Shown: one piece after another, positions 1 to 52,583 of the stretch
Layout: each line of letters opens with the position of its first letter
How positions within the stretch are numbered: position 1 is the first letter of the stretch
Virus record (IMG/VR): IMGVR_UViG_3300047555_000022
Coordinates: 1 to 52,583 of that record
Length of the DNA stretch: 52,583 bases
Source of the DNA: a virus
Lineage: Duplodnaviria > Caudoviricetes
Direction: 5' to 3' (one strand)
Program-made: the position numbers and the translations under genes
Notes under the pieces: generated by a model
Told to the model about the DNA's origin: nothing
What the model saw: only the letters and a program-made list of their open reading frames with translations
Databases searched by the model: none

Positions 1-127
1 CTGTTAAAGGGACGTTATGAGTAACCTCATTATTTGTGCCTGTTACTAACCCGATAGTGTCCATTATCTCGTTTGTAGTTTGCCCCTCCAATTCTTTTGT
101 AGGTATGGTTATGTAAGTTTTTGGGCT
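1..127. repeat. Terminal direct repeat, identical to 52457-52583; genome is circular or circularly permuted (~52,456 bp)
   Basis: Exact 127-nt identity of both ends. It lies inside an ORF that reads across the junction, and 127 is a common assembler k-mer. Confidence 0.95.
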
Positions 128-505
128 TATCGCATACTTTACCTCCACACGGCTACGAACTTCATTACCTCCACTCGACCGAAACGTGCATGATATTTCA
201 ATTCCATTGTCAAGGTATTCCGAAAAATCAACAGAATAGGCAATATTGTTGCACGTTGAACTGCTATTGCAATCAATAATTTTAAAGACTAATTCCGTTT
301 TGATAAAATCACGTTCATAATGCTTTTTCAAAATCGCCATAGCCTTAGGTTCGGTAAAGACCAGCGAAGCGTTTGCATCACCTTCGTTTAATCCAACGCC
401 CCCCCAAAATCCAAAATACTTACTGTGTCGTGCCTGTATGAATAATAAGCCATCAACGCCATCAGGCTCTTCAACTTCGGTGCTATTCAAAAAATACTTA
501 TACAT
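1..505 (-). CDS. N-terminal part of a tail protein that continues across the circular junction into 52456-51069 (~630 aa in total)
   Basis: ATG at 505 overlaps the tape-measure stop. Open frame MYKYFLNSTEVEEPDG... is in frame with ORF 51069..52547. Confidence 0.8.
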   Translation of the reverse strand, partial: MYKYFLNSTEVEEPDGVDGLLFIQARHSKYFGFWGGVGLNEGDANASLVFTEPKAMAILKKHYERDFIKTELVFKIIDCNSSSTCNNIAYSVDFSEYLDNGIEISCTFRSSGGNEVRSRVEVKYAISPKTYITIPTKELEGQTTNEIMDTIGLVTGTNNEVTHNVPLT

Positions 506-3500
506 CTACCAAATAGTTTGAAAGTTTCTTCTTAATTATCGTACTACCTCTGCGTTGCATTTGCGAAAATCCCTTTGAATCAGCAAAAAACTGTGTTTCT
601 GGCTTAGATTCAATCGCATTTATCAATTGCCTATTGCCGTCTTTTATTGCCTTTTGCATACCCATCATTTCCATTTCTACTTTCATTTTCAACTCCTGAC
701 CAATTAGCGTTCTAATGTCATTTGTTTTTGTCGGAGTAAAAGGCATAAATTTAGGCATTTGCGTTTTATTCAACAAAAACTTACTAACCTCGATTTGTGA
801 TAATTCCTTAGACTTTTGATTAAGTATCTTTTCTTTAATGGTTTCAATATTTTTCGTATTGATTTGCTCTTTTAGAAACTTACTTACTTCCTTTGTGCTT
901 GAATCTGTCGAGTAAACACTTCTTAGTTGTTGTAATTTTGCTATTTTCTCAATAGTATTCGTAATCTCAGACCTATCTGTATTATTGTTTTTTTCCGAAG
1001 AAATGGTATTTGTAAACTGTTCTTTGGTTAAATTATCGTTTGTTAATTGGTGCAAATTAACTGAATTATTCGTTTCAATCCTTTTTTCAATAGCCGATTC
1101 AATCAAAAATCTATTTACCTCCAACGTGTTCTTTTTATCTATACTATCATTCTTTTCTAAATGGCTATTTTGAGAAAACTCATAAAAGTTATTTGTTTTT
1201 TGCGTATCTACATTATTATTCGTTTCCAAGTTGTTCTTACTCGTTGCGTACTCGATAAGATACCTCTTCATTTCTGTATTAGTAATATCTCGTCCATAAG
1301 CACTACGTAGTTCGTTGTTATCATTTGTCGGCATTATACGCTCCCCAACGTCAGCACGTATAATTTCCGTATCAACGCCCATCTTTCCACTAATATTTGA
1401 AAGTCTATGAGTGCCGTCTTTAAAGCCTGTGGGTATAGTCAATGTATTAAAATCAAAATCCGTACTTGGTATAGTGATTGTTGGCACTCCTGCCCCTCCA
1501 TTGCCCAATGCCTTGTAAAGGGCAGTTATCGTTTCTAATTGTATCCTTAATTTTTCAAAAGCGGCTGCACTCAAATTTGCCGAATCCTGCATTGCCCCCG
1601 TTATTTGATTTATTTCACCTTGCAACAATATCCTTAAAGTGGTGAAACTCAATAAAATAGCAGCATCTTTTTCTAAAGCTAAGTTCCTTAAGTCGTTATT
1701 ATAAGTTGCTTCACGAACAGTTAAATCGTCCTTTAGTTTATTATCAAACGAAAGGATTATTGCATCATGGGAAGCCTTTAATGTTTCTAAAGCAACATTC
1801 TTGAATTGAGTTTGTATTAGTATGAAATTATTATAATCAGACTCAATTAACTTTAAGCCCTCTTTTTTTATCGTTTCATTCTTTAATGTGGCATCTTTTT
1901 TGTCAAGTTCTCTTTGAATAGCATCTGCTGAAAATTTCAGTCCTAAATCATTGATACTTTGAGCGGTTGCCCTTTGTATAATTTCAGTAGCCGTATATTC
2001 TTTTCTCTTTTGCCCCTCCGAACTTACAATAAAAGCCAATTCTGTATTCAAATCCTTTTGCAATGAAGACAATGCTGCATCCTTTGCATCTCTTGCGGCA
2101 AAAATTGCATCTATTTCAGCTTGACTCCCTGCGGTCGCAATGTCCTTATTCGCAAGGATAAATGTTTTTTCAATATTTGCCCTTCTTTCTGCAAAATCTT
2201 TGAATACAGCCGTCTTGCTTCCTTCATTTGTTATCAAAGCTGACAATCCATCGGTTTCTTTTTGTAAGATACCTAACGTGTCTTTATTAAATTGCTCATT
2301 AGCTTGTTCCGAAAGTAAAGCATAAACATCATTTATCCGTTTAGTTTCAAGGTCATATCTATCGTTTATATTATTTATAGAAAAATCATGCTTTTCCTTC
2401 TCCTTCGCTACCGAGTTATCATAAGCCTTATTTGTTACATCAACTACTAAATTATATTTGTCATTTTCATTCTTTACCTCAAAATCATGCGTTTTATTTA
2501 ACCTGTCAATGTCAGACTTATAAATACTATCTACTGAATCGACGGCTTTCTTATAGTTTTCCTGTATTTGTTGCCCGTGCTTTATTTCAGAATTATACAA
2601 TTCTTCAAAAGTTTTTGGTAAGTTATTGACAATTTCTGGCAATTTTGCCCCTGTCAATATTTGAGCATAAACATCTTGAATAGTAGCCAAAGAAGAGTTA
2701 ATATTTTGAGCATCGCTATCAATTAAAGCCATGATTTTTTCCAAGGCTGCAAGATTATCTTTCATTATTGCAGCCTGTGCTAATATCGCAGGATTTTCGC
2801 CTAAATCCTTTATAACACTAAATAAACTCCCTATTGCTTCAGCCCATTTGCCCTCTGCTAATTGTGCAAAGAAGCCAAGCGTTTTCTTTTCAGTCGCACT
2901 ATCTTTGATGTCTTGCTCGGCTCGGAATTTTTCAAGAGCAGTGCCTGCTTTGTCTAACTCTTTTTGTAGCTTTACATCATTGACAGAAAATAAGTTGTCA
3001 AATATTTGTTTAGCAAAAGCACCAACTATTGGGAGATATTCTAAAACTTTATCAGAAGAAGTGTTAAAGAATTTTGCAATTTCATCAATTTCCTTTATTG
3101 ACCAGAATTTTATTTGCGATATTTCATCCTTTACATCATCAATTCTTTTCTTGACTAATTGCCCATTTACTTCTGTATATTCAGCATCTGCCTGCTCTTT
3201 TTCAAGCAACGCTTGTTTGTATTCCTTTGAATCAGTCCTATACTTAGCCTTGACCTTATCAAAGTTTAAATCTGATAAGTCTTTTTTCTTTTTGTAAAAA
3301 TCAAGTTCTTCTTGAAATATCCTTTCTTTTTCTTCTTTCTCTATTTTTAGAACTTCTTTTGAATTTTTCGCATGAGATAGCCGGTCTAATAACCGCAATC
3401 CATCTGCCAATTTTAAATGTTCTGCATTATTTTTTTTCTGTTCCTTTGCATAGTCTTCATCAAGTTTTTCTTTGTCTTTATTTAAGTCAGCTAACGCCTT

Positions 3501-6074
3501 AGCTTCATCATTGATGCGTTTTTCGATAATATCCCATAATCGTTCTGCATTGGTTTTTGCCTGTGCTTCATATTTAGCATCAGATTCTTTTTTAGTCTTT
3601 ATGCGGTCATCTTCTTCCTGCTTATCATACTTTTGACTAACTTTTAATAAATCGGCTTTCAATTGAGCGTCAATAATTTTTACTCGATTAGCATAATCTT
3701 TCTTCCCAACAACCTTTGCCTTATCCGATTCCGCTTCTGCTTGAACTGCCTTTATTGCTCCCTCTCGATTAGTTACATTTGCCCTCTCTAAGATAGCCGT
3801 TACCTTCTTTTCGGTTTCATCTGTTGAAAGGACCTTTGCTTTTGAGCGGTCAGCGTTGCCATCTTCTGCTATTTTATTTAGTTTCGGCTTATCAGATTCA
3901 GCTTTGTAGATTATTTCTTTCGATAGTCGCTCATTTTCAATTTGTATTTTTTGCACCGCTTTTACAAATTCCTGTGCAGTTTTGTCATAAGCCAATGCCT
4001 TTTTTTCTTCGGCTTTAATAAGCACGTCATTGCTCACAAACATTCCCCCCACGAAGTTAGCCAGCGAAATGCTATCATCTGCCCTCAGCTTCTTGATTTT
4101 TGCCAACGATTCTATTTTCTTAGCAAAATTTTCATCTGCCCCAGCAAGTTGTGCCTGTATTTTAATATTGTTCTCCATCGTTAATGATAGAGTGATAAAG
4201 TCCCTGTTTGTGTCCCGAACTATCAATCCAAGTTTCGCCTCTGCTTCTTCTAAGCTATTAACGCCCTTTAATTGCAAAGGGTACTTGTCCTTCAACTCGG
4301 ATAACTTATTTGAGCGATAATCAAATGACGTGTTGGTTTTGATTTTATTATCATTCAATATTTTTTCCGCACTTGATAGGTCATTGACATTTTTAAGCAA
4401 AGCAGGGTGTTCTGCCTTTAATCTTGCCAAAGCCTTCGTTTGTTCATCAATTGGAATATTAGAGTTTAGTACCGATTTGGCTAAGTTATTAAACTCCACC
4501 TGTTGTGTTTTAATTGGAGCAACGCCCTGAGCAATGTCAGTTATTAGCTTTTTTTGTGCTTCTTGTGCATCACTCACCGACGAACTATATAATTGATAAG
4601 CAGTAACCGCTGCACCAATAAGTAGTGTAATCGCTCCAAGTGGGGAGAGTCCAAGTGCTGTACTAAACGCTTTTGTCGCCACGGTTGCTCCTACTTGTGC
4701 TTCTGCCAAAATAACCGTGTCGCCAGTTAATTTTGCTAACAATAATGAAGTTTGGGCTTTTATGACATTTCCTGCCAAATCAACAACATTTAAAGCCTGT
4801 GTTTTTAAAGCCAAAAATGCCGTCCAAGTAGCACTTAAACGAGTTGCAACTTGATAAGCTACAAATGTTGCTGTAACGTCCTTTACAATGATAGCTAACT
4901 TAGACAAGTTTCCGCCTAAGCCTTGAGCAATCGTTATTCCAAAGTCAAGGATTGCTTTAGCAGGAGCGGCAATTGAATCGCCAATTTTTGCAGAAGTCTG
5001 AAAAATAACGTCTTTTAAATTACTCCATTTTCCTGATATTGTCGTAGCACCAATATTCATTGCCCCAAAGAACCTGCCACCTTCCGAACCAGCCTTTACA
5101 ATAGCAGTTCGTACTAAGTCAAAGCTAATTTCTCCGTCCTCACGCATCTTTATTAACTCTTTGCGTGTCTTACCTGTACTCTCTTCAAGTAGTGCGAATA
5201 AATTAACCCCAGCGTTGCTAAACTGATTAAACTCCTGTGCAGTAGCTTTTCCTGCCGAAGCAGTATCGGCTAACGCCTTTGTTATTCCTGTTACATTTTC
5301 GGGTATTCCTTTGGCTACATTTCCAAGTGCAACGAAATCTTTTATAATATTATCAGTCGGCTCTTTTGCATCTTGATACGCAAATATTAGCTTTTCAACC
5401 GACTTCGTTGCACCGTCAAACTCCAATGGCGTTTTTGCAATAGCAACTGTTAAATCATCAAATATCTTTTTTGCCTGAGGTTCGCCCACTAATCTATTCA
5501 ATGACAACTTAAAGTTTTCAACTTTTGATTGTGCATCAAAGATACTTTTACCAAAGTCAAATACAGTGTCAATGGCAAACGCTGCAACGACTAATTGTCG
5601 CATTTCTCGCCAAAAACCATTTGACCCCTTGAATTTATCAGTCGCACCAGTTAGCTTATTGATTTCTGCCTGCGTAGCCTTTATGCTTTCAGTATATTTG
5701 TCTACTTCAACTTTATCAGTTGCTTGCTCACGTGCAGTTTTTAGTGCCTTTAATTTCGCTCGCAACTCTTCAAGTAACCCCATTTGTCGGCTGTACGCCC
5801 CCGACAAATCACCTTCCTTCTGCACTACTTCCTGCACTAACCGTTTTCTTTCCTCCCCTGTGGCTTTTTGAGCCGCCCCCAGTAATCGTTCAATCCCTAT
5901 CTGCTCTTTTCTTACAGCAACTTGTGCGTCAATAGCTTCTTTAAAACTCTTTTCTCCTGCCTGTGCCTGTCGAGCCAGTTCAATAGTCTGTCGCTTTAAT
6001 TCTTCCAGCCTTTCGGTTGCAAGCATTATACTGTTTGATTCAACCTCGTATTCGATGCGAATTTGATTACTCAT
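498..6074 (-). CDS. Tail tape measure protein
   Basis: 1858 aa, coiled-coil and Ala-rich, with a tape-measure N-terminal domain motif (TPLEFD...QEFNQFSNAGVNLFALL...GEISFD...GGRFFGAM) and a hydrophobic segment. Confidence 0.9.
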   Translation of the reverse strand: MSNQIRIEYEVESNSIMLATERLEELKRQTIELARQAQAGEKSFKEAIDAQVAVRKEQIGIERLLGAAQKATGEERKRLVQEVVQKEGDLSGAYSRQMGLLEELRAKLKALKTAREQATDKVEVDKYTESIKATQAEINKLTGATDKFKGSNGFWREMRQLVVAAFAIDTVFDFGKSIFDAQSKVENFKLSLNRLVGEPQAKKIFDDLTVAIAKTPLEFDGATKSVEKLIFAYQDAKEPTDNIIKDFVALGNVAKGIPENVTGITKALADTASAGKATAQEFNQFSNAGVNLFALLEESTGKTRKELIKMREDGEISFDLVRTAIVKAGSEGGRFFGAMNIGATTISGKWSNLKDVIFQTSAKIGDSIAAPAKAILDFGITIAQGLGGNLSKLAIIVKDVTATFVAYQVATRLSATWTAFLALKTQALNVVDLAGNVIKAQTSLLLAKLTGDTVILAEAQVGATVATKAFSTALGLSPLGAITLLIGAAVTAYQLYSSSVSDAQEAQKKLITDIAQGVAPIKTQQVEFNNLAKSVLNSNIPIDEQTKALARLKAEHPALLKNVNDLSSAEKILNDNKIKTNTSFDYRSNKLSELKDKYPLQLKGVNSLEEAEAKLGLIVRDTNRDFITLSLTMENNIKIQAQLAGADENFAKKIESLAKIKKLRADDSISLANFVGGMFVSNDVLIKAEEKKALAYDKTAQEFVKAVQKIQIENERLSKEIIYKAESDKPKLNKIAEDGNADRSKAKVLSTDETEKKVTAILERANVTNREGAIKAVQAEAESDKAKVVGKKDYANRVKIIDAQLKADLLKVSQKYDKQEEDDRIKTKKESDAKYEAQAKTNAERLWDIIEKRINDEAKALADLNKDKEKLDEDYAKEQKKNNAEHLKLADGLRLLDRLSHAKNSKEVLKIEKEEKERIFQEELDFYKKKKDLSDLNFDKVKAKYRTDSKEYKQALLEKEQADAEYTEVNGQLVKKRIDDVKDEISQIKFWSIKEIDEIAKFFNTSSDKVLEYLPIVGAFAKQIFDNLFSVNDVKLQKELDKAGTALEKFRAEQDIKDSATEKKTLGFFAQLAEGKWAEAIGSLFSVIKDLGENPAILAQAAIMKDNLAALEKIMALIDSDAQNINSSLATIQDVYAQILTGAKLPEIVNNLPKTFEELYNSEIKHGQQIQENYKKAVDSVDSIYKSDIDRLNKTHDFEVKNENDKYNLVVDVTNKAYDNSVAKEKEKHDFSINNINDRYDLETKRINDVYALLSEQANEQFNKDTLGILQKETDGLSALITNEGSKTAVFKDFAERRANIEKTFILANKDIATAGSQAEIDAIFAARDAKDAALSSLQKDLNTELAFIVSSEGQKRKEYTATEIIQRATAQSINDLGLKFSADAIQRELDKKDATLKNETIKKEGLKLIESDYNNFILIQTQFKNVALETLKASHDAIILSFDNKLKDDLTVREATYNNDLRNLALEKDAAILLSFTTLRILLQGEINQITGAMQDSANLSAAAFEKLRIQLETITALYKALGNGGAGVPTITIPSTDFDFNTLTIPTGFKDGTHRLSNISGKMGVDTEIIRADVGERIMPTNDNNELRSAYGRDITNTEMKRYLIEYATSKNNLETNNNVDTQKTNNFYEFSQNSHLEKNDSIDKKNTLEVNRFLIESAIEKRIETNNSVNLHQLTNDNLTKEQFTNTISSEKNNNTDRSEITNTIEKIAKLQQLRSVYSTDSSTKEVSKFLKEQINTKNIETIKEKILNQKSKELSQIEVSKFLLNKTQMPKFMPFTPTKTNDIRTLIGQELKMKVEMEMMGMQKAIKDGNRQLINAIESKPETQFFADSKGFSQMQRRGSTIIKKKLSNYLVDV

Positions 6075-6294
6075 CTTCTTTTATAGTTTGTGTGGATGCT
6101 CTTTCTAATTGTGCTTTTTGCTCTTCATACTTCATTATTGCGATAGTTTTCTGTTGCAGAAACTTATCAGCACTCATGTACTCGTACCTTAAAGAATCGT
6201 TCTTGTTAATGTCTCCAATTCTCGAATAATCGACTGCGAGGTCGTTTTGGAGGTTAAAAAATCGGCTTGCTCTATAATTTTCAATAGATTCCAT
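6067..6294 (-). CDS. Tail assembly chaperone C-terminal extension (gpT-like, -1 frame)
   Basis: Overlaps the upstream ORF in its -1 frame, immediately before the tape measure gene. Confidence 0.6.
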   Translation of the reverse strand: MESIENYRASRFFNLQNDLAVDYSRIGDINKNDSLRYEYMSADKFLQQKTIAIMKYEEQKAQLERASTQTIKEDE

Positions 6295-6971
6295 TGTAGC
6301 ATCTTGCTCGCCCCCCTTGCTGTCCCCTTCTCCGTCAAGGAAACATTGGCTAAAGTAGCTTCTAAGTCCTGCGAAATATTCAAAAGGCTCATTACAGGGA
6401 GGCGATATATAAAAGGTAGTAACCTATCTTTTTCTGCAAGTATTTTATTCATTAAATCCTGCTTTGCTCCATAATCATAGCTATAAGGGTTCATGCTTTT
6501 TGTGCATAAAAAACATATTGCCATCTCCAATTGCTCCCTATATTTATCACCAAATGCAAAGTCGTTGCTCAATGACAACAGCATATTTGAAGCGAAATTA
6601 ATTTCGTCCTGTGCCTTTATTACATCTTCACGAATCAGGTACTTTGCTTCTTCCAAATGAGTTCTTACAGTTTCGGCATACATAAAAAACTTTTCTTTTC
6701 TCAATCCGTATTCGTCGTATTGTTTTGGGATTTCCTGTGTGGCTATTAAAATTAACTCATAAGTTGCCTTATCAAGTTTTACTTTAAAAACCTCTTCACC
6801 ATTAGCCAAAACGAACAAAGGCGATGGCTCTATCATGCCTTCGCCCATCGCCCTTGTAAACGTATCCAAGACATATTCGTCTTTTTTCAATGAATCTATC
6901 TTTTCAGTAACATCTTCGTTTTTATACTTTTTTAAAATTGACTCCGCTAACCTAACTAATGTTTTTTTCAT
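6189..6971 (-). CDS. Tail assembly chaperone (gpG-like)
   Basis: Position upstream of the tape measure gene; contains an in-frame slippery heptamer T TTT TTA. Confidence 0.6.
   Translation of the reverse strand: MKKTLVRLAESILKKYKNEDVTEKIDSLKKDEYVLDTFTRAMGEGMIEPSPLFVLANGEEVFKVKLDKATYELILIATQEIPKQYDEYGLRKEKFFMYAETVRTHLEEAKYLIREDVIKAQDEINFASNMLLSLSNDFAFGDKYREQLEMAICFLCTKSMNPYSYDYGAKQDLMNKILAEKDRLLPFIYRLPVMSLLNISQDLEATLANVSLTEKGTARGASKMLQWNLLKIIEQADFLTSKTTSQSIIRELETLTRTIL
6255..6261 (-). other. Putative -1 programmed ribosomal frameshift site (U_UUU_UUA)
   Basis: GAT TTT TTA in ORF 6189..6971; a -1 slip enters the FFNLQND frame of ORF 6067..6294. Confidence 0.65.
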
Positions 6972-7432
6972 AAAAAATCTTTTGGTTCTACTCCTGTAAT
7001 TAATACTTGTATCAAAGTTGTTTCAAAATTCAATGGATAGTTCCCACTTTCATACTCGATAAACCAATACTTCTTATTGTTATTCAAAGTATTAGTGTTA
7101 ATGTTCAACACTTCAATATCGTTATCTTTCAAAATAGGGTACAATGAATCTAAAGTAGTAGCCCCAATAGCCTTATTGGTACTAAAAACCATGTCTATCT
7201 TTACTGTTCCTGTTCCATCATCGTTCCTGCTACTTACGAAGTCCCCAATTAAAGCATATCCTAAAATATCAAAAGAGTTATTGAAAGTCCACGGCATTTC
7301 TTTTATCAACCGTAAATCTTTGCCATTACGCTTTATCTGTTCGGGATTTACGACAAACTTTTGATTTATTCTACTGTTAAGTGTTTCAATGAATGATTCA
7401 TAAATGCACTCTATTTGCTCCTTTATCTTCAT
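6968..7432 (-). CDS. Putative tail completion/terminator protein
   Basis: Size and position in the neck/tail module; overlapping start-stop coupling. Confidence 0.35.
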   Translation of the reverse strand: MKIKEQIECIYESFIETLNSRINQKFVVNPEQIKRNGKDLRLIKEMPWTFNNSFDILGYALIGDFVSSRNDDGTGTVKIDMVFSTNKAIGATTLDSLYPILKDNDIEVLNINTNTLNNNKKYWFIEYESGNYPLNFETTLIQVLITGVEPKDFL

Positions 7433-7887
7433 ATTTTTAACATCTCTTCTTTTAGGCTTTCTTCAAAAAATAATACCGCATCTTCCTTTTCATTAGCCGA
7501 AAGAGAAAAGGCTTCAACACCCATATACCTTTCGTTGTATTCTGCCTTGTCCGCTTGAATCTTTGAACTAAACCCTACTGAAACATAATTTTTCCTTTTT
7601 TCGAGAATAGCAAAGTCGGCTACCATATCACCGCTTAAATTCAAATCACGAACTAAAATACCTCTCGCATAGCGACCTCTGACATTAGCATGAGCCTTAC
7701 TATATCGCCCAATCCTATTTGAACTATTCGTATCCATAACCGTACTTTCGGAGCTTTCACCTTTGCCAATACGAGTTTTTATTTTCTCGATACTTCTTTC
7801 GGCTACCTCAATAAGCAAATCGCTTGAATCCTTTAATCGGTTAAAGAACTTAATAGTGCTGTCGAGTGAAGAAATTTCTGTTTTCAT
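7429..7887 (-). CDS. Putative neck / virion morphogenesis protein
   Basis: Basic 152-aa ORF with YSKAH...R...DLNLSGDM pattern, located in the neck module. Confidence 0.45.
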   Translation of the reverse strand: MKTEISSLDSTIKFFNRLKDSSDLLIEVAERSIEKIKTRIGKGESSESTVMDTNSSNRIGRYSKAHANVRGRYARGILVRDLNLSGDMVADFAILEKRKNYVSVGFSSKIQADKAEYNERYMGVEAFSLSANEKEDAVLFFEESLKEEMLKI

Positions 7888-7888
7888 T

Positions 7889-8920
7889 TTAACTACGTGA
7901 TGCTATAATAAAACCACCGCCGCTTTCGGGCATACATGAAAAGCAAATACTATTGCCAACTAAGTTCTTACTAATGTTTTTCACCTCTCTATTCAAATAA
8001 GAATAATATTGTTTTCTTTTTTCGGGTAAAATATCTTTAATTATTGCTTCTAAATTACGCTCTTTTAGATAATTAATTTGAGGGCTGTCGATTTGCAACT
8101 GTACTATTTGCATATAAACCTGTAACATATAAGCATCAGCCAAACTATCTTTATAGTCGCATATTATTTGCATTATATCGCAATCAACATTCGCAATTAC
8201 ACACAACGGACTGCCGTTTGCCAGCACCATTTCGCTATCAAGTTCAATTACATTATCAAATTCCACCGCTTGTGTAGTAGTGCTTTCTGAATACTTTGAG
8301 CATAAGCAACTACAACTATCAAAACTGTTGTCATTACAATTCATTAGATTAAATGCAACGTCAGCACTCGAAATTGTTACAATTACACTTTCTGTTTGCA
8401 ACTCGGCAATGAATGTTTTTTTTAACTCATAAGAATAGTATTTTTCTACTACTGCTATGTCAACAGTATAAAGAACATTCTTTGTCAGTAGGTCAATAAT
8501 AGATAAAGTAACCGTTCCAGCATTTTTAGGATAAAAAGAAACCCTTTTTATTTCTAAAACTTGGTGCTGTGCTTTCTCTAAATTAATGACTAATCCGTAG
8601 TTTTGCTTAGTAGATGAAAATGCAGTAAGTGGTCTAAATGTATCTACAAAGTCCATCTTTAATACTTCTTTCTGAAAACTTGCATACCTGCCGAAGGAGT
8701 CGATAATATTGCTTTTAAAAACACCCAAGGCATTTGCCTTTGCATTTTCTAACACCTCGTAATAAGAAGCGTGTTTGTTTGGGTCAGCTATGGCTTCCAA
8801 AAAGTCCGCACTTATTCCTCCAATTGAATCTATGCGTAATTTACAGGGCGTAGGAGTTTCGCACCCTGTTATTCCTATGAGGTCTGTTAGACAGTTATCG
8901 CAAATATCGTGTACTTTCAT
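7889..8920 (-). CDS. Putative head-tail connector / structural protein (Cys-rich)
   Basis: 343 aa in the structural operon; position only. Confidence 0.4.
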   Translation of the reverse strand: MKVHDICDNCLTDLIGITGCETPTPCKLRIDSIGGISADFLEAIADPNKHASYYEVLENAKANALGVFKSNIIDSFGRYASFQKEVLKMDFVDTFRPLTAFSSTKQNYGLVINLEKAQHQVLEIKRVSFYPKNAGTVTLSIIDLLTKNVLYTVDIAVVEKYYSYELKKTFIAELQTESVIVTISSADVAFNLMNCNDNSFDSCSCLCSKYSESTTTQAVEFDNVIELDSEMVLANGSPLCVIANVDCDIMQIICDYKDSLADAYMLQVYMQIVQLQIDSPQINYLKERNLEAIIKDILPEKRKQYYSYLNREVKNISKNLVGNSICFSCMPESGGGFIIASRS

Positions 8921-9429
8921 TTTTTGTAATTTCTTGAAAATTCAATTACTCTGTCTTTTAACTTTGATAGACTCTCAATATCTTCCTTTTCTTTTGTAAC
9001 ACCTATCCAGTCAGAATAGAAGTCTGCCAAACTTCCCGAAAACCTAATTGCTTGACAAATGGTATTTCGGGCTGTCGTTTCGGGTAAGCTATCAATGCTA
9101 AATCCTGCCTGTGTTGAAACTATTAGAATCGGCTTCATGTCGAGTACCTCAAACTGAGGTTTTGATAATTGACAAAGCCATTCCATAAACATAGGAGGGA
9201 GGTTTTTATAATAAGACGGCACTACGAAAATTATCTTACTGCATTGAGCCACTAAGTTGTACGTGTCATCAAACCTACCTGTTAAATACTGCTTAGAAAA
9301 CCCTTCGACTTCAATCTGATTAAAGTTAGCATCAATGCCATCTTTTAATAAGACATCTACAATGCTATTACTAACGCTCAAAGAATAACTACCCTTTCGT
9401 TGTGTTGTATTTATAACCGCTATTTTCAT
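8917..9429 (-). CDS. Flavodoxin-fold NAD(P)H-dependent FMN reductase-like protein
   Basis: MKIAVINTTQRKGSYS start, IIFVVPSYYKNLPP and KPILIVST motifs typical of the FMN_red family. Confidence 0.7.
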   Translation of the reverse strand: MKIAVINTTQRKGSYSLSVSNSIVDVLLKDGIDANFNQIEVEGFSKQYLTGRFDDTYNLVAQCSKIIFVVPSYYKNLPPMFMEWLCQLSKPQFEVLDMKPILIVSTQAGFSIDSLPETTARNTICQAIRFSGSLADFYSDWIGVTKEKEDIESLSKLKDRVIEFSRNYKK

Positions 9430-9809
9430 GGATTCAATAAAAAGTTATCTAAAACGCCAGTACAAGCCGAAAGAAAAAAGTATAGACTACAATACCTGTT
9501 CCCTTTATAAGTTAGTTCTATTTGCGTGTCGGCTTCTTTTACCCAAATCGAATATTTATAGGTTGTAAACCACCCTTTCATTAAATATCCAAGCGGCGGC
9601 GTAATAGCTGCGTATCCATCAATATCTACTATGACATTTTCGCTAATGCAAGAACCTTTTTTCAATGGCTCTTTACTTAGGAAAACAGTAACCGTGCTAC
9701 CGACTTTGTCGATACCTACGTTTACCTTTATCTTATCGGTACATTTGGGTACATATTCACAAACCTTTCCTTTACTCGGTTCAGGGCAGATACAAGGGCA
9801 ATTCGTCAT
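9426..9809 (-). CDS. Hypothetical Cys-rich protein
   Basis: Translationally coupled ORF after terL. Confidence 0.5.
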   Translation of the reverse strand: MTNCPCICPEPSKGKVCEYVPKCTDKIKVNVGIDKVGSTVTVFLSKEPLKKGSCISENVIVDIDGYAAITPPLGYLMKGWFTTYKYSIWVKEADTQIELTYKGNRYCSLYFFLSACTGVLDNFLLNP

Positions 9810-11230
9810 TGTTTATAAAATTTTTTAGCCAAGGCATAAGAAAAGAAGTACCTTAAACAGTCGCCAAAGTCTCCAAATCGTGGCGTGCTTGTTTCCATTT
9901 GTTTTTTATTTAGTCCTCCACTACCGTCTGTTTCCATTCTGTTTATATCGGACCAAAGATTTTTACATTTTTCGTCTATCACAAAGTTTTCTTGATACAA
10001 ATCAAGAATCCTATTAGAGTGAATACGGCTTACATCATGGTTGGGATTGCTCCCCTGTATGCCAACAAACTCAAAAAATGCTGAATTATTAGGCAATCCC
10101 AATTCAATCAACGCATTTTGAAGTGTTACGTAAGCACTAAGCCGACCCGACCCTGTTTGTTTTCCGCTCCTGTCGCCAGTAACGAATATTTTATTGTGCG
10201 AATACTTTGAAAAAATAACTTTAGCCATTTCGGTAAAAGCCCTGTCGCCAACGCTATTCTCTTGGTACTCTTCGACAACATACACCCCTCCACCTGCTTT
10301 GTTCTTAAATCCCCACTCGCCTACGTCTTCGTATTCGTCATATATTTGAGCAACGAGACAAGTTGAGCTTTTATTAAAGTCCCAAATTGTCCATACAGGC
10401 TTGTTAGGATTATAAATAGTTCTACCAAGATTATAATCGTTTATCTTAAAAAACGGGTCGTCAGGCTTTATTACACCCCATTCTCCCAACACTTCTACAT
10501 TGTACCTATATAGGTCTGTACGCCTTATATTGTCGTACTTCTTTATTAATTTATCATCAAAAAAGCCGTAAGTTCCGCAAGGACTCCCTGCACTCCAATA
10601 GTTGTCTTTATAAGTTGTTTTGATTAACGCCTTACTTTTGTCCTCGTTTAGCTTAACAAATGAATTACTATCAGGCAACCTCAAACCGCTATCTGTCCAC
10701 TCTTCTGTATCGACAATCTTAGTCTTGACCCAGCTTGTTATTGAAATTGGATTCCATGTTCCAAAAAAAGCCTTTGCAACTTTGCCACGAAAAGACAATA
10801 ACATTTGAGAATATTCATCATGCGTAAAATGGTCTAATTCGTCCCAAAGGATATACGAATAACCCTCTACACCTTTTGCCTTTACTTCTTTATCAAGACC
10901 TTTAAATATTACGCTGTCATTATTTAAAGTCCTAAACTCAAACTCCATCGGATTCCACGCTGCTCCCATTTTAACACTCTCAACGGCTGATAAAAAAGTC
11001 CTACGAATAGTTGTTTTTATAATGTTTGACTGCTTTCTATAAATCAAAGAGTTGCAAGAATCAACATAGTTTTTAATCGCCATTATTTGGCAAACCGTAT
11101 AACTCTTTGCACTTGACTTCCCACCATAAATATAAAACTCTGATACTCCACTTTTTAAAAGCTCGTCGATGATAAAATACAAAGGATTAAACCATTCTTT
11201 TCTAAATGTAGGATTCTTTACTTTCTGCAT
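9806..11230 (-). CDS. terL: Terminase large subunit (PBSX-like)
   Basis: Walker A YGGKSSAKS, Walker B ILWDE, motif III TWNP, C-terminal nuclease acidic residues (WDFN ... DFGDCLRY). Confidence 0.9.
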   Translation of the reverse strand: MQKVKNPTFRKEWFNPLYFIIDELLKSGVSEFYIYGGKSSAKSYTVCQIMAIKNYVDSCNSLIYRKQSNIIKTTIRRTFLSAVESVKMGAAWNPMEFEFRTLNNDSVIFKGLDKEVKAKGVEGYSYILWDELDHFTHDEYSQMLLSFRGKVAKAFFGTWNPISITSWVKTKIVDTEEWTDSGLRLPDSNSFVKLNEDKSKALIKTTYKDNYWSAGSPCGTYGFFDDKLIKKYDNIRRTDLYRYNVEVLGEWGVIKPDDPFFKINDYNLGRTIYNPNKPVWTIWDFNKSSTCLVAQIYDEYEDVGEWGFKNKAGGGVYVVEEYQENSVGDRAFTEMAKVIFSKYSHNKIFVTGDRSGKQTGSGRLSAYVTLQNALIELGLPNNSAFFEFVGIQGSNPNHDVSRIHSNRILDLYQENFVIDEKCKNLWSDINRMETDGSGGLNKKQMETSTPRFGDFGDCLRYFFSYALAKKFYKQ

Positions 11231-11687
11231 CTATACCTATCTTTATACCCTTTCCGTTCGTTGTAATGTCTGTTTGAACTACTGCGTTATCGCCCTGCAT
11301 TTTATTGTGAATTTCAATCGCTTTCATGCGGTCGCTTGCATCAGGGGTTACAAGTACACGTTCCACTACGCCCTGAATAACGACTATTTTTTCAAAAGAA
11401 GAAGTGCCATTTAAAATATCTTCTAAAACTTTTAACTTTTCGTTTCGGCTCATTAAAGAAGATTCTACCAATTCAATATGTGCCTGTGTAGTCTTACTTT
11501 CTGTTATTGCTCTACGCTTGTCTTGAATGACTTTATACTGCTCATTTGCTTCGCTCCATCTTCTTTCAAACGTTCTTTGTGCTAACCGCCATTTACCGAC
11601 ATTTACCGCCACGCATTCCGTGAAACCTTTTCCGCTTTCAATCTCAATTATTATTTCATCTATTATTTTCTGCTTTGTTAAAATCAT
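11202..11687 (-). CDS. terS: Terminase small subunit
   Basis: Directly upstream of terL; helical, with DRMKAIE and DITTNGK motifs. Confidence 0.7.
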   Translation of the reverse strand: MILTKQKIIDEIIIEIESGKGFTECVAVNVGKWRLAQRTFERRWSEANEQYKVIQDKRRAITESKTTQAHIELVESSLMSRNEKLKVLEDILNGTSSFEKIVVIQGVVERVLVTPDASDRMKAIEIHNKMQGDNAVVQTDITTNGKGIKIGIDAESKESYI

Positions 11688-11995
11688 ATACTGAAAACCT
11701 CGCTACTTTCGGGTGTAGCGAAAACCTTTGTAAAACTATTAGTTGCAAATATGGACTCGAACCCAAAACGACCTACGTACATGAAGTAACGATTTACACT
11801 TTGCCGAACTCTGACATGATTCTCACGCTTGATTTAAACAGAACCAAGACTGTAATAGAACTTACTTTACTGAAAAGAGCGTCCTTGCGAACCATTTACA
11901 AAAAAACGGATTTCATACTTTATCGGAAGTATTTACATTATCGTCTTTTCAACTTTCCACCCCGACAAGTGGCTTGCAAAGTAAGTTCTGTTACT

Positions 11996-12388
11996 CTATT
12001 TTCTTCCCCAAATCATGCAAGCGGCTGCCCTTGCATCTTTGTTTGTCGCTTTGTCAAACCCTGTAACCTTTCTAAAAAGTTCTTTGTCGTAAAACCTTAT
12101 TGAGTAACCGTTAGGCTTTAATTCCGTCAATTTATAACCATTTTCTTTGATGAAGTTTACAATATTTTGACTGATACCTTTATTTTTTCCTACGTTCCCT
12201 CTACCTGTTGCTCCGTGCCAATTAGCTTTGTCAAGGTTACTGTTTTCAACGTAAAACGTTGCCGTGGCGTGTTCTTTTATAAAATCGAATAAATCCCAAA
12301 GGTGCATTGCTTCGCATAGCGTTAAGACGTTATTTTCGATAACCGCTACGCCTGACTTATTAACGCTTGGGTCTATACCTATAATCAT
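11996..12388 (-). CDS. RuvC-like Holliday junction resolvase
   Basis: MIIGIDPS start, YVEN, and terminal DARAA motif. True start is probably 12388 rather than 12490. Confidence 0.75.
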   Translation of the reverse strand: MIIGIDPSVNKSGVAVIENNVLTLCEAMHLWDLFDFIKEHATATFYVENSNLDKANWHGATGRGNVGKNKGISQNIVNFIKENGYKLTELKPNGYSIRFYDKELFRKVTGFDKATNKDARAAACMIWGRK

Positions 12389-12555
12389 ATTGCTTTCATC
12401 ATATCGCACGTTCCATCTGCTTGATACTGTGCTTGAATGTACGATTGCATCTTTGAAACAGATGCAAGATGCACGGTATGGCGTTTGCACTCATAACGTA
12501 ATTTGCATTTTACTTTATCCGTTGTTATTGCTCCGCACGCTGATATGTCTGTCAT
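12385..12555 (-). CDS. Small Cys-containing hypothetical protein (56 aa, not in the ORF track)
   Basis: MTDISACGAI...CDMMKAI; start and stop overlap the neighbouring genes. Confidence 0.55.
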   Translation of the reverse strand: MTDISACGAITTDKVKCKLRYECKRHTVHLASVSKMQSYIQAQYQADGTCDMMKAI

Positions 12556-12758
12556 TATACTTTTCTTAATTGTTCAACTGACTTTTTAATATTTTTTGAG
12601 TGATTTAGTAAATGTTCAATCCACGCACAAGGATTTAAAGTTGCTGTGTGTTTCCATCCAGCAGTTATCAAATCATCGTGATTTACTCTTGAATCTGCAA
12701 GCCCAAAAGCTTTTATTTCATTGTTTCGGAAATACACAAATACAATATTATCTTCCAT
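12555..12758 (-). CDS. Hypothetical protein
   Basis: ORF coupled to the downstream gene. Confidence 0.55.
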   Translation of the reverse strand: MEDNIVFVYFRNNEIKAFGLADSRVNHDDLITAGWKHTATLNPCAWIEHLLNHSKNIKKSVEQLRKV

Positions 12759-12986
12759 AATTTTAAAAATAAGGACGAGAAACTTACTTTTTCGTCCTTA
12801 TTTGTCAATCAACCCTAACCTATTAAACTATGAAAAAAAAATTCGATTGTAAAATACCTAACTTTCTGAACGATTGAGGTAATTGCTATTGTAGCCTCAC
12901 GGCTAATGAGCAACCATTAGGCATTTATTTGCTGTGAATATTCAAAGTTATAATAAAGTTGCGAAATTACAAAACATTATTTTGTT

Positions 12987-13691
12987 TTATTGTTCCAATT
13001 CGTTTGAACAAATGGCGAAAATCTTTTCAAGATGTCCTAACCTTTCTGCTACGTCAAGCATAGATTCGTTTTTTGCTTTGAGAACGGCACGAAGCGAAAC
13101 ACCGTAGCGATAGTATAGCCTATCATAGACTACGTGCCAAACACTTCTTTGGTCGGCATTTTTAGCGTTGCAATATTGATTTATCAATTTCCTTATCTTT
13201 GCCCTTGTAGTTTCTTCAGGTATCTTTTCCGTTGAACGTTCTGCCAGTAGCAACTCTTGAGTAGCTACATTTCGGCTTTCTTCAATAGCTGTCAATCTAC
13301 TATCAAACTCTAATTGCTTCTTTTCAATATCAACTAAGAGTTGAGCATTTGCTAAAAGTTGTTCGGCTGGTGAAAGTGGCTTTTTTAAAACTTTCTCACA
13401 CTCAATAAAATACAACCGTGCTTGTTTGCCTTTGTCAGTACGCTGTACCATTGAAATTTCTTTGGCAGTATCCAGTGTTAAAGCAAAGTCGGTTTTATTA
13501 TTACCGCCCCAAACTCGCTCGTCATTTTTGACGACCAAGATATAGTCTTTATTTTCTTCAAAACCATATTCAAACATTCTTTTGCACCATTTGGCAAATT
13601 CAGTTTTCACTTCTAAGAACTTATGCAACTCTCTTGCACTTACTACTTGCGAGCCTTGCTCATTTGCTGTTACTTTGATTAATTCTTGCAT
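12987..13691 (-). CDS. Antirepressor-family protein: AntA/AntB N-domain + ORF6C-like C-domain
   Basis: VSARELHKFLEV...W...GFEENKDY...LTLDTAKEISM...KGKQARLYFIECEK. Confidence 0.85.
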   Translation of the reverse strand: MQELIKVTANEQGSQVVSARELHKFLEVKTEFAKWCKRMFEYGFEENKDYILVVKNDERVWGGNNKTDFALTLDTAKEISMVQRTDKGKQARLYFIECEKVLKKPLSPAEQLLANAQLLVDIEKKQLEFDSRLTAIEESRNVATQELLLAERSTEKIPEETTRAKIRKLINQYCNAKNADQRSVWHVVYDRLYYRYGVSLRAVLKAKNESMLDVAERLGHLEKIFAICSNELEQ

Positions 13692-13700
13692 TTTGTTTAC

Positions 13701-13820
13701 AAAAAAAAATACCCTTGTAGGTTTTTGTGCTTGAACAGGGTGCTTTAAAACCCAACACTAAACCTACAAAGGCAAAATATCTTAAAAGCGTTTCGGCGTT
13801 CAAACCGTAGTACAAATATA
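13701..13820 (-). ncRNA. Antirepressor leader RNA B (promoter, 5' pairing segments, branched terminator)
   Basis: TATATTTG box at 13813-13820; stem CCTTTGTAGGTTT/AAACCTACAAGGG followed by a T9 run; GTTTGAACG pairs with TGTTCAAGC. Confidence 0.7.
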
Positions 13821-13852
13821 CAAATATATTTTCACTTTCCAACTTAGAAAAT

Positions 13853-14050
13853 TTATTTTTCGACATTGTCGAAATAAATTAATTCCAATATTGTAGCAAG
13901 AACTGCGGCCATAAGTAAAGCTACAAATCCGTTAAACTCCCACTCTTTTCCGAAAAGGAAAATAATTAGTAATTCTACTATCTTCACCAGAAAGATAGAA
14001 ACAAAAGGGATTGAAAACCCAATTATTGCTTTTTTGATTTTTTCTGTCAT
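13853..14050 (-). CDS. Small membrane protein (2 TM)
   Basis: Two hydrophobic stretches. Confidence 0.6.
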   Translation of the reverse strand: MTEKIKKAIIGFSIPFVSIFLVKIVELLIIFLFGKEWEFNGFVALLMAAVLATILELIYFDNVEK

Positions 14051-14115
14051 AATTATTTAATTAAATTCTCCATCAAATAAGTCCTCAACCGTTCCCTGCT
14101 TCATGAATGAGATTT

Positions 14116-14130
14116 GTTAGTGGCAAGCTA
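14116..14130 (-). repeat. Cassette-end motif TAGCTTGCCACTAAC outside the main array
   Basis: Identical to the ends of cassettes 2 and 4 (26150-26164, 27688-27702); overlaps the stop codon of the Rha gene. Confidence 0.75.
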
Positions 14131-14826
14131 AGAGAATATCCTCGAATAGTTATTGACGATATAATCAAGACCTTTCTTAGTGATTACGATTTTCTTGACT
14201 TTCATCTCTTTTTGACCTCGTGTTATAGTTTCAAAGAAAGTTCTGGCAAATCCTTGCTCTTCTACATTTCGAGTTGATGATGTGCCTTTGCTCGAATCTT
14301 TCATAGCCCAACCAATTTCTTTGAGTTTTGAACTAAGATTATTTCTACCTACGTTGATGATGTCGGAAACCGTGTCCAAGGTGTAAACTGTTGAATTGTC
14401 AATAACTCGGTCAAACGCTTCTACTTTCGGGGTTTGTTCAAGAACTTTTGCTTCGGCAAGTTGTTTGGCTTCTTCTGAAACTACTAACGCTTTGAGTGCT
14501 GAAACAAAATCATGTGGCAAAACTAAAACATTTTGTTGTGCTTTTTTCATTTCTGACCAGTCGTCAATTATTTTCATTCTTAGTGAAATCGAATAGCCAC
14601 TTGCAAGGCATAATGATAACCTTTCGGTGAGAAGAATTTCGGAATCATAGCCACGATTGTCTTTAATTACTTGAAAAGAATCATGGTTCAGAGTTGAATC
14701 ATCTTTTTCTAATTCAAAAAGCATATTTCTAATATCTCTAAGAACGTTTGAATGCTCTTTTCCTGTCTTCTCGGCAATTTGCTTACTCGACATCTTTTGA
14801 GTTGTACTTTTTACAATTTCTTGCAT
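14128..14826 (-). CDS. Antirepressor-family protein: Rha N-domain + KilAC/ANT C-domain
   Basis: MSSKQIAEKTGKEHSNVLRDIRNM (Rha) and PKVEAFDRVID...ITKKGLDYI (KilAC). Confidence 0.85.
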   Translation of the reverse strand: MQEIVKSTTQKMSSKQIAEKTGKEHSNVLRDIRNMLFELEKDDSTLNHDSFQVIKDNRGYDSEILLTERLSLCLASGYSISLRMKIIDDWSEMKKAQQNVLVLPHDFVSALKALVVSEEAKQLAEAKVLEQTPKVEAFDRVIDNSTVYTLDTVSDIINVGRNNLSSKLKEIGWAMKDSSKGTSSTRNVEEQGFARTFFETITRGQKEMKVKKIVITKKGLDYIVNNYSRIFS

Positions 14827-14837
14827 TTCTTAAAACA

Positions 14838-14951
14838 AAAAAGAGGAGTGTTTTATGTAGCTCTGAAAGGGTAGATTTGAAACCCAACTACAAAAAACAA
14901 ACTCCTCAATATCTTAAAATCTTTTCGGTTTCAGTCCGTACTACAAATATA
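14838..14951 (-). ncRNA. Antirepressor leader RNA C
   Basis: TATATTTG box; stem GAGGAGT...ACTCCTC followed by a T run; CTGAAA pairs with TTTCAG and AGATTT with AAATCT. Confidence 0.65.
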
Positions 14952-15016
14952 CAAAACAATTCGTTATTAGCAAGCAATTGGCGACAATTAATTAGCGAAG
15001 CTGTTAAGGCTTGTAA

Positions 15017-15083
15017 CTCCAACTCAACAATTGCGTAAAGTTCACCAAAAAGACCTCACCTTTGTCTTTGTGGGCTGTTGGAA
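15017..15083 (-). repeat. Degenerate attC-like site
   Basis: TTCCAAC...GTTGGAG just after a stop codon; shares GGTGAGGTCTTTT with the site at 15453-15520. Confidence 0.4.
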
Positions 15084-15088
15084 GTGGC

Positions 15089-15289
15089 TTATTCTATGAT
15101 AGACCAGTTGTGGTCAAAACCTTTACTTTCTCTCGAATCCCAATACATAGTTTCATTAAGAGCTATGTTATTTTCGTCTAAAAGTTGCCCATTTTCTTTG
15201 CTTCTATGTAAGTATTCATAAGGTGTAAAAAAAATATGCCTAACTTTCCCACCTTTATTTAATTCTTGTTTTGCTTCGTATCGTGTCAT
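15089..15289 (-). CDS. Hypothetical protein
   Basis: Probable start MTRYEAK, coupled to the upstream stop. Confidence 0.55.
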   Translation of the reverse strand: MTRYEAKQELNKGGKVRHIFFTPYEYLHRSKENGQLLDENNIALNETMYWDSRESKGFDHNWSIIE

Positions 15290-15507
15290 TAGTCTAAATA
15301 TCCAAATACTTTCAATGTTGAAGGCTCGCAAAGTATCGCATTTTCAGAATATTCCGTCGGAAATTCAAAATCACCTTGCTTTTTAAAAACGGTTGCAAGA
15401 TAAACAAATTTACTCGGCGACATCTTATCAGCGAAAGTTTTTAAACCCTTGTCTCCAACGAAAGCAAGAGCGGAAAAGATTGCCGAAAAGACCTCACCAT
15501 CGCCCAT
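15289..15507 (-). CDS. Hypothetical protein starting inside an attC-like site
   Basis: ORF track; reads through the GTT at 15459. Confidence 0.4.
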   Translation of the reverse strand: MGDGEVFSAIFSALAFVGDKGLKTFADKMSPSKFVYLATVFKKQGDFEFPTEYSENAILCEPSTLKVFGYLD

Positions 15508-15520
15508 TATTCAGTTATCG
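15453..15520 (-). repeat. attC-like site
   Basis: CGATAAC (contains the upstream TAA stop) ... imperfect arms AATGGGCG/CGCTCTT ... GTTGGAG. Confidence 0.45.
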
Positions 15521-15760
15521 CTGCGGACATTCTTCTTTACTTTTATAAAGTCTATCAAAATTAATCCATCCTTGTTCTATTTTTGCTTTCTTATTCACTT
15601 CATCATTTTCTAATACTTTTACTTGAATAGGGAAATAAATAATACTCGGTGTCCAATAAATATTTCCTACTTCTATATTCAAAGTGTCTTTCGACAATTC
15701 ATTAGCGACTTGGCTCATAGTTTTTCTTAGTTTGCAGTTCTCAAATTTACTCGGCGACAT
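15515..15760 (-). CDS. Hypothetical protein
   Basis: ORF track. Confidence 0.55.
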   Translation of the reverse strand: MSPSKFENCKLRKTMSQVANELSKDTLNIEVGNIYWTPSIIYFPIQVKVLENDEVNKKAKIEQGWINFDRLYKSKEECPQR

Positions 15761-16005
15761 TATCCAATTTCTTGCCTAATTTTCACGTATTCTGAAAACA
15801 TTTCTTTCGGTGTTTTTCTTTCTGCATTTGAAAGACTGTTGCAATACCAGTCGGCAAAATCAAACATATCTTGTGCCGAAAATTTGATTTCATCATAATT
15901 AACAAATTTCTCAAAAAATAGCATTTCAAAGGCTTGCTTCATTCCTTCTTTTGTTGCCAAATTCTTTGTAAAGGCTTCGTTTTCGGCTTCTAATATTTCA
16001 TTCAT
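15760..16005 (-). CDS. Hypothetical protein
   Basis: ORF track. Confidence 0.6.
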   Translation of the reverse strand: MNEILEAENEAFTKNLATKEGMKQAFEMLFFEKFVNYDEIKFSAQDMFDFADWYCNSLSNAERKTPKEMFSEYVKIRQEIG

Positions 16006-16057
16006 ATTTTTGTTAGGTTTGATTACTCGACATTGTGTCGAGTAATAGTCGTGAAAG

Positions 16058-16120
16058 CGACAACTATTGAAAATATTTTTTCAATTTCTCGGATAGATTA
16101 TTTTCACTACTTTGTTAGCG
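16058..16120 (-). repeat. attC-like site
   Basis: CGCTAAC, arms TGAAAATA/TATTTTCA, then GTTGTCGCT, which complements the downstream cassette end AGCGATAAC (15514-15522). Confidence 0.45.
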
Positions 16121-16293
16121 TTGATAGGAGTGTTTCCTATCATTTCACGAAGTAATATCTCATTCTGTGGGCGGCTTGATTCTTTCAAATTGGTTAATTG
16201 ACGATTGATTGCTGCGTTGAACCTGTCGGCAAGCTGTTCTATGTATTCAGCCTTTATTTTCCCTGTCATTTTCTCTATTTCCATACTATTCAA
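16081..16293 (-). CDS. Hypothetical protein
   Basis: ORF track. Confidence 0.5.
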   Translation of the reverse strand: MNSMEIEKMTGKIKAEYIEQLADRFNAAINRQLTNLKESSRPQNEILLREMIGNTPINANKVVKIIYPRN

Positions 16294-16926
16294 AATTTAT
16301 TGGTTTGCGACAAAAAATGTAAACTATTGCGACTAAAAACACGATTACCGCTTTTCGGGTTTCGCCCGATAAAGCTAAATATGTAAACTTAGACACAAGT
16401 AGAACAGTTAGTATCACAAACAAGGGGTTATTTTTTAAATATCTTATCATTATCAAGAATTTTTAAAGTTCTTTCACAGTTTTTTATCAAAAGAAAATCT
16501 AATTTAGTTTTATTTTTTTTGTGTGAAAGTTCTTGTAACTGTTTTTCTAAACTCTCTTTCATGTTAGTAGTTATACAATGTTGGCAACTTAACTCAGAGT
16601 TAGCGACACAGAAAATCCTAAAGGAAAATATTGAGTTTTCCAATTTAGTGTGTCGCTGACGATAAAAACAAAGTTGTATAACTTTCGCCCTTTCGTTTCA
16701 CGTGTTTCACCTACTAATAATTAAAGTGAAAATTGGCTTTCTTTAAGGCTTATTAGACCCCCTAAACATCGGCTTCGCCATTACAGTACCGTGCAACCCC
16801 TGTCGCTGTATGCCAGTTGCTATTTTCATTTCATACGGCACGCATAGGCAAGATACGAAACTATTCTATTTTCACTATTTCAAAGCTATTTTACAAAATA
16901 GGAACACTTTTGAGATAACAGGGCAA

Positions 16927-17091
16927 TAAAAAACCCCAAACAAATTAATGCTTGGAGTTTTGTAATAGTTCTCCGTAGAACGATTTGTTTTGCCGACGAG
17001 AATACGGAGATATGGTTTACTTTTTTTGAGTTCAATTTCTTTCTATGCTACCCGTCGGCAAACGTTCTGCATTAATTGTAAGACAAACTTA
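16927..17091 (-). promoter_or_regulatory. Leftward promoter with a structured attenuator-like leader
   Basis: TAAGTTTG box; three 5' segments complementary to downstream segments; ends in a hairpin plus T run. Confidence 0.6.
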
Positions 17092-17276
17092 CAACAAAAT
17101 TGCGAAACTTCAAAACAACTAATGAAAAATATTTACTTTTTACAATTTTTCTCTAAATTAGAGATAGACCCCCAATTGTCTTTTTCCATGTCCTTAGTAA
17201 ATTATTTAAAATAGTTTGTTTTTGCAAATATATTCATAATTTTGCATAATATATAATTAACAAAAAAACAATTACT

Positions 17277-17444
17277 ATGAAATTTCCAGCGGAATACATT
17301 GCAGAAAAATTAAATTCAGAGGGAAAATTGCCTAAAACGGCACGTTCTTATACCCGAAATATAGTATATTCTGTGCTAAATGGCAGAAGTAAGGACGAAA
17401 ACGTTATTCAAAAAATCAAAGACCTTGAAAGTAAATTAGCGTAG
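17277..17444 (+). CDS. Small Cro-like HTH protein (55 aa, not in the ORF track)
   Basis: MKFPAEYIAEKL...YTRNIVYSVLNGRSKD; first gene of the rightward operon, after a TAATTTTG box. Confidence 0.55.
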   Translation: MKFPAEYIAEKLNSEGKLPKTARSYTRNIVYSVLNGRSKDENVIQKIKDLESKLA

Positions 17445-17512
17445 AAATACGTATTGATATTTACTAATTGTGAAATAGTGAAAATATTTTTTTATTTAAA
17501 CATTGTTTAGAA

Positions 17513-18175
17513 ATGAATTATATTGATTTAATAAATAATTTTTGGGACGAAGCTCCTAATATAAAAGGGTATAAGCCTCAATATAGCTGCTTGTACTTTG
17601 GGATAATTGATTCTATTAATAGAAACTTTTGGAAAGAAACATCTATTGAGTATGATAGAATTATTTCAAAAACAGGCATGGATAAACGAATGTATTTAGA
17701 AGCACGTGAGTGGTTAAGTACAAATGGATTTATTGAATTTACATCGGGTAAAAATAACTATTCCCCTGCAAAGTACAGGGTACAAAATTGCACCGCTACT
17801 GTACCCTCTGACGTACCTCTGATGTACCTCAATAGTACCACTACTGTACCCTCTGACGTACCCATTATAAAAGAAGACAATAAACAAGATACAAATAAAC
17901 AAATAAACAAAAAAGAGAAAACAAAAAATGTTTTCACCCCCCCCACCATTTTAGAAGTTGAAAACTATTTTTTCGAGAATGGATATAAACGTGAAGCAGG
18001 AAGTAAGGCTTATAATTATTATGCTATTGCTAATTGGAAAGATAGTAAAGGAAATGGCGTAAAAAACTGGAAACAGAAAATGCACGCCGTTTGGTTTAAA
18101 GACGAACATAAGATGATGATAGTACAACCTTCAAATAGACCGACAATAAATTATGGCAGGTATCACATTGAATAA
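17513..18175 (+). CDS. Replication initiator protein
   Basis: N-terminal wHTH-like region, internal iterons, C-terminal FTPPTILEV...YY...W...KNWK motif; upstream of dnaB. Confidence 0.75.
   Translation: MNYIDLINNFWDEAPNIKGYKPQYSCLYFGIIDSINRNFWKETSIEYDRIISKTGMDKRMYLEAREWLSTNGFIEFTSGKNNYSPAKYRVQNCTATVPSDVPLMYLNSTTTVPSDVPIIKEDNKQDTNKQINKKEKTKNVFTPPTILEVENYFFENGYKREAGSKAYNYYAIANWKDSKGNGVKNWKQKMHAVWFKDEHKMMIVQPSNRPTINYGRYHIE
17773..17930 (+). other. Putative replication origin (GTACC iterons plus A-rich tract) inside the initiator gene
   Basis: GTACC at 17801, 17813, 17824, 17835, 17846 and 17858 (11-12 bp spacing); CTACTGTACCCTCTGACGTACC occurs twice; an A-rich run follows. Confidence 0.7.
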
Positions 18176-18494
18176 AGACATTCCAGCAGGGCAGCCACTT
18201 TGGGAAGGGAGTAAATTAAAATCAACAGGGTTTACTTACCTAAACAAAGAAGAAATAAGTGTTCAAAAGTTTTACGCAAGCTATTTGATTTACTATGATT
18301 TATTTTCAAAATATAGTCAAGAAATTATCGAATGTTACCTTGATGGATTGATTGAAAAGAAAATAGTATTGATGCCGTCTAATGAATTATTTTCAGAAAT
18401 ACCCGAATTACAGAAACTATGCAAACTCATACGAAAACTGATATTACTCGAAGCCGCAGCATTTCAGATAGACTACTTGCTAAATACTCAATAG
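18153..18494 (+). CDS. Hypothetical protein
   Basis: ORF between initiator and helicase. Confidence 0.5.
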   Translation: MAGITLNKDIPAGQPLWEGSKLKSTGFTYLNKEEISVQKFYASYLIYYDLFSKYSQEIIECYLDGLIEKKIVLMPSNELFSEIPELQKLCKLIRKLILLEAAAFQIDYLLNTQ

Positions 18495-19804
18495 AGCCAC
18501 CAAACAACGTTGAATCAGAATCTGATTTTTTAAAAGGTCTTATTGAGCATAAAGATATTATTGAATCATTGAAGCTATCAAATAATGTTCGTGATATATT
18601 TTACACGGAAACAGGTTCTAAGGTTTATGATTTAATAGTGTCGCTTTATGATAGAGGGGCTTTAACAATAAATGTTTTAATAATTGAACTTCAAAAAATT
18701 GGGCTAAGAAAAAAAGTAATGGAGTTGTACCCAGAATTATTGTTAGACCGAAAATTTATAAACCTTGAAGTATTAAAAGAGACATTTCGAGCATTGTCAG
18801 ACCTTACTAATCAACGTTTAGCATTAAATGCAATTTTAGGCTCAATAGATGATTTGGACAATGGAAATGTTGAAGGTGTTGTTGAACGTGCTGAGAATGT
18901 AGTTGAAGCACTTAAAAATAATAACCTTGATATTATTGATTATGGCATTGCTAACCACATGAATAAGGCAATAGAGCGAATCAATATAATGACTGAAAAT
19001 CCTATTGGATTATTCCCTAAGTCTGGTCTTAATTCATTGAATGGCTTAATTCCATATTGGTATGATTCAGATATTATTTTAATAGGCGGTCGCCCAGGAA
19101 GCGGTAAGACCATTTGCGGACTAAAACATTCAATTGAAGCAGCAGTACAAGGTTTTGCAGTTGGGTATATTAGCTTAGAAATGCCAGCAACTTCGTTGAT
19201 TATGCGAATGATAAGCACCTATTCATTTATTCCTTACAAACGAATCAAAGAGGGAATTATACACGAACACGAAAAAGAAAGGTTTAATCAATCAGTCGAA
19301 TCAGTTAAGGCTTTGCCGATTTTCTTTTATGATAGCTTCCAAAGAGACATTAAAGACATAACTCGATGGATGCGAATAATGGCAAAGGAAAAAGGCGTAA
19401 AAATGTTTGTCATTGACTACATACAGCTAATTACTGATTCAACTGTAAGCACAGACGAATATTCACAAATTACAGCAGTTTCAAAAAAAGTCAAACAAAT
19501 TCAAATGGAATTGGCTGTTCCAATTATTGAACTTGCCCAGTTAAACCGTGAAGTTGAAGGAACAACGAGCAAAAGACCATCAACAAAAAACCTTCGTGGT
19601 TCGGGTCAATTAGAACAAGATGCAAGTGTAATTATTATGCTTCATCGTTCAGATTTTTATGGCTTTGAAGAAGCTAAAAAAACAAATGCGTTCTATGAAG
19701 CTGAAAACACGATAGAGTATATTATTCAAAAAAACCGTGATGGTGGTATTGATTCTGTACTTCTCCACTGTGAACCAGCTTTTAATTTAATCAAAGACCT
19801 ATGA
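18419..19804 (+). CDS. dnaB: DnaB-like replicative helicase
   Basis: GGRPGSGKT, SLEM, IDYIQL, QLNR, LRGSGQLEQDA and KNRDG motifs. Confidence 0.95.
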   Translation: MQTHTKTDITRSRSISDRLLAKYSIEPPNNVESESDFLKGLIEHKDIIESLKLSNNVRDIFYTETGSKVYDLIVSLYDRGALTINVLIIELQKIGLRKKVMELYPELLLDRKFINLEVLKETFRALSDLTNQRLALNAILGSIDDLDNGNVEGVVERAENVVEALKNNNLDIIDYGIANHMNKAIERINIMTENPIGLFPKSGLNSLNGLIPYWYDSDIILIGGRPGSGKTICGLKHSIEAAVQGFAVGYISLEMPATSLIMRMISTYSFIPYKRIKEGIIHEHEKERFNQSVESVKALPIFFYDSFQRDIKDITRWMRIMAKEKGVKMFVIDYIQLITDSTVSTDEYSQITAVSKKVKQIQMELAVPIIELAQLNREVEGTTSKRPSTKNLRGSGQLEQDASVIIMLHRSDFYGFEEAKKTNAFYEAENTIEYIIQKNRDGGIDSVLLHCEPAFNLIKDL

Positions 19805-19883
19805 AATCGCAATTTCAAATGTGTCCTGATGAGATACTACTACTCGAACAAAACAACCAACCTTTTAACGGAAAAATGACAGA

Positions 19884-20246
19884 ATGAAAAACGAGATACC
19901 CGACAAAAAGATAGATGATATTTATATTTTCTTAACTACCGCACAGTTTTTACTTGATTTCACAGAGGAAAATTTCATTGATAATCGTTGGGCTGGCGGA
20001 GACTTGAAAAATAGTTTAAAAACAACAATGGCAAAACTCCAAAAGGTTACATCAATCCCTTTTATTGAATGCTCAACGAAAGCCACGCCCGAAATGGTAG
20101 AGCAACACGTAACAGGCTCATATTTAGCTGAACAAGGTTTTAGAGTGGCGTTAAAGTTTGACAGATTATCTAACGAGGATAAATTAAAGTTTCAAGCACG
20201 ATATGAGAACTTGATGAAATCCTTTAATTTAATGGTGCATGGCTGA
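19884..20246 (+). CDS. Hypothetical protein
   Basis: ORF track. Confidence 0.6.
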   Translation: MKNEIPDKKIDDIYIFLTTAQFLLDFTEENFIDNRWAGGDLKNSLKTTMAKLQKVTSIPFIECSTKATPEMVEQHVTGSYLAEQGFRVALKFDRLSNEDKLKFQARYENLMKSFNLMVHG

Positions 20247-20427
20247 TTTTATCATCGACCCGAAAAACCAAGAAAGTAAACAAATACTTTACGAACATTT
20301 GAAAAGTTTCAATAAGCCGTTTTTGGTCAAAACTGAAAAGATTCAAAAACGTAGCATCGACTGGAATAAGTATTATTTTGGTGTTGTGGTGAACTACCAC
20401 GAGCCTAAAGGCATCGTGGCTTTGTAA
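20239..20427 (+). pseudogene. NinB-like gene truncated by an IS200/IS605-type end
   Basis: KRSIDWNKYYFGVV parallels KR*NPQNRYYHGVV at 23104; similarity stops at the IS-like hairpin. Confidence 0.55.
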
Positions 20428-20470
20428 GTCAATACTTCCACCATCGTGGGTAGGGGTTTTTACCAATTTA
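20389..20470 (-). mobile_element. IS200/IS605 (TnpB-type) right-end remnant
   Basis: Minus strand reads AAGCCACGATGCCTTTAGGCTCGTGGTAGTTCAC: a subterminal bulged hairpin plus TAGTTCAC end. No tnpA or tnpB in the genome. Confidence 0.6.
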
Positions 20471-20574
20471 ATTTTATAATAAATTAATATTTTTCTATAA
20501 ATTTATTACGAATTTATTTGTAATTACAAATAAATGTTATACCTTTGACATACATTAAAACAGCCTAAAGTAAA

Positions 20575-20781
20575 ATGATATTCATAATTGAAGGAAAATA
20601 CAATTTGAGTGCTATTATGGTAATGGCACATAAATTCAAGGAAGGGTTTAGAAGCTTTTCCGCTGCTTTAAAAAAAGTATGGAAAATGGCACAAGATGCC
20701 ATGTTCTCATTTAATCACTCAAAAATGATGAGTGATAATAATAAGTCTGCCGACTTGTCAGGTTGGACTAAATTTTCATAA
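20575..20781 (+). CDS. Hypothetical protein with its own promoter and terminator
   Basis: TACCTTTG box at ~20540; terminator GTCCCCT/AGGGGAC at ~20813-20842. Confidence 0.6.
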   Translation: MIFIIEGKYNLSAIMVMAHKFKEGFRSFSAALKKVWKMAQDAMFSFNHSKMMSDNNKSADLSGWTKFS

Positions 20782-21257
20782 AAAATTAAAAGTGAGTTAG
20801 GGATTACAAAATGTCCCCTTCGATTGTGAGGGGACTATTTTTCTAACCACTTAAACGATATTTCTCACTTTAAAATAAAAACCTCATGAAGTTCTATTTA
20901 AAATTAAAAAGCAATACAGATTCATCTATAATCGAGATAGAATCTGTATTTGATAAATTCGATGAAGTATTAGCTTCATCACAGTATTTTTGCATTGTAA
21001 AACAATGCACGCTAATCGCAATCATTTACAAATGAGAGAACGAGACTTAGGCAAGGTTCGGAAAACAGCAATATCCGAACTAAAATACAATCAGTTCAAT
21101 CACGTGTACAAAGCGAAATACGCACACAAGAGCCTCACATTGAGTTTATTGTGTACGATTCAATAAAACCTACCAAGCAACTAGTAAGGCTTGACAAGGT
21201 AGAGTTAAAAAAAGCCTTTTGGGACGAAAAAGGCATCACTTTTAAACAATTATCAAG

Positions 21258-21533
21258 ATGAAAAAAAGTTACGTTTATGTTTATGTCGTTTTGACAAAAA
21301 ACGACATACAAAAAGCCCTTACTAAGGGCATAAATTCTTTATGGAATTACTTTGGCGACCTAATGTTGCCAAAGATATTAGGAGGGGGAACGCTCCTGTT
21401 TTTGTCAATCATGTTCTTGCGAGCCTTGCAGCAGCAAGAACACTTGCCATTTATTAGCATAATGTTGAGTGTTCCATTCGCTTTGTTGTTACTCGTTATT
21501 GCGGTAACAATTTTGACAACAAAAGGCGACTAA
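21258..21533 (+). CDS. Membrane protein (2 TM)
   Basis: Two hydrophobic helices. Confidence 0.55.
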   Translation: MKKSYVYVYVVLTKNDIQKALTKGINSLWNYFGDLMLPKILGGGTLLFLSIMFLRALQQQEHLPFISIMLSVPFALLLLVIAVTILTTKGD

Positions 21534-21546
21534 CAATGAATTTGAT

Positions 21547-21589
21547 TTCACGGAACGGTTTTTAGGGGTTCGATTCCCCTCCGTGAGCA
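21547..21589 (+). ncRNA. Mini tRNA-like element (acceptor stem + T arm only)
   Basis: TTCACGG...AGGGG-TTCGATT-CCCCT-CCGTGAG-CA. Confidence 0.55.
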
Positions 21590-21622
21590 ATGCAATTTTG
21601 CAGTATTTAAAATCGTACAATT

Positions 21623-21982
21623 ATGTCAGAATTAGTGATTAAAGGCACTATAAAGAGCATCGGAGATGTTCAAGTAGTTTCTGAAAAGTTTCAAAAGGTT
21701 GAGTTTGTTATCATAACAGATGGCAAATACCCAAAATTAGTAGCTTTTCAAGTAACAAATGATAAGATAGACAATTTTATCAAGTACAACTCAGAGGGTC
21801 AAGTTGTTGAAGTAAAATTTAACGTTGAAAGTAAAGAGTTCAACGGTCGATGGTTTACAAACTTGACAGCGTGGCGTGTTCAATCGGTGGGTGATAATGC
21901 ACAGCCGACACAAGAACAAACGTCTGAAACAATTTATTCAGCTCCACCAGTAGAAGGAGAGAACTCGGATTTTCCGTTTTAA
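21623..21982 (+). CDS. ssb: ssDNA-binding protein (DUF3127-like OB fold)
   Basis: OB-fold pattern (VEVKFNVESKEFNGRWFTNLTAWRV) and acidic tail ending SDFPF. Confidence 0.8.
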   Translation: MSELVIKGTIKSIGDVQVVSEKFQKVEFVIITDGKYPKLVAFQVTNDKIDNFIKYNSEGQVVEVKFNVESKEFNGRWFTNLTAWRVQSVGDNAQPTQEQTSETIYSAPPVEGENSDFPF

Positions 21983-21993
21983 CCTATACAACT

Positions 21994-22629
21994 ATGGAAA
22001 AGAAAAATATTTATCAAAAATTGCTTGAAATTCAGCAAAAGATAAACGGTCTTGGGAAGGACAAAGACACGAAAACCCAGTATAACCCTAACGGATATAA
22101 ATACGTAACAGGAGATAAGGTTTTAGGAGAAGTCAAGCCTTTAATGAATAGCTTAGGCTTGATTTTGAAACAAGAAATTTTATCTATCGAGAATCAACGA
22201 CAAGATTATGCCACAAAAAGCGGTCAAAAATCGGAAATTCTTTCAAAAGTAATGATGCGTTTTACTTGGATTGACTGCGAAACAGGAGAAAAAGACGAAA
22301 ATCTTTTTGGGGCAAACGGTCAAAACGATTGGGAAAAAGGTTTAGGTTCAGCATTGACTTATGCTGAGAGATATTTTTTATTGAAATTCTTTCATATAGC
22401 AACTGATGAAGACGATATTGACAATGCTGATAGGGTAACAAAATCACCAATTGCACCACTTGCAACAACAACACAAACAAATCCTTTGCCATATTTGAAT
22501 GAAGGAACTATTGAATGGACAAAATGCGTATCCGCTTTGAAGGGAGAATTTACGATTTTAGATATTAAGAAAAAATATCGAATCACTAAGGAGAAAGAAG
22601 ATAAGTTAATCAATGAATCATTAACATAA
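21994..22629 (+). CDS. erf: ERF-family ssDNA-annealing protein
   Basis: GSALTYAERYFL...DEDDID signature. Confidence 0.85.
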   Translation: MEKKNIYQKLLEIQQKINGLGKDKDTKTQYNPNGYKYVTGDKVLGEVKPLMNSLGLILKQEILSIENQRQDYATKSGQKSEILSKVMMRFTWIDCETGEKDENLFGANGQNDWEKGLGSALTYAERYFLLKFFHIATDEDDIDNADRVTKSPIAPLATTTQTNPLPYLNEGTIEWTKCVSALKGEFTILDIKKKYRITKEKEDKLINESLT

Positions 22630-22649
22630 TTATAAACAACCCCTGTGTA

Positions 22650-23102
22650 ATGCAGGGGCTTATCTCAATGAATACATTACTGACATATGAAAGTAGTTCT
22701 CCGATTGCGGAATACTCAAAAGTTGAAATTGAACAACTTTCAACAAAACAAGCGGAAGAAATAATTCTTTCGGGTGCAGCTGAAAAATCGTGGGCGTTTT
22801 TGTCTAAATTAGAATATTTGATTGCTCAAACAAAAGAAAGAATCAAAGAAAGTGCCATTGCCGAAATTGATAAAGGCAACGATTTTGGCTTTGGTGTTAA
22901 AATGAAAGTTTTCGAGCGAGAAACACCTTCTTACAAAAATAGCACGCCATGGCTTAAAATAGATGCTGCAAGAAAAGACCTTGAAAAGTTTTTAAAGTCG
23001 CTTAAAGATACTGTTTCAGTACTTGATGAAGATACTGGGGAGATTGTACTGCACGAGCCCCCTGTAATTTCTCGAAGTGTTTATATTAAAAACGATTTTT
23101 AA
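22650..23102 (+). CDS. Hypothetical protein
   Basis: ORF track. Confidence 0.6.
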   Translation: MQGLISMNTLLTYESSSPIAEYSKVEIEQLSTKQAEEIILSGAAEKSWAFLSKLEYLIAQTKERIKESAIAEIDKGNDFGFGVKMKVFERETPSYKNSTPWLKIDAARKDLEKFLKSLKDTVSVLDEDTGEIVLHEPPVISRSVYIKNDF

Positions 23103-23103
23103 C

Positions 23104-23478
23104 ATGGATGTTATTGTAAATTTTGACAAAATAGAAAGTAAGAAATCTTTTTACGACACGCTCAAAATCCTGACTGGCGTTAAGCTAATCAAAATTGAGA
23201 AGTACAGTAAAAAGCGGTAGAATCCTCAAAATAGATATTACCATGGTGTTGTGTTGAAATATCTATCTGAAACAACAGGATTTTCTGTTTCAGAAATGCA
23301 CGAAGTTCTAAAGGCGAAGTTTCTGTCTTATGAAAGAGCCAATAGGATTACAGGTGAAGTAGTTCAGTTCGGGCGTTCGACCACCGAACTGAATACGTTA
23401 CAATATGAAGAATTTCTTGAACAAGTGAGAATCTTTGCCATCAATCAACTTGATTGTCTTATTCCCACTGCCAAATGA
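23104..23478 (+). pseudogene. NinB-like gene with an in-frame TAG at 23218-23220
   Basis: MDVIVNFD...KKR*NPQNRYYHGVVL...MHEVLK...STTELNT is continuous in one frame apart from the stop. Confidence 0.6.
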
Positions 23479-23533
23479 AATAATAAATGGATAATATATT
23501 ATTATTTGATGTTGAAAGCACATCATTACAATT

Positions 23534-24004
23534 ATGTTAGTAACATTAAATACAGATGCAAGTTTTCATTGTCAATTGAAATATGGGGCTTTCGCATTTT
23601 GGGCAGTATCTAATGAATTTAAAATTACCAAAAGCGGTGTTTTTAAAAGTAAGTGTATCAACCTTGATGACGCAGAAGCTAAGTGTATTATCAATGCTTT
23701 AAAAATTGTTTTATTAGCTCATAATGGCATTACAAAAGTTATTGTAAATACAGATTCATTAAATGCAATTGCACTTTTAAAATACGATAAGGTTCATATG
23801 AAAAAGTATATGGGCAACAATATGAAAATGTGGTCGCACATTCGATACGCTTATAACAAAGTTTTACACGAAAGTAAAAACAAAGCTGTAATTGAATTTC
23901 GCCACGTCAAAGCACATACTGGGATAAATGATAAAAGAAGCTATGTCAATGAGTGGTGCGATTCAGAGGCAAAGAAACAATTGCGTAGGGTGGCAATGAA
24001 TTAG
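23534..24004 (+). CDS. RNase H (HI-like) family nuclease
   Basis: NTDAS, DAEA, VNTDS, HVKAHTG and NEWCD motifs. Confidence 0.85.
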   Translation: MLVTLNTDASFHCQLKYGAFAFWAVSNEFKITKSGVFKSKCINLDDAEAKCIINALKIVLLAHNGITKVIVNTDSLNAIALLKYDKVHMKKYMGNNMKMWSHIRYAYNKVLHESKNKAVIEFRHVKAHTGINDKRSYVNEWCDSEAKKQLRRVAMN

Positions 24005-24047
24005 CAACTGATTGGTATTTAAAAGATTTAAAAACACTAAAATCATT

Positions 24048-24311
24048 ATGAAAAACAAAGTCAATAAATACTCAGATGCACAAGTTGTAAGGCTTTACAA
24101 TAGGCGAATTACAGTAACTAAAAAAGAAGACAAAATTTGTGTCTTATTACAAGCTGTATTGCCAACAGAGGAACTAAACTTTAATGGCTGTGGTATTCGT
24201 GGGAGCTTTAAACAAACGTGTTTTGGTTTAACAAGAGAGGCTGCAATGGCTTTGTGTTATTCCTTGAATGAAGTTTTAAATATGCAGCCTGTGTCCCAAA
24301 GTAACAGCTAA
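24048..24311 (+). CDS. Hypothetical protein ending in the first attC-like site
   Basis: TAA stop lies inside AGCTAAC. Confidence 0.55.
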   Translation: MKNKVNKYSDAQVVRLYNRRITVTKKEDKICVLLQAVLPTEELNFNGCGIRGSFKQTCFGLTREAAMALCYSLNEVLNMQPVSQSNS

Positions 24312-24480
24312 CACTTTGTTATGGGCAGTACGGTCAAATGTTCGGGAACTTCCGTCAGCCTAAACAAATGCTAAAAATGTTTGAACTAACCCGATGCTGA
24401 ATAGAATTACTAAACTTTAAAATTAAAAACGAATGTTGATAGAAGAACTAAACAGCCATTTTGCCAAACCCGTGTTATCG
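24306..24480 (+). repeat. attC-like site 1 (arms poorly matched)
   Basis: AGCTAAC...GTTATCG; contains the family motifs ACTTCCGTCAGCC and AATAGAATTAC. Confidence 0.55.
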
Positions 24481-25170
24481 GCTGGCGTTTTACGAGTTTT
24501 GATTGCTTGTGAGGAAAGTCAAACAGTAACAAAAGAATTTAGAAAATTAGGACACGAAGCGTTTTCGTGTGATATAATTCCGTGTAGCGGTGGACACCCC
24601 GAATGGCATATCCAACACGATGTAACAGATATATTAAAATTGAAGTGGGATATAATAATAGCACACCCACCTTGCACACATTTAGCCGTAAGTGGGTCAA
24701 GACACTTCGTGAAAAAACGTGCTGATGGCAGACAACGTGAAGCAATAGATTTCTTTATGAAATTTTTAGATGTTGATTGCAAATTAGTTGCAGTTGAAAA
24801 TCCAATAGGTATTATAAGTGGAAATTATGTTAAAGAACATTTTACTGATTTAGCTGAAAAATACGGATTACCAATTAAACACCAACAAATCATTCAACCG
24901 TTTGAATATGGCGACCCTGTAAAAAAATCAACTTGCTTATGGTTAAAAGGTTTACCAAAATTAGAACCTACAAACAATGTAGCTGACGAAGTTAAATACT
25001 ATGTAGATAGTAGAGGAATAAAACAAAGTGAATGGAATGTTAGACAGCTTGAAATTGATGGCAAAAAATACGGATATGATACAGCAGAATTTAAAAAACA
25101 TCGTTCAAAAACGTTTGATGGAATTGCAAATGCCATGGCTTTGCAGTGGTCGTCTTACGCTTGCCGATAA
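24433..25170 (+). CDS. DNA cytosine-C5 methyltransferase-like protein (cassette 1)
   Basis: RVLIACEES, AHPPCT (catalytic PC), VENP, RSKTF.GIA.AMA.QW motifs. Confidence 0.85.
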   Translation: MLIEELNSHFAKPVLSAGVLRVLIACEESQTVTKEFRKLGHEAFSCDIIPCSGGHPEWHIQHDVTDILKLKWDIIIAHPPCTHLAVSGSRHFVKKRADGRQREAIDFFMKFLDVDCKLVAVENPIGIISGNYVKEHFTDLAEKYGLPIKHQQIIQPFEYGDPVKKSTCLWLKGLPKLEPTNNVADEVKYYVDSRGIKQSEWNVRQLEIDGKKYGYDTAEFKKHRSKTFDGIANAMALQWSSYACR

Positions 25171-25256
25171 CGAAGGTATTTAAGAAGGACGGCTGTGAAC
25201 AAACGTGGCGTACGCTAACCAACTGTCTGCCGTCTTTCTGAAATACAATGTTAGTG
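25165..25256 (+). repeat. attC-like site 2
   Basis: CGATAAC; arms GTATTTAAGAAGGACGGC/GCCGTCTTTCTGAAATAC; GTTAGTG. Confidence 0.8.
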
Positions 25257-25301
25257 GCTGGCTTTTTTGTCAGATGTGCTTGGAAATACGAAATAACTTT
25301 G

Positions 25302-25421
25302 TATATTTGCATACGGTTTCAACGCCAAAAATGCTTTAAGATATTTTACCTTTGTAGGTTTAGTCGTTGGGTTTTAAGCAACCCTGTTGAAGCGATGAAA
25401 ACCTACAAAGGTATTTTTTTT
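25302..25421 (+). ncRNA. Antirepressor leader RNA A
   Basis: TATATTTG box; 15-bp stem TACCTTTGTAGGTTT/AAACCTACAAAGGTA followed by T8; GTTTCAACG pairs with TGTTGAAGC. Confidence 0.7.
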
Positions 25422-25432
25422 GTAATACCAAA

Positions 25433-26152
25433 ATGGAATTAATCAAAGTAACAACTACCGAAAAAAGTAACACAGTGTCTGCAAGAGAATTGTATGAGTT
25501 TTTAGAAGTGAAAACTCAATTCACAAAATGGTGTGAAAGAATGTTTGAATATGGATTTGAGGAAAACAAGGACTATTTATTGGTTAGTCAAAAAAGACTA
25601 ACCAATAATCCAAAGAATCCTTTCGCAACAGAATCAGACTACGCTCTCACGCTTGACACAGCAAAAGAAATATCAATGCTCCAACGTTCTGAAAAAGGTA
25701 AGCAAGCAAGGCAATATTTTCTCGAATGTGAAAAACAACTTAAAGGAAAAACTCCATCATACCAAATTGAGGACAAAATACAACGTGCAAAGGTTTGGAT
25801 AGAAGAAGAAGAAAATAGACTGCTATTGCAAGAAAAGAACGAGAAACTACAATTTAGGTCAGACTTTGTGGATGTTTGTTTCGATACGAATGGAATGTTT
25901 TCAATGGAAGAAACCGCAAAGATTTTTAAATTGCCTTTTGGAAGAAACGAAATGATGAAGCAACTAAGAGATAAAGGCATATTGACAAAAGAATCAAATA
26001 CTCCTACTCAAAAGTACGTTTCAAATGGATATTTCAAAGTAGTTGAAACTATGGTAGAAAATGGTGCTTTCAAAAAATTAGTTTCAACTACCTACGCAAC
26101 GCAAAAAGGAATTGGATATATTCACAAATTGTTCAAGAACGAACTTGTTTAG
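25433..26152 (+). CDS. Antirepressor-family protein: AntA/AntB + KilAC/ANT (cassette 2)
   Basis: VSARELYEFLEV... N-domain; GRNEMMKQLRDKGIL...PTQKYV..GYF...TQKG C-domain. Confidence 0.85.
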   Translation: MELIKVTTTEKSNTVSARELYEFLEVKTQFTKWCERMFEYGFEENKDYLLVSQKRLTNNPKNPFATESDYALTLDTAKEISMLQRSEKGKQARQYFLECEKQLKGKTPSYQIEDKIQRAKVWIEEEENRLLLQEKNEKLQFRSDFVDVCFDTNGMFSMEETAKIFKLPFGRNEMMKQLRDKGILTKESNTPTQKYVSNGYFKVVETMVENGAFKKLVSTTYATQKGIGYIHKLFKNELV

Positions 26153-26157
26153 CTTGC

Positions 26158-26354
26158 CACTAACGAACAGGGCTTTGCGGTCGTTTGGGAATTTGAAAAA
26201 CGTCCGATTGGAACTGCTGCTGAATAAAATTACTAATGATTAAAATACTTACAAATGCACAATAAAGAACGTCAAGCCGAAACAGAAGTTGATAGCGAAC
26301 AAATGCCCATTGATACAACGTCAAGCCCAAATGCCGCAAAACCCAATGTTGTAC
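26158..26354 (+). repeat. attC-like site 3
   Basis: CACTAAC; arms GGGCTTTGCGG(T)CGTTTGGG/CCCAAATGCCGCAAAACCC; GTTGTAC. Confidence 0.8.
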
Positions 26355-26545
26355 GCTGCTTTTGTATGGTCTGCGGTAATGAATTTCAAGGTGAAGAACC
26401 TAAAATGTGTTGTAGTGGTAGAGATTGTGGATGTATGGGAATGCCTATCGACCCTGTCGTTTGTTCTGATGAATGTTATAATAATTTACCAATGTTTAAA
26501 AACAGAAATGATGAAAAACAAAAAGTCGTATTGGATGAAAAGTAA
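26255..26545 (+). CDS. Cys-rich small protein (cassette 3); starts within site 3
   Basis: CMVC, CCSGRDCGC and CSDEC motifs. Confidence 0.65.
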   Translation: MHNKERQAETEVDSEQMPIDTTSSPNAAKPNVVRCFCMVCGNEFQGEEPKMCCSGRDCGCMGMPIDPVVCSDECYNNLPMFKNRNDEKQKVVLDEK

Positions 26546-26678
26546 AGAAGGCAATGTCGCAAGTGTAACTTTTGAAGGAAGTAGAAAGCCGTCAAAAAAA
26601 ACAGTTGAAGCATTAAGCACAATGATTGATTTGGCTTTTCATAAACTTTCAAAGGAAAGTAAGCTGTCCGCTAAGTAG
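26508..26678 (+). CDS. Small basic hypothetical protein (cassette 3)
   Basis: 3' part of ORF 26289..26678, from MMKNKK. Confidence 0.5.
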   Translation: MMKNKKSYWMKSKEGNVASVTFEGSRKPSKKTVEALSTMIDLAFHKLSKESKLSAK

Positions 26679-26679
26679 C

Positions 26680-26772
26680 GTACAACGAAGGTATTTAAGA
26701 AGGACGGCAGGGAGTGAACTTTGCGAAACGCCAACCAACTGTCTGCCGTCTTTCTGAAATACTATGTTGGTG
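26680..26772 (+). repeat. attC-like site 4 (close paralogue of site 2)
   Basis: GTACAAC; same arms as site 2; GTTGGTG. Confidence 0.8.
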
Positions 26773-26820
26773 GCTGGCTATATTTTTGTTCCATGTTCTT
26801 GGAAATACCAAATAACTTTG

Positions 26821-26937
26821 TATATTTGTGCATGGTTTCGCAGCCAAAAGAAAAATAAGACATTTAGGCGTTGTTCTGTTAGGATTGGGTTATTTTTTCA
26901 CCCTTGCGAAGTCCAAAACAGAACAATGCCTTTTTTT
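26821..26937 (+). ncRNA. Antirepressor leader RNA D
   Basis: TATATTTG box; stem AGGCGTTGTTCTGTT/AACAGAACAATGCCT followed by a T run; TTCGCAG pairs with TTGCGAA and GAAAAA with TTTTTC. Confidence 0.7.
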
Positions 26938-26946
26938 GTAAACAAA

Positions 26947-27690
26947 ATGCAACATATTGAAATTTTCAAGTACAATGAAACCCCAATTGAGTTTGAGGTA
27001 ATCAATGGAGAAGTTTTTGCAAATGCAACAATCATGTGTAAAGCCTTTGAAAAAAGACCCACAAAATGGTTAGAGTTAGAATCTACAAAACGATACATTG
27101 AGGCATTAAAAGTGAAGTCCTCAAATAGTACATCACTAATTGAGGTTAGAAAAGGAAACTCAACAGAATTTTCACAAGGAACTTGGATTCACGAGAAGTT
27201 GATTTTGAAATTAGCAACATGGTTAGATGTTAATTTCGAACTATGGTGCGATGAAAAAGTTACTGAATTATTAAAAAATGGGAAGGTTGAATTGAAACCC
27301 AAAACGCAAATTGAAATTTTGTTAGAAAGTGTTCAAATGTTAGCAAGCATTGAACAAAAGCAAAATGACATGGATTTGAGAATAACGGCAATTGAGCAAA
27401 CAAATCAACTTGCCTTAGCCGAGTTGAATCATATTGAAAGGAGTACGGAGGAAGTTCCCGAAATTGGCATAAGATTGAAAATTAATCAAATAGTAAGAGC
27501 CTATTCGGAAAAAACAGGAATTGCATATCAAGATATTTGGCGGTCAATGTATTCAAAGATGTTATACGCATATCGCTTCAATCCGAATGCCTATAAGAAA
27601 TTGCATGACAAAGAAACCAAGTTAGATATAATCGAAAGGGAAAATCAACTCGATAATCTCTTTGCTATTGTTTCAAAGGAACTTGTTTAG
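26947..27690 (+). CDS. KilA-N domain + ORF6C-like C-domain protein (cassette 4)
   Basis: NATIMCKAFEKRPTKWL...QGTWIHEKL...ATWL..NFELWCD. True start is MQHIEIF at 26947. Confidence 0.85.
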   Translation: MQHIEIFKYNETPIEFEVINGEVFANATIMCKAFEKRPTKWLELESTKRYIEALKVKSSNSTSLIEVRKGNSTEFSQGTWIHEKLILKLATWLDVNFELWCDEKVTELLKNGKVELKPKTQIEILLESVQMLASIEQKQNDMDLRITAIEQTNQLALAELNHIERSTEEVPEIGIRLKINQIVRAYSEKTGIAYQDIWRSMYSKMLYAYRFNPNAYKKLHDKETKLDIIERENQLDNLFAIVSKELV

Positions 27691-27695
27691 CTTGC

Positions 27696-27891
27696 CACTA
27701 ACGAAAAAGGCTTTGTGTCAGGCAATGGAATTGAAATACGTCTGACCGAACCAAAGCTAAATAGAGTTACAAAAGATAAAAATTATTACAAATGAACAAT
27801 AAAGAACTTCTGCCCGAACCGCAGCCAAATAGTGAACAAATGCCGATTGATAGCACTTCTGCCATTGCTTGCACAAAACCCAATGTTGTAC
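27696..27891 (+). repeat. attC-like site 5 (paralogue of site 3)
   Basis: CACTAAC; arms GGCTTTGTG(T)CAGGCAATGG/CCATTGCTTGCACAAAACC; GTTGTAC. Confidence 0.8.
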
Positions 27892-28106
27892 GCCGTTTTT
27901 TCTTCGTGTGTACAGCAGGTAGAGAGTTTAACAATAGTATGTCATTTAATGCTTTTGATATTAAAACAGACGATGGTAATTACCCAACTTATAGAAAATG
28001 TTTAGAAGTTTCCGAAACAAAATATCCAAACCAAAGGTCGGTTACACTTTTAAGTATTTCAGAAGTACCAAAAGAAGATTGGGAACATTTTGTATCTATT
28101 CAATAA
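27792..28106 (+). CDS. Hypothetical protein (cassette 5); starts within site 5
   Basis: N-terminus resembles that of 26255 up to KPNVVR, then is unrelated. Confidence 0.6.
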   Translation: MNNKELLPEPQPNSEQMPIDSTSAIACTKPNVVRRFFFVCTAGREFNNSMSFNAFDIKTDDGNYPTYRKCLEVSETKYPNQRSVTLLSISEVPKEDWEHFVSIQ

Positions 28107-28125
28107 CAATTAAAAAATAAAAATT

Positions 28126-28437
28126 ATGAAATTCAAAAACGATGTCGCAAATTATCACAAAATGAGTGAGCCACACGAAAGCCCCGAAAAAGCAAATGAA
28201 GCTCTCGAAAAGTTTTATGAAAAAGTATCAGAAGCAAGAAAAGAATTTAAGATTGCAGATGTACTTGTCATTACAAAAGGCAGTATTAAATACGCAGATG
28301 GCGAAGAAGGACAATTTATGCAGCATAGTCAATTTGGAAGCCAATTAAACGGTGTATCAATGGCTGCTTATGCTTATGGTCAATTACAAGCAGAAGATAG
28401 AGAACTGTTAAACAAATTAGTTGCAGGTAAAAGGTAG
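28126..28437 (+). CDS. Hypothetical protein (cassette 5)
   Basis: ORF track. Confidence 0.6.
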   Translation: MKFKNDVANYHKMSEPHESPEKANEALEKFYEKVSEARKEFKIADVLVITKGSIKYADGEEGQFMQHSQFGSQLNGVSMAAYAYGQLQAEDRELLNKLVAGKR

Positions 28438-28451
28438 TGTCCACAAATGGC

Positions 28452-28585
28452 GTACAACGTACAAGTATTTATGAAGAAGGGGGAATTTGGAAAACGTCAG
28501 CCCCCGTAACTTACTAATTTTCAATAGAATTACAACAGTTCAATTACTTCCGTCAGCCCCCTTTTTCATAAATACAGTGTTGGTG
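28452..28585 (+). repeat. attC-like site 6
   Basis: GTACAAC; arms GTATTTATGAAGAAGGGGG/CCCCCTTTTTCATAAATAC; GTTGGTG. Confidence 0.8.
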
Positions 28586-28653
28586 GCTGGCGTTTTTGTC
28601 CACGGGAGAAGTTTCTGCCCATTTTAAAATGAAACAACTAAATAAATTATATC

Positions 28654-29427
28654 ATGAAAGTAATTAATCAAGTCAATCAGACCACTGATTATGGTAAATT
28701 TCAAAGTTTGAACGGTAATAGAAATGTTAATGCTCTTCATGTGAGACGCTTACAAGAATCTTTTGCCAAATCTTATTTACTAAGTCCAATTTTAGTAAAT
28801 GATAAGTTTGAGATTATTGATGGACAGCATCGCTTTGAAGCTGCCAAAAAATTAAACCTGCCAATAAACTTTATTTCTATCCCAAACTATGGATTGGAGC
28901 AAGTTCAGTTGCTAAACACAAATATGAAAAATTGGAAATCAGAAGATTATTTACAAGGGTTTTGCGATTTAAAATATCCTGAATATTTAAAGTTTAGAAA
29001 TTTTATGAGACAATTTCCAAGTTTTTTGTTTCAAGGTTGCGATATTTTGTTAAATGATACATCAAACGGTTCTGATAAGCAACAGAATAGCAAGGAACTG
29101 ATAACTAAAACAAATAAGGCAGGCGATTATAATAAAAATTTATTTAAAGAGGGCGAATTGAAAATTCCCAATTATGAAAAAAGTGTTGCCAATGCTAATA
29201 ATTTGATGAGATTAAAAGATTATTATGAAGGGTACAATCGAACAATTTTTATAAGAACAATGGTCGTACTTTTCAAACATGAAAATTTTGATTTTGAGGT
29301 ATTTATTTCAAAGGTGAAGTTAAATCCAACATCATTAAAACCATGTGTTTCGGTAACAGATACAAAATTATTGATTGAGGAAATTTACAATTATCGAAAT
29401 CAAAACAAAGTGTCTTTGAGGTATTAG
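28654..29427 (+). CDS. ParB/Srx-like N-terminal domain protein (cassette 6)
   Basis: GNRNVN...PILVN...IIDGQHRFEA motif. Confidence 0.75.
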   Translation: MKVINQVNQTTDYGKFQSLNGNRNVNALHVRRLQESFAKSYLLSPILVNDKFEIIDGQHRFEAAKKLNLPINFISIPNYGLEQVQLLNTNMKNWKSEDYLQGFCDLKYPEYLKFRNFMRQFPSFLFQGCDILLNDTSNGSDKQQNSKELITKTNKAGDYNKNLFKEGELKIPNYEKSVANANNLMRLKDYYEGYNRTIFIRTMVVLFKHENFDFEVFISKVKLNPTSLKPCVSVTDTKLLIEEIYNYRNQNKVSLRY

Positions 29428-29457
29428 CATTGACTGGCAAGTGCCTAGTACGCTTGC

Positions 29458-29590
29458 CACCAACGTAAAAGTATTGCCGAAGGGCAGGGATTAGAATTAC
29501 AAAACTTCAAAATAAGTACAAATGAACAATAGAATTACAAATGCTGATGAACTTACGTCAGCCCTGCCTTTTGGCAATACAGTGTTACCT
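29458..29590 (+). repeat. attC-like site 7
   Basis: CACCAAC; arms GTATTGCCGAAGGGCAGGG/CCCTGCCTTTTGGCAATAC; GTTACCT. Confidence 0.8.
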
Positions 29591-30106
29591 GCTGCCCTTT
29601 TGCAGTCTGACATTATGAATAAAATAATTGTTGAAATATACAATGGGTGGCCTGGAGAAACTGGTTTACAAAGAGTAATTGAAAAGGTAAACTTTCTTTG
29701 TGAAAGAGTTCCGCAGTATGCCAAAATTATGGGCAAAACAGACCTTGAAACTTTGGAGCTATTTGCAAAATCAAGAAATTGTAATTACACAAACTACTTT
29801 CAGAATGCAAACTTCCCCGATTTATCAGAGGTGTATGTTTTTGATACGATTGAAGATGTAAAGGCAAAGTTTCCAAGTAAAACATATCAATGCCCTTGCT
29901 GTGGTGGAATTTCAACCGATTATCAAGAATGCAATTCAGGTAAAACAGTTGATAAAAAAGGCAAAGAAGTCTGTAATTGGAAAGTTTACGGATTGTTTGG
30001 GGATATGGGAAAAGGAATTAAGGTTATTGTAAAAGATATGTTTACCGAAATCCCAAAACCTGTCGCAATGTTTAAGCCTGTTGAACTCTTAGAGGCTGTC
30101 TCTTAG
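29522..30106 (+). CDS. Hypothetical Zn-finger-like protein (cassette 7); alternative start 29615
   Basis: CPCC...C...CNWKVYGLF motif. Confidence 0.65.
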   Translation: MNNRITNADELTSALPFGNTVLPAALLQSDIMNKIIVEIYNGWPGETGLQRVIEKVNFLCERVPQYAKIMGKTDLETLELFAKSRNCNYTNYFQNANFPDLSEVYVFDTIEDVKAKFPSKTYQCPCCGGISTDYQECNSGKTVDKKGKEVCNWKVYGLFGDMGKGIKVIVKDMFTEIPKPVAMFKPVELLEAVS

Positions 30107-30112
30107 GGTTGC

Positions 30113-30243
30113 AGGTAACGGATTAGGTGTTTAAGAAGGACTGGAAATAGAATTACAAAAGTTCGTTTACTTCCAACTGTCAAGTAATGCTTGAATGTTC
30201 AATTAACCACGTCCGCCAGTCTTTCTTAAACACCCTGTTAGTG
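30113..30243 (+). repeat. attC-like site 8
   Basis: AGGTAAC; arms GGTGTTTAAGAAGGACTGG/CCAGTCTTTCTTAAACACC; GTTAGTG. Confidence 0.8.
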
Positions 30244-30304
30244 GCTGCCGATTTTGGTTGCACAAATATTTTAATCTTTTTTTTGGAAGTATGAAAAACG
30301 TTAT

Positions 30305-30512
30305 TACATTTGTGTATCCAATTCGCATAGCGGTCGCTACCGCTCAAATCATAGCGGTTTTTTTGTGCCTTATAGTTTTTAATGATACCGATGGTAAAAC
30401 ACGGTGTCGCAACTACCGTAATTGTTTGAACACAATTGCCCTATGCGGGTTGGATAACGGAAAGAGCGGCACCGTGTTTTGTCGTTTACAAGCATTAAAA
30501 TCCAATAGCGTA
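30305..30512 (+). ncRNA. c4-antisense-like leader RNA (cassette 8)
   Basis: TACATTTG box; TATCCAATTCGCATAG pairs with CTATGCGGGTTGGATA; stem AAAACACGGTGTCGC/GCGGCACCGTGTTTT; second ATCCAA target next to ATG 30513. Confidence 0.6.
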
Positions 30513-30800
30513 ATGCAAACAAATCAAACCATCGCTTTATCTTCCATGAGTGAAGATGCGAACCTCCCAACCGCCTTGCAAGAGGCAATCAACGAGTTTT
30601 TCTGTTATAACGGCACACCTGCCGATATTGACGAAAAGCTATTTTCCATGCTCGAATCCGCCACCGCAGGCGTTGAAGAAGTCGGCTTAGATGCCAAAGA
30701 AGTTTTAGGCTATCTTTTCTTCTACAAAACCGACAAAGTCCTTTTCAATCAGCTACATTCTTTCACCGCTAAAACTAACGTAGAGCTATGCAAGAACTAA
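30513..30800 (+). CDS. Small protein upstream of an antirepressor (icd-like position)
   Basis: MQTNQTIAL start after the leader; overlaps the antirepressor start. Confidence 0.55.
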   Translation: MQTNQTIALSSMSEDANLPTALQEAINEFFCYNGTPADIDEKLFSMLESATAGVEEVGLDAKEVLGYLFFYKTDKVLFNQLHSFTAKTNVELCKN

Positions 30801-31459
30801 TTAAAGTTGCGACTAATTCGCAAGGCGAAAGGGTCGTAAGTGCAAGAGAACTTTATGAATTTTTGGGAATGAATAATGCCGTTTTTGCTCGTTGGTCAAA
30901 AAAGAACATTGAAGAAAACCAATTTGCAATAGAAAATGAAGACTGGGCTATGCTCAACATCATGTTGAGCAATGGGAATCAAACCAAAGATTACGCTTTA
31001 AGTTTAGATTTTTCAAAGCGTATTTCAATGATGGCACGAACAGAAAAAGGCGAACAGTTGCGAAATTATTTTATTGAGTGTGAAAAGGCATTGAAGGCAA
31101 CCGTACCAGTAGCGATTTCAATAGAAGATGCTTTGATACAGCAACTACTCGTTACAAAGGCTATTCGCATAGAGCAAGAGCAAATAAGAGCAAAGCAAGT
31201 TGAACAAGATGCACGAATATTGCAAATCGAAGCCAAGACCACCACACGCCCAGAATATTTTACAGTCATGGGTTATGCTATTTTGCAAGGGGCAAGGGTC
31301 GGTTTATCATTAGCGGCTCAAATAGGCAAAAAAGCCAAAACTATATGCAGTACAAAAGGCTATCACATTGACAAAATCCACGACCCACGTTTTGGACAGG
31401 TCGGGTGCTACCCTGCCGATGTACTCAAAGAAGTATTCAATACAACTACTTTTTCGTAG
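30788..31459 (+). CDS. Antirepressor-family protein: AntA/AntB + distinct C-domain (cassette 8)
   Basis: VSARELYEFLG...KGEQLRNYFIECEK; C-domain RPEYFTVMGYA...DPRFGQV..YP. Confidence 0.85.
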   Translation: MQELIKVATNSQGERVVSARELYEFLGMNNAVFARWSKKNIEENQFAIENEDWAMLNIMLSNGNQTKDYALSLDFSKRISMMARTEKGEQLRNYFIECEKALKATVPVAISIEDALIQQLLVTKAIRIEQEQIRAKQVEQDARILQIEAKTTTRPEYFTVMGYAILQGARVGLSLAAQIGKKAKTICSTKGYHIDKIHDPRFGQVGCYPADVLKEVFNTTTFS

Positions 31460-31527
31460 CGTTGTCAAGTCGGGGCAGTCGTTGGCTGTCCCACTTTTCA
31501 AAGTGTCGAAGTGGTTTTTTCGGTTGC

Positions 31528-31600
31528 CACTAACACGCAGATTGACGCAATTGAAAAACATAACTCTTTGATAATTAAAGAGTTATGTTTGCGTATTATG
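31528..31600 (+). repeat. Terminal degenerate attC-like site 9 with a perfect inner hairpin
   Basis: CACTAAC; AAACATAACTCTTT/AAAGAGTTATGTTT; no closing GTT. Confidence 0.5.
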
Positions 31601-31785
31601 TATTGTCATTTTTGTATTTTATTTGCATTTGTTGCATTATTCACAGAACTTTTGATAAATATGTAAAATAAATACATATAAATTTGTATGTTAAATATAT
31701 TGGTTGTAAATTTGTTCCAAGCAAATGAGAAACGGTTCTCATTACATCCCGCCCAACTCTTCGAGGCGTATTTCGAGAGGATAAT

Positions 31786-32169
31786 ATGACTACTCAATCT
31801 CAAATAGAAAAAATAGTATTGTCAGCAACTTCTTCAAGAATTGAAGAAAATTGTACAAAAGCTGGCGTTTTTGTAAAAAGAGAAATCTATTCTCTTCCAT
31901 ATGATATGTGGAAAGATATAGATGGTCGCAGATTATGCGAAATTACCATTTTTATAGAGGGAGTGCATTCAACTTCTCATTTTATGTCTGGACCAAGATT
32001 TGAGGGGCTTGGGTCTGAGGATGGTATGCGAGACGGTGGAGAAATGGTTACATCAATCCACAAAACGATTGGTGGCGACTTTTGCTTCTCAACAGCAATT
32101 TATGCTACAAAAAGTGGCAAAAAGTGTGTTATTTATAAGGAAGATGATTTATTAGAATATTCTATATGA
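31786..32169 (+). CDS. Hypothetical protein
   Basis: ORF after a TAAATTTG promoter box. Confidence 0.6.
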   Translation: MTTQSQIEKIVLSATSSRIEENCTKAGVFVKREIYSLPYDMWKDIDGRRLCEITIFIEGVHSTSHFMSGPRFEGLGSEDGMRDGGEMVTSIHKTIGGDFCFSTAIYATKSGKKCVIYKEDDLLEYSI

Positions 32170-32384
32170 TTAGCGGCAAAGAACTGCGTTTGCTCAGAAA
32201 TTTATCTGGGCAAACGCAAGCCGAACTTGCAGAGAAACTCGGCAAAGGTGGATATACCCAGCAAGTGGTAGCCGCCATTGAGAACGACAAACGAAATATA
32301 GGTTTGTCGTTGCTTGGGGATTGGGCTGGGGCTTGTGGTTTTGATGTCAATATATCATTTACGAAGCAAGGTTCTACCGCCTGA
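32166..32384 (+). CDS. XRE-family HTH transcriptional regulator
   Basis: LRLLRNLSGQTQAELAEKLG...TQQVVAAIENDKR. Confidence 0.85.
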   Translation: MISGKELRLLRNLSGQTQAELAEKLGKGGYTQQVVAAIENDKRNIGLSLLGDWAGACGFDVNISFTKQGSTA

Positions 32385-32481
32385 AATTACTTTATTTTTA
32401 AAGACTTTTATTATTTCTGTTAATTCCTGTTTTCTTTTGGTTCTTTCGTACATTAAATAGTAGAAATTATTGGTTAAAAGA

Positions 32482-32664
32482 TTACTTTAAAAATGCTGAA
32501 ATATTTTCTCTAAAAACATCTCCTAATACTTCGTTACCTAAATATTCGGCTTTCTTTTTAGTTACCAATTCATGTTTTGATAAATCAACTTCATTATTTT
32601 TAAGTTTCCCCAAGATAGCAATTCTATCTTGCGAAATTTCTTTTAGATTAAATGGTTCGTTCAT
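32482..32664 (-). CDS. Small hypothetical protein on the opposite strand
   Basis: TACATTTG box upstream on the minus strand (~32706-32713). Confidence 0.45.
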   Translation of the reverse strand: MNEPFNLKEISQDRIAILGKLKNNEVDLSKHELVTKKKAEYLGNEVLGDVFRENISAFLK

Positions 32665-32718
32665 AAGGTTTGAAGGAAATTAGTGTAAAGTAAAAAATGA
32701 ATATGCAAATGTACTGAT

Positions 32719-33294
32719 ATATCGGCAAGAAGTCTTTATGAGTTTTTAGAAATAAAAGAACATTTCACTCAATGGATTGAAAGAATGTTCGATTACGGGT
32801 TTAATGAAAGTGTTGATTATCAGGCGATTAAGGAATTTATTAATCATTCAAATGGAGTTGGAGGTACTTATAAAACTGAATATGCCTTGACATTGGATAC
32901 TGCGAAAGAAATAGCAATGCTACAAAGAACCGAAAAAGGAAAACAAGCAAGGCAGTATTTTATTGAGTGTGAAAAGCAAAATAAAATGAAACCGATGTCA
33001 ATTGAGGAGATGATTATTGCAAATGCTCAAAGTATGATTGATACTAAAAAACGATTAACAAATTTGGAGGATTTTACGCATACTAAATTTGAAGAAACGT
33101 TTACTAAAATTGACGAAATTAAAGCATTGTCATCAACAAGACCTGAGTATTTTACAATAGTTGGTTATGCTTCTTATATGCGTGTCCATGTTGATAACAC
33201 AAGTGCTAAAAAGTTAGGTGCAATTGCTGCAAAACTTTGCAAAGAACGTGGATTGCCTATTGATAAAGTTCCAGATACTCGATGTCGCAAGTAA
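32719..33294 (+). pseudogene. Antirepressor (AntA/AntB + 30788-type C-domain) clipped at both ends
   Basis: In-frame ISARSLYEFLEIKEHFTQW upstream of ATG 32785 has no standard start codon; the C-domain stops at DTRCRK. Confidence 0.6.
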
Positions 33295-33329
33295 CTATTT
33301 GAGTATAAACACTTTAAAAACCAAAATAT

Positions 33330-33620
33330 ATGATAACTGAATCACAGTATTTAGAAGCAAAAATAATCATTGAAACTTACATTGAAGAAAAACGCAAACA
33401 ATTGGATATTGATGAACAATTATTGCACAATATTCTTAATGACAATATTGATTGGCATTTTTCAGGAAGAACTTTGAATGTTTTGAAAGAAAGAAATATT
33501 TCTGATTTGGCTGGAATTGTTAAACTTTATAAAGAAACAAGATTTAATAAAGTTGAAGGTTTAGGAGAAAAAACAAAAAATGAGTTAATGGGATTTTTAA
33601 GGAAATACTTATTAGATTAG
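33330..33620 (+). CDS. Protein with an RNA polymerase alpha-CTD-like domain
   Basis: FSGRTLNVLKERNISDL...KVEGLGEKTKNEL resembles the alpha-CTD pattern LSVRSxNCLK...NLGKKSLxEI. Confidence 0.7.
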   Translation: MITESQYLEAKIIIETYIEEKRKQLDIDEQLLHNILNDNIDWHFSGRTLNVLKERNISDLAGIVKLYKETRFNKVEGLGEKTKNELMGFLRKYLLD

Positions 33621-33630
33621 TTTTTCCCTT

Positions 33631-33717
33631 TTCCAACCGTCAGCATTGTGCTAATTGGTGAACGAATTGGAATGAAGAAATGAAACATCAAACTTTGACA
33701 TAATGCGTTCGTTGGAG
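33631..33717 (+). repeat. Isolated attC-like site
   Basis: TTCCAAC, 5 nt, GCATTGTG ... CATAATGC, 4 nt, GTTGGAG; lies directly after a stop codon. Confidence 0.6.
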
Positions 33718-33830
33718 GTATGAGCCTTGCTAACTACGCTTTCACGAAGTCGCAAGTAATAAGTGCGTTTAATCACATGACCATCACATAAATAAATGAT
33801 TATTTACTTTCGATTTTGATTGTTTTTGAT

Positions 33831-33930
33831 TAATTTTGATTATCAAAGTAAGTGAGAGGTCGAGAACCGCTTACCTTGGTTCGGTTGAAATACCAAACCT
33901 GCCCCAATCTCGACCATTGGGGCTTTTTTT
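33831..33930 (+). promoter_or_regulatory. Promoter plus attenuator-like leader
   Basis: TAATTTTG box; terminator GCCCCAAT/ATTGGGGC followed by T7, whose loop TCTCGACC complements upstream GGTCGAGA. Confidence 0.6.
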
Positions 33931-33938
33931 ATGCAAAT

Positions 33939-34247
33939 ATGACAACATTAGAACTACAAAAAGCTATCAGACTTCAAGAAAAAATTGAAGCAAAAAAGCA
34001 ACAACTATTTTTATTTGAGCGTTGCAAAGTAAAAAATGTAGCGTTCAAAAAAGAACGTGATGATGAGAGCGGATACGATGAAATCATACTGGAAGAAATT
34101 CCCAAAGGTGTAATAAAAAACGCTGCGATTGAATACATAAAAGCAGATTTAGCAGACCTACAAAGGCAGTTTGATTCGTTTTTGTCGCCAAAATCTGTTG
34201 AAATGAATTTTTTAGTAAATTCGCAAGAACTTGGACAAACTGCATGA
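33939..34247 (+). CDS. Hypothetical protein
   Basis: Start MTTLELQ after the leader. Confidence 0.6.
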   Translation: MTTLELQKAIRLQEKIEAKKQQLFLFERCKVKNVAFKKERDDESGYDEIILEEIPKGVIKNAAIEYIKADLADLQRQFDSFLSPKSVEMNFLVNSQELGQTA

Positions 34248-34747
34248 CCACAATTGAGCAATTTATTTTGGACAATTTTTGTCAAAAAACAAACAAGCAA
34301 ATTGCACAAGAATTAAATATACCATTGCACCAAGTTAGATTAAAAGCCTATTCATTAGGACTTTATCGAATCAGTCTTGACTATTGGACTGACGAACAAA
34401 TTACTTTTTTGAAAGAAAACTTTGAAACTATCGGAGATACCGAACTGTCTCAAATATTTCAAGAAAAGTTTCCTAAAAACAAAGTATGGACCAAAAAACA
34501 CATTGACAAAAAAAGAAAGTATCTAAATCTGCATCGAACACCCGAACAAATATTGTTGATTAATAAACGAAATATTGATGCAGGATTATATCAAAATATT
34601 GATAGACTTTCAGATAAATACATGGCTTATCGTTGCAGTAAGCAAGATAAAGAACTCCGAAAAGAGTTATTGAAAAACAAAGAATTATTAGAAGTAAAGC
34701 GTTTAACAATTAAACTAAAACGAATATGTCGGCAGAAATCGCAATGA
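34244..34747 (+). CDS. Putative DNA-binding protein
   Basis: Repeated helical units (TNKQIAQELN; WTDEQITFLKENF); basic. Confidence 0.5.
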   Translation: MTTIEQFILDNFCQKTNKQIAQELNIPLHQVRLKAYSLGLYRISLDYWTDEQITFLKENFETIGDTELSQIFQEKFPKNKVWTKKHIDKKRKYLNLHRTPEQILLINKRNIDAGLYQNIDRLSDKYMAYRCSKQDKELRKELLKNKELLEVKRLTIKLKRICRQKSQ

Positions 34748-34962
34748 TAGGGCAGTTAGTTGTGCCAAAAGGAGTAGTTAATTTGCAAACAGTTAGCGAA
34801 AATTTGATGGAAATGATGATTCAAGTTAAAGGTAATCCACGCTTAACTGAGCAAGCAAACTCCATGTGCCAAATTGCCGACCGAGTGGTAAATGTGGCTA
34901 AAACACAGGTGCAACAGGCGAATATGATAATTGAGCTTAATAGAATGAAGCAAGGATTATGA
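34726..34962 (+). CDS. Hypothetical protein
   Basis: Coupled ORF. Confidence 0.55.
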   Translation: MSAEIAMIGQLVVPKGVVNLQTVSENLMEMMIQVKGNPRLTEQANSMCQIADRVVNVAKTQVQQANMIIELNRMKQGL

Positions 34963-35225
34963 CAGGGCTAAAACGACAAGCAATATTACGACAAGCCAAT
35001 GAGGAATTTTTCGAGTTAGAGTTTCCACTTGGCTTTATTTCGCCTGACCTAATGGCTACAATGACCAGACCTATTCAACGATTACAGGGCTATTGGTTGG
35101 TTTACAATGTTTTGCACTTCAAAAATCGTGTGCATAGTATTTATCACAATTATAGGGAATTTAAGCAAGCTGTTGAAAAAGAATGTGGTTGTGAAATGAT
35201 ACGAATAAAGCCTACTAAGAAATGA
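34959..35225 (+). CDS. Hypothetical protein
   Basis: Coupled ORF. Confidence 0.55.
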   Translation: MTGLKRQAILRQANEEFFELEFPLGFISPDLMATMTRPIQRLQGYWLVYNVLHFKNRVHSIYHNYREFKQAVEKECGCEMIRIKPTKK

Positions 35226-35437
35226 TTGATAAAATCGAAATAACATTAGATGATTCGGGCTTGTTCGTTGTAAATATTGGAGATATTCAAATTACACACG
35301 TAGATTCACCACAAAAGGCTGGTGGGATTGTTGGACATTATGCCAAGAAATTAGCCTATTTTCCGAAAGGAATTTGGGAAGGTTCGGCTAATCCTATCAC
35401 TTTTGAGGAATTTAAGAAGCAGAATAGGATAAAATGA
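35222..35437 (+). CDS. Hypothetical protein
   Basis: Coupled ORF. Confidence 0.55.
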   Translation: MIDKIEITLDDSGLFVVNIGDIQITHVDSPQKAGGIVGHYAKKLAYFPKGIWEGSANPITFEEFKKQNRIK

Positions 35438-35730
35438 AATTCATAAAAACATACTATGACGAAAAAGGAATAGTTAGAATTGATGATGATTCTTTTGAAG
35501 ATTTGAAATCCTGCTTAGATGAAAAGTTTTTTGAGTATTTTGGCAAAAACAGCAGCGAAGAATTTATAAAAAACTCGATTGAATTTTTGAAAAACTATGC
35601 AAAAGAATACTGGATTGACAATCCAAAGGCTTTTGGACTTGAATTTGAAGGGAATAATGGCGAACTATTGAACTTTCAATTTTCTAACCCTGTGAGAAAA
35701 ATATCAATGAGCAATAATGGCGTGAAGTAA
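35434..35730 (+). CDS. Hypothetical protein
   Basis: Coupled ORF. Confidence 0.55.
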   Translation: MKFIKTYYDEKGIVRIDDDSFEDLKSCLDEKFFEYFGKNSSEEFIKNSIEFLKNYAKEYWIDNPKAFGLEFEGNNGELLNFQFSNPVRKISMSNNGVK

Positions 35731-35762
35731 ATTTTCTAAGTTGGAAAGTGAAAATATATTTG

Positions 35763-35882
35763 TATATTTGCATACGGTTTGAAACGCCAAAAGCAAAAAT
35801 AAGACATTCAAGCAAGGCTTGGCTAAATCGGAGGTTCTTTTTGCACCTGTTTCAACGATGAAAGCCAAGCCTTGCTTTTTTT
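35763..35882 (+). ncRNA. Antirepressor leader RNA E
   Basis: TATATTTG box; stem AAGCAAGGCTTGGCT/AGCCAAGCCTTGCTT followed by a T run; TTGAAACG pairs with TGTTTCAA and GCAAAAA with TTTTTGC. Confidence 0.7.
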
Positions 35883-35891
35883 GTATCAAAA

Positions 35892-36095
35892 ATGGAATTA
35901 GCAAAATTCGATTCAGAGGTAAAGTACAGCTCCCGATTCTTGGTTGAGCAAATTAATATTTTTCGTAAAAGTGAAGAAGATAAGTCAGAGCTTGCTCATT
36001 ATTCTTTTCTTACAAAAATAGAAAAGGAATTTAGTGATGAAATAGGTGAAAAAAATATTTTTGCCACCTCATACACCTATGTATCTTTTAAATGA
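35892..36095 (+). pseudogene. Truncated Rha-like/antirepressor N-terminal fragment
   Basis: SSRFLVEQINIFRK...ELAH..FL.KIEKEF..EIG...SY, ending abruptly. Confidence 0.5.
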
Positions 36096-36105
36096 TAACT
36101 AAGCC

Positions 36106-36810
36106 ATGCAAGAACTAATTCAAATCACAACCAACAATCAAGGATTGAAAGTTGTTTCAGCAAGAGAATTATATGCTTTCTTAGGTTATGAAAGTAATAA
36201 GTTTGCAAGATGGGCGAAATCTAAAATCTTAGAAAACGATTTTGCTATTGAAAATGAAGATTGGCAGGGGTTAGACATTAATGTCCAAGGCAACATTACC
36301 AAAGATTACGCACTAAGTATTGATTTTTCAAAGCGTTTATCACAAATGGCAAGAACAGCCAAAGGTGAAGAAATAAGAAATTACTTCATTGAGTGCGAAA
36401 AGCAATTACAGACACCAAAAGAGCTAAGTAGAAAAGATATTTTGTTGCTTGCCTTAGAATCGGAAGAGCGTGCAATTTTAGCCGAAACCAAGATTTTAGA
36501 ATTGCAACCCAAAGTTGAAGCGTTCGACCGAGTAATAGATAATTCAACTACTTATACACTTGACACCGTTTCCGATATTATTAATATTGGTAGAAACAAA
36601 CTATCTGAAAAGTTAAAGCAAATCGGCTGGGCGGTCAAAGATTCAAGCAAAGGAACGTCAAGCACTCGCAAGGTAGAAGAAATAGGTTACGCTCGTACTT
36701 TCTTTGAAACGATAGTAAACGGACAAAAGGAACTGAAAGTAAAGAAAATCGTTATTACCAAAAAAGGACTTGACTATTTAGTAAATAATTATTCTAAGAT
36801 TTTTGCGTAG
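36106..36810 (+). CDS. Antirepressor-family protein: AntA/AntB + KilAC/ANT
   Basis: N-domain resembles 30788; C-domain is nearly identical to that of 14128..14826. Confidence 0.85.
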   Translation: MQELIQITTNNQGLKVVSARELYAFLGYESNKFARWAKSKILENDFAIENEDWQGLDINVQGNITKDYALSIDFSKRLSQMARTAKGEEIRNYFIECEKQLQTPKELSRKDILLLALESEERAILAETKILELQPKVEAFDRVIDNSTTYTLDTVSDIINIGRNKLSEKLKQIGWAVKDSSKGTSSTRKVEEIGYARTFFETIVNGQKELKVKKIVITKKGLDYLVNNYSKIFA

Positions 36811-36816
36811 AAACAC

Positions 36817-36907
36817 TTCCAACCAAAAGGAGGACGAAACGCAAGGGATTGCGTGTGAGCGGTAGCGAGCCGCTCCCGCAGTCGTTTCCGTCTTCCGTCA
36901 GTTGGAA
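36817..36907 (+). repeat. Isolated attC-like long hairpin with complementary outer boxes
   Basis: TTCCAAC, 5 nt, GGAGGACG...GATTGCG..GAGCGG/CCGCTC..CGCAGTC...CGTCTTCC, 4 nt, GTTGGAA. Confidence 0.65.
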
Positions 36908-36921
36908 TCCCTCCAAAAGAG

Positions 36922-36956
36922 AAACCCCTTTCAATTAAAAACTTGAAAGGGGTTTT
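36922..36956. terminator. Hairpin terminator between convergent operons
   Basis: AAACCCCTTTCAA/TTGAAAGGGGTTT. Confidence 0.7.
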
Positions 36957-36980
36957 GAGTGTAACACAGGCGGAAGCTGG

Positions 36981-37838
36981 CTATTTTTCAGTAAAACAAT
37001 TGCAATTAAGCTTGTAGCTGTTAAATTCATCATTTAATCTATCAAACCGCACTTCAAAATCAATAGGCTCGCTATTTGGTGGAATATTGACATCTAAGAA
37101 TACAATATCATCCCGAACACTTATCAAATGTAGCCTTTGAATCGCTCTTGGGTTGGTGCTTAGATTTCTAACCCTTAGTCTGTAATTTCCTTGCTTAATC
37201 CATCTATTGCTATCATCAGGATGATTATTTCCTCTCAATTTTGCATTACATGGTACACCGAAAGTACAAGGATGATAGCCGCCCTTTGTGTCTTTTACAT
37301 GAATTACAGTATTTCCTTCTTCGTCAATCAACCAATATTCAATCGATGAAACAAAGTCAGTTCCTGCATAATTCACGATTGAATGTGTCGGAAAGCCTAC
37401 CACTACTAAATCTTCGGTTACACGTTTCTCAGTCGTTTGAAAATCAGGATAAGAAACATTTTGTCCTTTGAAGTCGAAAAAGGATTCACCTCCGCCAACT
37501 TCATCAATAAATCCAAAGTAAGAGGTTCCGTATTGCCCTTTGTGCTGTCCTAACATCCAATCGGTAGGCTGTGGGCTTTCTTCAATAGCTTGCTCAATTT
37601 CTTCGTGTGGAAATTCAGAATACCCACGCTCAAAAATGCCAAAGTCAATCCCTTTTCGTCCGTTTCTGTCAAATGTTATATCAAACCCTTTTACACCTTC
37701 CTTTTCGCAATTAGGTTTTATCCAAGTGGCTTTATTGTCGAAAGTAAGCTCCAAGTTCTCTCCTTCAGCAAATTCTAACATTCTGACTTGACCGTTGGGC
37801 AAATTATGGCTTTCGTTTAAATCGGCTCTCCATCTCAT
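36981..37838 (-). CDS. Hypothetical protein
   Basis: 285-aa ORF at the end of the late operon. Confidence 0.6.
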   Translation of the reverse strand: MRWRADLNESHNLPNGQVRMLEFAEGENLELTFDNKATWIKPNCEKEGVKGFDITFDRNGRKGIDFGIFERGYSEFPHEEIEQAIEESPQPTDWMLGQHKGQYGTSYFGFIDEVGGGESFFDFKGQNVSYPDFQTTEKRVTEDLVVVGFPTHSIVNYAGTDFVSSIEYWLIDEEGNTVIHVKDTKGGYHPCTFGVPCNAKLRGNNHPDDSNRWIKQGNYRLRVRNLSTNPRAIQRLHLISVRDDIVFLDVNIPPNSEPIDFEVRFDRLNDEFNSYKLNCNCFTEK

Positions 37839-38296
37839 TTTAGTAAAAGTTTTACGTCAAAATACTTCAACAATGGGTGAACATCAAAATCAAGGTTATC
37901 TTTGTCTTTTATAGTTTGAAGTATTTTTAAACCATAATCGGCATTTTCTCTTATTTTAATAATATCTTGCTTTTTTTGTTCAATACTTTCAAGTTCGCTA
38001 AATTGTAAGCTACTACAAAGGACTTCTACCATTTCTTTATCCAAAGTAACCTTAAAAACAAACTTGCCTTTTTCCTCACTTTTGCCCTTTACACTTTTCA
38101 AGTTATTAGCTAATTCTTTCAAAATAGGGCTATAAACTTCCTCTAATGAGTCTGAACTTACCACGTACCCTTTGAAACACGACCTCACCTTTTCAATGTC
38201 AGAAGTGTTCAAAAGAAACGTATAGTTGTTGCTTGTTTTTTGAGAAACCCCTACGAGTGGCAAAAGCAAAGCAAATATCATTAATATTTTTTTCAT
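37835..38296 (-). CDS. Secreted hypothetical protein
   Basis: Sec-type signal MKKILMIFALLLPLVGVSQ. Confidence 0.6.
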   Translation of the reverse strand: MKKILMIFALLLPLVGVSQKTSNNYTFLLNTSDIEKVRSCFKGYVVSSDSLEEVYSPILKELANNLKSVKGKSEEKGKFVFKVTLDKEMVEVLCSSLQFSELESIEQKKQDIIKIRENADYGLKILQTIKDKDNLDFDVHPLLKYFDVKLLLK

Positions 38297-38580
38297 GCTA
38301 ATTTTTCTTTTAAAGTGTTTATTTTTCTCCTTGGAATCACCACAATTCCAAGCCCTTTTACTTCAATTTTATTTTCATAAAATGACAATATCTCTGTCCT
38401 TTTAGTCAGTAATGAGCGATTAATCTTAATAAAATTAGGAAACTCCGATTCAATTTTTCCAATATTATAGCCCGAAATTATTACAGTCCCTTTTTCATCA
38501 ATGATTTTTGTATAACCCTTAAATCCCTCTAAGCGAACAACCTTGGTCTTTTCTATTTTTGTTGATTTTATCTGAAACAT
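38293..38580 (-). CDS. Stand-alone LytTR DNA-binding domain protein
   Basis: GYTKI...IGKIESEFPNFIKINRSLL...IPRRK matches the LytTR pattern F.R.HRS.IVN...VSRR. Confidence 0.7.
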   Translation of the reverse strand: MFQIKSTKIEKTKVVRLEGFKGYTKIIDEKGTVIISGYNIGKIESEFPNFIKINRSLLTKRTEILSFYENKIEVKGLGIVVIPRRKINTLKEKLA

Positions 38581-38581
38581 T

Positions 38582-39028
38582 CTACTGCATTTGTTGCCAA
38601 TTTACACCGTCACTGATTACTACGATACCCGTCCCCGTTGTTAGTGTCGATGAACCAGTTGATGACAAATTTAAGTATGTGCCTATTGTTTTTGTAAGAC
38701 CACTTTTATTTGCGATAGTATAAACTTGACCCGTCTTACCCACAGCCGATGGAAGGGTTACGGTAAAAGTGCTTAGTAACGGAATTAAAACATATCTATC
38801 TGTACTTGTTAGGGTAGTGTTTGCGGAAATAGAAAAATAACGATTAATCCCTTCACTTTTTACACCAAACTGCCCCGTGCTATTTACTACTACAACTTTG
38901 TTTGTAGCAGTCATATCTGCTGTGAAACTCGTCATATTGATAGACTGAAACGGTATCACACCCACCGATTCAATAGTCTGACTAAAAGCCTTGCTTGAAA
39001 GTAATAATAAAATTAATAATTTTTTCAT
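38582..39028 (-). CDS. Signal-peptide protein with a tail-fibre-like beta domain
   Basis: MKKLLILLLLSSKAFSQ; TVTLPSAVGKTGQVYTIANK...VISDGVNWQ. Confidence 0.55.
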   Translation of the reverse strand: MKKLLILLLLSSKAFSQTIESVGVIPFQSINMTSFTADMTATNKVVVVNSTGQFGVKSEGINRYFSISANTTLTSTDRYVLIPLLSTFTVTLPSAVGKTGQVYTIANKSGLTKTIGTYLNLSSTGSSTLTTGTGIVVISDGVNWQQMQ

Positions 39029-39044
39029 TGTTTTTTTTGTTAAA

Positions 39045-39488
39045 TTAGTCAAAATGTAAGTCTTCTAAAACAACTTCATACCTGCCGTTTATCCTGCGAA
39101 TTGTCTTATACGTATATTTTTTTCGCTCAAAAAACCACATCGCCATTCCACTCTGCACGACGCTTGCCGAAAAACTAAACGTATTCCTGTCGCTTCCTTT
39201 GTACGCAAACCAAATAGGATAATTAAAATTAACAACCGTAATACTATCAATGCAAAACAGCGTAAAACTCATTTCACTTTGGGTAGTATCTGTTGGGTCA
39301 GGCAACGTAATAGTTATAGTATCTTTTGTCAGAATGTAGATTTTTTCATCGCCTAAGTCAAGTAAAGTCGTGTCGTTTTTTAAATATAACGCTTCAACAG
39401 GCTTTTTTATATAGTAATTCACACTTAACTGTGCCGATAAATCAAGCCCTAAAGCCCAAAATACGAGTAAAAAAAATAGTTGTTTCAT
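39045..39488 (-). CDS. Secreted hypothetical protein
   Basis: Signal MKQLFFLLVFWALGLDLSAQ; TITITLPDP motif. Confidence 0.6.
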   Translation of the reverse strand: MKQLFFLLVFWALGLDLSAQLSVNYYIKKPVEALYLKNDTTLLDLGDEKIYILTKDTITITLPDPTDTTQSEMSFTLFCIDSITVVNFNYPIWFAYKGSDRNTFSFSASVVQSGMAMWFFERKKYTYKTIRRINGRYEVVLEDLHFD

Positions 39489-40180
39489 TTTAATTTTTTT
39501 ATGAAGTTCACCTGTGCATTGTTCAATGCGAAAATAGTAGCACTTGCTGGCTCGTGTATGGTTTTTGTTGCTTGGTCATAAGTCTGATACTCCCAATAAC
39601 ACATCCCAGGATATAATGCTACTGCTACATCACCGCTAAATTGTATCTCGGCATCAATGTATCCAGTATTACACGCACACCAATAAAGCACAGTCGAACC
39701 ATTCACCACTTCAGTAGTATCTTTCACCAATTTAGCCTTTACCGTGCCTACTTTCGTTGTCGTGCTCAGGTTTGAATTGATAGACTTTAAGTAATAATTG
39801 CTGGTATCTTGACGTACAGCCGTGCTTGCTCCTGCTGGCAAGGAACTGCCTCCACCACCACCACTTTGTGCCAATTCGTCAGCTAACTTATAGTTTTGAA
39901 AGGCTGTTAAAACTGTTGAGCCATACGGCACGCCACTACCATCTTGAAATTCAGAGGGGAGCAAAGTCCAATAATGAGAACCAATATCATAAACAAGGAT
40001 TTTGTTATCAATCAGTTTTACCGAACAAAAAGAACGGTCTTTTATCAAACTCAATTTGGGTGCTATAACAGTTACCGTTACACTATTTGGTGTAACTTTA
40101 ATAACTTGTCCTATATAAGTAGTTTGAGCGAACAACAAATTAGGCAAAAGGAAAACGAACAGGATTAATGCTTTTTTCAT
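39485..40180 (-). CDS. Secreted hypothetical protein
   Basis: Signal MKKALILFVFLLPNLLFAQ; Gly linker GGGGGSSLPAGASTA. Confidence 0.6.
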   Translation of the reverse strand: MKKALILFVFLLPNLLFAQTTYIGQVIKVTPNSVTVTVIAPKLSLIKDRSFCSVKLIDNKILVYDIGSHYWTLLPSEFQDGSGVPYGSTVLTAFQNYKLADELAQSGGGGGSSLPAGASTAVRQDTSNYYLKSINSNLSTTTKVGTVKAKLVKDTTEVVNGSTVLYWCACNTGYIDAEIQFSGDVAVALYPGMCYWEYQTYDQATKTIHEPASATIFALNNAQVNFIKKLK

Positions 40181-40191
40181 CGTTTTTTTTA

Positions 40192-40224
40192 TAAAAAAGG
40201 GCGGATTTTAACCTCCGCCCCCTT
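40192..40224 (-). terminator. Intrinsic terminator after the capsid gene
   Basis: GGGCGGA/TCCGCCC hairpin followed by a T run on the minus strand. Confidence 0.7.
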
Positions 40225-40241
40225 GTGTGTGGAGGTAGTAA

Positions 40242-41381
40242 TTACTGCCCTAAAACATAGTGATAAATACCTGTATCACCTGACAATGGAGTTGCACCCT
40301 CTAAGAAGTTAAACGGTTTTGTCCAAAAGTCATACGTCAGTTGCCAGTAAAGCTCAATTTGGGGTTTGCCCGAAGTTGGACACATTCCCTTTTTGTTTGA
40401 AAACGTTTCTAAAGGCAAGATAAATGAGTTCTCGCAGTTTTCAGCTAAACGAACGCTCAACGAACCAAATTCATTTTCAGCAAAACTATTTGGCATAAAC
40501 TGATTTTGTGCGAAAGTCAATCCTGCAAATGATTCTTTTTCAATCAAAATTAACGTTCCTTCGCCATACATTGCATCTACGTAGTTTGAAAAATAAAATT
40601 CAAACGGCATAGAGTCTCTAACAGTTTGGAAGTTTGTTCCAATATCCGAACAGCAATGGATATTAGGCATCCCACAACTTGCCGAAAACCATGTAGCCCA
40701 CTTAATGCCGCCAATAGCAATATAATTATCAGCATACCCAGTAGTTAGTTTCAACTGAACCATTTCTGTTAAAATGTCTTCAACATAATGACCTGCCGCA
40801 TCTTTCAAATTAATTACCTTCGCAGTAATTTGTTGCGTTAATGGATTGTACCCAGCAACTAACTTTTGAAGTGCATACTGCTCCATTGGAGCTAAAAATG
40901 CAGTCTTTAAACGTCTTTGGATATTGTCCTGCAACGACCCCAACGCACGAAACTTGCGTAACGCTCCCATCGTTTCTGTGCCGCCATTGATGCTTACATT
41001 TGAACTAAGCCCAGCCAAATATGCTTCTGCATTTTCGCACAAATCCGAAAACTCCTTTACTTCATAAGCCAATCCGTCTTGGAGGTACTTATCAATCGTA
41101 AATGACGTTTGCGTAGGTATTGCCTTTGTTCCCACAGTACAGGCAAAGGTCGTTTGTGGCGTTACTACTTGGTCTTTGATAACATTAATCTTAACCGTTG
41201 GCTTACCTGTCGTATCTTGCGAATATAAGCCAGGTCCTACCACAGGGTCTAAGATATTTGCCAACATATTCGAGCTTGGGCTACGAGATGCACGAACTGC
41301 ACCAAACCCAATAAACTTTGAGCGTTCCGCCATGCCGACCTCAAGGATTCCGCAGGTCGTTAATTTTACATTTCTTTGCAT
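40242..41381 (-). CDS. Probable major capsid protein
   Basis: 379 aa, after portal and scaffold, followed by a terminator; position and size only. Confidence 0.65.
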   Translation of the reverse strand: MQRNVKLTTCGILEVGMAERSKFIGFGAVRASRSPSSNMLANILDPVVGPGLYSQDTTGKPTVKINVIKDQVVTPQTTFACTVGTKAIPTQTSFTIDKYLQDGLAYEVKEFSDLCENAEAYLAGLSSNVSINGGTETMGALRKFRALGSLQDNIQRRLKTAFLAPMEQYALQKLVAGYNPLTQQITAKVINLKDAAGHYVEDILTEMVQLKLTTGYADNYIAIGGIKWATWFSASCGMPNIHCCSDIGTNFQTVRDSMPFEFYFSNYVDAMYGEGTLILIEKESFAGLTFAQNQFMPNSFAENEFGSLSVRLAENCENSFILPLETFSNKKGMCPTSGKPQIELYWQLTYDFWTKPFNFLEGATPLSGDTGIYHYVLGQ

Positions 41382-41412
41382 TTTTAATAAAAGTTGTGTG
41401 TGTATGATAAAT

Positions 41413-41721
41413 TTACTTTTGCTTTGACTTCAAGAATTTATCTACGTCCTCAAACTTGATAACTCCCTTTTCTTCCCCAATGAATATGCCTAATATGGAA
41501 CTTTTGGGTATTCCATCGTAAGTATATGCCATCGCCCCCGCAAGGGTAACTACATTTCTCGTTTTTGGTCTTGACTCAATAATGCTTTGACCGTCTGAGG
41601 CTATTGAATTGTGGCTTTCTGTTTCGATAACTACCTTTGCTTTTGGCAATGCCACTAATAGTTTGTCAATTTTTTCAAACTCTAAAGCCTTTATTGGATA
41701 TTTTGTTTTATCAATCTTCAT
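41413..41721 (-). CDS. Hypothetical protein
   Basis: ORF track. Confidence 0.55.
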   Translation of the reverse strand: MKIDKTKYPIKALEFEKIDKLLVALPKAKVVIETESHNSIASDGQSIIESRPKTRNVVTLAGAMAYTYDGIPKSSILGIFIGEEKGVIKFEDVDKFLKSKQK

Positions 41722-42583
41722 TTTTTGTAAATTTATTTAATAAGTTCTTTTGCTCAAAAGTCCTGTTATCTACCGCCGTTTGAGCCTGTATATTGGCAGT
41801 AACCTGCTGTGTTTCTGCCATTTTTTTCAAGTCATTGTTTTCGCTCACAAATGAGGTTAAATAAGTGTCAATGTCAAGGTCTTTGCCCCCTTTCACCACA
41901 GACTTGCCATCTTTCAAAACCTTGCCACTTGCCAAATCAAAAAGCAAGCCTTCTTGTTCCACCTTTCTGTTTAGCCTTGCCAAAGCAATGTCTAAACCTA
42001 TATCTTTTTTCGTTATGTCTTGAACATCGGCTCTGTTGCTCCAAATTACGCCTAACTTTGTGTTAGACACTTCCATATCCTTTTGCCTAAGCTTAGTTTC
42101 ATATCCTTGTTTTTCGCTCCTTAAAATGCCTAATTCTGACTCTAACTCAGCGAGCTTGTCAAGTTTGGTGTTCGCTTCTAAAAGTGCATTTTGTGCAGTT
42201 CTTAGTGCTTCGTTGTCGCCGTCTTGCTTTGCATCTTTTACCTCTTTCTTTGCATCAATTTGAGCCTGTTTTGCCGTTGTAATAGCTTTGCCCAGCATTT
42301 CGTACTTTGCTTTGCCTCTTCCTTGTTTTATCTTGTCCACCTGCTCTTTGCCGAGAATGTCAGACAGTAAATCAAGGTTAGAATCTTCTTCGTCAAGTGT
42401 GGATTTCTTGACATTCGTTTTAAAATTTGGGAGTGCCGTATTTTCGATTACGTCAATAATCGCTAATAGGTCATCTGGCATCTCTACCTTTGCATTTTTT
42501 TCGATTAACGCCTTTTGTTCGGCATCTAATTCAAAGCCTAAAGCCTTTGCTAATCGCTCAATTGTTATTGTTAATTTTGCCAT
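41711..42583 (-). CDS. Probable capsid scaffolding protein
   Basis: Charged coiled coil between portal and capsid genes. Confidence 0.6.
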   Translation of the reverse strand: MAKLTITIERLAKALGFELDAEQKALIEKNAKVEMPDDLLAIIDVIENTALPNFKTNVKKSTLDEEDSNLDLLSDILGKEQVDKIKQGRGKAKYEMLGKAITTAKQAQIDAKKEVKDAKQDGDNEALRTAQNALLEANTKLDKLAELESELGILRSEKQGYETKLRQKDMEVSNTKLGVIWSNRADVQDITKKDIGLDIALARLNRKVEQEGLLFDLASGKVLKDGKSVVKGGKDLDIDTYLTSFVSENNDLKKMAETQQVTANIQAQTAVDNRTFEQKNLLNKFTKNED

Positions 42584-44468
42584 TTGTAATTCGCCCAGCC
42601 ACAGCCGAACCGTTTAAAAGTTTTGGTACAGTTGAAGCAATAGCACTTGCTTTGCTCATTACTTTGTTAATTTGTTCGCTTTCGGTTAGTAGCCAAAAAG
42701 CGTTTATAGTTGGCTTGCATGACACTACTTTGTCTTTCAATTCGCAAGTCGTTTGCTTTAGTTCTTCCTCTCTCTCGCATTCTTTCACAATCGAATACAA
42801 TTGAAAACTCAAAACTTTTTGTTCCGTAGTCAATAATTCCAAAGCCATTGCCTGTGAAAATTCACTAATTCCCGATAACGGATTTAGCATATTTATAAAC
42901 TTTTCACGCTTGTATTCAATAGATTCTTTGCCAAATTCTTTTTCAACAAGCTTCTCGCTTGTGTGTGTCAAAATCAATGGACTAAATCCGCCTTTTGACA
43001 TTTCAGTCATAGAGGTTTCAAGTTCTGTTTTCGTGTATAAATCGAAACTCCGTGGCACTCTAACGAACGGAATGTATTTTTTTATTTCGTCAATGTTTCC
43101 ACTTAACGCAACAAATAAACGTTGGTAAGCAATACACGTTAATTGCCTTTGAAGCATATCGCACACCAATTCAGAAATAAAAATAGTATGCTTATTCATT
43201 TCTTCCCTATCAAGGGACTTCTTCACTCCACTATCTCCTGCATTGGTATCGCCAAGCGATTCCATGTTACAGGCGAAATAAGCCTGTCGCATTTGTTCTT
43301 GATAAAACTCCCAAAAAGTTTTGGCACTTTCAGGGTTAGCATTTATGTAACCAAATTTATCGCTTGGACTTGTTTTTTTGATGGTATTTTCGCCACCAGT
43401 TAATAATCCATCTTGCTCCGAAGAGAATAAAACTACATCGCCAATATCTCCACTTTGAATGTTTAATGAGTTTCCTGTACCATTGCAACTCGGACAGTTC
43501 GATAACTTATTGCCAACTCGAACCTTCCCTTTCTCACAACCATTTTCTGTACATTGGGCATTTGATTCTGCCCACATAAATCCATTCACGTTGTAAGCAC
43601 AGTTTGAGGCAAAATCTAACCATTGAAACTGTGATTTTCTCAAAAACACAATAGCAGGTTTGAGTAAACTATCTTTTATTATTTCTCCTCGTTCTGACCC
43701 ACGAAGTGCAACGCTTTTGCCAATTTGAAAACATGGCATAAACGGGCAATTGTGTTCAAAAGGTACTATTGCCGTAATTTTTCCATTCTCATTTTTCAAC
43801 AAACTTCTGCAAGTAATTGCAAAATCTGAAAGGCTATTTATGTCAGCTCTCGACTCTTGAGTCAATATTACATAATGGAAATTCGTGAACAAGTAATATT
43901 GCGAACCTGTTTTTTCAAACCCTATATCATCCTTCAATCGTACTTTCTTGCTCGACCTAATAAATGCAAATTCATGTGAGAAAAACAACACATTTTCCGC
44001 TGGCTCAAACTCTACCGTCGGTGTTGGAAGTACCTTATCAGTTGTAATGTTTGGTAAAATAAAATATACACCGTTTGGTTCAAATATAAGGTCGTTGATA
44101 ATTCTGTCTTGAAAATTTTTGACAAAATCGCCATATTTATATTCGTCCTTTAAGTACTTCCTTAGGGTATAATCAGTTTCTTCTTCGCCATATTTCACCT
44201 CAAAGTCTTCTGATTGAAATATAGCGTTGTAAGTGCTTTTAAAACGTTCTTCAAAACTCAAACACGGATTGCCGACCGATTCAAAAAACAGCTTACGGTA
44301 CTCTTTGGTTTTTTTACTCGCTTTCGGACGTTGGATGTCTAAATATTTAGGCATTTTTTTGGAAAAAGTTTCCACCACAAGGGCTTTCTCTTCCAAAGCC
44401 CTTGTGTGGTAAAAACCTTTGTCAAAACTTTCAACGCTTGAAAGTAATTGTTGCAAAAACTCTAACAT
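42558..44468 (-). CDS. Probable portal protein with an inserted Cys Zn-finger
   Basis: 636 aa; CTENGC...CPSCNGTG insert; DSGVKKSLDRE...; VRVPRSFDL. Confidence 0.65.
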   Translation of the reverse strand: MLEFLQQLLSSVESFDKGFYHTRALEEKALVVETFSKKMPKYLDIQRPKASKKTKEYRKLFFESVGNPCLSFEERFKSTYNAIFQSEDFEVKYGEEETDYTLRKYLKDEYKYGDFVKNFQDRIINDLIFEPNGVYFILPNITTDKVLPTPTVEFEPAENVLFFSHEFAFIRSSKKVRLKDDIGFEKTGSQYYLFTNFHYVILTQESRADINSLSDFAITCRSLLKNENGKITAIVPFEHNCPFMPCFQIGKSVALRGSERGEIIKDSLLKPAIVFLRKSQFQWLDFASNCAYNVNGFMWAESNAQCTENGCEKGKVRVGNKLSNCPSCNGTGNSLNIQSGDIGDVVLFSSEQDGLLTGGENTIKKTSPSDKFGYINANPESAKTFWEFYQEQMRQAYFACNMESLGDTNAGDSGVKKSLDREEMNKHTIFISELVCDMLQRQLTCIAYQRLFVALSGNIDEIKKYIPFVRVPRSFDLYTKTELETSMTEMSKGGFSPLILTHTSEKLVEKEFGKESIEYKREKFINMLNPLSGISEFSQAMALELLTTEQKVLSFQLYSIVKECEREEELKQTTCELKDKVVSCKPTINAFWLLTESEQINKVMSKASAIASTVPKLLNGSAVAGRITNGKINNNN

Positions 44469-44472
44469 TCAA

Positions 44473-45498
44473 TTATACAGTTATTTGTAAACAATACTCG
44501 CCAACCACGCAACAGTTGTTGCTTGCTGAAACGATGAACTTGTAAAGTCCAGCTATTAAGCCAGTTGTACTTGTGATAACTCCAGTACTTGGATTAATAG
44601 TAATTTTAGCCGCAACTGCCGCAGGAAGTGCTGCCGCTGTACCAGTTATATCACATAAATACAAAGCATAAGACATACACGACCCAATTACATTTTGGTC
44701 AGGCACAACGCTAAAGTTAAATGCTGTATTGACAGGCTTAGTATAAGCCTTACAAGTGCCTGACGTGCAACTTGCGTCAACTACCAAGTCTGTAAGCAAC
44801 GACAAGTTATTTGCAAAACTAAATGACGTAGCCCCTTTCAATGCTCCCTCAAATGTGCTTTCAACAGCCGCACGATAAAACTCTGACGGTACAATTCCTT
44901 TGTGATAAATCTCAAGCATTGTTCTTGCTTTCCCATCCCCCGACAACGGAGTAGATGCCTTAGTCAATCTATTGACAAAATCACCAATTCCACTACCGTA
45001 AGGATAAACATAAACGCCACCGTCTAAAAAGTCAATAACACTTATTTGGGGGTTTTTCAACATAATATCATTGAAAAATCCTTGGTTGTCAATGCCATTT
45101 TCGATAGTATAAGAAGTCGCCATTGATTGATAATCAATAAATAACTCTTCTTCGTCGCCCAACCCTTCGGTTTTTGGAGTCCACTCTGGTTGTGTGCCTT
45201 TTACCTCATTCCAAGGGAAAAACGCAACCGCAGTATTGCCAGCAACACAATTGTACTGTTGCTCACGTACCCACTTTTCAAGTGAATCTGCATAATTAGC
45301 CTTTGTCAATACAATGGTAATTGCCGTTTGTGGTGCTGTTGGTCTATTGCGAACTGTAATTGTTGCCCCAATTTTTGGAATAGCAATATTTTGCAAAATA
45401 GCCGTAGCCCTTACTTTGCTTTTTACCGTTCTTTGCGTTGTTAACGAATAACAAGGCTTTGAGCCACAGAATCGGCTCACGTTAGTTAGATATGACAT
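44473..45498 (-). CDS. Probable major tail tube protein with a C-terminal Ig-like domain
   Basis: C-terminus ITINPSTGVITS...GLYKFIVSASN...LQITV (He_PIG-like). Confidence 0.5.
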   Translation of the reverse strand: MSYLTNVSRFCGSKPCYSLTTQRTVKSKVRATAILQNIAIPKIGATITVRNRPTAPQTAITIVLTKANYADSLEKWVREQQYNCVAGNTAVAFFPWNEVKGTQPEWTPKTEGLGDEEELFIDYQSMATSYTIENGIDNQGFFNDIMLKNPQISVIDFLDGGVYVYPYGSGIGDFVNRLTKASTPLSGDGKARTMLEIYHKGIVPSEFYRAAVESTFEGALKGATSFSFANNLSLLTDLVVDASCTSGTCKAYTKPVNTAFNFSVVPDQNVIGSCMSYALYLCDITGTAAALPAAVAAKITINPSTGVITSTTGLIAGLYKFIVSASNNCCVVGEYCLQITV

Positions 45499-45502
45499 TT
45501 TT

Positions 45503-46105
45503 TTATAAAAGTTGTGTGTTTAAAAATAGTACTGCAATAATTTTTGTGCCGTCCATTACCTCCGTCCCTTCATGTATCATTTGTTTATCTCCAACTTGAT
45601 TTACAAGATTCTTCCAAACATAAACAGTCCCTTTTTTTGCCGAAAACTCTAAATTATTTAGCAATGGAAACTTTGTTTGACCACCTCGCAAGGCATTTTG
45701 TAAGCCTATCATAATCGTAAACATTCGATTACCTGATACATTTTTATTGTCCTCAAACCAATCAAAATGCGGGCGTAACTTCTGACCTTTTTTATATTTT
45801 ATTATATCAATCGTTGTTGCTATTTGCTTTATCGTAGTCGATTTTCCAAATAGACCCTTTGATATGATTTCTAATTTTTGATGAATAAGTGTATCAATTC
45901 CTGAACCTCTCGAAATTGCCGCAATATCAGAATCCCTATAATGTGTATCTACAATTACTGCCCCTGAGCTATCTACAACTGTCCCAACACTCGAAAACTC
46001 TAAAGGAGCAGAAAGGATTCTATCAATTTCTGAGTCAGTAAATAACCCATCAATTGAAAAAAACTTTTGATTTTCAATTACCTTTAGCATCCTCCGACCG
46101 TCCAA
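45503..46105 (-). CDS. 2OG-Fe(II) oxygenase, prolyl-4-hydroxylase-like
   Basis: KY..GQ...PHFD, NRMFT, GGQTKFP, HEGTEV..GTK motifs. Confidence 0.85.
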   Translation of the reverse strand: MDGRRMLKVIENQKFFSIDGLFTDSEIDRILSAPLEFSSVGTVVDSSGAVIVDTHYRDSDIAAISRGSGIDTLIHQKLEIISKGLFGKSTTIKQIATTIDIIKYKKGQKLRPHFDWFEDNKNVSGNRMFTIMIGLQNALRGGQTKFPLLNNLEFSAKKGTVYVWKNLVNQVGDKQMIHEGTEVMDGTKIIAVLFLNTQLL

Positions 46106-46947
46106 GTTACACCAACTCCAGCATACAGGCTAACCGTCGAAACATCGCCATATAAACATGATGAAACATTTGAGCCATCGCCGACCGAACTGCCGTTTAG
46201 GGAAACATAAGCAAATCCATTTATCACTCCGCTGTAATATTGAAATACTCCACCATTATTGGCACTTGTATTCGTAATTTTAAAATTACTAAGGGTATAA
46301 GGATTAACAGGATTAACAGGATTAACAGGGTTAATCGGATTGACAGGGTTAATCGGATTGACAGGGTTAATCGTTTCAAGATAATAAGCGATACACTTCT
46401 TTGCGATACACTTGTTTCTTTGAAACTTGTCCCTTACCCATAATTCAATGTCTGTATCAATTGGGTAGCTTGGAATTAACCCCACTCCTGAATACCAATT
46501 CATGCCTCCATCAATACTATATTCAACACCTACGCCCCCACCATTATCGACAGCGTAAACAACTGAATTTATAGTAACTGCCTGATTTGTCCTTGTTTTG
46601 CCAACATTCCCAATTGTGATGACACAACCAGCTACGACTTTTTTCACACATCCTTTACAATCGCCATCGGCTGTACCGAAAGAACTGTACTCGCCTACAA
46701 CAACATTTTGACTAATTACCGTTAGACTATTACAAACGTAGCTTGCTGTGATATTTTGACCTGCAAGCAATGGCGTTGTTAATTGAATCAAAAACTCCCC
46801 AGCCGAATCCGCAGTAGCGGTGTTACCTGTACTGCAAGTAATTACTGCACCTGCACACGGCACGGTCAAATAACCTGACACCACAAGCATCCCTTCAACC
46901 AAAGGCGTGCGAATTACAACAGAACCGCATGGAGAATTACAAGGCAT
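46084..46947 (-). CDS. Cys-rich putative virion protein with an (I/V)NP x8 repeat
   Basis: Ig-like N-terminus; INPVNPINPVNPINPVNPVNPVNP. Confidence 0.6.
   Translation of the reverse strand: MPCNSPCGSVVIRTPLVEGMLVVSGYLTVPCAGAVITCSTGNTATADSAGEFLIQLTTPLLAGQNITASYVCNSLTVISQNVVVGEYSSFGTADGDCKGCVKKVVAGCVITIGNVGKTRTNQAVTINSVVYAVDNGGGVGVEYSIDGGMNWYSGVGLIPSYPIDTDIELWVRDKFQRNKCIAKKCIAYYLETINPVNPINPVNPINPVNPVNPVNPYTLSNFKITNTSANNGGVFQYYSGVINGFAYVSLNGSSVGDGSNVSSCLYGDVSTVSLYAGVGVTWTVGGC
46300..46371 (-). repeat. Eight 9-bp coding tandem repeats
   Basis: Units AGGATTAAC / CGGATTGAC / AGGGTTAAT on the plus strand. Confidence 0.85.
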
Positions 46948-46948
46948 A

Positions 46949-47725
46949 CTAAGCTATCAATGATTTTAATGTGTAATCAAACATTTTTTTGTTCCCCTCT
47001 AAGTTCGGAGTTTGGGTAAACGAACTGCTTAACAATAATGCGTTTGTTTTTGCTCGCACATTCTTTAAGGTCAATCGGTCGTTTTCTTTCAATACATTTA
47101 ACAAAGCCCATGTAAACGCACCCTGATACGAGTCATTAATATACGCATCTGCACTTGTTTGTTTATCTTGACAGCCTGTAATTAAAACACCATCAAAATC
47201 ATAAGGTTTTACCCTTTCAGTTCCGATAGATATGTTTTCAATTATATCTTTCATGACTTCTGTAGGAATTGGCATAGAACGAGATTTTTGTTCTTTTCCT
47301 GCAACTAAGTTGCGAGTAGAAAGCCCTCCTGAGTGGCACGAGTCGCTTACCCAAAGTTTTTGAACCCCAATATTAAAACCCTTCCACATTTCTGCATAAT
47401 TAGTGTCTGTAATAAAGGTCTTCATGTCGTCCCATGAAAAATTGACTGGGCAAACAAGTTGGTGAAACTTTTTATCAACAGGTATTTCTACGCCATGACC
47501 CGAAAATTGGTGAATAACCAAATCCCATCTTTTCGCCTTTGCTTTTACCTTTTCAAACGCTTTGCGAATATTATCGGCTGTGGCATAAGCATCATACAAC
47601 TGAATTACTTCAACAGGCTTGCCTAATGAATTTATATATTTTAGGAAATTATCGCCATCATTTACGCACCCATTCAACGGAGCGGTAGGGTACTTATTGA
47701 CGCAAGCCTGTATAAGATAAATCAT
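46949..47725 (-). CDS. Caspase-family (peptidase C14, metacaspase-like) protease
   Basis: LNGCVND, FSGHG (His), SDSCHSGG (Cys), GC...QTSADA, GAFTWAL, QTPNL motifs. Confidence 0.9.
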   Translation of the reverse strand: MIYLIQACVNKYPTAPLNGCVNDGDNFLKYINSLGKPVEVIQLYDAYATADNIRKAFEKVKAKAKRWDLVIHQFSGHGVEIPVDKKFHQLVCPVNFSWDDMKTFITDTNYAEMWKGFNIGVQKLWVSDSCHSGGLSTRNLVAGKEQKSRSMPIPTEVMKDIIENISIGTERVKPYDFDGVLITGCQDKQTSADAYINDSYQGAFTWALLNVLKENDRLTLKNVRAKTNALLLSSSFTQTPNLEGNKKMFDYTLKSLIA

Positions 47726-48024
47726 TTTGTTTTAGCTAATTCTCGTACAACACCCGAAAAACTTGGGCGTTCGGCTTTTGAAAAATAATTGATTGCCTTA
47801 TTTGCGACCGCTTCTTTAATTCCATTCTCAATTAAGAATGCAATAAGTTCAACAACTTCATCGCCTTTAAGGTCTTTAATTTCTAACGCCAATTCTTTAA
47901 AATTGACTTTAAAAATCTTCGATACCTCGGCAATGACTTCAAAAACTTGCTTACCTTTTAGTGCTTTCACCGCCAAAAGTGCCATTGATAGCAATAACTT
48001 GATTTGTTCGATTCCTTTGTTCAT
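47722..48024 (-). CDS. Hypothetical protein
   Basis: ORF track. Confidence 0.55.
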   Translation of the reverse strand: MNKGIEQIKLLLSMALLAVKALKGKQVFEVIAEVSKIFKVNFKELALEIKDLKGDEVVELIAFLIENGIKEAVANKAINYFSKAERPSFSGVVRELAKTK

Positions 48025-48030
48025 TTTTTT

Positions 48031-48450
48031 TTATATTTTTGAAAGTTGAAAGTGCATACCATCTTTGCGTGTCCATGTTCCGCCCCAATCAAACCCTGCA
48101 TCAGTAAAGCACTTTACAAAGCCTGTGGATAGTTTAGGCGTTTGATTTAAGCCATTTTCAAAGGCATTTATATCTACCGCCAAACCCCAACTATGAAGAC
48201 TCATTGAGCCTAAACCTCTTTTTTTGCGAATATTAAAACAGCCGTCCCAAGTCTTTAATTCTTTGACAAAACCCCTTTGAATAAGATTATTAAATGCTAT
48301 CTTTAAAGGATTCACCAAATCAATGTTGCAATAAATTCTTTTAGGAATAAATCCAATCTCTAATTCAGTCGGCACATCAAATAAAGTTAAATGCTTATTC
48401 GCTGCGGTCGGCTCTCCGTATTTTTCGTAGCATTGTTTTGAGCTTATCAT
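48031..48450 (-). CDS. Endolysin, M15-family peptidase
   Basis: SLHSWGLAVDIN...WGGTW...DGMHFQ. Confidence 0.9.
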   Translation of the reverse strand: MISSKQCYEKYGEPTAANKHLTLFDVPTELEIGFIPKRIYCNIDLVNPLKIAFNNLIQRGFVKELKTWDGCFNIRKKRGLGSMSLHSWGLAVDINAFENGLNQTPKLSTGFVKCFTDAGFDWGGTWTRKDGMHFQLSKI

Positions 48451-48752
48451 TTTCCGATTCTAATTACTTTTACTACTGTGTCTTTTTCTGTTACTAAGAA
48501 ATCGTCTTTGTAGGCGAGATACACGTTTAGGTCTTTTATACTCTCATCAATTTCTTGATTTACCTTGTCGGTCGCCACAATCAAAGAATCCATTTCTACA
48601 TTATTGCTTTTGATTGATTCGATATTATTTTCCGACTCATTCAAAAGTGCAAGAAGTTCTTTGTCTTCTTTTTTGTCTTCGTCATTAAATCCGAAGATAA
48701 AAAAAATACATAGAACAAAAAACCCAAAAATGCCCTTATATATGATTTGCAT
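48447..48752 (-). CDS. Membrane-anchored coiled-coil lysis-region protein
   Basis: N-terminal TM segment; next to the endolysin. Confidence 0.45.
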   Translation of the reverse strand: MQIIYKGIFGFFVLCIFFIFGFNDEDKKEDKELLALLNESENNIESIKSNNVEMDSLIVATDKVNQEIDESIKDLNVYLAYKDDFLVTEKDTVVKVIRIGK

Positions 48753-49077
48753 TTTTAATTTTCGTTAATTCGCTATTCATTTCTAACGCCTTTTTATTCT
48801 GTTCAAAAATCTGTTCTTTGTTCTTTTCGTTTTTTTCAATCTCCTTTTTTTGGGCTTCTATAATCCCTCTGAGCGTAGATTTCATTTCATCATTTATCCG
48901 CTTCGTTTCTTGCATTAGCCTTTTTTCGCACTCAACTATTTCGTCTTTATTGTCGAAACTGTCAGTATATAATTTTTCAATCGCATAAGACTGTCCAACT
49001 ACAACTAAAAAAAAAAAACCTAAAAGTATCCTTGCAAATGGCAAATTTAAAAACGCAATAAATCCTTGCAAATCCAT
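48736..49077 (-). CDS. Membrane-anchored coiled-coil lysis-region protein
   Basis: N-terminal TM segment plus coiled coil. Confidence 0.45.
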   Translation of the reverse strand: MDLQGFIAFLNLPFARILLGFFFLVVVGQSYAIEKLYTDSFDNKDEIVECEKRLMQETKRINDEMKSTLRGIIEAQKKEIEKNEKNKEQIFEQNKKALEMNSELTKIKNANHI

Positions 49078-49083
49078 GTTTTA

Positions 49084-49308
49084 TTATTCTGTTTTCGTGG
49101 CAAGCTGTGAAGCTACCGCCACGGCTGTTCCTGCAAATATTAAATAACCACCTAAATTAGAGATAGACAAAGGGAGCGTAAAACCATCGGGCAAGCCAAC
49201 AGGATTTGAAAGATAACCCCCCAATCCTGCCACGATTACACTAAATTTTTGAACTCTCTTCCAAAACTCAGGAGTAGGGAGTAACGCCCTTTCGATTAAC
49301 TTCTTCAT
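49084..49308 (-). CDS. Putative holin
   Basis: 74 aa, two hydrophobic segments, TPEFWKRVQ motif. Confidence 0.55.
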   Translation of the reverse strand: MKKLIERALLPTPEFWKRVQKFSVIVAGLGGYLSNPVGLPDGFTLPLSISNLGGYLIFAGTAVAVASQLATKTE

Positions 49309-49314
49309 CTTATT

Positions 49315-49572
49315 TTAAACGGCAAGCACAACAAAACTGTGCGACATATACGGAACAATGACAATGCAATCCCCATTTAGATTCGTTTTTCCTTCTGCAA
49401 CTACTTCGTCGCTACTCGAATCAACAACTTTAAAGGATATGTTCTTCGACGAGCGAATCAATAATTGCTTATACATCGAATTTCTTTCGATAGTAAATAC
49501 TGGGGCGATTTTACTTTTTTCTTCTACTTCTACTTTTTTTTCAATCGGTAGTTCTTCAACAAGTGGTTTCAT
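49315..49572 (-). CDS. Hypothetical protein
   Basis: ORF track. Confidence 0.5.
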   Translation of the reverse strand: MKPLVEELPIEKKVEVEEKSKIAPVFTIERNSMYKQLLIRSSKNISFKVVDSSSDEVVAEGKTNLNGDCIVIVPYMSHSFVVLAV

Positions 49573-50914
49573 TTGTTACGATTTTTATATTATCACAATT
49601 GCAAATATCTAACGCCAAAATGCTACTTGATTTACTTAATATAGTCCCAAATAGCAATGTGCTTAAAACATCATTTTTATAGACCTTATATGAAAAATCA
49701 TTTAAGGTGTTGTTTTGAATCCGAACCGCATAATTTTCGGGTTCGCAATAAATACTTTTTGCGAATGTTCTCGATGTCAAAGTAGATTCCAACGTAAGCA
49801 CAAGCTCGTTGCTCCCCTCGTGGCTAACTACACCCATCGACTCACTACACGACATACCACAGCTTAGTCCATCCTGCAGAATATCCTCATTATCTATCAA
49901 ATCAAAACTTGATTGAGAATAGCCGTCGGTTATAGTTCCTTGAACAAATGACTTTAAAAAAACAGGCTTACCATCAATATAGAAGGTTCTAAAATTAAAA
50001 AAAGCAAGCAACGTTTTTACTAACTCATTTGGTTGTCGGCTCATTTTCAATAAATACGATTCGTATATCTTTGAATTTGAGCGAGTATATTTGCCATTTA
50101 TCAAACGTCTTTCAGTAGATTCGTAAACCATCCCTTTGTGTCGCATGACTGCTGGCACTCGAAATAAATATCGTAACCTTTCAGTAGCTTGGTTAAATTT
50201 ATTAGCGTCGTCCCAAAAATTCAAAAACACAGTATCCGTTGCATAAGCATCTACTTTTATCCCGCCTGTTTCGGCAATAATAGCATTTGTAACAGTATTT
50301 TTTATCACAAGTTGAAAACAACCATCAATGCACGGTGCTTTGATTTCAGCAATAACCTTATTAATGCAACAGCAATTTACTTTATCGCTATCTAATTGCA
50401 CCACAGGCAAAGCCTTGTATTCATAAGACGTGTCAATGGTAACAGACTTATAACAATAATCTCTGCACACGTAAAGGGTCAGTTCATCGCCATCAAGTTC
50501 AACTTTGGCAAAATAAGCATTAAGGACCAATTGATTATATAGTTCTCGAATGGTATCTACGTTTGAATGAAAAAACACCTCACCATCGACCAACAATGAA
50601 AAGCCTTTATCCTGCAAATCTTCAATCGTTAGTTTGATAATGCCGTACTTGTCGGATTCAAAGTAATGAATATCACCTGCTTTTTGCAAAAGACTATCTG
50701 CAATTGCTCCGCAATCGCCAGCGGTTTTTAGCCACCAAAGTTCTGTATCTGTTATTTTATTGCCCTGTAAATCGGACTTCAAGAGAGGGAAACGCCAAAC
50801 TTCGCCATGCTTTGCCGTCAGTATCGACGGCACAAAAGTAGGCTCACTATAATTTAGTGAAGTGCCTAATGTTGAATAAAAGCGTAGAAACGACAAAAAC
50901 ATTAAAATAATCAT
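49556..50914 (-). CDS. Putative tail/structural protein
   Basis: 452 aa in the tail region; TACATTTG box upstream. Confidence 0.5.
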   Translation of the reverse strand: MIILMFLSFLRFYSTLGTSLNYSEPTFVPSILTAKHGEVWRFPLLKSDLQGNKITDTELWWLKTAGDCGAIADSLLQKAGDIHYFESDKYGIIKLTIEDLQDKGFSLLVDGEVFFHSNVDTIRELYNQLVLNAYFAKVELDGDELTLYVCRDYCYKSVTIDTSYEYKALPVVQLDSDKVNCCCINKVIAEIKAPCIDGCFQLVIKNTVTNAIIAETGGIKVDAYATDTVFLNFWDDANKFNQATERLRYLFRVPAVMRHKGMVYESTERRLINGKYTRSNSKIYESYLLKMSRQPNELVKTLLAFFNFRTFYIDGKPVFLKSFVQGTITDGYSQSSFDLIDNEDILQDGLSCGMSCSESMGVVSHEGSNELVLTLESTLTSRTFAKSIYCEPENYAVRIQNNTLNDFSYKVYKNDVLSTLLFGTILSKSSSILALDICNCDNIKIVTNETTC

Positions 50915-51068
50915 TTTACAACTGTTTTATCGCCATCCTGCCGCTATTCAGTTTGACTATTGCAAATGTAAAGAAAACGTTTGAATATTCAAATACTTTT
51001 AACGAAAAAAACCGCCATTGCTGACGGTCTTGTTTTATTGATGAATAGCGGTCCACCAACAAAATAGC

Positions 51069-52456
51069 TTATATGTATATTTCCAATGTAATTTCGGGCG
51101 TTATGCCTGTCTTTATCTTTTTATTCCTTAAAACCCCCTCATATGTTTTACTACAATAATCAAAAGATATTTGTTCCTTTATTTTACAAAATTCATCTAT
51201 TGTTCCATTTTTTGTAATAGTGGCGATGCTTTTCCCAAAAAGAGTGCCAACAGGTAATCCCACAAAGTCCATGTTTTCAATGATATTCATACCAGCATCT
51301 ATACAACTACCACCTTGATTATGTAGTGCTGTAAAATTGCCAGTACCGCTTTTGAAAGTAGTATCACCCGAAATATGTAAGTAGCTTCGATGCCTGTATA
51401 AATTACGTGCAGGGCTTATTCTAAAATTCAAGGTGTTATTTGGGTAAATAACACCTGCTACCAACTGAAATGTATCGGCTGTTTCTGCTTGGTAGAAACC
51501 GCTCGAATCCATACCAACCGCCACAACAAATATTAAATCATCCCATTTTGTATCCGCCTTTTCTTCGCCCTTTTGTCGCTTCACTTTTTCAATCAAATAA
51601 TGCGAAGCAATAAAAGTGCTTACAATGTTGCACGTTTGTTTGTCATAAATATACTCAGTTTGGTACTCTCGCTCGCTGTTTATCTCATCGTTTCCAAAAA
51701 TTGTATCGCTCTTCCATTCTTTGTATCCAGCCTTGACGTGGCTAAAAAGAAATTCATTATTCGTGCTTATTTGCACATCAAAATCCCCTTTTACAAAATG
51801 ATGAATTGCCTTTTTTCTGTTCTTTAACTCTACTCTTACAAAATTCCCATCAATAGATATTTCAATGTTGAAAACTGGATTTAAGCCCTCAAATAAATCA
51901 TCTAAACTTATATTCAACGGTCGCTCAATCTCTTTCAAGTTGAATCCGTTAGTTATCCAAATATCATTACAATTGTCCAGCCAATCACTTTTTAAAGTCA
52001 TTTTACTATCTGACATCTTTTTAATAACCTCCGAAAACGCATCTCTTACCAATAGCCCTTTATTCGTGCTATAAAGGTCGGTCGTTTTGTGGTCCCTTAC
52101 GATGATGCCGTTGCTATTCGATTCGCTATTTTGCCAGTTAAACTCAAAATCAGGCAAAACCACCGCATTGTACGCACGGATTACAATTTTGTGATAAGGT
52201 TGCAAAGCATAACCTATCACGGAAAAAGACTTCGTTTCTAAAACGTTGTTGCTAACGGTTTGAGTAGTATAGCTTAATGCGTTGTCAAGTATTTGAATAA
52301 CATTATTTTGTGCATCTAAAACAAATACACCCACTTGGTACGAAGCCGAAACGCTGCTATTCGCATACCATTCAAGCACGCCTATTACATCAATTAATTT
52401 TGCACTACTGACGTTTTGATAAATACTTTCTGTCAAAACAAAAACATTAGCAATCC
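51069..52456 (-). CDS. C-terminal part of the tail protein that begins at 505 (putative baseplate/hub)
   Basis: Follows the tape measure gene on the circle; ITNGF and NFRISPARNL motifs. Confidence 0.6.
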
Positions 52457-52583
52457 CTGTTAAAGGGACGTTATGAGTAACCTCATTATTTGTGCCTGTT
52501 ACTAACCCGATAGTGTCCATTATCTCGTTTGTAGTTTGCCCCTCCAATTCTTTTGTAGGTATGGTTATGTAAGTTTTTGGGCT
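52457..52583. repeat. Terminal direct repeat copy
   Basis: Identical to 1-127. Confidence 0.95.

Follow-up and report, generated by a model that had tools for sequence, protein, structure and literature searches.

Five regulator genes in one viral genome segment are each preceded by a leader of the same layout, which raises the question of whether these leaders form a family of paralogous RNAs and how they could control the genes behind them. The window, i.e. the whole stretch of DNA analysed (IMGVR_UViG_3300047555_000022), is 52,583 nt in length. Five mutually homologous leaders of about 105 nt were confirmed exactly where the first-pass annotation had placed them, and all five sites read as described there. 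A covariance model made from the five leaders and applied to the entire window without filters returned these five only (78.6–110 bits), with the next best match at 18 bits (E 0.33). The box TTTGTATATTTG has five exact matches in the window, all of them at the leader sites. With up to one mismatch it has seven matches, compared to 1.5 expected, a number reached by none of 100 shuffles.

13704..13808, minus strand: leader s1 (covariance model, 110.2 bits; the U run extends to 13701)
13813..13824, minus strand: promoter box TTTGTATATTTG of s1 (sequence read and box search)
14837..14939, minus strand: leader s2 (covariance model, 82.8 bits)
14944..14955, minus strand: promoter box of s2
25298..25309, plus strand: promoter box of s3
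25313..25419, plus strand: leader s3 (covariance model, 108.2 bits)
26817..26828, plus strand: promoter box of s4
26832..26937, plus strand: leader s4 (covariance model, 106.8 bits)
35759..35770, plus strand: promoter box of s5
35774..35882, plus strand: leader s5 (covariance model, 79.4 bits)

The box ends 4–5 nt ahead of the leader, and the first hairpin (P0) is at the predicted 5′ end. Within the s1 box, TAnnTTTG is the Bacteroidota -7 motif, and TTGGAA-16-TATATT is also listed at 13842-13815. Twelve further copies were found in 12 other phage or metagenome records, giving 17 copies in 13 records.

The genes behind the leaders are the following.

12987..13691, minus strand: AntA-domain gene behind s1 (Pfam)
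14128..14826, minus strand: Rha + KilAC (ANT) gene behind s2 (Pfam)
25433..26152, plus strand: AntA + KilAC gene behind s3 (Pfam)
26947..27690, plus strand: KilA-N gene behind s4 (Pfam; the start is the ATG 9 nt past the model match)
35892..36095, plus strand: 67-aa ORF, first behind s5, without a Pfam match
36106..36810, plus strand: AntA + KilAC gene, second behind s5 (Pfam)

The genes had been predicted to be of antirepressor type, and AntA, Rha, KilA-N and KilAC domains were indeed found. When 16 of the 17 first ORFs were run against Pfam, 11 scored above the cut-offs for AntA, Rha, KilA-N or ANT, three gave weak Rha matches and two had no match. The N-terminus of the 67-aa ORF resembles Rha-like proteins downstream of leaders in other records. 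The distance from the end of the leader model to the ATG is 1–14 nt in all 17 copies; in the window, 9–13 nt separate the U run from the ATG. The Bacteroidota setting assumed earlier is supported as well. The same folded leader type of about 105 bases precedes five regulator genes in a phage of freshwater Bacteroidota, and the copies are best explained as a 5′ leader family of about 105 nt that governs antirepressor-type genes (AntA, Rha, KilA-N, KilAC) in Bacteroidota phages.

All leaders share one order of parts: the promoter box at a fixed distance, the P0 hairpin, CCRAAA, segment b, UAAGAYAUU, a terminator-like hairpin and a U run. This confirms at the five sites the layout noted before (box, a, b, linker, stem with loop and bulge, T run, ATG). 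P0 is a 5′-terminal hairpin of 3 bp (GG..CC), the 7–9-nt loop of which is segment a, while segment b lies single-stranded between CCRAAA and UAAGAYAUU. The long hairpin (20–26 bp) consists of P1, a purine-rich internal loop, P1b and P2, with the partner segments b′ in its loop and a′ in a bulge. U6–9 follows directly on its 3′ side, and the start codon stands about 10 nt further on. In s1, the hairpin comprises P1 with 15 bp, an A/AA internal loop, P1b with 5 bp and P2 with 4 bp (GGGU/ACCC). The segments of the five leaders are located as follows.

13785..13803, minus strand: s1 tail, a TTGAACG (loop of the 5′ hairpin P0), CCGAAAC, b GCTTT
13776..13784, minus strand: s1 conserved linker TAAGATATT, from b to the terminator stem
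13710..13774, minus strand: s1 terminator-like hairpin (-28.6 kcal/mol)
13731..13746, minus strand: s1 interior, b′ AAAGC (3′ part of the P2 loop), ACCC, a′ TGTTCAA (bulge)
14917-14934, minus strand: s2 tail, a CTGAAA, b AGATTT
14863-14878, minus strand: s2 interior, b′ AAATCT, a′ TTTCAG
25318-25336, plus strand: s3 tail, a TTCAACG, b TGCTT
25376-25391, plus strand: s3 interior, b′ AAGCA, a′ TGTTGAA
26837-26855, plus strand: s4 tail, a TTCGCAG, b GAAAAA
26894-26910, plus strand: s4 interior, b′ TTTTTC, a′ TTGCGAA
35779-35799, plus strand: s5 tail, a TTGAAACG, b GCAAAAA
35838-35855, plus strand: s5 interior, b′ TTTTTGC, a′ TGTTTCAA

The folding z-scores of the five leaders range from -3.0 to -4.0, and at most one of 200 shuffles folds as well (0–1/200). 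Their full-length minimum-energy fold contains the terminator every time. Across the ensemble of nested full-length structures, the segments a, b, a′ and b′ remain unpaired (P 0.65–1.0). The 17 copies from 13 records were aligned with the covariance model. In this alignment, 95.6% of the cells in nested helices are paired, 23 of the 27 pairs show double changes, and the covariation score is reached by none of 500 shuffles. The basal helix P1 (13–15 bp) is unbroken in 13 of 17 copies and its sequence turns over completely. P2 (GGGU/ACCC) is nearly invariant, with G-C retained in 15–16 of 17 copies at three positions. Also near invariant are the unpaired bases AYGG, CCRAAA, AAGAYAUU, UUG before P2 and RAA opposite the P1/P1b junction, and P1, P1b, P2 and the linker hardly vary in length. 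The terminator-like hairpins of the 17 copies have energies of -25 to -35 kcal/mol with the U run adjoining, so that a stable hairpin with a U run lies between promoter and start codon, as in an attenuator. A simple terminator scan misses these hairpins because it takes loops of only 3–8 nt.

The ten segment pairs listed in the first-pass annotation are all present in the five leaders, some a:a′ helices closing with one G-U, and each copy has its own a/b combination, as claimed. RNAalifold, applied to a plain MAFFT alignment of the five, picks a:a′ and b:b′ in its consensus. Both pairings are kept in all 17 copies with 15 different a sequences, which supports the claim that both 5′ segments change in step with loop and bulge of the hairpin. 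On an alignment independent of these contacts, i.e. not fitted to them, a:a′ is 87.9% and b:b′ 71.8% paired over the 17 copies. The tail covariation score is 0.568, compared to 0.224 in shuffles, none of which (0/500) reaches the observed value; sliding the partner by 1–3 columns lowers it to 0.06–0.28. Double changes occur in nine of the 12 tail pairs (17 copies, 13 records).

When anchored, a:a′ has seven contiguous pairs in 15 of the 17 copies and six in the other two, whereas only 17 of 272 non-cognate combinations have seven; a G-U stands at its inner end in 12 of 17 copies. Cognate duplexes average -7.06 kcal/mol for segment a (non-cognate -2.03) and -5.10 kcal/mol for segment b (non-cognate -2.60), and the cognate mean is reached in none of 200,000 permutations. 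The b:b′ helix is short and A/U-rich, with the cognate partner being the best of its row in only 5 of 17 cases. Since the 12 further copies hold the same pairings with other sequences, the covariation is far beyond chance and not an artefact of five recent duplicates. Significant covariation in a wider alignment, on which the proposal had been made to depend, was therefore found.

An Rfam search, as recommended beforehand, gave no match over the whole window at gathering scores. Over positions 25200–27050, which contain s3 and s4, no family matched at E values up to 10, C4 included. A description of the leader family was not found in literature searches. We conclude that the 17 leaders constitute a genuine and new family of structured RNAs and represent a new variation on leader or riboregulator control. 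The family looks like an undescribed, reprogrammable RNA switch, the working of which we infer here.

The reading that we favour, tentatively and at slightly less than an even chance, is a transcription attenuator in which nascent tail-to-interior pairing is in kinetic or steric competition with closure of the terminator. During synthesis, b:b′ and a:a′ would form before the 3′ arm of P1 emerges. With the tail paired, a closed loop would surround the 5′ arm of P1, which would be tethered to the top of the hairpin via just the 9-nt linker. The 15-bp base of the terminator would then not be completed in time, and the polymerase would read through into the ant gene. If the tail were prevented from pairing, the hairpin would form and the transcript would end as an RNA of about 105 nt. 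The tail might be held back in trans by terminated RNA from the same leader, by a protein or a ligand on the conserved unpaired bases, or by temperature. The earlier idea of cis pairing that opposes the terminator agrees with the folds predicted for transcripts ending just past a′: their minimum-energy structure has a:a′ in 14 of 17 copies and also b:b′ in five of 17.

No antiterminator helix overlapping a terminator arm was found in the leaders. The two tail helices have no nucleotides in common with the arms of P1; their contacts are confined to the P2 loop and the bulge, extending at most to the first P1b pair and the third P0 pair. Antitermination would therefore have to be kinetic or steric, which suggests a steric or topological block of the terminator, as against a classical antiterminator. 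Alternatively, if the hairpin bent at the conserved A-rich internal loop, the tail could contact loop and bulge even with P1 in place. In that case the contacts would add stability to the terminator, or to a compact fold, rather than work against it. The attenuation model leaves the conserved CCRAAA, AAGAYAUU, UUG, RAA and P2 GGGU/ACCC unexplained.

A pseudoknotted leader, riboswitch-like or autoregulatory, would account for such bases, although we consider it unlikely. Here a:a′, b:b′, P1b and P2 would form one compact fold, the junction bases of which would recognise a small molecule, a protein of host or phage, or the Ant-type protein itself; binding would set the P1 terminator, and the differing codes would merely be covarying helices. 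The pattern is aptamer-like: helices covary around near-invariant unpaired bases, helix and linker lengths hardly change, and the terminator could serve as expression platform, while the constancy of P2 suggests sequence-specific recognition. Against this, a conserved aptamer with a known ligand or of a described class was not found, the Rfam searches of the window and of 25200–27050 being without match; the regulated genes encode DNA-binding regulators rather than metabolic enzymes or transporters, no ligand can be named, and 17 sequences are too few for defining a pocket. Less likely still is an element for stability or processing, with the U-run hairpin terminating constitutively or never and the folded 5′ end protecting the ant mRNA. 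P0 at the predicted 5′ end agrees with such protection. P1 and P1b, which together comprise about 20 bp and a conserved asymmetric internal loop, could be an RNase III-type processing site, as the early transcripts of T7 carry such sites in a stem of about 20 bp with an internal loop. This reading leaves unexplained why two tail contacts are upheld through many compensatory changes and why U6–9 constantly follows the stem. That the repeats act as DNA, as a recently duplicated promoter cassette or recombination site with complementarity lacking RNA function, or arise by chance, is very improbable. The upstream flanks are indeed repeated too (the 43 nt preceding s1 and s5 are identical, and about 70 nt are common to s3 and s4), and one related population has an identical leader with a strongly different ORF start, resembling a mosaic joint. 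This reading is already contradicted by the compensatory double changes counted above in nested and tail pairs, and the use of G-U pairs shows that the complementarity is specific to one strand.

The remaining alternative, which we also regard as rather doubtful, is a self-addressed immunity RNA comparable to P1 c4, P4 CI and IsrK. The terminated leader of about 105 nt would accumulate and act in trans, its a′/b′ or a/b pairing with nascent leaders of the same code, blocking their cis pairing and forcing termination. If so, every ant paralogue would have a separate channel of feedback repression, and heteroimmunity would be expected between related phages that differ in their codes. The terminated leader is built like a small RNA (5′ hairpin, single-stranded stretch, terminator). 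Its four segments all stay accessible in the nested ensemble, and the positions of a (hairpin loop) and a′ (bulge) are those at which fast-pairing antisense systems present their pairing segments. The diversity of a is matched by independent assortment of a and b: s1 shares a with the copy L503 and b with L508, differing in the other segment each time. Cognate a+b is the best partner for all five window leaders and for both in record L404. Precedents in the accessible part of PMC4825925 are the P4 leader RNA acting on upstream seqA and short IsrK acting in trans. On the other side, the margins are small (s1 has -11.1 kcal/mol on its own interior and -9.3 on that of s2), and covarying helices of differing sequence are expected from any old cis-acting paralogues. 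The b codes cross-react, with s3 b having -7.8 kcal/mol on s1 b′ compared to -4.7 on its cognate. The 20 non-cognate pairs in the window average -4.5 kcal/mol, no weaker than the -4.63 of all non-cognate pairs, so nothing points to selection for orthogonality. The proposed orthogonality holds for a but only weakly for b, and codes within the genome are no more orthogonal than codes of different genomes. A window search for a..b pairs with up to one mismatch in a returned the leaders' own tails and scattered single matches, none at ant starts; the window has no second target, neither close to the start codon nor at any other place. Together with the absent Rfam C4 match, this speaks against the suggested c4/CI analogue. 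As neither an integrase nor a CI-type repressor was found among the 77 ORFs (PHROGs, 1e-5), a role in immunity is not obvious.

Whichever way the leaders act, known phage RNAs provide the closest comparisons. The c4 RNA of P1 is a separate, stable small RNA of 77 nt, released through processing by RNase P, with a downstream target a2/b2 at the start of the controlled operon, over the ribosome site. Citron and Schuster are said to have found in 1990 that phage-specific compensatory differences between P1 and P7 give c4 its specificity. The available text of PMC8201110 describes c4 as an antisense RNA controlling an antirepressor operon of phage, and that of PMC2864571 tabulates its upstream a1/b1 segments as the 'c4-a1b1' motif. 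Like c4 (P1/P7, RF01695), the leaders would control antirepressor genes through a structured RNA in the same transcript with a′ and b′ complementary to upstream a and b, and the order from 5′ to 3′ is a, b, b′, a′ in 17 of 17 copies. This is a likeness of layout, not homology. Unlike c4, they come from another host phylum and bear a′ (bulge) and b′ (loop) inside the terminator hairpin itself; those in the window have no Rfam C4 match and no downstream a2/b2 over the ribosome site, and number five per genome. The window leaders are not members of the c4 family.

P4 CI is described in the accessible part of PMC4825925 as a processed leader RNA that pairs with upstream seqA, leading to termination, and also with downstream seqC. 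Its arrangement (seqA - CI/seqB - seqC) resembles the leaders in that the regulator is part of the untranslated leader of the operon it controls and finds its complementary partner further upstream, the outcome being premature transcription termination. P4 needs seqC as far as that text goes, whereas the leaders have the upstream site and none was found downstream in the window; moreover, CI arises by processing and makes one contact instead of two. For IsrK of the Salmonella Gifsy-1 prophage, the same part of PMC4825925 reports one promoter yielding a short terminated RNA and a read-through mRNA, with the short form acting in trans on the long form and activating its translation. If the leaders terminate, they would share the two forms from one promoter. 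IsrK differs as a translation activator, no likeness in sequence or structure was seen, and a paralogous set with different codes does not appear in that portion of the source.

With regard to the favoured attenuation, contacts programmable by sequence are also a feature of T-box leaders and of pT181/pIP501 countertranscript attenuation. In these systems, short RNA-RNA contacts with a leader loop or bulge set the terminator decision; the partner is a separate molecule (tRNA or antisense RNA), and the contact stabilises or prevents a classical antiterminator sharing bases with the terminator. In the phage leaders, by contrast, both partners lie within one leader and neither overlaps the terminator arms.

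The window carries five leaders of about 105 nt, and the sequence at all five sites reads as the first-pass annotation had described it, with a promoter box, two 5' tail segments (a and b), a long terminator-like hairpin whose bulge and apical loop are complementary to these segments, a U run and a start codon. The leaders and the genes behind them are:

13704..13808 (-), leader s1, followed by an AntA gene
14837..14939 (-), leader s2, followed by a gene with Rha and KilAC domains
25313..25419 (+), leader s3, followed by a gene with AntA and KilAC domains
26832..26937 (+), leader s4, followed by a KilA-N gene
35774..35882 (+), leader s5, followed by a 67-aa ORF and then a gene with AntA and KilAC domains

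The exact promoter box TTTGTATATTTG is present in the window at these five sites and nowhere else. A covariance model built from the five leaders (R1) finds just these in the window, with 78.6-110 bits, the next match scoring 18 bits. RNAfold yields the same architecture for all five. Segment a forms the loop of a 5' hairpin, P0 (GG(U)/(G)CC), which is followed by an unpaired stretch, CCRAAA - b - UAAGAYAUU. In the long hairpin, a 1 x 2 purine internal loop separates P1 (about 15 bp) from P1b (about 5 bp), and P2 (GGGU/ACCC) follows. The partner of segment b (b') lies on the 3' side of the P2 loop, that of segment a (a') in a 6-nt bulge between P2 and P1b. A run of 6-9 U follows, and ATG is located 9-13 nt past the model match.

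Relatives were sought by DNA patterns and by alignment of AntA/KilAC homologues, each then being scored with the covariance model. This yielded 12 further distinct copies outside the window and thus 17 in all: one each at loci L178, L331, L443, L397, L396, L503, L505, L508 and L489, two at L404 and one at L239, a contig of a Chitinophagales MAG. L330, L416/L224 and L470/L512/L515 were left out as duplicates, judged from identical scores in overlapping records. A TAnnTTTG-like box ends 4-5 nt upstream of the leader and ATG follows 1-14 nt past the model match in all 17 copies. Among the 16 first ORFs compared with Pfam, 11 were above the cut-offs for AntA, Rha, KilA-N or ANT, three showed a weak Rha match only and two gave no match; the ORF at L508, which runs off its contig, was left out and is Rha-like by eye.

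The leader is rare among loci encoding AntA/KilAC relatives, with 1 of 80 viral, 1 of 80 genome and 2 of 80 metagenome loci (the latter two being one sequence). The model built from all 17 copies (R2) found no new copy in 198 further loci (100 + 98). A strict pattern gave no true copy in 401 sampled Flavobacteriaceae genomes: its 13 matches are about as many as the reversed-pattern control gave, and all of them lack the hairpin. In IMG/VR, loose DNA patterns gave chance matches only, with true leaders at 0 of 80 and 0 of 16 loci on model scoring. The matches at genome loci L262 and L246 were rejected on inspection by eye; L262 reaches 37 bits with R2 and has neither a U run nor a gene behind it. 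A simple terminator scan restricts the loop to 3-8 nt and is hence blind to the leader hairpins. Most other records with leaders are fragments of 5-56% estimated completeness, which limits copy counts per phage. L404 (record G009; also G014) has two leaders with different codes, one with a TTGGTAG and b GCAAAA, the other with a TTCGACA and b AGATTT, which precede an AntA gene and a Rha-like/KilAC gene.

In the model alignment of the 17 copies, 95.6% of the cells in the nested helices are paired and 23 of 27 pairs show changes on both sides, counts that lean towards the nested structure because the alignment was fitted to it. The tail contacts a:a' and b:b' are outside the covariance model used for the alignment; on it they are 87.9% and 71.8% paired, respectively, despite six rows being out of register by indels. 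Their covariation score is 0.568, compared to 0.224 for shuffles (reached by 0 of 500) and 0.06-0.28 for slid partners. Counted from the inner end, a:a' forms seven contiguous pairs in 15 of the 17 copies and six in the other two, whereas 17 of 272 non-cognate combinations, given the same offset freedom, reach seven. Duplex energies are -7.06 kcal/mol for cognate and -2.03 kcal/mol for non-cognate a:a', -5.10 and -2.60 kcal/mol for b:b', and -12.16 and -4.63 kcal/mol for the sum of both; the cognate mean was reached by 0 of 200,000 permutations.

Segment a has 15 different sequences among the 17 copies. They have in common an outer UU and an inner G-U or A-U pair, which leave a core of 4-5 nt free. 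About 10 different sequences were counted for segment b when the listed segments were read by eye. The two segments assort independently: s1 has the same a as the leader at L503 and the same b as that at L508. Based on the covariation, the cognate duplex energies and this independent assortment, sequence comparison indicates that both contacts are real and selected. It confirms and extends the first-pass annotation: the leaders form a structured RNA family of Bacteroidota phages that is new, well supported and specific to genes of the antirepressor type. Its two intramolecular contacts can be reprogrammed, and a single genome has five copies, each with its own code. A comparison of a/b with P1 divergence in close pairs, meant to address diversifying selection, was set aside as biased, the pairs having been picked by low P1 distance and the b columns being misregistered. 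Four DNA sequencing runs were mapped and showed zero differences within the covered parts of s3 and s4, and hence no population-level compensatory changes there. In the comparison of these DNA runs, an apparent joint going back 1490 was an effect of the repeated upstream flank of s3 and s4 and of stretch boundaries, and no rearrangement.

The first-pass annotation had further regarded the five leaders as a natural set of orthogonal switches. This holds in so far as the codes differ and the summed cognate energy of a and b is best for all five window leaders. Of the individual segments, it holds for a and only weakly for b: in the duplex energy matrix, the cognate partner is best or tied for a in 14 of 17 rows and best for b in 5 of 17 rows only, and the b segment of s3 binds the b' loop of s1 with -7.8 kcal/mol compared to -4.7 kcal/mol for its own. 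Margins can also be small for the sum, with -11.1 for s1 on itself versus -9.3 kcal/mol on s2. For the 20 non-cognate pairs formed among the window leaders, the mean is -4.5 kcal/mol (summed by hand from the matrix), which equals the overall non-cognate mean. The codes differ, yet there is no sign of selection for mutual avoidance.

In the nested ensemble of the full leader, a, b, a' and b' are unpaired (P 0.65-1.0). For transcripts ending just past a', the minimum-energy fold has a:a' in 14 of 17 copies and b:b' as well in 5 of 17, RNAfold being unable to represent b:b' simultaneously with P2. The dimensions of the hairpin are kept while its sequence turns over (P1 13-15 bp, continuous in 13 of 17 copies; 20-26 bp in total), and the linker between b and P1 is UAAGAYAUU in 16 of 17 copies. 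The leader family is likely a transcription attenuator. The contacts cannot be a classical antiterminator, since neither shares bases with the P1 arms. If they formed first, the 5' arm of P1 would be caught in a closed loop, tied by about 9 nt to a helix atop a stack about 24 bp high. Winding of the 15-bp helix would then be hindered, above all the closure of the base beside the U run; a tail paired in cis would give read-through, and prevention of this pairing would give termination.

The opposite effect is conceivable as well: if the conserved A-rich internal loop acts as a hinge, the tail might dock onto the finished hairpin, and the contacts would then lock the terminator or give a compact fold. 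Neither the invariance of certain unpaired bases nor the near-invariance of the P2 stem is explained by the tether model, and both point to a further partner, possibly a protein, a ligand or some tertiary contact. In its widest form, tethering would make the leaders an addressable attenuator set of 'tethered terminators'. The nascent 5' tail would attach to its own terminator, at the loop and the bulge, before that hairpin is finished, and would block completion topologically without base sharing. Released leaders of about 105 nt would repress the same channel in trans by code, five antirepressor-type genes would be subject to five independent feedback loops, and the a/b code would let related phages distinguish self from non-self. 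We consider this complete scheme rather unlikely.

An analogy to the P1/P7 C4 and P4 CI RNAs had also been proposed in the first-pass annotation, and the layout is indeed alike. The c4 antisense RNA and 'c4-a1b1' (a1/b1 segments) are both tabulated in PMC2864571, and C4 controls Ant (PMC8201110). As in the P1/P7 system, a and b are located upstream, a structured RNA within the same transcript contains a' and b', and an antirepressor gene follows. The P4 CI RNA pairs with seqA upstream and seqC downstream, causing premature termination, according to PMC4825925; the interior of the leaders also pairs with upstream segments of the same transcript. The same paper describes IsrK, whose terminated leader acts on the read-through form of the same transcript and is a precedent for such action. 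However, no Rfam family matches the leaders, C4 included, and no second a..b target was found downstream or elsewhere in the window. Membership of the leaders in c4/CI-type systems thus fails where tested, while by analogy they may work like them. A published description of the leader was not found in the literature searched, which was largely without subscription journals.

Unrelated leaders upstream of AntA/KilAC homologues at L144 (2330-2495), L319 and L337 have a comparable design: a terminator-like hairpin stands shortly before the start codon, and its apical loop is complementary to a segment at the 5' side of the leader. The two sequences read ATGGTGG/CCACCAT at L144, TTGGCAGA/TCTGCCAA at L319, where the 5' segment is itself in a hairpin loop, and GTCGTGAGC/GTTCACGAC at L337. 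These are the clearest cases among 28 leaders with a hairpin and T5 from 229 upstream regions, in a crude scan that scores known members poorly. Pairing of the tail with the terminator loop may be a wider theme before ant genes.

Small-RNA control of antirepressor-type genes is known from a few phages of Proteobacteria (P1/P7, P4, P22-type). To our knowledge, nothing comparable has been described for Bacteroidota phages, in which gene regulation is poorly known. In this family, a compact RNA (about 105 nt) has two short contacts that vary independently and that nature has rewritten at least 15 times (a) and about 10 times (b) while the fold was kept. Should the contacts determine whether transcription stops, the family would provide programmable transcription switches as a ready-made library and would be a case of antitermination without sequence overlap. 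Should they form a ligand or protein pocket, it would represent a new class of regulatory RNA linked to phage regulators. In both cases the leaders offer a way to test what AntA, Rha and KilA genes, which are numerous in such phages, do.

The flanks 13825-13867 (-) and 35716-35758 (+), upstream of the s1 and s5 promoter boxes, are identical over 43 nt, and the flanks 25240-25297 and 26760-26816, upstream of s3 and s4, are similar over about 70 nt, including TTGGAAATAC. Duplication thus took in more than the leader itself. Contigs of sequencing run X7 are identical to s3 over 25290-25387 and have 26 other letters and five gaps over the start of the ant ORF (25436-25584); these low-depth contigs give a mere hint of a mosaic joint at the leader/gene border. 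The 67-aa ORF at 35892-36095 (+), directly behind s5, resembles the N-termini (…LVEQINIFRK…) of 221-248-aa Rha-like/KilAC proteins behind the leaders at L443, L397, L489 and L404 (L404b). Located in front of the AntA/KilAC gene 36106-36810, it may represent a copy that was truncated or split. Two further AntA-like genes, 30788-31456 (+) and 32785-33291 (+), have no leader. The former looks translationally coupled, as it overlaps the 3' end of the upstream ORF 30291-30797; the latter lacks an N-terminus, its AntA-like reading extending upstream without a start.

The virus record is complete (52,583 bp) with direct terminal repeats, and the runs containing its sequence carry freshwater or aquatic metagenome labels, with no RNA run among the 15 listed. 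Among named phages, only Cellulophaga phage phi19:1 and Olleya phage Harreka_1 show likeness to it, which is restricted to about 230 nt in the Erf gene; neither has the leader. No tRNA genes were found in the window. PHROGs annotation of 77 ORFs is that of a tailed phage, with structural and packaging genes on the minus strand and a replication/recombination block on the plus strand (DnaB-like helicase, SSB, Erf, NinB, RNase H, methyltransferase). Neither an integrase nor a CI-type repressor was found among these ORFs at E 1e-5. The annotation also includes seven antirepressor-type genes and a ParB-like gene, located at 28654-29427 (+). The phage could be virulent or a plasmid-like prophage, which bears on the meaning of 'antirepressor' in this phage.

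Follow-up and report, generated by a model that had tools for sequence, protein, structure and literature searches.

The region from 24.3 to 31.6 kb of the viral DNA analyzed here (the window, 52,583 nucleotides at its full length) probably represents eight mobile cassettes belonging to an integron-like, site-specific system of phages of Flavobacteriia-type hosts. Eight co-oriented units are present in this region, bounded by AAC-hairpin-GTT sites, seven of which are full and two of which are half sites. Each cassette comprises, in order, a 5′ hairpin module, an R′ box (GTTNNNNGC...), one or two open reading frames (ORFs), and an R″ box (...GCNNNNAAC), which is the reverse complement of R′ of the same cassette. 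Excision as a circle would bring R″ to the hairpin and R′, and the + (sense) strand is predicted to form a paired R box followed by an open spacer of 2–5 nt and a second stem, similar to a folded attC. Crossover would take place just after, or within, the AAC triplet, as mapped in other phages; new cassettes appear to enter at the conserved leader of a Xer-like recombinase of ~266 aa, and the window cassettes would depend for any movement on a recombinase supplied by a co-infecting phage or by the host. We infer that the Xer-like enzyme is responsible for cleavage, that single-stranded DNA is its substrate, and that it acts in trans on the window genome.

Organization of the Cassette Array

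The GCNNNNAAC boxes start at 25163, 26156, 26678, 27694, 28450, 29456, 30111, and 31526, and the GTTNNNNGC boxes start at 24474, 25250, 26348, 26766, 27885, 28579, 29584, and 30237, in full agreement with the positions given in a preliminary description of this DNA; the hairpin modules between the AAC and GTT triplets measure 84–197 nt. The terminal sites are degenerate, as also described there: the left end lacks the left arm and the right end consists of the AAC box alone. The left terminal AAC box (AGCTAAC, 24306–24312, + strand) is located at the stop of the ORF at 24012–24311, has no matching GTT box upstream, and is followed by the degenerate first hairpin module H0 (24313–24473, + strand), which contains a leader ATG at 24433. 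The likeness of H0 to complete copies in other phages, which possess the left arm, begins at 24388, and a full left arm before 24388 is present in one contig of run X3.

All eight cassettes are encoded on the + strand. Cassette 1 (24313–25171) consists of the H0 remnant, R′ GTTATCGGC (24474), a DNA methyltransferase gene (24433–25170; PHROG 757, E = 1.5e-60, with the match starting from residue 21), and R″ GCCGATAAC. Cassette 2 (25172–26164) comprises hairpin H1 (site 25163–25258), R′ GTTAGTGGC, an AntA/KilAC anti-repressor gene (25433–26152), and R″ GCCACTAAC, and cassette 3 (26165–26686) comprises the long hairpin H2 (site 26156–26356), R′ GTTGTACGC, a Cys-rich ORF of 96 aa, an ORF of 56 aa, and R″ GCGTACAAC; its leader ATG is at 26255 within H2, and the PHROG match begins only at residue 37. 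Cassette 4 (26687–27702) contains hairpin H3 (site 26678–26774), which is 91% like H1, R′ GTTGGTGGC, a KilA-N protein gene (26947–27690), and R″ GCCACTAAC. A repeated, putatively promoter-like leader is found in cassettes 2 and 4. Cassette 5 (27703–28458) is composed of the long hairpin H4 (site 27694–27893) with a leader ATG at 27792, R′ GTTGTACGC, two ORFs of 104 and 103 aa, and R″ GCGTACAAC; cassette 6 (28459–29464) of hairpin H5 (site 28450–28587), R′ GTTGGTGGC, a ParB-like protein gene (28654–29427), and R″ GCCACCAAC; and cassette 7 (29465–30119) of hairpin H6 (site 29456–29592) with a leader ATG at 29522, R′ GTTACCTGC, an ORF of 194 aa, and R″ GCAGGTAAC. Finally, cassette 8 (30120–31534) includes hairpin H7 (site 30111–30245), R′ GTTAGTGGC, an ORF at 30258–30800, an AntA protein gene (30788–31459), and R″ GCCACTAAC. 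The right end of the array (31535–31600, + strand) has no hairpin module, GTT box, attI-like leader, or recombinase gene, and its position is that of the recombinase leader in other arrays of the same kind.

Start codons are located within the hairpin loops in four of the eight window modules, and the loops also supply the first residues of the ORFs. The statement that most stop codons sit in or near the AAC box applies loosely, since one is inside the box, five precede the end of AAC by 8–21 nt, and the other two precede it by 37 and 75 nt. The named cassette genes, i.e., those of anti-repressors, a methyltransferase, and a ParB-like protein, are of phage type. An ERF annealing protein is also encoded by the window phage.

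Own-End Pairing and Hairpin Structure

R′ and R″ of the same unit match at nine of nine positions in seven of the eight window units and at eight of nine, with a G·T position, in unit 4. When 13-mers were compared with the fixed triplet excluded, the start of a unit paired with its own end at 65/80 positions and with the box across the same hairpin at 29/80; when the end boxes were shuffled 100,000 times, 65/80 was attained in only 14 cases. The same rule was observed in 29 consecutive site pairs from seven arrays (own end, 144/203; neighboring box, 75/203; attained by none of 20,000 shuffles), and this comparison is not circular because the sites were chosen from their arms alone. Furthermore, in all eight units, the + strand was calculated to fold more stably, by 4.5–10.5 kcal/mol, in the circle form than in the array form. 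Two claims of the preliminary description, that a unit complements its own end rather than the neighboring box and that only the excised circle contains a perfect site, are thereby upheld.

In an alignment of 22 sites, compensatory changes were found in 13 of 19 pairs and two G·T pairs were invariant in all 22 sites on the + strand; across sites, the structure is conserved and the sequence is not. The features characteristic of attC, including the AAC...GTT triplets, an R box, an unpaired spacer, and an L stem, are present. A covariance model (R1) was built from these 22 sites, three of which are from the window, in line with an earlier suggestion to derive a custom model from the sites, and the whole window was searched on both strands with filters off. 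Nine matches were obtained at E ≤ 1, seven of which are the seven full sites of the array, all on the + strand; the four window sites outside the training set scored 22.8–30.1 bits (E = 4e-5 to 2e-3), and the other two matches were weak (E = 0.25 and 0.87). An arm scanner detected five strong sites, all in the array, and the three other + strand matches in the 52.6-kb window scored only 10. No match to Rfam was obtained in the whole window at the gathering score, and an exact IUPAC pattern derived from window sites 1, 3, and 5 had no match in viral contigs. A generic search of the whole window for own-end 11-mer pairs yielded 45 pairs on the + strand against a shuffle mean of 29.65; only two array units pass its strict filter, and the search is therefore uninformative on cassettes outside the array.

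Cassette Differences and Breakpoints in Other Phages

Ten cultured isolates of the Polaribacter phage Freya display seven array versions differing by entire cassettes. In a comparison of six versions with Freya_10 as the reference, all seven junctions were located exactly after ..CAAC or ..TAAC, without target duplication and between flanking hairpins of unlike sequence. At the recombinase end, the arrays form a nested series, with five nested junctions and one different cassette there, and one version has an internal excision. Moreover, the methyltransferase cassette of the window is found with 91–93% nucleotide identity in three other phage contigs (L041–L043), having other neighbors on both sides and ending at the position equivalent to 25171/2; its right end follows AAC in all three, and it lies beside a Xer-like recombinase in two of them. 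The reading of the units as cassettes of a site-specific, integron-like system, put forward in the preliminary description, is supported by the own-end rule and the AAC junctions, and breakpoints at a triplet boundary and a cassette in a different neighbor context have both been found in other phages.

The proposed G/TT crossover is correct as G|TT on the other strand, but its place requires revision, as the breakpoints mapped in other phages, among them the points at which recombinase-side likeness between contigs starts, follow the AAC to the left of the hairpin and are not at the GTT to its right. Because the breakpoints are on the AAC side, the hairpin moves with the downstream ORF and often brings its start codon. 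In its geometry, the system corresponds to a canonical integron viewed from the opposite strand, in which the orientation of the ORFs is inverted.

One pattern counts against the preferred explanation. A module of the H0 type (24388–24485, 93–95% identity) is followed by different R′ boxes and different ORFs at four of four loci (L076–L079), where the likeness to the window stops within or just after the R′ box, 92–99 nt in, and a single AAC crossover alone does not explain this arrangement. In addition, one contig of run X4 joins another cassette end to 26169, and run X1 provides a loose end at 29462 together with an 84-nt loop-less variant. The four runs, which consist of contigs only, showed no cassette-circle junction among those listed, and this likewise counts against the preferred explanation.

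Xer-Like Recombinase Adjoining Related Arrays

In other Flavobacteriia-type phages, arrays of the same kind run directly up to the gene of a Xer-like tyrosine recombinase of 266 aa, which is at one end of the array and points away from it. The alignment of this recombinase with IntI4 (2a3v) falls into two pieces, with 42 residues against the 90 of IntI4, whereas that with XerA is unbroken, and its score against TIGR02249 (the integron-integrase family of NCBIfam) is 123.9 bits at a cut-off of 265. By these alignments, the recombinase adjoining related arrays is a compact Xer-like enzyme, not an IntI, that lacks the IntI insertion; the missing insertion is counted against the preferred explanation.

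The phage contig G001, found via an RNase H 66% identical to that of the window, carries ten arm-scanner sites obeying the own-end rule, in addition to one overlapping match judged spurious, and its Xer-like recombinase spans the contig ends. In all ten loci of the G001-type recombinase having any upstream DNA, an ..AAC box abuts the same conserved leader of 50–60 nt, which starts right after the last AAC; the likeness between contigs begins inside the AAC box of the last cassette, 0–11 nt before the C of AAC. A second type of recombinase is found ~2 kb downstream of a methyltransferase cassette that is 97% identical to that of the window at the amino acid level, and this layout recurs in the cultured phages Ingeline and Leef. 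R1 has no match in Freya, Leef, Ingeline, P12002L, L022, or L081, and the link to the cultured phages therefore depends on the layout and on recombinases that are 32–38% identical. No sites were detected upstream of two of two more distant Xer-like homologues in faecal phage contigs. An all-against-all comparison of the G001-type arrays did not support an initial impression of reordered cassettes common to G001 and L025: among the matches listed, none of at least 150 nt is within arrays except for that between L018 and L019 (99% alike), and the remaining ones fall either on the leader of the recombinase or at the distal ends of the sequences compared.

In the window itself, no match to PF00589 was obtained in six frames, although the control matched in 14 of 14 genomes; the recombinase profile A2 had no match either, and the leader consensus had none at up to three mismatches. 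The earlier observation that the complete genome has no recognizable tyrosine recombinase consequently holds for this genome but does not extend to the system, since related arrays abut a Xer-like recombinase. The absence of the recombinase and of an attI-like leader counts against the preferred explanation and favors the view that the array, although real, is a frozen relic, which has lost its recombinase and leader and retains the cassettes as ordinary accessory genes. The truncated left hairpin and the right end devoid of a site agree with this view, which is nevertheless rather unlikely, as the boxes are still complementary at eight to nine of nine positions in all eight units, seven hairpins are intact, and the H2 and H6 modules occur behind other cassette ends in single contigs from the likely source sample and from another study. 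Relatives of the gene immediately downstream of the array and of DnaB were absent from viral contigs, and the 12 relatives identified by RNase H have little more in common with the window, so that a close relative of the window lineage for comparison at the same locus was not found.

Relationship to Known Systems

The arrays are similar to integrons and CALINs in their co-oriented cassettes, imperfect hairpins, AAC/GTT triplets, R box, open spacer, and L stem, in the pairing of the cassette start with its own end, and, in other phages, in the recombinase at one array end, where most differences among the Freya isolates are concentrated. By anatomy, the window would qualify as a CALIN. Clusters of attC sites lacking an integrase have been reported in virulent phages, one of them a marine phage of Polaribacter, through a survey of 10,705 GenBank phages with IntegronFinder and HattCI, which yielded 17 CALINs of at least two sites; methyltransferase genes are among their cassettes, as in the window, and IntI1 recombined five of six phage attC sites, one of which was from the Polaribacter phage P12002L (Qi et al., 2023; PMC9892861). 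These data, together with the attC-like anatomy and triplets, would be compatible with a canonical CALIN, i.e., a piece of a bacterial IntI-type integron taken up by the phage and serviced by an integron integrase of the host. This origin is improbable, however, because the recombinases beside such arrays are not IntI, the ORFs are on the strand opposite to the canonical layout, the named genes are phage-type, and start codons are located in the hairpin loops. Unlike IntI integrons, the phage arrays have a Xer-like recombinase of 266 aa without the IntI insertion, and the ORFs are on the strand bearing the G·T pairs, so that the hairpin is 5′ of its own ORF and is able to carry a start codon. 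The ORF upstream of its own attC and the promoterless cassette of IntI integrons are not found, some window cassettes having a promoter-like leader, and the window has neither a recombinase of its own nor an IntI integrase.

Xer recombination on folded single strands is known from CTX-type phages and IMEX, in which one strand is exchanged, replication completes the reaction, and the whole phage genome integrates at the chromosomal dif site via host XerC/D. The phage arrays would resemble these systems in the action of a Xer-family enzyme on a one-strand hairpin, the mechanism that we infer for them, and would differ in that a phage-encoded enzyme moves many small cassettes within phage genomes. 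In the pdif modules of Acinetobacter plasmids, gene modules bounded by Xer-type sites occur in varied contexts (PMC7399989); those sites are short, double-stranded, and dif-like, in contrast to the long and variable hairpins with own-end pairing found here.

Promoter-stem-loop repeats of T4-type phages, for which gene shuffling by homologous recombination has been proposed, suggest that the hairpins might be regulatory RNAs or terminators, with shuffling by ordinary homologous recombination between repeats. The sense-strand structure with its invariant G·T pairs, the promoter-like leaders and start codons of some modules, and the ERF protein are in accordance with such a role; this interpretation is very improbable, as it leaves unexplained the pairing of own start with own end, the base-exact junctions after AAC between unlike hairpins, and the constant adjacency of a tyrosine recombinase. 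It is scarcely credible that the units are tandemly inserted small transposable elements flanked by terminal inverted repeats (GTTNNNNGC / GCNNNNAAC), for although every unit has inverted ends of 9–13 nt, the window has no transposase, the inner four letters vary between units while the triplets are fixed, the Freya junctions show no target duplication, and arrays end at a tyrosine recombinase.

Significance and Perspective

Integrons are the textbook gene-capture platform, tied to the IntI family and mostly bacterial. The array, read as eight mobile cassettes, points to a parallel platform in phages that uses a simpler Xer-type enzyme. This platform can be studied in phage-host pairs that are in culture (Cellulophaga phage Ingeline and the Polaribacter phages Freya and Leef) and shows natural gain and loss of cassettes between isolates from one host strain. 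The exchange of anti-repressor, methyltransferase, and other accessory genes by phages thereby becomes testable, as do the need for the IntI insertion in hairpin recombination and the possible origin of integron integrases from Xer. In a broader proposal, to which we give an even chance, Bacteroidota phages would possess an IntI-independent integron lineage, in which a compact Xer-like enzyme moves cassettes by recombining folded sense-strand hairpins, the hairpin modules also serve as portable translation starts joined in frame to unrelated genes, and integrase-less arrays are serviced in trans by co-infecting phages. If so, a single pool of accessory and anti-defence genes would be common to unrelated phages, and the system could offer a present-day model for the transition from Xer to the integron integrase. 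Standard integron finders, which require IntI, would call such arrays orphan attC clusters at best.

The preliminary description regarded the array as a phage system not described before. Integrase-less attC clusters of phages are already in print, and the words "Xer," "Cellulophaga," and "Flavobacter" are absent from the main text of that report (Qi et al., 2023; PMC9892861); novelty is therefore confined to the Xer-linked, inverted-ORF form, no description of which was found in the literature. In P12002L, the arm-scanner matches are on the gene strand.

Array Sites, Own-End Pairing, and Strand-Specific Folding

The cassette array at 24.3–31.6 kb is an integrase-less member of a variant integron-like system. 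All boxes named in the preliminary description were found in the window, at seven full sites (25163–25258, 26156–26356, 26678–26774, 27694–27893, 28450–28587, 29456–29592, and 30111–30245) and two half sites (24306 and 31526), all on the + strand. The seven full sites share one layout: GCNNNNAAC, a short spacer, an arm, a loop, an arm, a short spacer, and GTTNNNNGC. As had been described, the start of a unit is the reverse complement of its own end box, at 9/9 positions in seven units and 8/9 in one. In a 13-mer comparison, own start and own end gave 65/80 matches, against 29/80 for the box across the same hairpin; when the end boxes were shuffled 100,000 times, the observed own-end value was reached 14 times. 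Just outside the 9-mers, the mismatches include an end-box T opposite a start-box G in all eight units, which forms a G·T pair on the + strand only. When the end box is joined in silico to the hairpin preceding its unit, the + strand of this circle form folds 4.5–10.5 kcal/mol better than the array form in 8/8 units, with a fully paired outer stem, an opening of 2–5 nt, and then the inner stem.

The own-end rule was also examined non-circularly in seven arrays, with sites chosen by their arms alone and each GTT box compared with the following site's AAC box. Over 29 site pairs, the own end matched at 144/203 positions and the same-hairpin box at 75/203, a result reached by none of 20,000 shuffles; the low-scoring pairs are those in which the scanner skipped a site or matched something spurious. 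Twenty-two sites, 3 of them in the window and 19 in eight other loci, were aligned and gave a consensus of 19 pairs; in 13 of these, both partners vary and the pairing is retained. The AAC/GTT pairs are invariant, and two G·T pairs are constant in all 22 sequences. Because these G·T pairs would be C·A mismatches on the other strand, the + (sense) strand is the strand selected for folding. A search of 502,497 bases from 36 sources with a covariance model derived from the 22 aligned sites yielded 76 matches at E ≤ 0.1, confined to 17 sources that all bear arrays. The other 19 sources had no match at this threshold; they include two distant-homologue controls, as well as the cultured phages Freya, Leef, Ingeline, and P12002L and loci L022 and L081, where the sites are shorter or of other sequence types. 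Within H6, the hairpin module before unit 7, 84 nt of the loop (window 29484–29567) are absent from a single contig of the likely source sample (depth 12.3; main contigs 32–39); this variant of the site would have a short loop and no leader ATG.

Xer-Like Recombinases Adjoining Related Arrays

A query with the RNase H adjoining the window array brought in 12 viral contigs, one of which, G001, bears an array with 10 sites found by the arm scanner, a simple hairpin-arm finder, and one overlapping match judged spurious. All sites of this array obey the own-end rule, and G001 otherwise has only the RNase H in common with the window. On G001, the last cassette and a tyrosine recombinase of 266 aa, counted from the first ATG, lie close together on either side of the contig ends. 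Among NCBIfam models, archaeal-type XerA fits this recombinase best (164 bits; cut-off 220), and the integron-integrase model TIGR02249 scores 123.9 bits (cut-off 265). Its alignment to the solved structure of XerA (4a8e, E 3e-24) is continuous from end to end, and that to IntI4 (2a3v) falls into two pieces, with 42 residues where IntI4 has 90; thus, the G001 recombinase is without the segment that marks integron integrases.

Homologues of 85–94% identity are present in ten more viral loci, and one of 91% in a Bacteroidota MAG contig. Arm-scanner sites lie upstream on the same strand in 7/11 viral recombinase loci, the other four being loci with little or no upstream DNA or G001 itself. Ten loci include at least some DNA upstream of the recombinase; in every one of them, a ...TAAC or ...CAAC box directly adjoins a common leader of 50–60 nt before the recombinase start codon, and the start box of the last cassette pairs with this final end box in nine loci, i.e., all those where the last cassette is visible. 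Nucleotide similarity between contigs on the recombinase side begins in the last AAC box, 0–11 nt before the C of AAC, and the cassettes upstream of it are unrelated.

In loci L018–L025, the attI-like leader, approximately 60 nt before the recombinase start, is C/A-rich and includes a CCAACAAAAC-like word twice in direct orientation; attI1 contains direct repeats, which this repeated word recalls. L025 has seven further covariance-model matches on the minus strand (4536–7372), just upstream of the recombinase-adjacent + strand array, and these sites form a second array facing the first. Between the two arrays lies a 201-nt element (7433–7633) bounded by AAC and GTT, and its ends are inverted copies, perfect over at least 34 nt.

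Arrays in Cultured Polaribacter and Cellulophaga Phages

Recombinases 32–38% identical were found by tblastn in Cellulophaga phage Ingeline and in Polaribacter phages Freya and Leef. Ten Freya isolates from one host strain range from 43,978 to 48,920 bp, and the distance between the start of the record and the recombinase gene is 50 to 4,147 nt. The region from a conserved 1,050-nt ORF to the recombinase was compared in seven isolates. Freya_1, _2, _5, and _9 carry successively longer prefixes of the Freya_10 array, each continued directly by the recombinase leader; one internal block is missing from Freya_8, and in Freya_6 a different 440-nt block follows the Freya_5 array. The block absent from Freya_8 has a hairpin at its start and an AAC box at its end, with which its inner GTT box pairs at 10/12 positions. 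Ingeline and Leef are laid out alike, the last AAC box being followed directly by a CCC-rich leader and the recombinase; among the box pairs upstream in Leef, three are perfect over 10 nt and two more have one mismatch. The main text of the paper describing the Freya isolates (PMC8776804) names the gene an integrase and sees in it an indication of a temperate lifestyle, and the words "cassette" and "integron" never occur there.

Position of the Crossover

Own-end pairing alone fits either of two readings: a crossover at G|TT, in which the hairpin goes with the unit to its left, or one at AA|C, in which it goes with the unit to its right. The preliminary description had placed the crossover at G|TT to the right of the hairpin; four lines of evidence point instead to AA|C and to a hairpin that travels with the downstream unit. 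First, all seven Freya junctions lie exactly after ...CAAC or ...TAAC. Second, the recombinase leader begins after an AAC. Third, the methyltransferase cassette of the window recurs in L041–L043 at 91–93% identity, and this similarity extends across the hairpin before the cassette and ends at the AAC (25171/2); the hairpins that follow the cassette in these loci are unlike those of the window. Fourth, the ORFs of units 1, 3, 5, and 7 begin inside the loop of the preceding hairpin and continue in frame across the GTT box; similarity to PHROG families does not begin until residue 21 of the methyltransferase and residue 37 of the Cys-rich ORF.

One observation does not fit a single crossover: the module of the H0 type, i.e., of the hairpin before unit 1 (window 24388–24485), precedes on its own, at 93–95% identity, other GTT boxes and ORFs in 4/4 loci (L076–L079). 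Among its 23 occurrences that do not run off the locus, the frame stays open into ORFs of 89–245 aa in 21 and stops after 21–24 codons in two. Hairpin families may be conserved across cassettes, by analogy with the attC sites within one chromosomal integron, which are conserved as families; alternatively, recombination at G|TT may take place on the other strand as well. The leader peptide encoded in this hairpin loop, MLIEELNSHFAKPVL (window 24433; 26 occurrences in L041–L079), is in frame across the recombination box with at least four different protein bodies, several of which look like different DNA methyltransferases.

With the crossover at AA|C, arrays of this kind read on the complementary strand have the canonical integron geometry, with an integrase at one end pointing away, attI adjoining, and the hairpin of each cassette at its far end; unlike in the canonical integron, the genes of these arrays lie on the other strand.

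Relation to Known Phage Integrons and Proposed Mechanism

IntegronFinder and HattCI were applied to 10,705 phage genomes by Qi et al. (2023; PMC9892861), whose screen yielded three integrons, a single integrase on its own, and 17 attC clusters without an integrase, including a two-site cluster in Polaribacter phage P12002L; IntI1 recombined 5/6 tested phage sites. Xer is not mentioned in the main text of that article, and its supplementary tables may list further phages. The literature search found no account of a Xer-like recombinase tied to phage hairpin cassette arrays, of inverted gene orientation in such arrays, or of the Freya array differences. The integron-like interpretation was right in kind, and its crossover side and its recombinase are to be revised, with a Xer-like enzyme adjoining related arrays; novelty in phages does not extend to integrase-less attC clusters, as that main text describes them, and holds for the Xer-linked, inverted-orientation form as far as the search reached. 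We infer that the Xer-like recombinase would catalyze cassette movement, that its substrate would be single-stranded DNA, and that it would act in trans.

State of the Window Array and Cassette Traffic

The earlier statement that the genome is without a tyrosine recombinase was borne out: none of the 71 window ORFs matched one in the Pfam scan, the six-frame PF00589 search of the window, positive in 14/14 control genomes, gave no match, and a profile search left no trace of the array-linked recombinase at E ≤ 10. The attI-like leader has no match in the window at up to three mismatches, and the first hairpin is without the left arm that complete copies carry. The absence of a recombinase would be weaker evidence if part of the genome were missing; a direct terminal repeat of 127 nt (1–127 and 52457–52583) is present, despite which CheckV estimates 48% completeness, and a minus-strand frame open at both window ends could join across them.

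The named cassette genes are phage accessory genes, encoding a DNA methyltransferase, three anti-repressor-type proteins, and a ParB-like protein, and the remaining ones are small ORFs without a named family. In viral contigs G006 and G007 (48 and 97 kb; 15% and 28% complete by CheckV), a copy of the methyltransferase cassette encoding a 97% identical protein is located upstream of a Xer-like recombinase of a second type, at a distance of approximately 2 kb and with the same layout of end box and then leader. Within the loci compared, these contigs resemble the window at no more than this cassette and one additional copy of a hairpin; the cassette has therefore moved between unlike phages. Contigs were compared from the likely source sample and three runs from three other studies, and single contigs in other samples have other cassette ends before window positions 24388, 26169, and 29462, joins that are weakly suggestive of cassette movement.

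Gene Content of the Phage Genome

Pfam matches in the window include a tape-measure protein, a large terminase, a DnaB-type helicase, an ERF annealing protein, and RNase H, as well as six AntA, KilAC, or Rha proteins and one KilA-N protein. The sole nucleotide similarity to GenBank phages is approximately 230 nt of the ERF gene, 82% identical to Cellulophaga phage phi19:1 and Olleya phage Harreka, and contigs from public runs annotated as freshwater or aquatic metagenomes contain DNA nearly identical to that of the window. The seven anti-repressor-type genes of this 52-kb genome lie at 12987–13691, 14128–14826, 25433–26152, 26947–27690, 30788–31459, 32785–33294, and 36106–36810, three of them within the array. 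A leader with the motif TTTG...TATATTTG, which we take to be a Bacteroidetes-type promoter motif, is 79–83% identical at 25280–25331, 26799–26850, and 35741–35792 and precedes three of these genes, two in the array and one outside (36106–36810); a stem and then a T run come next in the two array copies, and the whole looks like a promoter of this type plus an attenuator or small RNA. Furthermore, a 2OG-Fe(II) oxygenase (45503–46105), a caspase-family peptidase C14 (46949–47725), and an FMN-reductase-like protein (8917–9429) are encoded within the structural and lysis blocks.

Follow-up and report, generated by a model that had tools for sequence, protein, structure and literature searches.

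T4-type phages carry mobile regulatory cassettes, the PeSLs (promoter-early stem-loops), in which a repeated stem-loop and expression signals precede small accessory genes, and which are proposed to be behind the shuffling of modules in phage hyperplastic regions. To our knowledge, PeSLs have no AAC/GTT boxes, no complementarity along a chain of sites and no coding role. Clusters of attC sites without an integrase (CALINs) have been described in both virulent and temperate phages, and their sites were proposed to give phages access to gene cassettes (Qi, Rajabal, Ghaly, Tetu and Gillings 2023, PMC9892861). Like the locus analyzed here, phage CALINs are integrase-less arrays of attC-type hairpins, including one in a Polaribacter (Bacteroidota) phage, and DNA methyltransferases are among their cargo (PMC9892861). 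Start codons and N-terminal coding within the sites, together with a putatively reversed polarity, are seen in our window (the whole stretch of DNA that was analyzed, 52,583 nucleotides); they are absent from the available text of the CALIN account, which mentions 'divergent directions' for one phage only (PMC9892861). We found no published description of a start in the loop of a phage recombination hairpin, and a blastn comparison of the window sites with GenBank phages found no match.

Within integrons, ORF-11 and ORF-18 of attI1 and short ORFs in attC place an initiation region and an ATG inside a recombination site, and ORF-11-type translation aids cassettes without an initiation region of their own and melts the hairpin barrier (PMC8876359). 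As in the window, the small ORF crosses the crossover point. However, an ORF of this type ends in or just past the core site and acts by termination–reinitiation, at attI or at the attC of the upstream cassette (PMC8876359), whereas the window ORFs lack a Shine-Dalgarno sequence and enter the cargo in frame, site and cargo apparently belonging to the same mobile unit. Synthetic attC sites placed within ORFs, as peptide linkers or in lacZ, still recombine (Nivina et al. 2020, PMC7439510); these were engineered sites with canonical extrahelical bases, recombined by IntI1, and the window would hold a natural counterpart with another site geometry. In fused cassettes of class 1 integrons, the downstream gene uses a start in upstream DNA and N-terminal fusions result (PMC8876359, PMC4670013). 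Those fusions come from attC loss, whereas in the window the hairpin is intact and predicted to be translated.

The 52.6-kb record derives from a freshwater phage, its genome is complete, and the host was probably a member of the Bacteroidota. To judge from the sequence, the segment at 24.3–31.5 kb, in the early/accessory region, is an integron-like array of eight cassettes without integrase (Table 1). We consider it likely that these cassettes are headed by their hairpins, that several genes have their start ATG in the hairpin loop, and that leader and cargo normally move jointly.

Table 1. Sites, genes and right end of the cassette array, in window coordinates
Feature	Position	Strand	Description
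Site s0	24303..24482	+	Leftmost attC-like site; R' GTTATCGGC at 24474
Cassette A ORF	24433-25170	+	245 aa; loop ATG of s0, GTT at 24474
Site s1	25163..25258	+	Short hairpin, loop without ATG; R'' GCCGATAAC, R' GTTAGTGGC
Cassette B cargo	25433..26152	+	AntA/KilAC antirepressor
Site s2	26156..26356	+	201-nt hairpin; loop ATG 26255; R' GTTGTACGC at 26348
Cassette C first ORF	26255-26545	+	96 aa; 31-32-codon leader joined to zinc-ribbon protein; GTT 26348
Cassette C second gene	26511-26678		
Site s3	26678..26774	+	Short hairpin
Cassette D cargo	26947..27690	+	KilA-N protein
Site s4	27694..27893	+	200-nt hairpin, s2 paralogue; loop ATG 27792, GTT 27885
Cassette E first ORF	27792-28106	+	104 aa; 31-codon leader and 73-residue cargo, family unassigned
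Cassette E second gene	28126-28437		
Site s5	28450..28587	+	Hairpin without read-through ATG; ParB-like gene next
ParB-like gene after s5	28654-29427		Own start
Site s6	29456..29592	+	137-nt hairpin; loop ATG 29522, GTT 29584
Cassette G ORF	29522-30106	+	194 aa; 21-codon leader, 10 more codons, second good ATG 29615
Site s7	30111..30245	+	Hairpin at head of cassette H
Cassette H gene	30788-31459		AntA
Array right end	31526..31534	+	R'' GCCACTAAC complementary to s7 R'; then A, hairpin absent; attI-like junction

Seven of the eight window sites fold as R''–arm–loop–arm–R', with AAC and GTT triplets at the feet of an imperfect inverted repeat (consensus aTAACG ... TGTTA over 81 sites). The R' box of each site is the reverse complement of the R'' box of the next at seven of the eight junctions, the remaining one having a single mismatch (0,0,0,1,0,0,0,0 along the window), and the R'' and R' boxes of one and the same site show 2–4 differences over 6 distal positions. 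This chain rule extends to related contigs (103 sites on 28 locus-strands), which gave 206 raw site hits as against 9 in the control of 60 shuffled loci. Such chimeric sites, whose distal R' half pairs with the following R'', are the signature of circular or circularisable cassettes. At s0, the loop-in-hairpin arrangement claimed in the earlier note held for the 3' half, intact from 24388, and for its ATG. The 5' half forms no hairpin in the window, its arm being degenerate or replaced; homology to the intact hairpins of relatives begins only at 24388, and a contig of run X3 has the intact 5' arm up to that point. Cassettes B and D have promoter-like motifs and leader hairpins of their own, at 25298-25422 and 26816-26938, respectively.

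The sites differ from integron attC in their local geometry. attC sites normally have 2–3 extrahelical bases opposite the cleaved AAC and a 5–6-nt unpaired central spacer in both arms (PMC5027507). The window sites lack this geometry: constrained arm folds revealed a one-sided bulge of ~4 nt immediately behind YAACG, along with G.T or 1x1 mismatches, and the 3' arm had no extrahelical base. Sites s1 and s3 (96–97 nt) and s5–s7 (135–138 nt) lie inside the attC length range of 57–141 bp, s0, s2 and s4 (180–201 nt) are longer, and the longest relative site (269 nt) holds an entire 58-codon ORF in its loop. The arms of the coding (+) strand are the more stable ones in 69 of the 81 sites, in agreement with the polarity that we propose. 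The unpaired features, however, are unlike those of a canonical bottom strand, since the arm with the putative cleaved AAC also has the bulge and no base is extruded opposite it. By analogy with the canonical sites, the reactive strand would then be the minus strand, which counts against the explanation that we prefer.

No match to TIGR02249 or PF00589 was found across the whole 52.6-kb record, and the array may therefore be frozen. In a relative (G001), a 285-aa Xer/IntI-like recombinase is encoded past the right end of the array, which corresponds to where intI is classically found, provided that the array is read on the opposite strand. This protein scores below every NCBIfam cut-off and, at the place of the IntI-specific insertion, has 22 residues versus 73 in VchIntIA (2a3v).

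The flanks of related sites indicate which gene a hairpin travels with. Among 61 pairs of sites with similar cores, 12 share the downstream flank alone (about 6–7 independently, as duplicates such as L002/L003 = L199 are included), none shares the upstream flank alone, and 25 have neither flank in common. Identity over window positions 24388-25172 is 91% to G001 and 93% to L001; beyond the AAC of the following site, whose core differs, the similarity is lost. L031 and L043 diverge directly after ACGCACAAC, and cassette G and its core, without their flanks, are common to L283. The modules found in other phages (the methyltransferase, cassette G) comprise hairpin and gene, with their right border precisely at the next AAC. 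Likewise, the s1 and s3 cores are 86% identical, and their similarity begins exactly at AAC, behind unrelated genes. Since the core is tied to the downstream gene and AAC|G is where homology is lost, leader and cargo would normally form one mobile unit, and the cassette polarity appears to be the reverse of that in classical integrons.

The main competing explanation, which agrees with the earlier note, retains the classical polarity: the hairpin would belong to the upstream cassette, recombination at G|TT would put new cargo behind a resident leader, and rearrangement would act as a translational switch with routine fusions. The common leader of s2 and s4, followed by unrelated cargo, can be read in this way, as can the finding of a single cargo behind two leaders and of many cargos behind a single leader family. 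Some homology breaks do map at GTT, with differing R' and downstream DNA (L199-11700/L040-3944, L219-13267/L258-15646, L211-5384/L236-6028), an X7 contig departs from the window at 27888, directly after GTTG, and the asymmetric bulge would suit a reactive minus strand. These GTT breaks and the 25 pairs with neither flank in common indicate that crossover is not exclusively at AAC|G. However, the absence of upstream-only sharing speaks against the classical polarity, as do cassettes A and G and L031/L043, which retain the core on their upstream side but, from AAC onward, not the one on their downstream side, and the point at which s1/s3 similarity starts. Moreover, all three frames relative to GTT are used, so that random re-pairing would mostly yield out-of-frame products. 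We therefore regard this explanation as unlikely, and the idea that ordinary shuffling switches translation is not supported.

The reading in which leader and cargo travel together still leaves room for exchange between them. The ATG-less methyltransferase cargo (GTTAYCGGCTGGCGTT..) stands behind two unrelated leaders, in frame with both; four homologous N6_N4 methylases have four different leaders in three frames, and one leader family heads unrelated cargos. In contigs of runs X3 and X7, from two other studies, a different, shorter leader is joined to cargo E, in frame by eye. Thus, homologous cargos with differing site-derived N-termini, for which the earlier note had suggested a search, do occur in other phages. 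Conservation of the frame relative to GTT across arrays, which it had also raised, was not found; each surviving leader/cargo pair is nonetheless in frame. In L283, the cassette G leader retains its frame and length, and the cargo is 72% identical.

The start codon and N-terminal codons of the following gene lie physically within recombination-type sites. As the earlier note had described, the four ORFs at 24433, 26255, 27792 and 29522 begin at loop ATGs behind A-rich sequence (..AAAAACGAATG, ..CTTACAAATG, ..ATTACAAATG and ..AGTACAAATG, respectively) and cross the GTT, giving predicted site-derived N-terminal leaders of 14–34 residues. These ORFs run 62–231 codons in frame past GTT, which does not fit ORF-11-type coupling. 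An ORF-11-like layout fits idle leaders only, as at the s7 ATG 30187, whose frame extends 18 codons past GTT. In a comparison, the leaders of 26255 and 27792 are alike (34 codons each, 16 of them identical, common ..SEQMPID..KPNVVR), and the two ORFs diverge ~17 nt past GTT.

It could be argued that these upstream ATGs are unused, their frames being open by chance and translation starting at internal ATG, GTG or TTG codons past GTT. With a start-context matrix trained on 36 genes of the phage, the loop ATGs fell at the 94th, 85.5th, 96.9th and 88th percentiles of all ATGs, versus 0.9 for the alternative start at 26366, 28.9 for GTG 24472, 9.7 for TTG 24499 and 36.4 for 27939. Furthermore, pairing in the s2, s4 and s6 RNA folds is lowest in the start regions (0.20–0.28 vs 0.49–0.58 elsewhere in the site). 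The cassette A ORF consists of a 14-codon leader (MLIEELNSHFAKPV) and six cassette codons, followed by a phrog_757-type DNA methyltransferase (profile E=1.5e-60, residues 21-242). This family usually begins M-[KR]-[IV]-L-[IV]-ACEES, and 34 of 40 inspected homologues have an ATG 1–2 codons ahead of the motif; the window and L001–L003 have TTA at that position and the 20-residue extension. From GTT to RVLIACEES there is no ATG, as had been noted, and the next in-frame one lies 94 codons past GTT; the leftover GTG and TTG are in poor contexts. In the 26255 protein, phrog_19268 aligns from residue 37 (profile position 4), which places M38, the only downstream ATG, inside the CxxC knuckle C37-M38-V39-C40.

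Related phages provide a wider sample. The window and related contigs together yielded 90 non-redundant chained sites. A leader-type ORF reaches GTT in 51, and 29 of these ORFs extend at least 60 codons beyond it (binomial p=4.7e-4), whereas random frames would give at most one third; read-through above chance is thus borne out. In relatives, over 20 fused cargos lack any in-frame ATG for 25 codons after GTT. Pfam domains follow the junction directly, with no usable ATG, for MT-A70 (L213:17430) and C5 methylase (L258:14715), as do N6_N4 domains in L229:893 and L201:18120. L004 keeps the extension without the hairpin (four synonymous and two non-synonymous changes over 13 leader codons relative to the window), and in both window/L004 and window/L283 the leader frame is kept with synonymous-biased change. 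On the other hand, 22 of the 51 leader-type ORFs stop fewer than 60 codons past GTT; seven of them run 48–59 codons and may be small cargos, and the rest look like idle upstream ORFs. L202 8831 and L275 7083 possibly have a native ATG a few codons past GTT. At the protein level, the leader peptide of s2 and s4 shows no conservation: differences fall 11/8/10 by codon position, with 4 synonymous and 14 non-synonymous codons, which leaves the open frame and the equal length as the sole arguments for translation of these two leaders. The strongest case for an internal start is cassette G, whose own ATG 29615 is equally good (92nd percentile). We find it quite improbable that the loop ATGs are generally unused. 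They appear to be the only plausible starts for the methyltransferase, the zinc-ribbon protein and the cassette E protein, and ATG 29522 is probably a working start too. The supposed dependence of the cargo on the site therefore applies to at least three of the four, the fourth having an alternative.

Finally, we give very little credence to the hairpins being RNA elements (terminators, processing sites or translational operators), with mosaicism from homologous or illegitimate recombination at conserved intergenic sequence: the coding strand folds better through G.T pairs (G.U in RNA), TG(G/C)C and a T-run follow every window R' box, and annealing of short homologies could be carried out by the Erf, NinB-like and SSB proteins of the phage, but the cassette-specific R'(n)/R''(n+1) complementarity has no RNA rationale, homology breaks map to AAC and GTT triplets, a recombinase flanks the G001 array, IntI1 recombined attC sites of virulent phages (Qi et al. 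2023, PMC9892861), and a simple terminator scan gave no excess (8 hits vs 5.4 expected).

Site anatomy, chain complementarity, breakpoints, missing internal starts and the in-frame excess can be read directly in the DNA; the scheme that we propose would add translation itself, a recombinase and a reason for the start in the loop. Each cassette would be headed, not trailed, by an attC-like hairpin, consisting of a ..YAAC-G foot, arms, loop, arms and a GTTR.. foot. Crossover would take place mainly at AAC|G, in the 5' foot as read on the coding strand, and the mobile unit would therefore comprise the hairpin, the gene or genes and the distal half of the next R'' box. The hairpin would lie in the 5' end of the mRNA of its own gene, which may be why many loops carry an A-rich unpaired initiation region and an ATG. 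Before reaching the cargo, ribosomes would translate the 3' arm, GTT box and T-run, and the product would thus bear a weakly constrained leader of 14–34 residues. Occasional exchange at or just after GTT would re-pair leaders and cargos, with only in-frame pairs persisting. Of the translational switch proposed in the earlier note, routine shuffling is not upheld, since the leader usually stays with its cargo; re-pairing at GTT would be confined to rare events over evolution.

The eight attC-like hairpin sites (s0–s7, heading cassettes A–H in that order) lie at 24.3–31.5 kb and have the architecture ..YAAC-G / arm / loop / arm / GTTR.., where the R'' box (AAC) is the 5' foot and the R' box (GTT) the 3' foot. 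The exception is s0, whose 5' arm in the window is not complementary to its 3' arm; an intact s0-type 5' arm is present in relatives and in a contig from another sample, with similarity beginning at 24388. At seven of eight junctions the R' 9-mer is the exact reverse complement of the next site's R'', and the eighth has one mismatch, while R' and R'' inside one site show two to four differences over six distal positions. This matching is the signature of cassettes able to circularise. The array ends at 31526-31534, since the final R'' there precedes an A and heads no hairpin.

A strict finder (YAACG, at least 10 of 11 arm pairs, GTTR), combined with this chain rule, replaced an earlier looser one, which was discarded because it gave 42 window matches versus 19–31 in shuffles. 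The strict finder returned 206 matches in 165 related viral contig loci (both strands) versus 9 in 60 shuffled loci (one strand), and 103 of the 206, spread over 28 locus-strands, obey the chain rule. It missed s0 and s4, which were added by hand, and its match at 24728-24801 is a false site within the methyltransferase gene, excluded from later counts. Neither s1 with its promoter region nor s6 matched any GenBank phage by blastn. Of at least 118 viral-contig loci picked up by a 14-mer search for the s2/s4 arm, L105 and L172 are relevant and the remainder chance matches.

After every R' box in the window come TG(G/C)C (CG at s4) and four to six consecutive T, so that the whole site resembles a long hairpin with a U-tract; a terminator scan of the window gave 8 terminator-like matches versus 5.4 expected, without excess. 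The T-run stretch is translated in the predicted fused ORFs, e.g. as ..GVL.., ..CFC.. or ..RFFF... R''-type boxes (GCTTGCCACTAAC, GCCACTAAC, GTAGGTAAC) also occur at gene ends, where A replaces the subsequent G and there is no hairpin. They have the appearance of junctions of the array-end (attI-like) or secondary-site type; of these boxes, that at 14116 lies outside the array, on the opposite strand, after a Rha/KilAC gene. In some relatives the hairpins reach 214–269 nt (L036, 4438-4706 and 2599-2815), and the large loops hold either a complete ORF of 58 codons whose end lies in the R' box or roughly the first 50 codons for a longer protein. The hairpin 'loop' can therefore be up to gene-sized in relatives.

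Positions of array features and related elements (window coordinates unless another contig is named)
Feature	Plus strand	Minus strand	Other contig
Loop ATG / GTT pairs	24433/24474; 26255/26348; 27792/27885; 29522/29584
TG(G/C)C and T-run after R'	24483-24496; 25259-25272; 26357-26370; 26775-26788; 27894-27907; 28588-28601; 29593-29606; 30246-30259
Motif ATAGAATTAC	24401; 26224; 27761; 28524; 29491; 29529; 30147	13969-13978
5' module of Ant/KilA-type genes	25298-25422; 26816-26938	about 13700-13850
AntA/KilAC/Rha/KilA-N paralogues	25433; 26947; 30788; 32785; 36106	12987-13691; 14128-14826
Hairpin-less R''-type boxes at gene ends	31526-31534	14116-14128	L283, about 1690-1710

Classical polarity was our initial working assumption, and it was rejected on the breakpoints shared by the window and the related loci G001 and L001, and on the flanks of homologous cores (the hairpin between the boxes). 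Window 24388-25172 matches G001 (91%) and L001 (93%), and the match ends at the next site's AAC, where the core is unrelated; the s0-type hairpin is common to L001 and G001 from its AAC onward, and the upstream genes differ. Among 61 core pairs at 75% identity or more, 24 share both flanks (mostly duplicate contigs), 12 the downstream flank only (about six or seven independent), none the upstream flank only, and 25 neither. This asymmetry, together with the breaks at AAC, suggests that as a rule the hairpin moves together with its downstream gene, the main break being at AAC|G. This predicted hairpin-first layout is the reverse of that of classical cassettes. The population-level evidence is drawn from contigs of four sequencing runs, and some tallies hold duplicate contigs. 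Individual comparisons add detail: the methyltransferases of L031 and L043 are 92% identical as far as ACGCACAAC and diverge beyond it, cassette G and its core are common to the window and L283 and neither flank is, and a contig of another sequencing run (X4) enters s2 carrying a different R''. In 69 of 81 sites the arms fold more stably on the coding strand, because A.C mismatches of the opposite strand become G.T pairs there. This stability is consistent with reversed polarity, as is the position of a recombinase gene in G001 (L199), at 14214-15071, 0.7 kb past the last site and beyond the right end of an array that carries the same methyltransferase cassette as the window. One feature fits poorly: a one-sided bulge of about 4 nt adjoins the AAC presumed to be cleaved, unlike in canonical bottom strands.

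The earlier note had proposed that loop ATGs supply gene starts and N-terminal leaders to the cassettes. Our analyses confirmed that four ORFs start at ATGs in the loops of long inverted repeats and cross the 3'-foot GTT, with predicted N-terminal peptides such as MLIEELNSHFAKPV.. and M(H/N)NKE...; we infer all proposed gene starts, and the read-through, from sequence. For cassette A, a phrog_757-type methyltransferase, there is indeed no ATG between GTT and RVLIACEES. Of 80 homologues fetched, 40 were inspected: 34 carry an ATG one or two codons ahead of [KR][IV]L[IV]ACEES and two carry it four codons ahead. The window gene has TTA at this position, and in four close relatives no ATG is nearer than 17 codons to the motif. 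By the start-context matrix, ATG 24433 ranks at the 94th percentile versus the 29th for the in-frame GTG and the 10th for TTG. In the related locus L004, the extension MNIEELNTHFAKP.. is retained without any hairpin, and its 13 codons differ from the window leader by four synonymous and two non-synonymous changes.

In cassette C, a zinc-ribbon protein, the phrog_19268 alignment begins at residue 37, and the CxxC knuckle contains the sole downstream ATG (M38), whose start context ranks at the 0.9th percentile. In cassette E, ATG 27792 ranks at the 97th percentile versus the 36th for the internal ATG, and the same cargo is joined to a different, shorter leader in contigs from two other studies, in frame as judged by eye from the letters rather than computed. 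In cassette G, the gene's own ATG at 29615 equals the loop ATG in quality (92nd versus 88th percentile). A search for relatives of its cargo yielded one locus only; L283 has a cargo 72% identical to it and preserves both the length and the frame of the leader and of the ten codons before ATG 29615, with differences of 5/1/7 at the three codon positions. Both starts may be in use. As the earlier note had observed, the leaders at 26255 and 27792 are alike and head unrelated cargos; each is 34 codons long, and 16 codons are identical. Their differences fall 11/8/10 by codon position, with no coding-type substitution bias, and the s2/s4 leader peptide itself is barely constrained. A conserved targeting peptide was rejected on the same comparison, which shows no protein-level constraint.

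Among 90 non-redundant chained sites from the window and related contigs, 39 lack a leader-type ORF reaching GTT, 29 have one running at least 60 codons past it, and 22 have one stopping earlier, seven of the latter spanning 48–59 codons. In-frame read-through thus exceeds chance (29 of 51 versus one third, p=4.7e-4). The fused cargos include MT-A70, C5 and N6_N4 methylases, in which the Pfam domain starts a few residues past the junction and no usable internal ATG is found.

Homologous cargos with different site-derived N-termini, a prediction of the fusion idea, were found. The ATG-less phrog_757-type cargo (GTTAYCGGCTGGCGTT..) lies behind an s0-type leader in the window, G001 and L001, and behind the unrelated leader MSTQFDLFT.. 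in L219, both pairings being in frame. In L201 the MSTQ.DLFT leader is found, in another frame, ahead of an N6_N4 methylase; four homologous N6_N4 methylase cargos have four different leaders in three frames, and the s0-type leader family heads unrelated cargos or short dead-end ORFs. Breaks at or just past GTT are also present, as in contigs of the sequencing runs X7 (at 27888) and X4 (at 27899). The re-pairing of leaders and cargos argues for fusion as an evolutionary process, and not for a routine translational switch. A broader reading, which we consider rather improbable, is that the hairpins naturally serve to assemble modules in frame. In this reading, a tyrosine recombinase without the IntI insertion would act on either foot of the near-symmetric hairpin, and a module of start and leader could be re-attached at GTT to ATG-less cargos, creating and activating new cassettes and in effect capturing promoterless, start-less gene fragments, with the leader peptide or the loop motif ATAGAATTAC possibly a shared regulatory handle across unrelated accessory genes. 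The G001 recombinase, a 285-aa Xer/IntI-like tyrosine recombinase, has 22 residues where VchIntIA has 73, with about 50 fewer between two aligned blocks; its best match, NF040815 (XerA/integron integrase), scores 188.6 bits versus a cut-off of 220, and it falls below all NCBIfam cut-offs. The TIGR02249 (integron integrase) and PF00589 (tyrosine recombinase) profiles gave no match across the entire 52,583-bp record.

The window, from a freshwater phage, spans an entire IMG/VR virus record, which has direct terminal repeats. Minus-strand tail and head genes (tape measure, TerL, peptidase and others) occupy both ends, and a plus-strand early region at 17.5–37 kb encodes DnaB, a DUF3127-type SSB, Erf, a NinB-like protein, RNase H and many Ant/KilA/Rha paralogues. 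This one 52-kb phage carries seven AntA/KilAC/Rha/KilA-N paralogues, of which three lie within the cassette array. Amid its late/structural genes are those for a 2OG-Fe(II) oxygenase and a caspase-like Peptidase_C14 protein (45503-46105 and 46949-47725, minus strand). Gene starts are preceded by A-rich sequence and the Shine-Dalgarno motif is absent; the terminase is less than 27% identical to that of any isolate, Flavobacterium phages being among the best full-length matches. From these features we infer that a Bacteroidota host is likely.

Each hairpin would lie at the start of the mRNA of the cassette that it heads. Without Shine-Dalgarno-guided initiation, a start adjoining the stem would be occluded; we propose that the A-rich initiation region and the ATG would stay unpaired in the loop, and that the elongating ribosome would melt the 3' arm afterwards. 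When s2, s4 and s6 are folded as RNA, no part of the site is less paired than the start region (0.20–0.28 versus 0.49–0.58 elsewhere in the site); the degenerate s0 gives no such contrast. The motif ATAGAATTAC, with at most one mismatch, occurs 13 times in the window versus 6.4 expected, seven times in the loops of s0, s2 and s4–s7, all on the plus strand. It lies upstream of the ATG in some sites and is read as N-R-I-T in others, and the interval from motif to ATG, 29491-24, is all that an X7 contig has in common with s6. Possible roles for the motif are those of a regulator site, a phage promoter or an initiation enhancer. A window promoter scan for the sigma-70 consensus, which does not cover Bacteroidota promoters, gave 25 matches versus 25.3 expected, without excess. 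Three Ant/KilA-type genes have a common 5' module, TTTGTATATTTG followed by a leader that is about 100 nt long and closes with a strong hairpin and T-run just before the ATG. TTTGTATATTTG resembles the Bacteroidota -7 box TAnnTTTG, and the module may control antirepressor paralogues as an attenuator or a small RNA.

In the textbook view, an integron cassette is a gene that lacks a promoter and has a non-coding attC site behind it. In these phage arrays, the site appears to precede the gene and to be itself translated. CALINs in phages, including methyltransferase cassettes, have already been published (Qi et al. 2023). The nearest known analogues are ORF-11 and ORF-18 in attI1 and short ORFs in attC, which act by termination-reinitiation (PMC8876359); engineered attC sites within coding sequence are another (PMC7439510). 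Our literature search, outside of which lay the supplements of Qi et al. 2023 that possibly list site/ORF overlaps, found no paper on natural attC-type sites holding the next gene's start and N-terminus, or on reversed cassettes in phages.

The hairpin sites also offer defined substrates on which the short Xer-like recombinases that adjoin such arrays could be tested. If confirmed, the present reading would mean that gene callers and cassette-boundary tools mis-annotate many phage accessory gene starts, notably those of anti-restriction methyltransferases. It would also mean that a structure-specific recombination site coexists in nature with a start codon and coding sequence, so far shown only for engineered attC, and would explain how cassettes can be expressed in non-Shine-Dalgarno hosts despite a stable hairpin at the mRNA 5' end.

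Follow-up and report, generated by a model that had tools for sequence, protein, structure and literature searches.

attC-like hairpin sites in an integrase-less phage array and an apparently undescribed family of probable cassette recombination sites in Bacteroidota

Eight hairpin sites, all in the same orientation, lie between the early genes of a phage at 24306-30249 of the window (the whole 52,583-nucleotide stretch analysed). The question is what kind of site these are, and which enzyme acts on them. The 52.6-kb record has direct terminal repeats and a CheckV completeness of 48%. The reading favoured here, with reasonable but far from full confidence, is that they are attC-like single-strand hairpin recombination sites of a separate Bacteroidota lineage, which the phage carries as an integrase-less array.

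The sites are on the plus strand and are designated A to H. Many of their features are those of a site family captured by a model, R1, which is described below; sites F, G and H are part of its training set. Site A (24306-24486) is a degenerate first site, with an R1 score of 24.8 bits at 24376-24488 when filters are off. Its right box, GTTATCGGC, is complementary to the left box of site B, and its loop has a repeated motif at 24400 and the ATG at 24433 that opens a methyltransferase frame. Site B (25159-25262; stem scan 25169-25252) is of a short class, with 84 nt from AAC to GTT and one G·T at GAAG; it scores 43.1 bits on the plus strand and 15.6 bits on the minus strand, the highest reverse-strand R1 score of any window site. 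Site D (26675-26778; stem scan 26684-26768; 85 nt from AAC to GTT; 34.2 bits) is a near-copy of B (91% over 57 nt; repeat family D1) with a different left box. Site C (26152-26360; 45.3 bits) is of a long class (approximately 189 nt) which is also seen among host arrays. It has an ATG at 26255 in its loop. Site E (27690-27897; 37.6 bits), also long at 188 nt from AAC to GTT, is a copy of C (repeat families D2 and D11) with an ATG at 27792 in the loop. The remaining three sites are of the modal class. These are site F (28446-28591; stem scan 28456-28581; 126 nt; 81.8 bits), which has a stem of 19 pairs with one G·T; site G (29452-29596; stem scan 29462-29586; 125 nt; 101.6 bits), which has two G·T and an ATG at 29522 in the loop; and site H (30107-30249; stem scan 30117-30239; 123 nt; 97.6 bits), which has one G·T.

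The original prediction had described sites of 92-197 bp with boxes that often break the classical consensus, G·T pairs at a conserved GAAG, and a bulged T in the third and fifth sites. Each of these descriptions holds. Distances of 84-189 nt from AAC to GTT, with 7-nt boxes, give 92-197 nt; measured from box to box, five of the eight sites fall within the classical attC range of approximately 57-141 bp and three are longer (181-209 nt). AAC and GTT triplets are present in the inverted outer boxes of all eight sites, but the right boxes GTTATCG, GTTAGTG, GTTGTAC, GTTGGTG and GTTACCT include no full fit to GTTRRRY; the three cited in the prediction (GTTGTAC, GTTACCT and GTTATCG) were all found. 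A strand-symmetric stem scan counts G (5' arm) opposite T (3' arm) once in B, F and H and twice in D and G, and finds no A·C or C·A in these five stems; the wobble is always at the last G of GAAG. The stems of B, D, F, G and H are ungapped. Read by eye, the 5' arm of C and of E (the arm that bears AAC when the better-folding strand is taken) contains a bulged T, and each of the two sites also has a C·A and a G·T. In the 52.6 kb a strict hairpin scan recovers no more than five of the sites (B, D, F, G, H) and a single weak match besides, as against 0-4 matches per shuffle. The window has no Rfam match at the gathering threshold; Rfam includes no attC model of the IntegronFinder/HattCI type.

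Eight cassettes, which like the sites are on the plus strand, occupy 24433-31459. Pfam and PHROG matches and the list of open reading frames give their order: a DNA methyltransferase; an AntA/KilAC antirepressor; a small Cys-rich ORF; a KilA-N protein; two small ORFs; a ParB-like protein; a 194-aa ORF; and a 180-aa ORF with an AntA protein. The hexamer that follows a GTT can pair with the hexamer that precedes the next AAC: all six positions do so in seven of eight junctions, and five in the eighth. Within one site only two to four of the six positions pair. A lone left box, GGTTGCCACTAAC, at 31522-31534 on the plus strand has no hairpin and no R1 match. It is complementary to the right box of H and marks where the last cassette ends. 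With eight co-oriented sites in 6 kb and no tyrosine recombinase, the array is a CALIN: no PF00589 match occurs in the phage record, nor in four of five other viral records that bear arrays.

Pairing across the cassette extends beyond this phage. Hexamers pair perfectly across the cassette in 25 of 46 phage intervals and within the site in one; the corresponding figures for 101 host intervals are 64 and six. This pairing is the hallmark of integron cassettes. Among ten homologous pairs of host cargo genes, from five cassette families, the core upstream on O+ (the label used here for the better-folding strand of a site) has an identity of 0.89 or more in all ten, and the downstream core is unrelated (no more than 0.53) in six. 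A host cassette thus consists of a gene followed by its downstream site. In host arrays O+ is non-coding. Host cargo includes HigB/HigA-like pairs, PIN and Cass2 proteins, DpnII restriction-modification, Mrr and STING-TIR, and is typical of chromosomal integrons. Among the 46 phage intervals there were no homologous cargo pairs, and no two closely related phages differing by one cassette were found.

The R1 family has a constant plan. The 5' half consists of a variable hexamer, AAC, G, four to five unpaired bases, a stem of approximately 20 pairs and a patterned loop; the 3' half consists of the stem return, zero to two bases, T, GTT and a variable hexamer. An alignment of 50 sites has 88.7% paired cells, compared with 61.4% when shuffled, though its input sites were picked by our own scanner, which builds in part of the pairing and of the AAC/GTT anchors. 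Changes on both sides occur in 21 of 25 pairs, and the covariation score is 0.619, compared with 0.138 for shuffled alignments and approximately 0.1 with slid partners. Two positions have a fixed G·U (in 48 and 49 of the 50 sites), and C·A is frequent in modal sites. The arrangement AAC-G...T-GTT is present in 67 of 88 phage sites and 116 of 123 host sites; sites B, D, F, G and H have it together with the G·T at GAAG. Median length in the family is 123-124 nt, and a second class of 180-199 nt accounts for 26 of the 123 host sites. These near-invariant features, unlike those of classical attC, bear out the suggestion that the sites form a distinct family.

The search of Bacteroidota chromosomes that had been proposed was also productive: R1 sites were found, with a Xer-like recombinase gene at array ends. 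Of 151 Flavobacteriaceae genomes, 114 have R1 matches, as do 77 of 151 Bacteroidota genomes, and arrays often comprise dozens of sites. The matches in hosts are an independent confirmation of the AAC and GTT triplets. Ten host loci contain 100 matches, which are co-oriented inside each array, and 23 of 80 Erf-anchored viral loci have matches. R1 is not fully sensitive; it recovers just one of at least 11 sites assigned by eye to the family in Polaribacter phage P12002L. The family is apparently a large, undescribed class of gene-cassette recombination sites.

Strand bias raises a second possibility. There are 111 G·T compared with 15 A·C in 88 phage sites, and 195 compared with 38 in 123 host sites. 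O+ is more stable in 66 of the 88 phage sites and 97 of the 123 host sites; the two near-fixed G·T positions make it fold better than its complement. Genes in 32 phage intervals run in the same direction as O+ in 29 cases, opposite in one, and are ambiguous in two. It might be supposed that the phage hairpins act mainly in RNA, as terminators, processing sites or leader/attenuator elements, with shuffling a by-product of recombination between repeats. Several features agree with this: the stable strand is the sense strand in those 29 of 32 intervals, sense-strand RNA z-scores range from -3.9 to -6.4, runs of four to six T occur within approximately 10 nt past each right box, after an extended outer stem, and 31 of 85 phage sites have an ATG on O+ whose frame stays open for at least 30 codons past the site, compared with three of 85 on O-. 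About one third of phage sites thus contain an ATG in frame with the gene that follows. At the position where the phi46:3 homologue of the window methyltransferase starts, the window has TTA, and so the methyltransferase needs an upstream start. However, the same wobbles and loop patterning are found in host arrays, in which sites and genes are antisense to one another; the pairing of cassette-end hexamers is left unexplained by homologous exchange among direct repeats; and no site was called by a terminator consensus scan, although this counts for little because the scan is limited to loops of 3-8 nt. A mainly RNA-level function is improbable. An added RNA-level role in the phage is possible, since there the stable hairpin is on the sense strand, but the G·T bias is explicable without one.

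Host genes explain the apparent top-strand bias. They run opposite to O+ in 52 of 62 intervals (four same, six ambiguous), so O+ in hosts is antisense to the cassette genes and is the conventional bottom strand. The window has a "top-strand" bias because genes in phage arrays run the opposite way to those in hosts. The G·T bias is therefore no adaptation to the phage or to RNA, since hosts have it as well.

Folding of both strands gives a divided answer. For B, D, F, G and H, DNA z-scores are -3.70, -5.62, -2.37, -2.38 and -3.98 on the top strand and -2.12, -4.32, -1.87, -2.02 and -3.14 on the bottom; RNA z-scores are -5.07, -6.35, -3.86, -4.78 and -5.30 on the top and -3.91, -4.89, -3.36, -2.20 and -3.23 on the bottom. 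All of these favour the top strand, as anticipated. Minimum free energies are less uniform, and several run contrary to the bias. Site G is near equal with DNA parameters (-18.1 top, -18.2 bottom), and the bottom strand of F is marginally more stable with RNA parameters (-42.6 top, -43.2 bottom). For A, C and E the bottom strand is better by 5.5, 11.2 and 17.8 kcal/mol with RNA parameters, and the strands are near equal with DNA parameters.

Loops also carry repeated motifs, as had been claimed; both exceed shuffled background. The first, AATAGAATTACWA, has 20 matches with up to two mismatches, compared with 9.5 +/- 3.2 in shuffled sequence (none of 100 shuffles reaches 20), and all seven plus-strand matches with no or one mismatch are inside site loops. 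ACKTCAGCC has 18 matches with up to one mismatch, compared with 10.4 +/- 3.4 (two of 100 shuffles reach 18); seven are inside sites. Judging from the motifs' recurrence, a putative accessory factor is suggested.

Which recombinase acts on the sites is approached through the hosts. One candidate would be a classical IntI from some host, recombining the bottom strand, with the odd features of the sites arising by neutral drift. The AAC/GTT triplets, two-stem layout, cassette hallmark and co-orientation are all consistent with IntI, the modal length of approximately 123 nt is inside the classical range, CALINs of virulent phages are published, and IntI1 recombined five of six phage attC sites tested (PMC9892861, available part). 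Yet none of 401 Flavobacteriaceae genomes has a protein above the integron-integrase cut-off of TIGR02249. P12002L_attC1, the sole tested site of this architecture, is the one for which the text and Table S3 of the same source give no verified IntI1 junction. Drift would not be expected to leave two G·T positions so constant (48 and 49 sites out of 50), and modal sites lack bulged extrahelical bases. IntegronFinder 2.0 reported just one complete Bacteroidetes integron (PMC9024848, available part), in contrast to R1 matches in 77 of 151 Bacteroidota genomes. Recombination by classical IntI is quite unlikely.

A Xer-like gene (L234:13599-14606) is located approximately 0.4 kb past the last site of a host array and is divergent from the cassette genes. 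Against the XerA-type model NF040815 its product reaches 220.1 bits. The alignment with XerA runs over the full length, and the IntI-specific insert (residues 198-237 in IntI4) is absent. Homologues (E <= 1e-45) are found in 88 of 151 genomes, 87 of which also have sites; 27 of the 63 genomes without a homologue have sites. The listed integrase is far from the listed sites in at least nine genomes, and one array end (G139) adjoins a flippase-like gene and a GLPGLI family gene but no recombinase. The link is correlative. The earlier proposal of a different recombinase gains comparative support from the lack of a tyrosine recombinase in the phage and of IntI in the 401 genomes, the co-occurrence of the Xer-like gene and the failure of the P12002L site with IntI1; the identity of the enzyme is inferred.

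A second tyrosine recombinase, multi-copy and linked to an IS91-type transposase, is found exactly at site ends. Cassettes could instead be moved by this element (tyrosine recombinase plus Y2 transposase), with the sites as its targets or ends. It begins right after the GTT of a site in all four copies examined in two genomes, and again in G145, where copies cluster inside the array; all 18 carrier genomes (of 151) have sites. But these are just 18 of 114 site-bearing genomes, the copies are near-identical and insertion-sequence-like, and the phage has no such gene. Other elements are known to target attC sites without mobilising cassettes, which also counts against it. Movement of cassettes by this element is very unlikely; its recombinase could be the active enzyme or a mere parasite of the sites.

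For attC-like sites of a separate lineage, exchange would take place on folded single-stranded DNA. A Xer-like tyrosine recombinase of the host, without the IntI extrahelical-base domain, would catalyse it in trans, and the fixed wobbles and asymmetric spacer may replace extrahelical bases as strand markers. The phage site may double as a 5' expression module for the next cassette.

Several known systems resemble this one. The dif modules of Acinetobacter plasmids have inverted sites mobilised by Xer-type tyrosine recombinases with no dedicated integrase; XerC/XerD act there on short double-stranded sites of 28 bp. Gene modules with inverted sites at their ends and a Xer-type enzyme are shared with R1, but dif modules are not known to have a long hairpin, a covarying stem or long co-oriented arrays. 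T4-type promoter-stem-loop cassettes, for which shuffling through homologous exchange of direct repeats has been proposed, are similar in having repeated intergenic stem-loops beside small early genes in a plastic region, and in their links to gene shuffling and to expression. Unlike R1, they are not known to have AAC/GTT boxes, cassette-end pairing or host-chromosome arrays.

Classical integrons are closer. Their attC sites are also imperfect palindromes with outer AAC/GTT boxes, an inner stem and a variable loop; their arrays are also co-oriented, with mostly promoterless small genes and toxin-antitoxin and defence cargo; the cassette start box pairs with the cassette end box; and in the host a recombinase gene is at one array end, divergent from the cassettes. 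R1 arrays differ in having no IntI-type integrase; the neighbour is XerA-like and without the IntI insert. R1 sites differ from attC in their conserved, repeated loop motifs, in boxes which often deviate from RYYYAAC/GTTRRRY, in the two fixed G·T and frequent C·A of modal sites in place of bulged extrahelical bases, and in an asymmetric spacer with extra bases on the AAC arm of O+. Classical attC sites have extrahelical bases opposite the AAC arm in the recombined strand, and extras on the AAC arm are the top-strand geometry (PMC5027507, available part). The unpaired extras of O+ are on the AAC arm and so show classical top-strand geometry; the cut strand is thus not deducible from the sequence.

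The closest parallel is P12002L, for which Qi et al. 2023 (PMC9892861) predicted two sites in a description of CALINs in virulent phages, and treated them, in the available part of the paper, as ordinary attC. A scan of its early-gene strand finds at least 11. A tblastn comparison found no proteins common to P12002L and the window phage beyond one weak structural match. Both are lytic-type phages of marine Flavobacteriaceae hosts with an integrase-less attC-like cluster and methyltransferase cassettes, and P12002L_attC1 has the layout of the window family: AAC, G, 5 nt, stem, loop, stem, 3 nt ending in T, and GTT.

The hairpin sites in the window follow an integron-like logic, fail several of the tests that define classical attC sites, and belong to a family that is widespread in Bacteroidota. 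Eight of them (sites A to H) lie co-oriented on the plus strand between 24306 and 30249, and a lone left box (31522-31534) is found past site H. Just beyond this box is a hairpin with a near-perfect stem of 17 bp and a loop of 1 nt (31556-31590). A strict hairpin scan of the whole window returned B, D, F, G, H and one weak match, compared with 0-4 matches in each shuffle. In these five sites, a strand-symmetric scan counted 1, 2, 1, 2 and 1 mismatches of G (5' arm) with T (3' arm), located at the last G of GAAG, and zero A·C or C·A mismatches. Sites C and E, read by eye from the sequence, each show a bulged T together with one C·A and one G·T. The original prediction of non-canonical attC-like hairpins is as a whole borne out in the window sequence: besides the G-T bias and the bulged T in the third and fifth sites, the site lengths, the off-consensus boxes and the repeated loop motifs all match its description. 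Sites B and D share 91% identity, and the promoter-like leaders 3' of both are homologous. Rfam models at gathering thresholds gave 0 matches over the window, and a scan for consensus promoters and terminators did not pick out the sites. An exact search of IMG/VR with a left-arm 15-mer gave 83 loci, 0 of which had a pairing right arm; they were rejected as chance matches.

An expected advantage of the top strand in folding stood only in part. In all five modal and short sites, z-scores favour folding of the top strand over that of the bottom one, whether DNA or RNA parameters are used. By minimum free energy, the two strands of site G come out level when DNA parameters are used (-18.1 for the top, -18.2 for the bottom), and with RNA parameters the bottom strand of site F is marginally better (-43.2 versus -42.6 for the top). 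The bottom strand is also the better fold of sites A, C and E with RNA parameters, which counts against a uniform top-strand bias.

The 52,583-bp record, a whole IMG/VR entry from a tailed phage, has direct terminal repeats, yet its CheckV completeness is only 48%. Terminase, tape-measure and lysis genes are on the minus strand at both ends of the record; the plus-strand early block (17.5 to 36.8 kb) encodes DnaB, a single-strand binding protein, Erf, a NinB-like protein, RNase H, a DNA methyltransferase and several antirepressor paralogues. At the DNA level, the gene for Erf shares 82% identity with its counterparts in Cellulophaga phage phi19:1 and Olleya phage Harreka_1, a match which points to a marine member of the Flavobacteriaceae as host. 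No tyrosine recombinase gene is encoded in the record. Searches of the array against named phages (megablast and blastn) gave gene-level matches alone (Erf, methyltransferase and antirepressors) and left the sites themselves unmatched. Seven antirepressor-like genes of AntA, KilAC, Rha or KilA-N type are spread over both strands (12987-13691, 14128-14826, 25433-26152, 26764-27690, 30788-31459, 32785-33294 and 36106-36810). Paralogues share a conserved leader (25268-25432, 26784-26940, and on the minus strand 13700-13830 and 14840-14960) with a promoter-like stretch, TTTG...TATATTTG, and a hairpin with perfect 15-bp arms (25347-25361 and 25399-25413); this leader may be a common regulatory element. 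The minus-strand late region also encodes a caspase-family peptidase C14 domain protein (46949-47725), an FMN-reductase-like protein (8917-9429) and a 2OG-Fe(II) oxygenase (45503-46105).

The odd features define a site family and are not confined to this phage. Clusters of attC-like sites lacking an integrase (CALINs) are reported from virulent phages, Polaribacter phage P12002L among them, by Qi et al. 2023 (PMC9892861). P12002L has at least 11 sites of 54-203 nt on the early-gene strand, with the same layout as in the window and with G·T wobbles. Its proteins and those of the window phage have one weak structural match and nothing else by tblastn, which found no recombinase common to the two. 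Family sites were absent from the stretches fetched of Cellulophaga phages phi46:3 and phi19:1 and of Olleya phage Harreka_1. In a set of 80 IMG/VR loci that were anchored on homologues of Erf, the strict scan found 92 sites, compared with 25 in shuffles, in arrays of up to 8 sites with perfect pairing across cassettes. R1, a covariance model of the family which was built here, matched 23 of the 80 loci (78 matches, about 66 of them on the Erf strand). Erf-bearing contigs binned as Chitinophagales and Sediminibacterium carry sites of the family too (L169 4837-8334 and L173 11467-11589), in agreement with a phylum-wide spread.

Alignment of 50 sites of about 123 nt gave 88.7% paired cells versus 61.4% when shuffled, although pairedness (unlike the wobble positions and covariation) was partly built in by a scanner that demanded a stem and the AAC and GTT anchors of the outer boxes. 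Pairs vary on both sides at 21 of 25 positions, and covariation is 0.619, compared with 0.138 when shuffled and about 0.1 with slid partners. Two G·U pairs are near-invariant: that between the base after AAC and the base before GTT (48/50 sites) and that at the last G of GAAG (49/50). A third position is G·U in 23 sites and G-C in 15; a fourth is unpaired in 20, mostly as C·A.

The family is native to host chromosomes. At E <= 0.001, R1 had matches in 114 of the 151 Flavobacteriaceae genomes sampled, many of them with at least 20 scored candidates, and at E <= 1e-6 in 77 of the 151 Bacteroidota genomes sampled. In 10 host loci there are 100 matches, co-oriented throughout each array and spaced by about 0.5-3 kb; one genome (G139) carries dozens of sites across more than 50 kb. 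The AAC-to-GTT length class of 180-199 nt, to which window sites C and E belong, accounts for 26 of 123 host sites. Repeats of the selfish REPIN or MITE type were ruled out, as the copies form dense co-oriented arrays with cassette-specific end boxes and are not scattered singles.

The wobble bias characterizes the family as a whole. With sites detected symmetrically and oriented from spacer asymmetry alone (O+ being the strand with the long 5' spacer and O- its complement), 88 phage sites contain 111 G·T, 9 T·G, 15 A·C and 32 C·A mismatches, and 123 host sites contain 195, 9, 38 and 77, respectively. O+ is the more stable strand as DNA in 66/88 phage and 97/123 host sites. In host arrays, the longest ORF between sites is opposite to O+ in 52 cases, the same in 4 and ambiguous in 6; in phage arrays it is the same in 29, opposite in 1 and ambiguous in 2. 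In hosts, O+ is the non-coding strand and corresponds to the conventional bottom strand. The predicted top-strand bias is real in the phage, but it arises because phage genes run along O+ and host genes run opposite, and not because the sites have changed. In classical attC sites, the strand that recombines has its extrahelical bases opposite the AAC arm (PMC5027507). Here the unpaired extras of the better-folding strand are found on the AAC arm itself, and the cut strand therefore cannot be deduced by analogy in the comparison with Nivina et al.

In the window array, the hexamer 3' of each GTT is complementary to the hexamer 5' of the AAC of the next site: seven of eight junctions pair at 6/6 positions and one at 5/6. 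The two hexamers of one and the same site pair poorly (2-4 of 6 positions). Such pairing across the cassette is the mark that a crossover within the box leaves, as is the case for the cassettes of integrons. In 10 host pairs of homologous cargo from five cassette families, the core upstream on O+ is at least 0.89 identical in all 10, and the downstream core is unrelated in 6; pairs made by the 10-kb overlap of contig ends were excluded. Since cargo copies keep the O+-upstream core, the host cassette is, on the coding strand, a gene followed by its site, as in integrons. Homologous cargo pairs, which would indicate the core that travels with the gene, were not found in the phage arrays. In G139, the final 10 kb of contig C1 is an exact copy of the initial 10 kb (L233 9188-19187, L227 1-10000); the duplication, located within the cassette array, probably reflects overlapping assembly ends of a circular chromosome. 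Two further left boxes without a hairpin, GCTTGCCACTAAC (14116-14128) and GCTTGCTAATAAC (14963-14975), both on the minus strand, flank the minus-strand Rha/KilAC antirepressor gene (14128-14826) of the window phage; they may be remnants of a cassette relocated outside the array.

Each site in the phage arrays is 5' of the gene it precedes. An ATG within the site whose frame stays open for at least 30 codons beyond it occurs on O+ in 31/85 phage sites, compared with 3/85 on phage O- and 13/111 on host O+. In the window, the frames from ATGs at 24433, 26255, 27792 and 29522 cross the right arm into the downstream gene; the window methyltransferase has TTA at the position where its phi46:3 homologue starts. 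Host loops (n=120) are enriched in GTTCAAT (41 versus 0.7 expected), TTAGCAC (39 versus 0.6) and GCACAAA (28 versus 0.8), and phage loops in GTACAAA (14/67 versus 0.8) and AATTATG (10 versus 1.0). The window loop motif AATAGAATTAC(A/T)A appears to be a local form of a repeated family motif. A putative role of the phage hairpins at the RNA level is plausible, but would not account for the wobble bias.

The integron-integrase cut-off was passed by 0 of 401 genomes. In host genome G047, a 335-aa tyrosine recombinase is encoded just beyond the last site, divergent from the cassette genes. It scores 220.1 bits with a XerA-type model and 193.5 bits, in two pieces, with the integron-integrase model; it aligns end to end with XerA and has no counterpart of IntI4 residues 198-237, the IntI-specific insert. 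Of the 151 genomes, 88 have a homologue (E <= 1e-45), mostly in one copy; R1 matches occur in 87 of these 88 and in 27 of the 63 genomes without one. Among the matches listed, no more than 15 kb separates the integrase from a site in at least 14 genomes, where the gene is on the O+ strand and 3' of the site; in at least 9 genomes it is far from the sites. No obvious half-site pairing with the last right box was seen beside the G047 integrase. The best candidate for the enzyme that acts on the sites is, by inference, a Xer-like recombinase supplied in trans by the host. In each copy examined, a second recombinase, accompanied by an IS91-family Y2 transposase, begins immediately after a site's GTT. 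This unit starts with GAACTAAACC, is multi-copy, and is found in 18 of 151 Flavobacteriaceae genomes (copies at L193 681, 6721 and 9879, L192 ~11086 on the minus strand, and L229 7574-9506); it is read as an element homing to the sites.

One overall reading, which we offer tentatively and consider rather doubtful, is that about half of the sampled Bacteroidota carry a parallel cassette system. Its large arrays of hairpin sites on the chromosome would be served by a Xer-type recombinase without the IntI domain, and fixed wobbles or mismatches would replace extrahelical bases as the strand marker. Their phages would keep mirror-image arrays of these sites in which the site, 5' of the gene, is at once a start-codon and leader module and an mRNA hairpin; the sites would be a recombination currency common to phage and host for defence and counter-defence genes. 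If this is true, integron-style gene capture is not bound to IntI, and a Xer-like enzyme with a differently marked hairpin suffices; the family would also be a natural test of strand choice encoded without extrahelical bases. The phage arrays, with their flipped genes and their cargo of methyltransferases and antirepressors, would be a sign that phage-host conflict involves direct cassette traffic or competition.

In recent integron surveys (PMC9024848; 10.1101/2024.07.02.601686), Bacteroidota are regarded as nearly integron-free: IntegronFinder 2.0 recorded one complete integron in Bacteroidetes (PMC9024848), and the 2024 preprint (10.1101/2024.07.02.601686) places Bacteroidota among the clades earlier found without integrons. 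No prior description of these Bacteroidota and phage arrays was found in the literature searched, the coverage of which was partial. P12002L_attC1 of Qi et al. (PMC9892861) has the layout of this family, and in that study it was the only one of six tested sites without a verified IntI1 junction. Should the overall reading hold, a major phylum that is near-empty of integrons by current tools would contain such a capture system, along with a large unexplored cassette pool; the sampled arrays include restriction-modification, STING-TIR and toxin-antitoxin genes. R1, or a refined version, would detect arrays that standard attC models appear to miss. Among the products of host cassettes are HigB/HigA-like pairs, PIN toxins, a Cass2 integron-associated protein, restriction proteins of the DpnII and Mrr types, a STING-TIR protein and many proteins with no family assignment. 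Host arrays therefore carry anti-phage defence genes, as in the cassettes for a TIR-STING protein (L228 12143-13093), a DpnII-type restriction-modification set (L227 11463-14139) and a RelA/SpoT-like protein (L227 4018-5052). In cassette content, the host arrays resemble sedentary chromosomal integrons.
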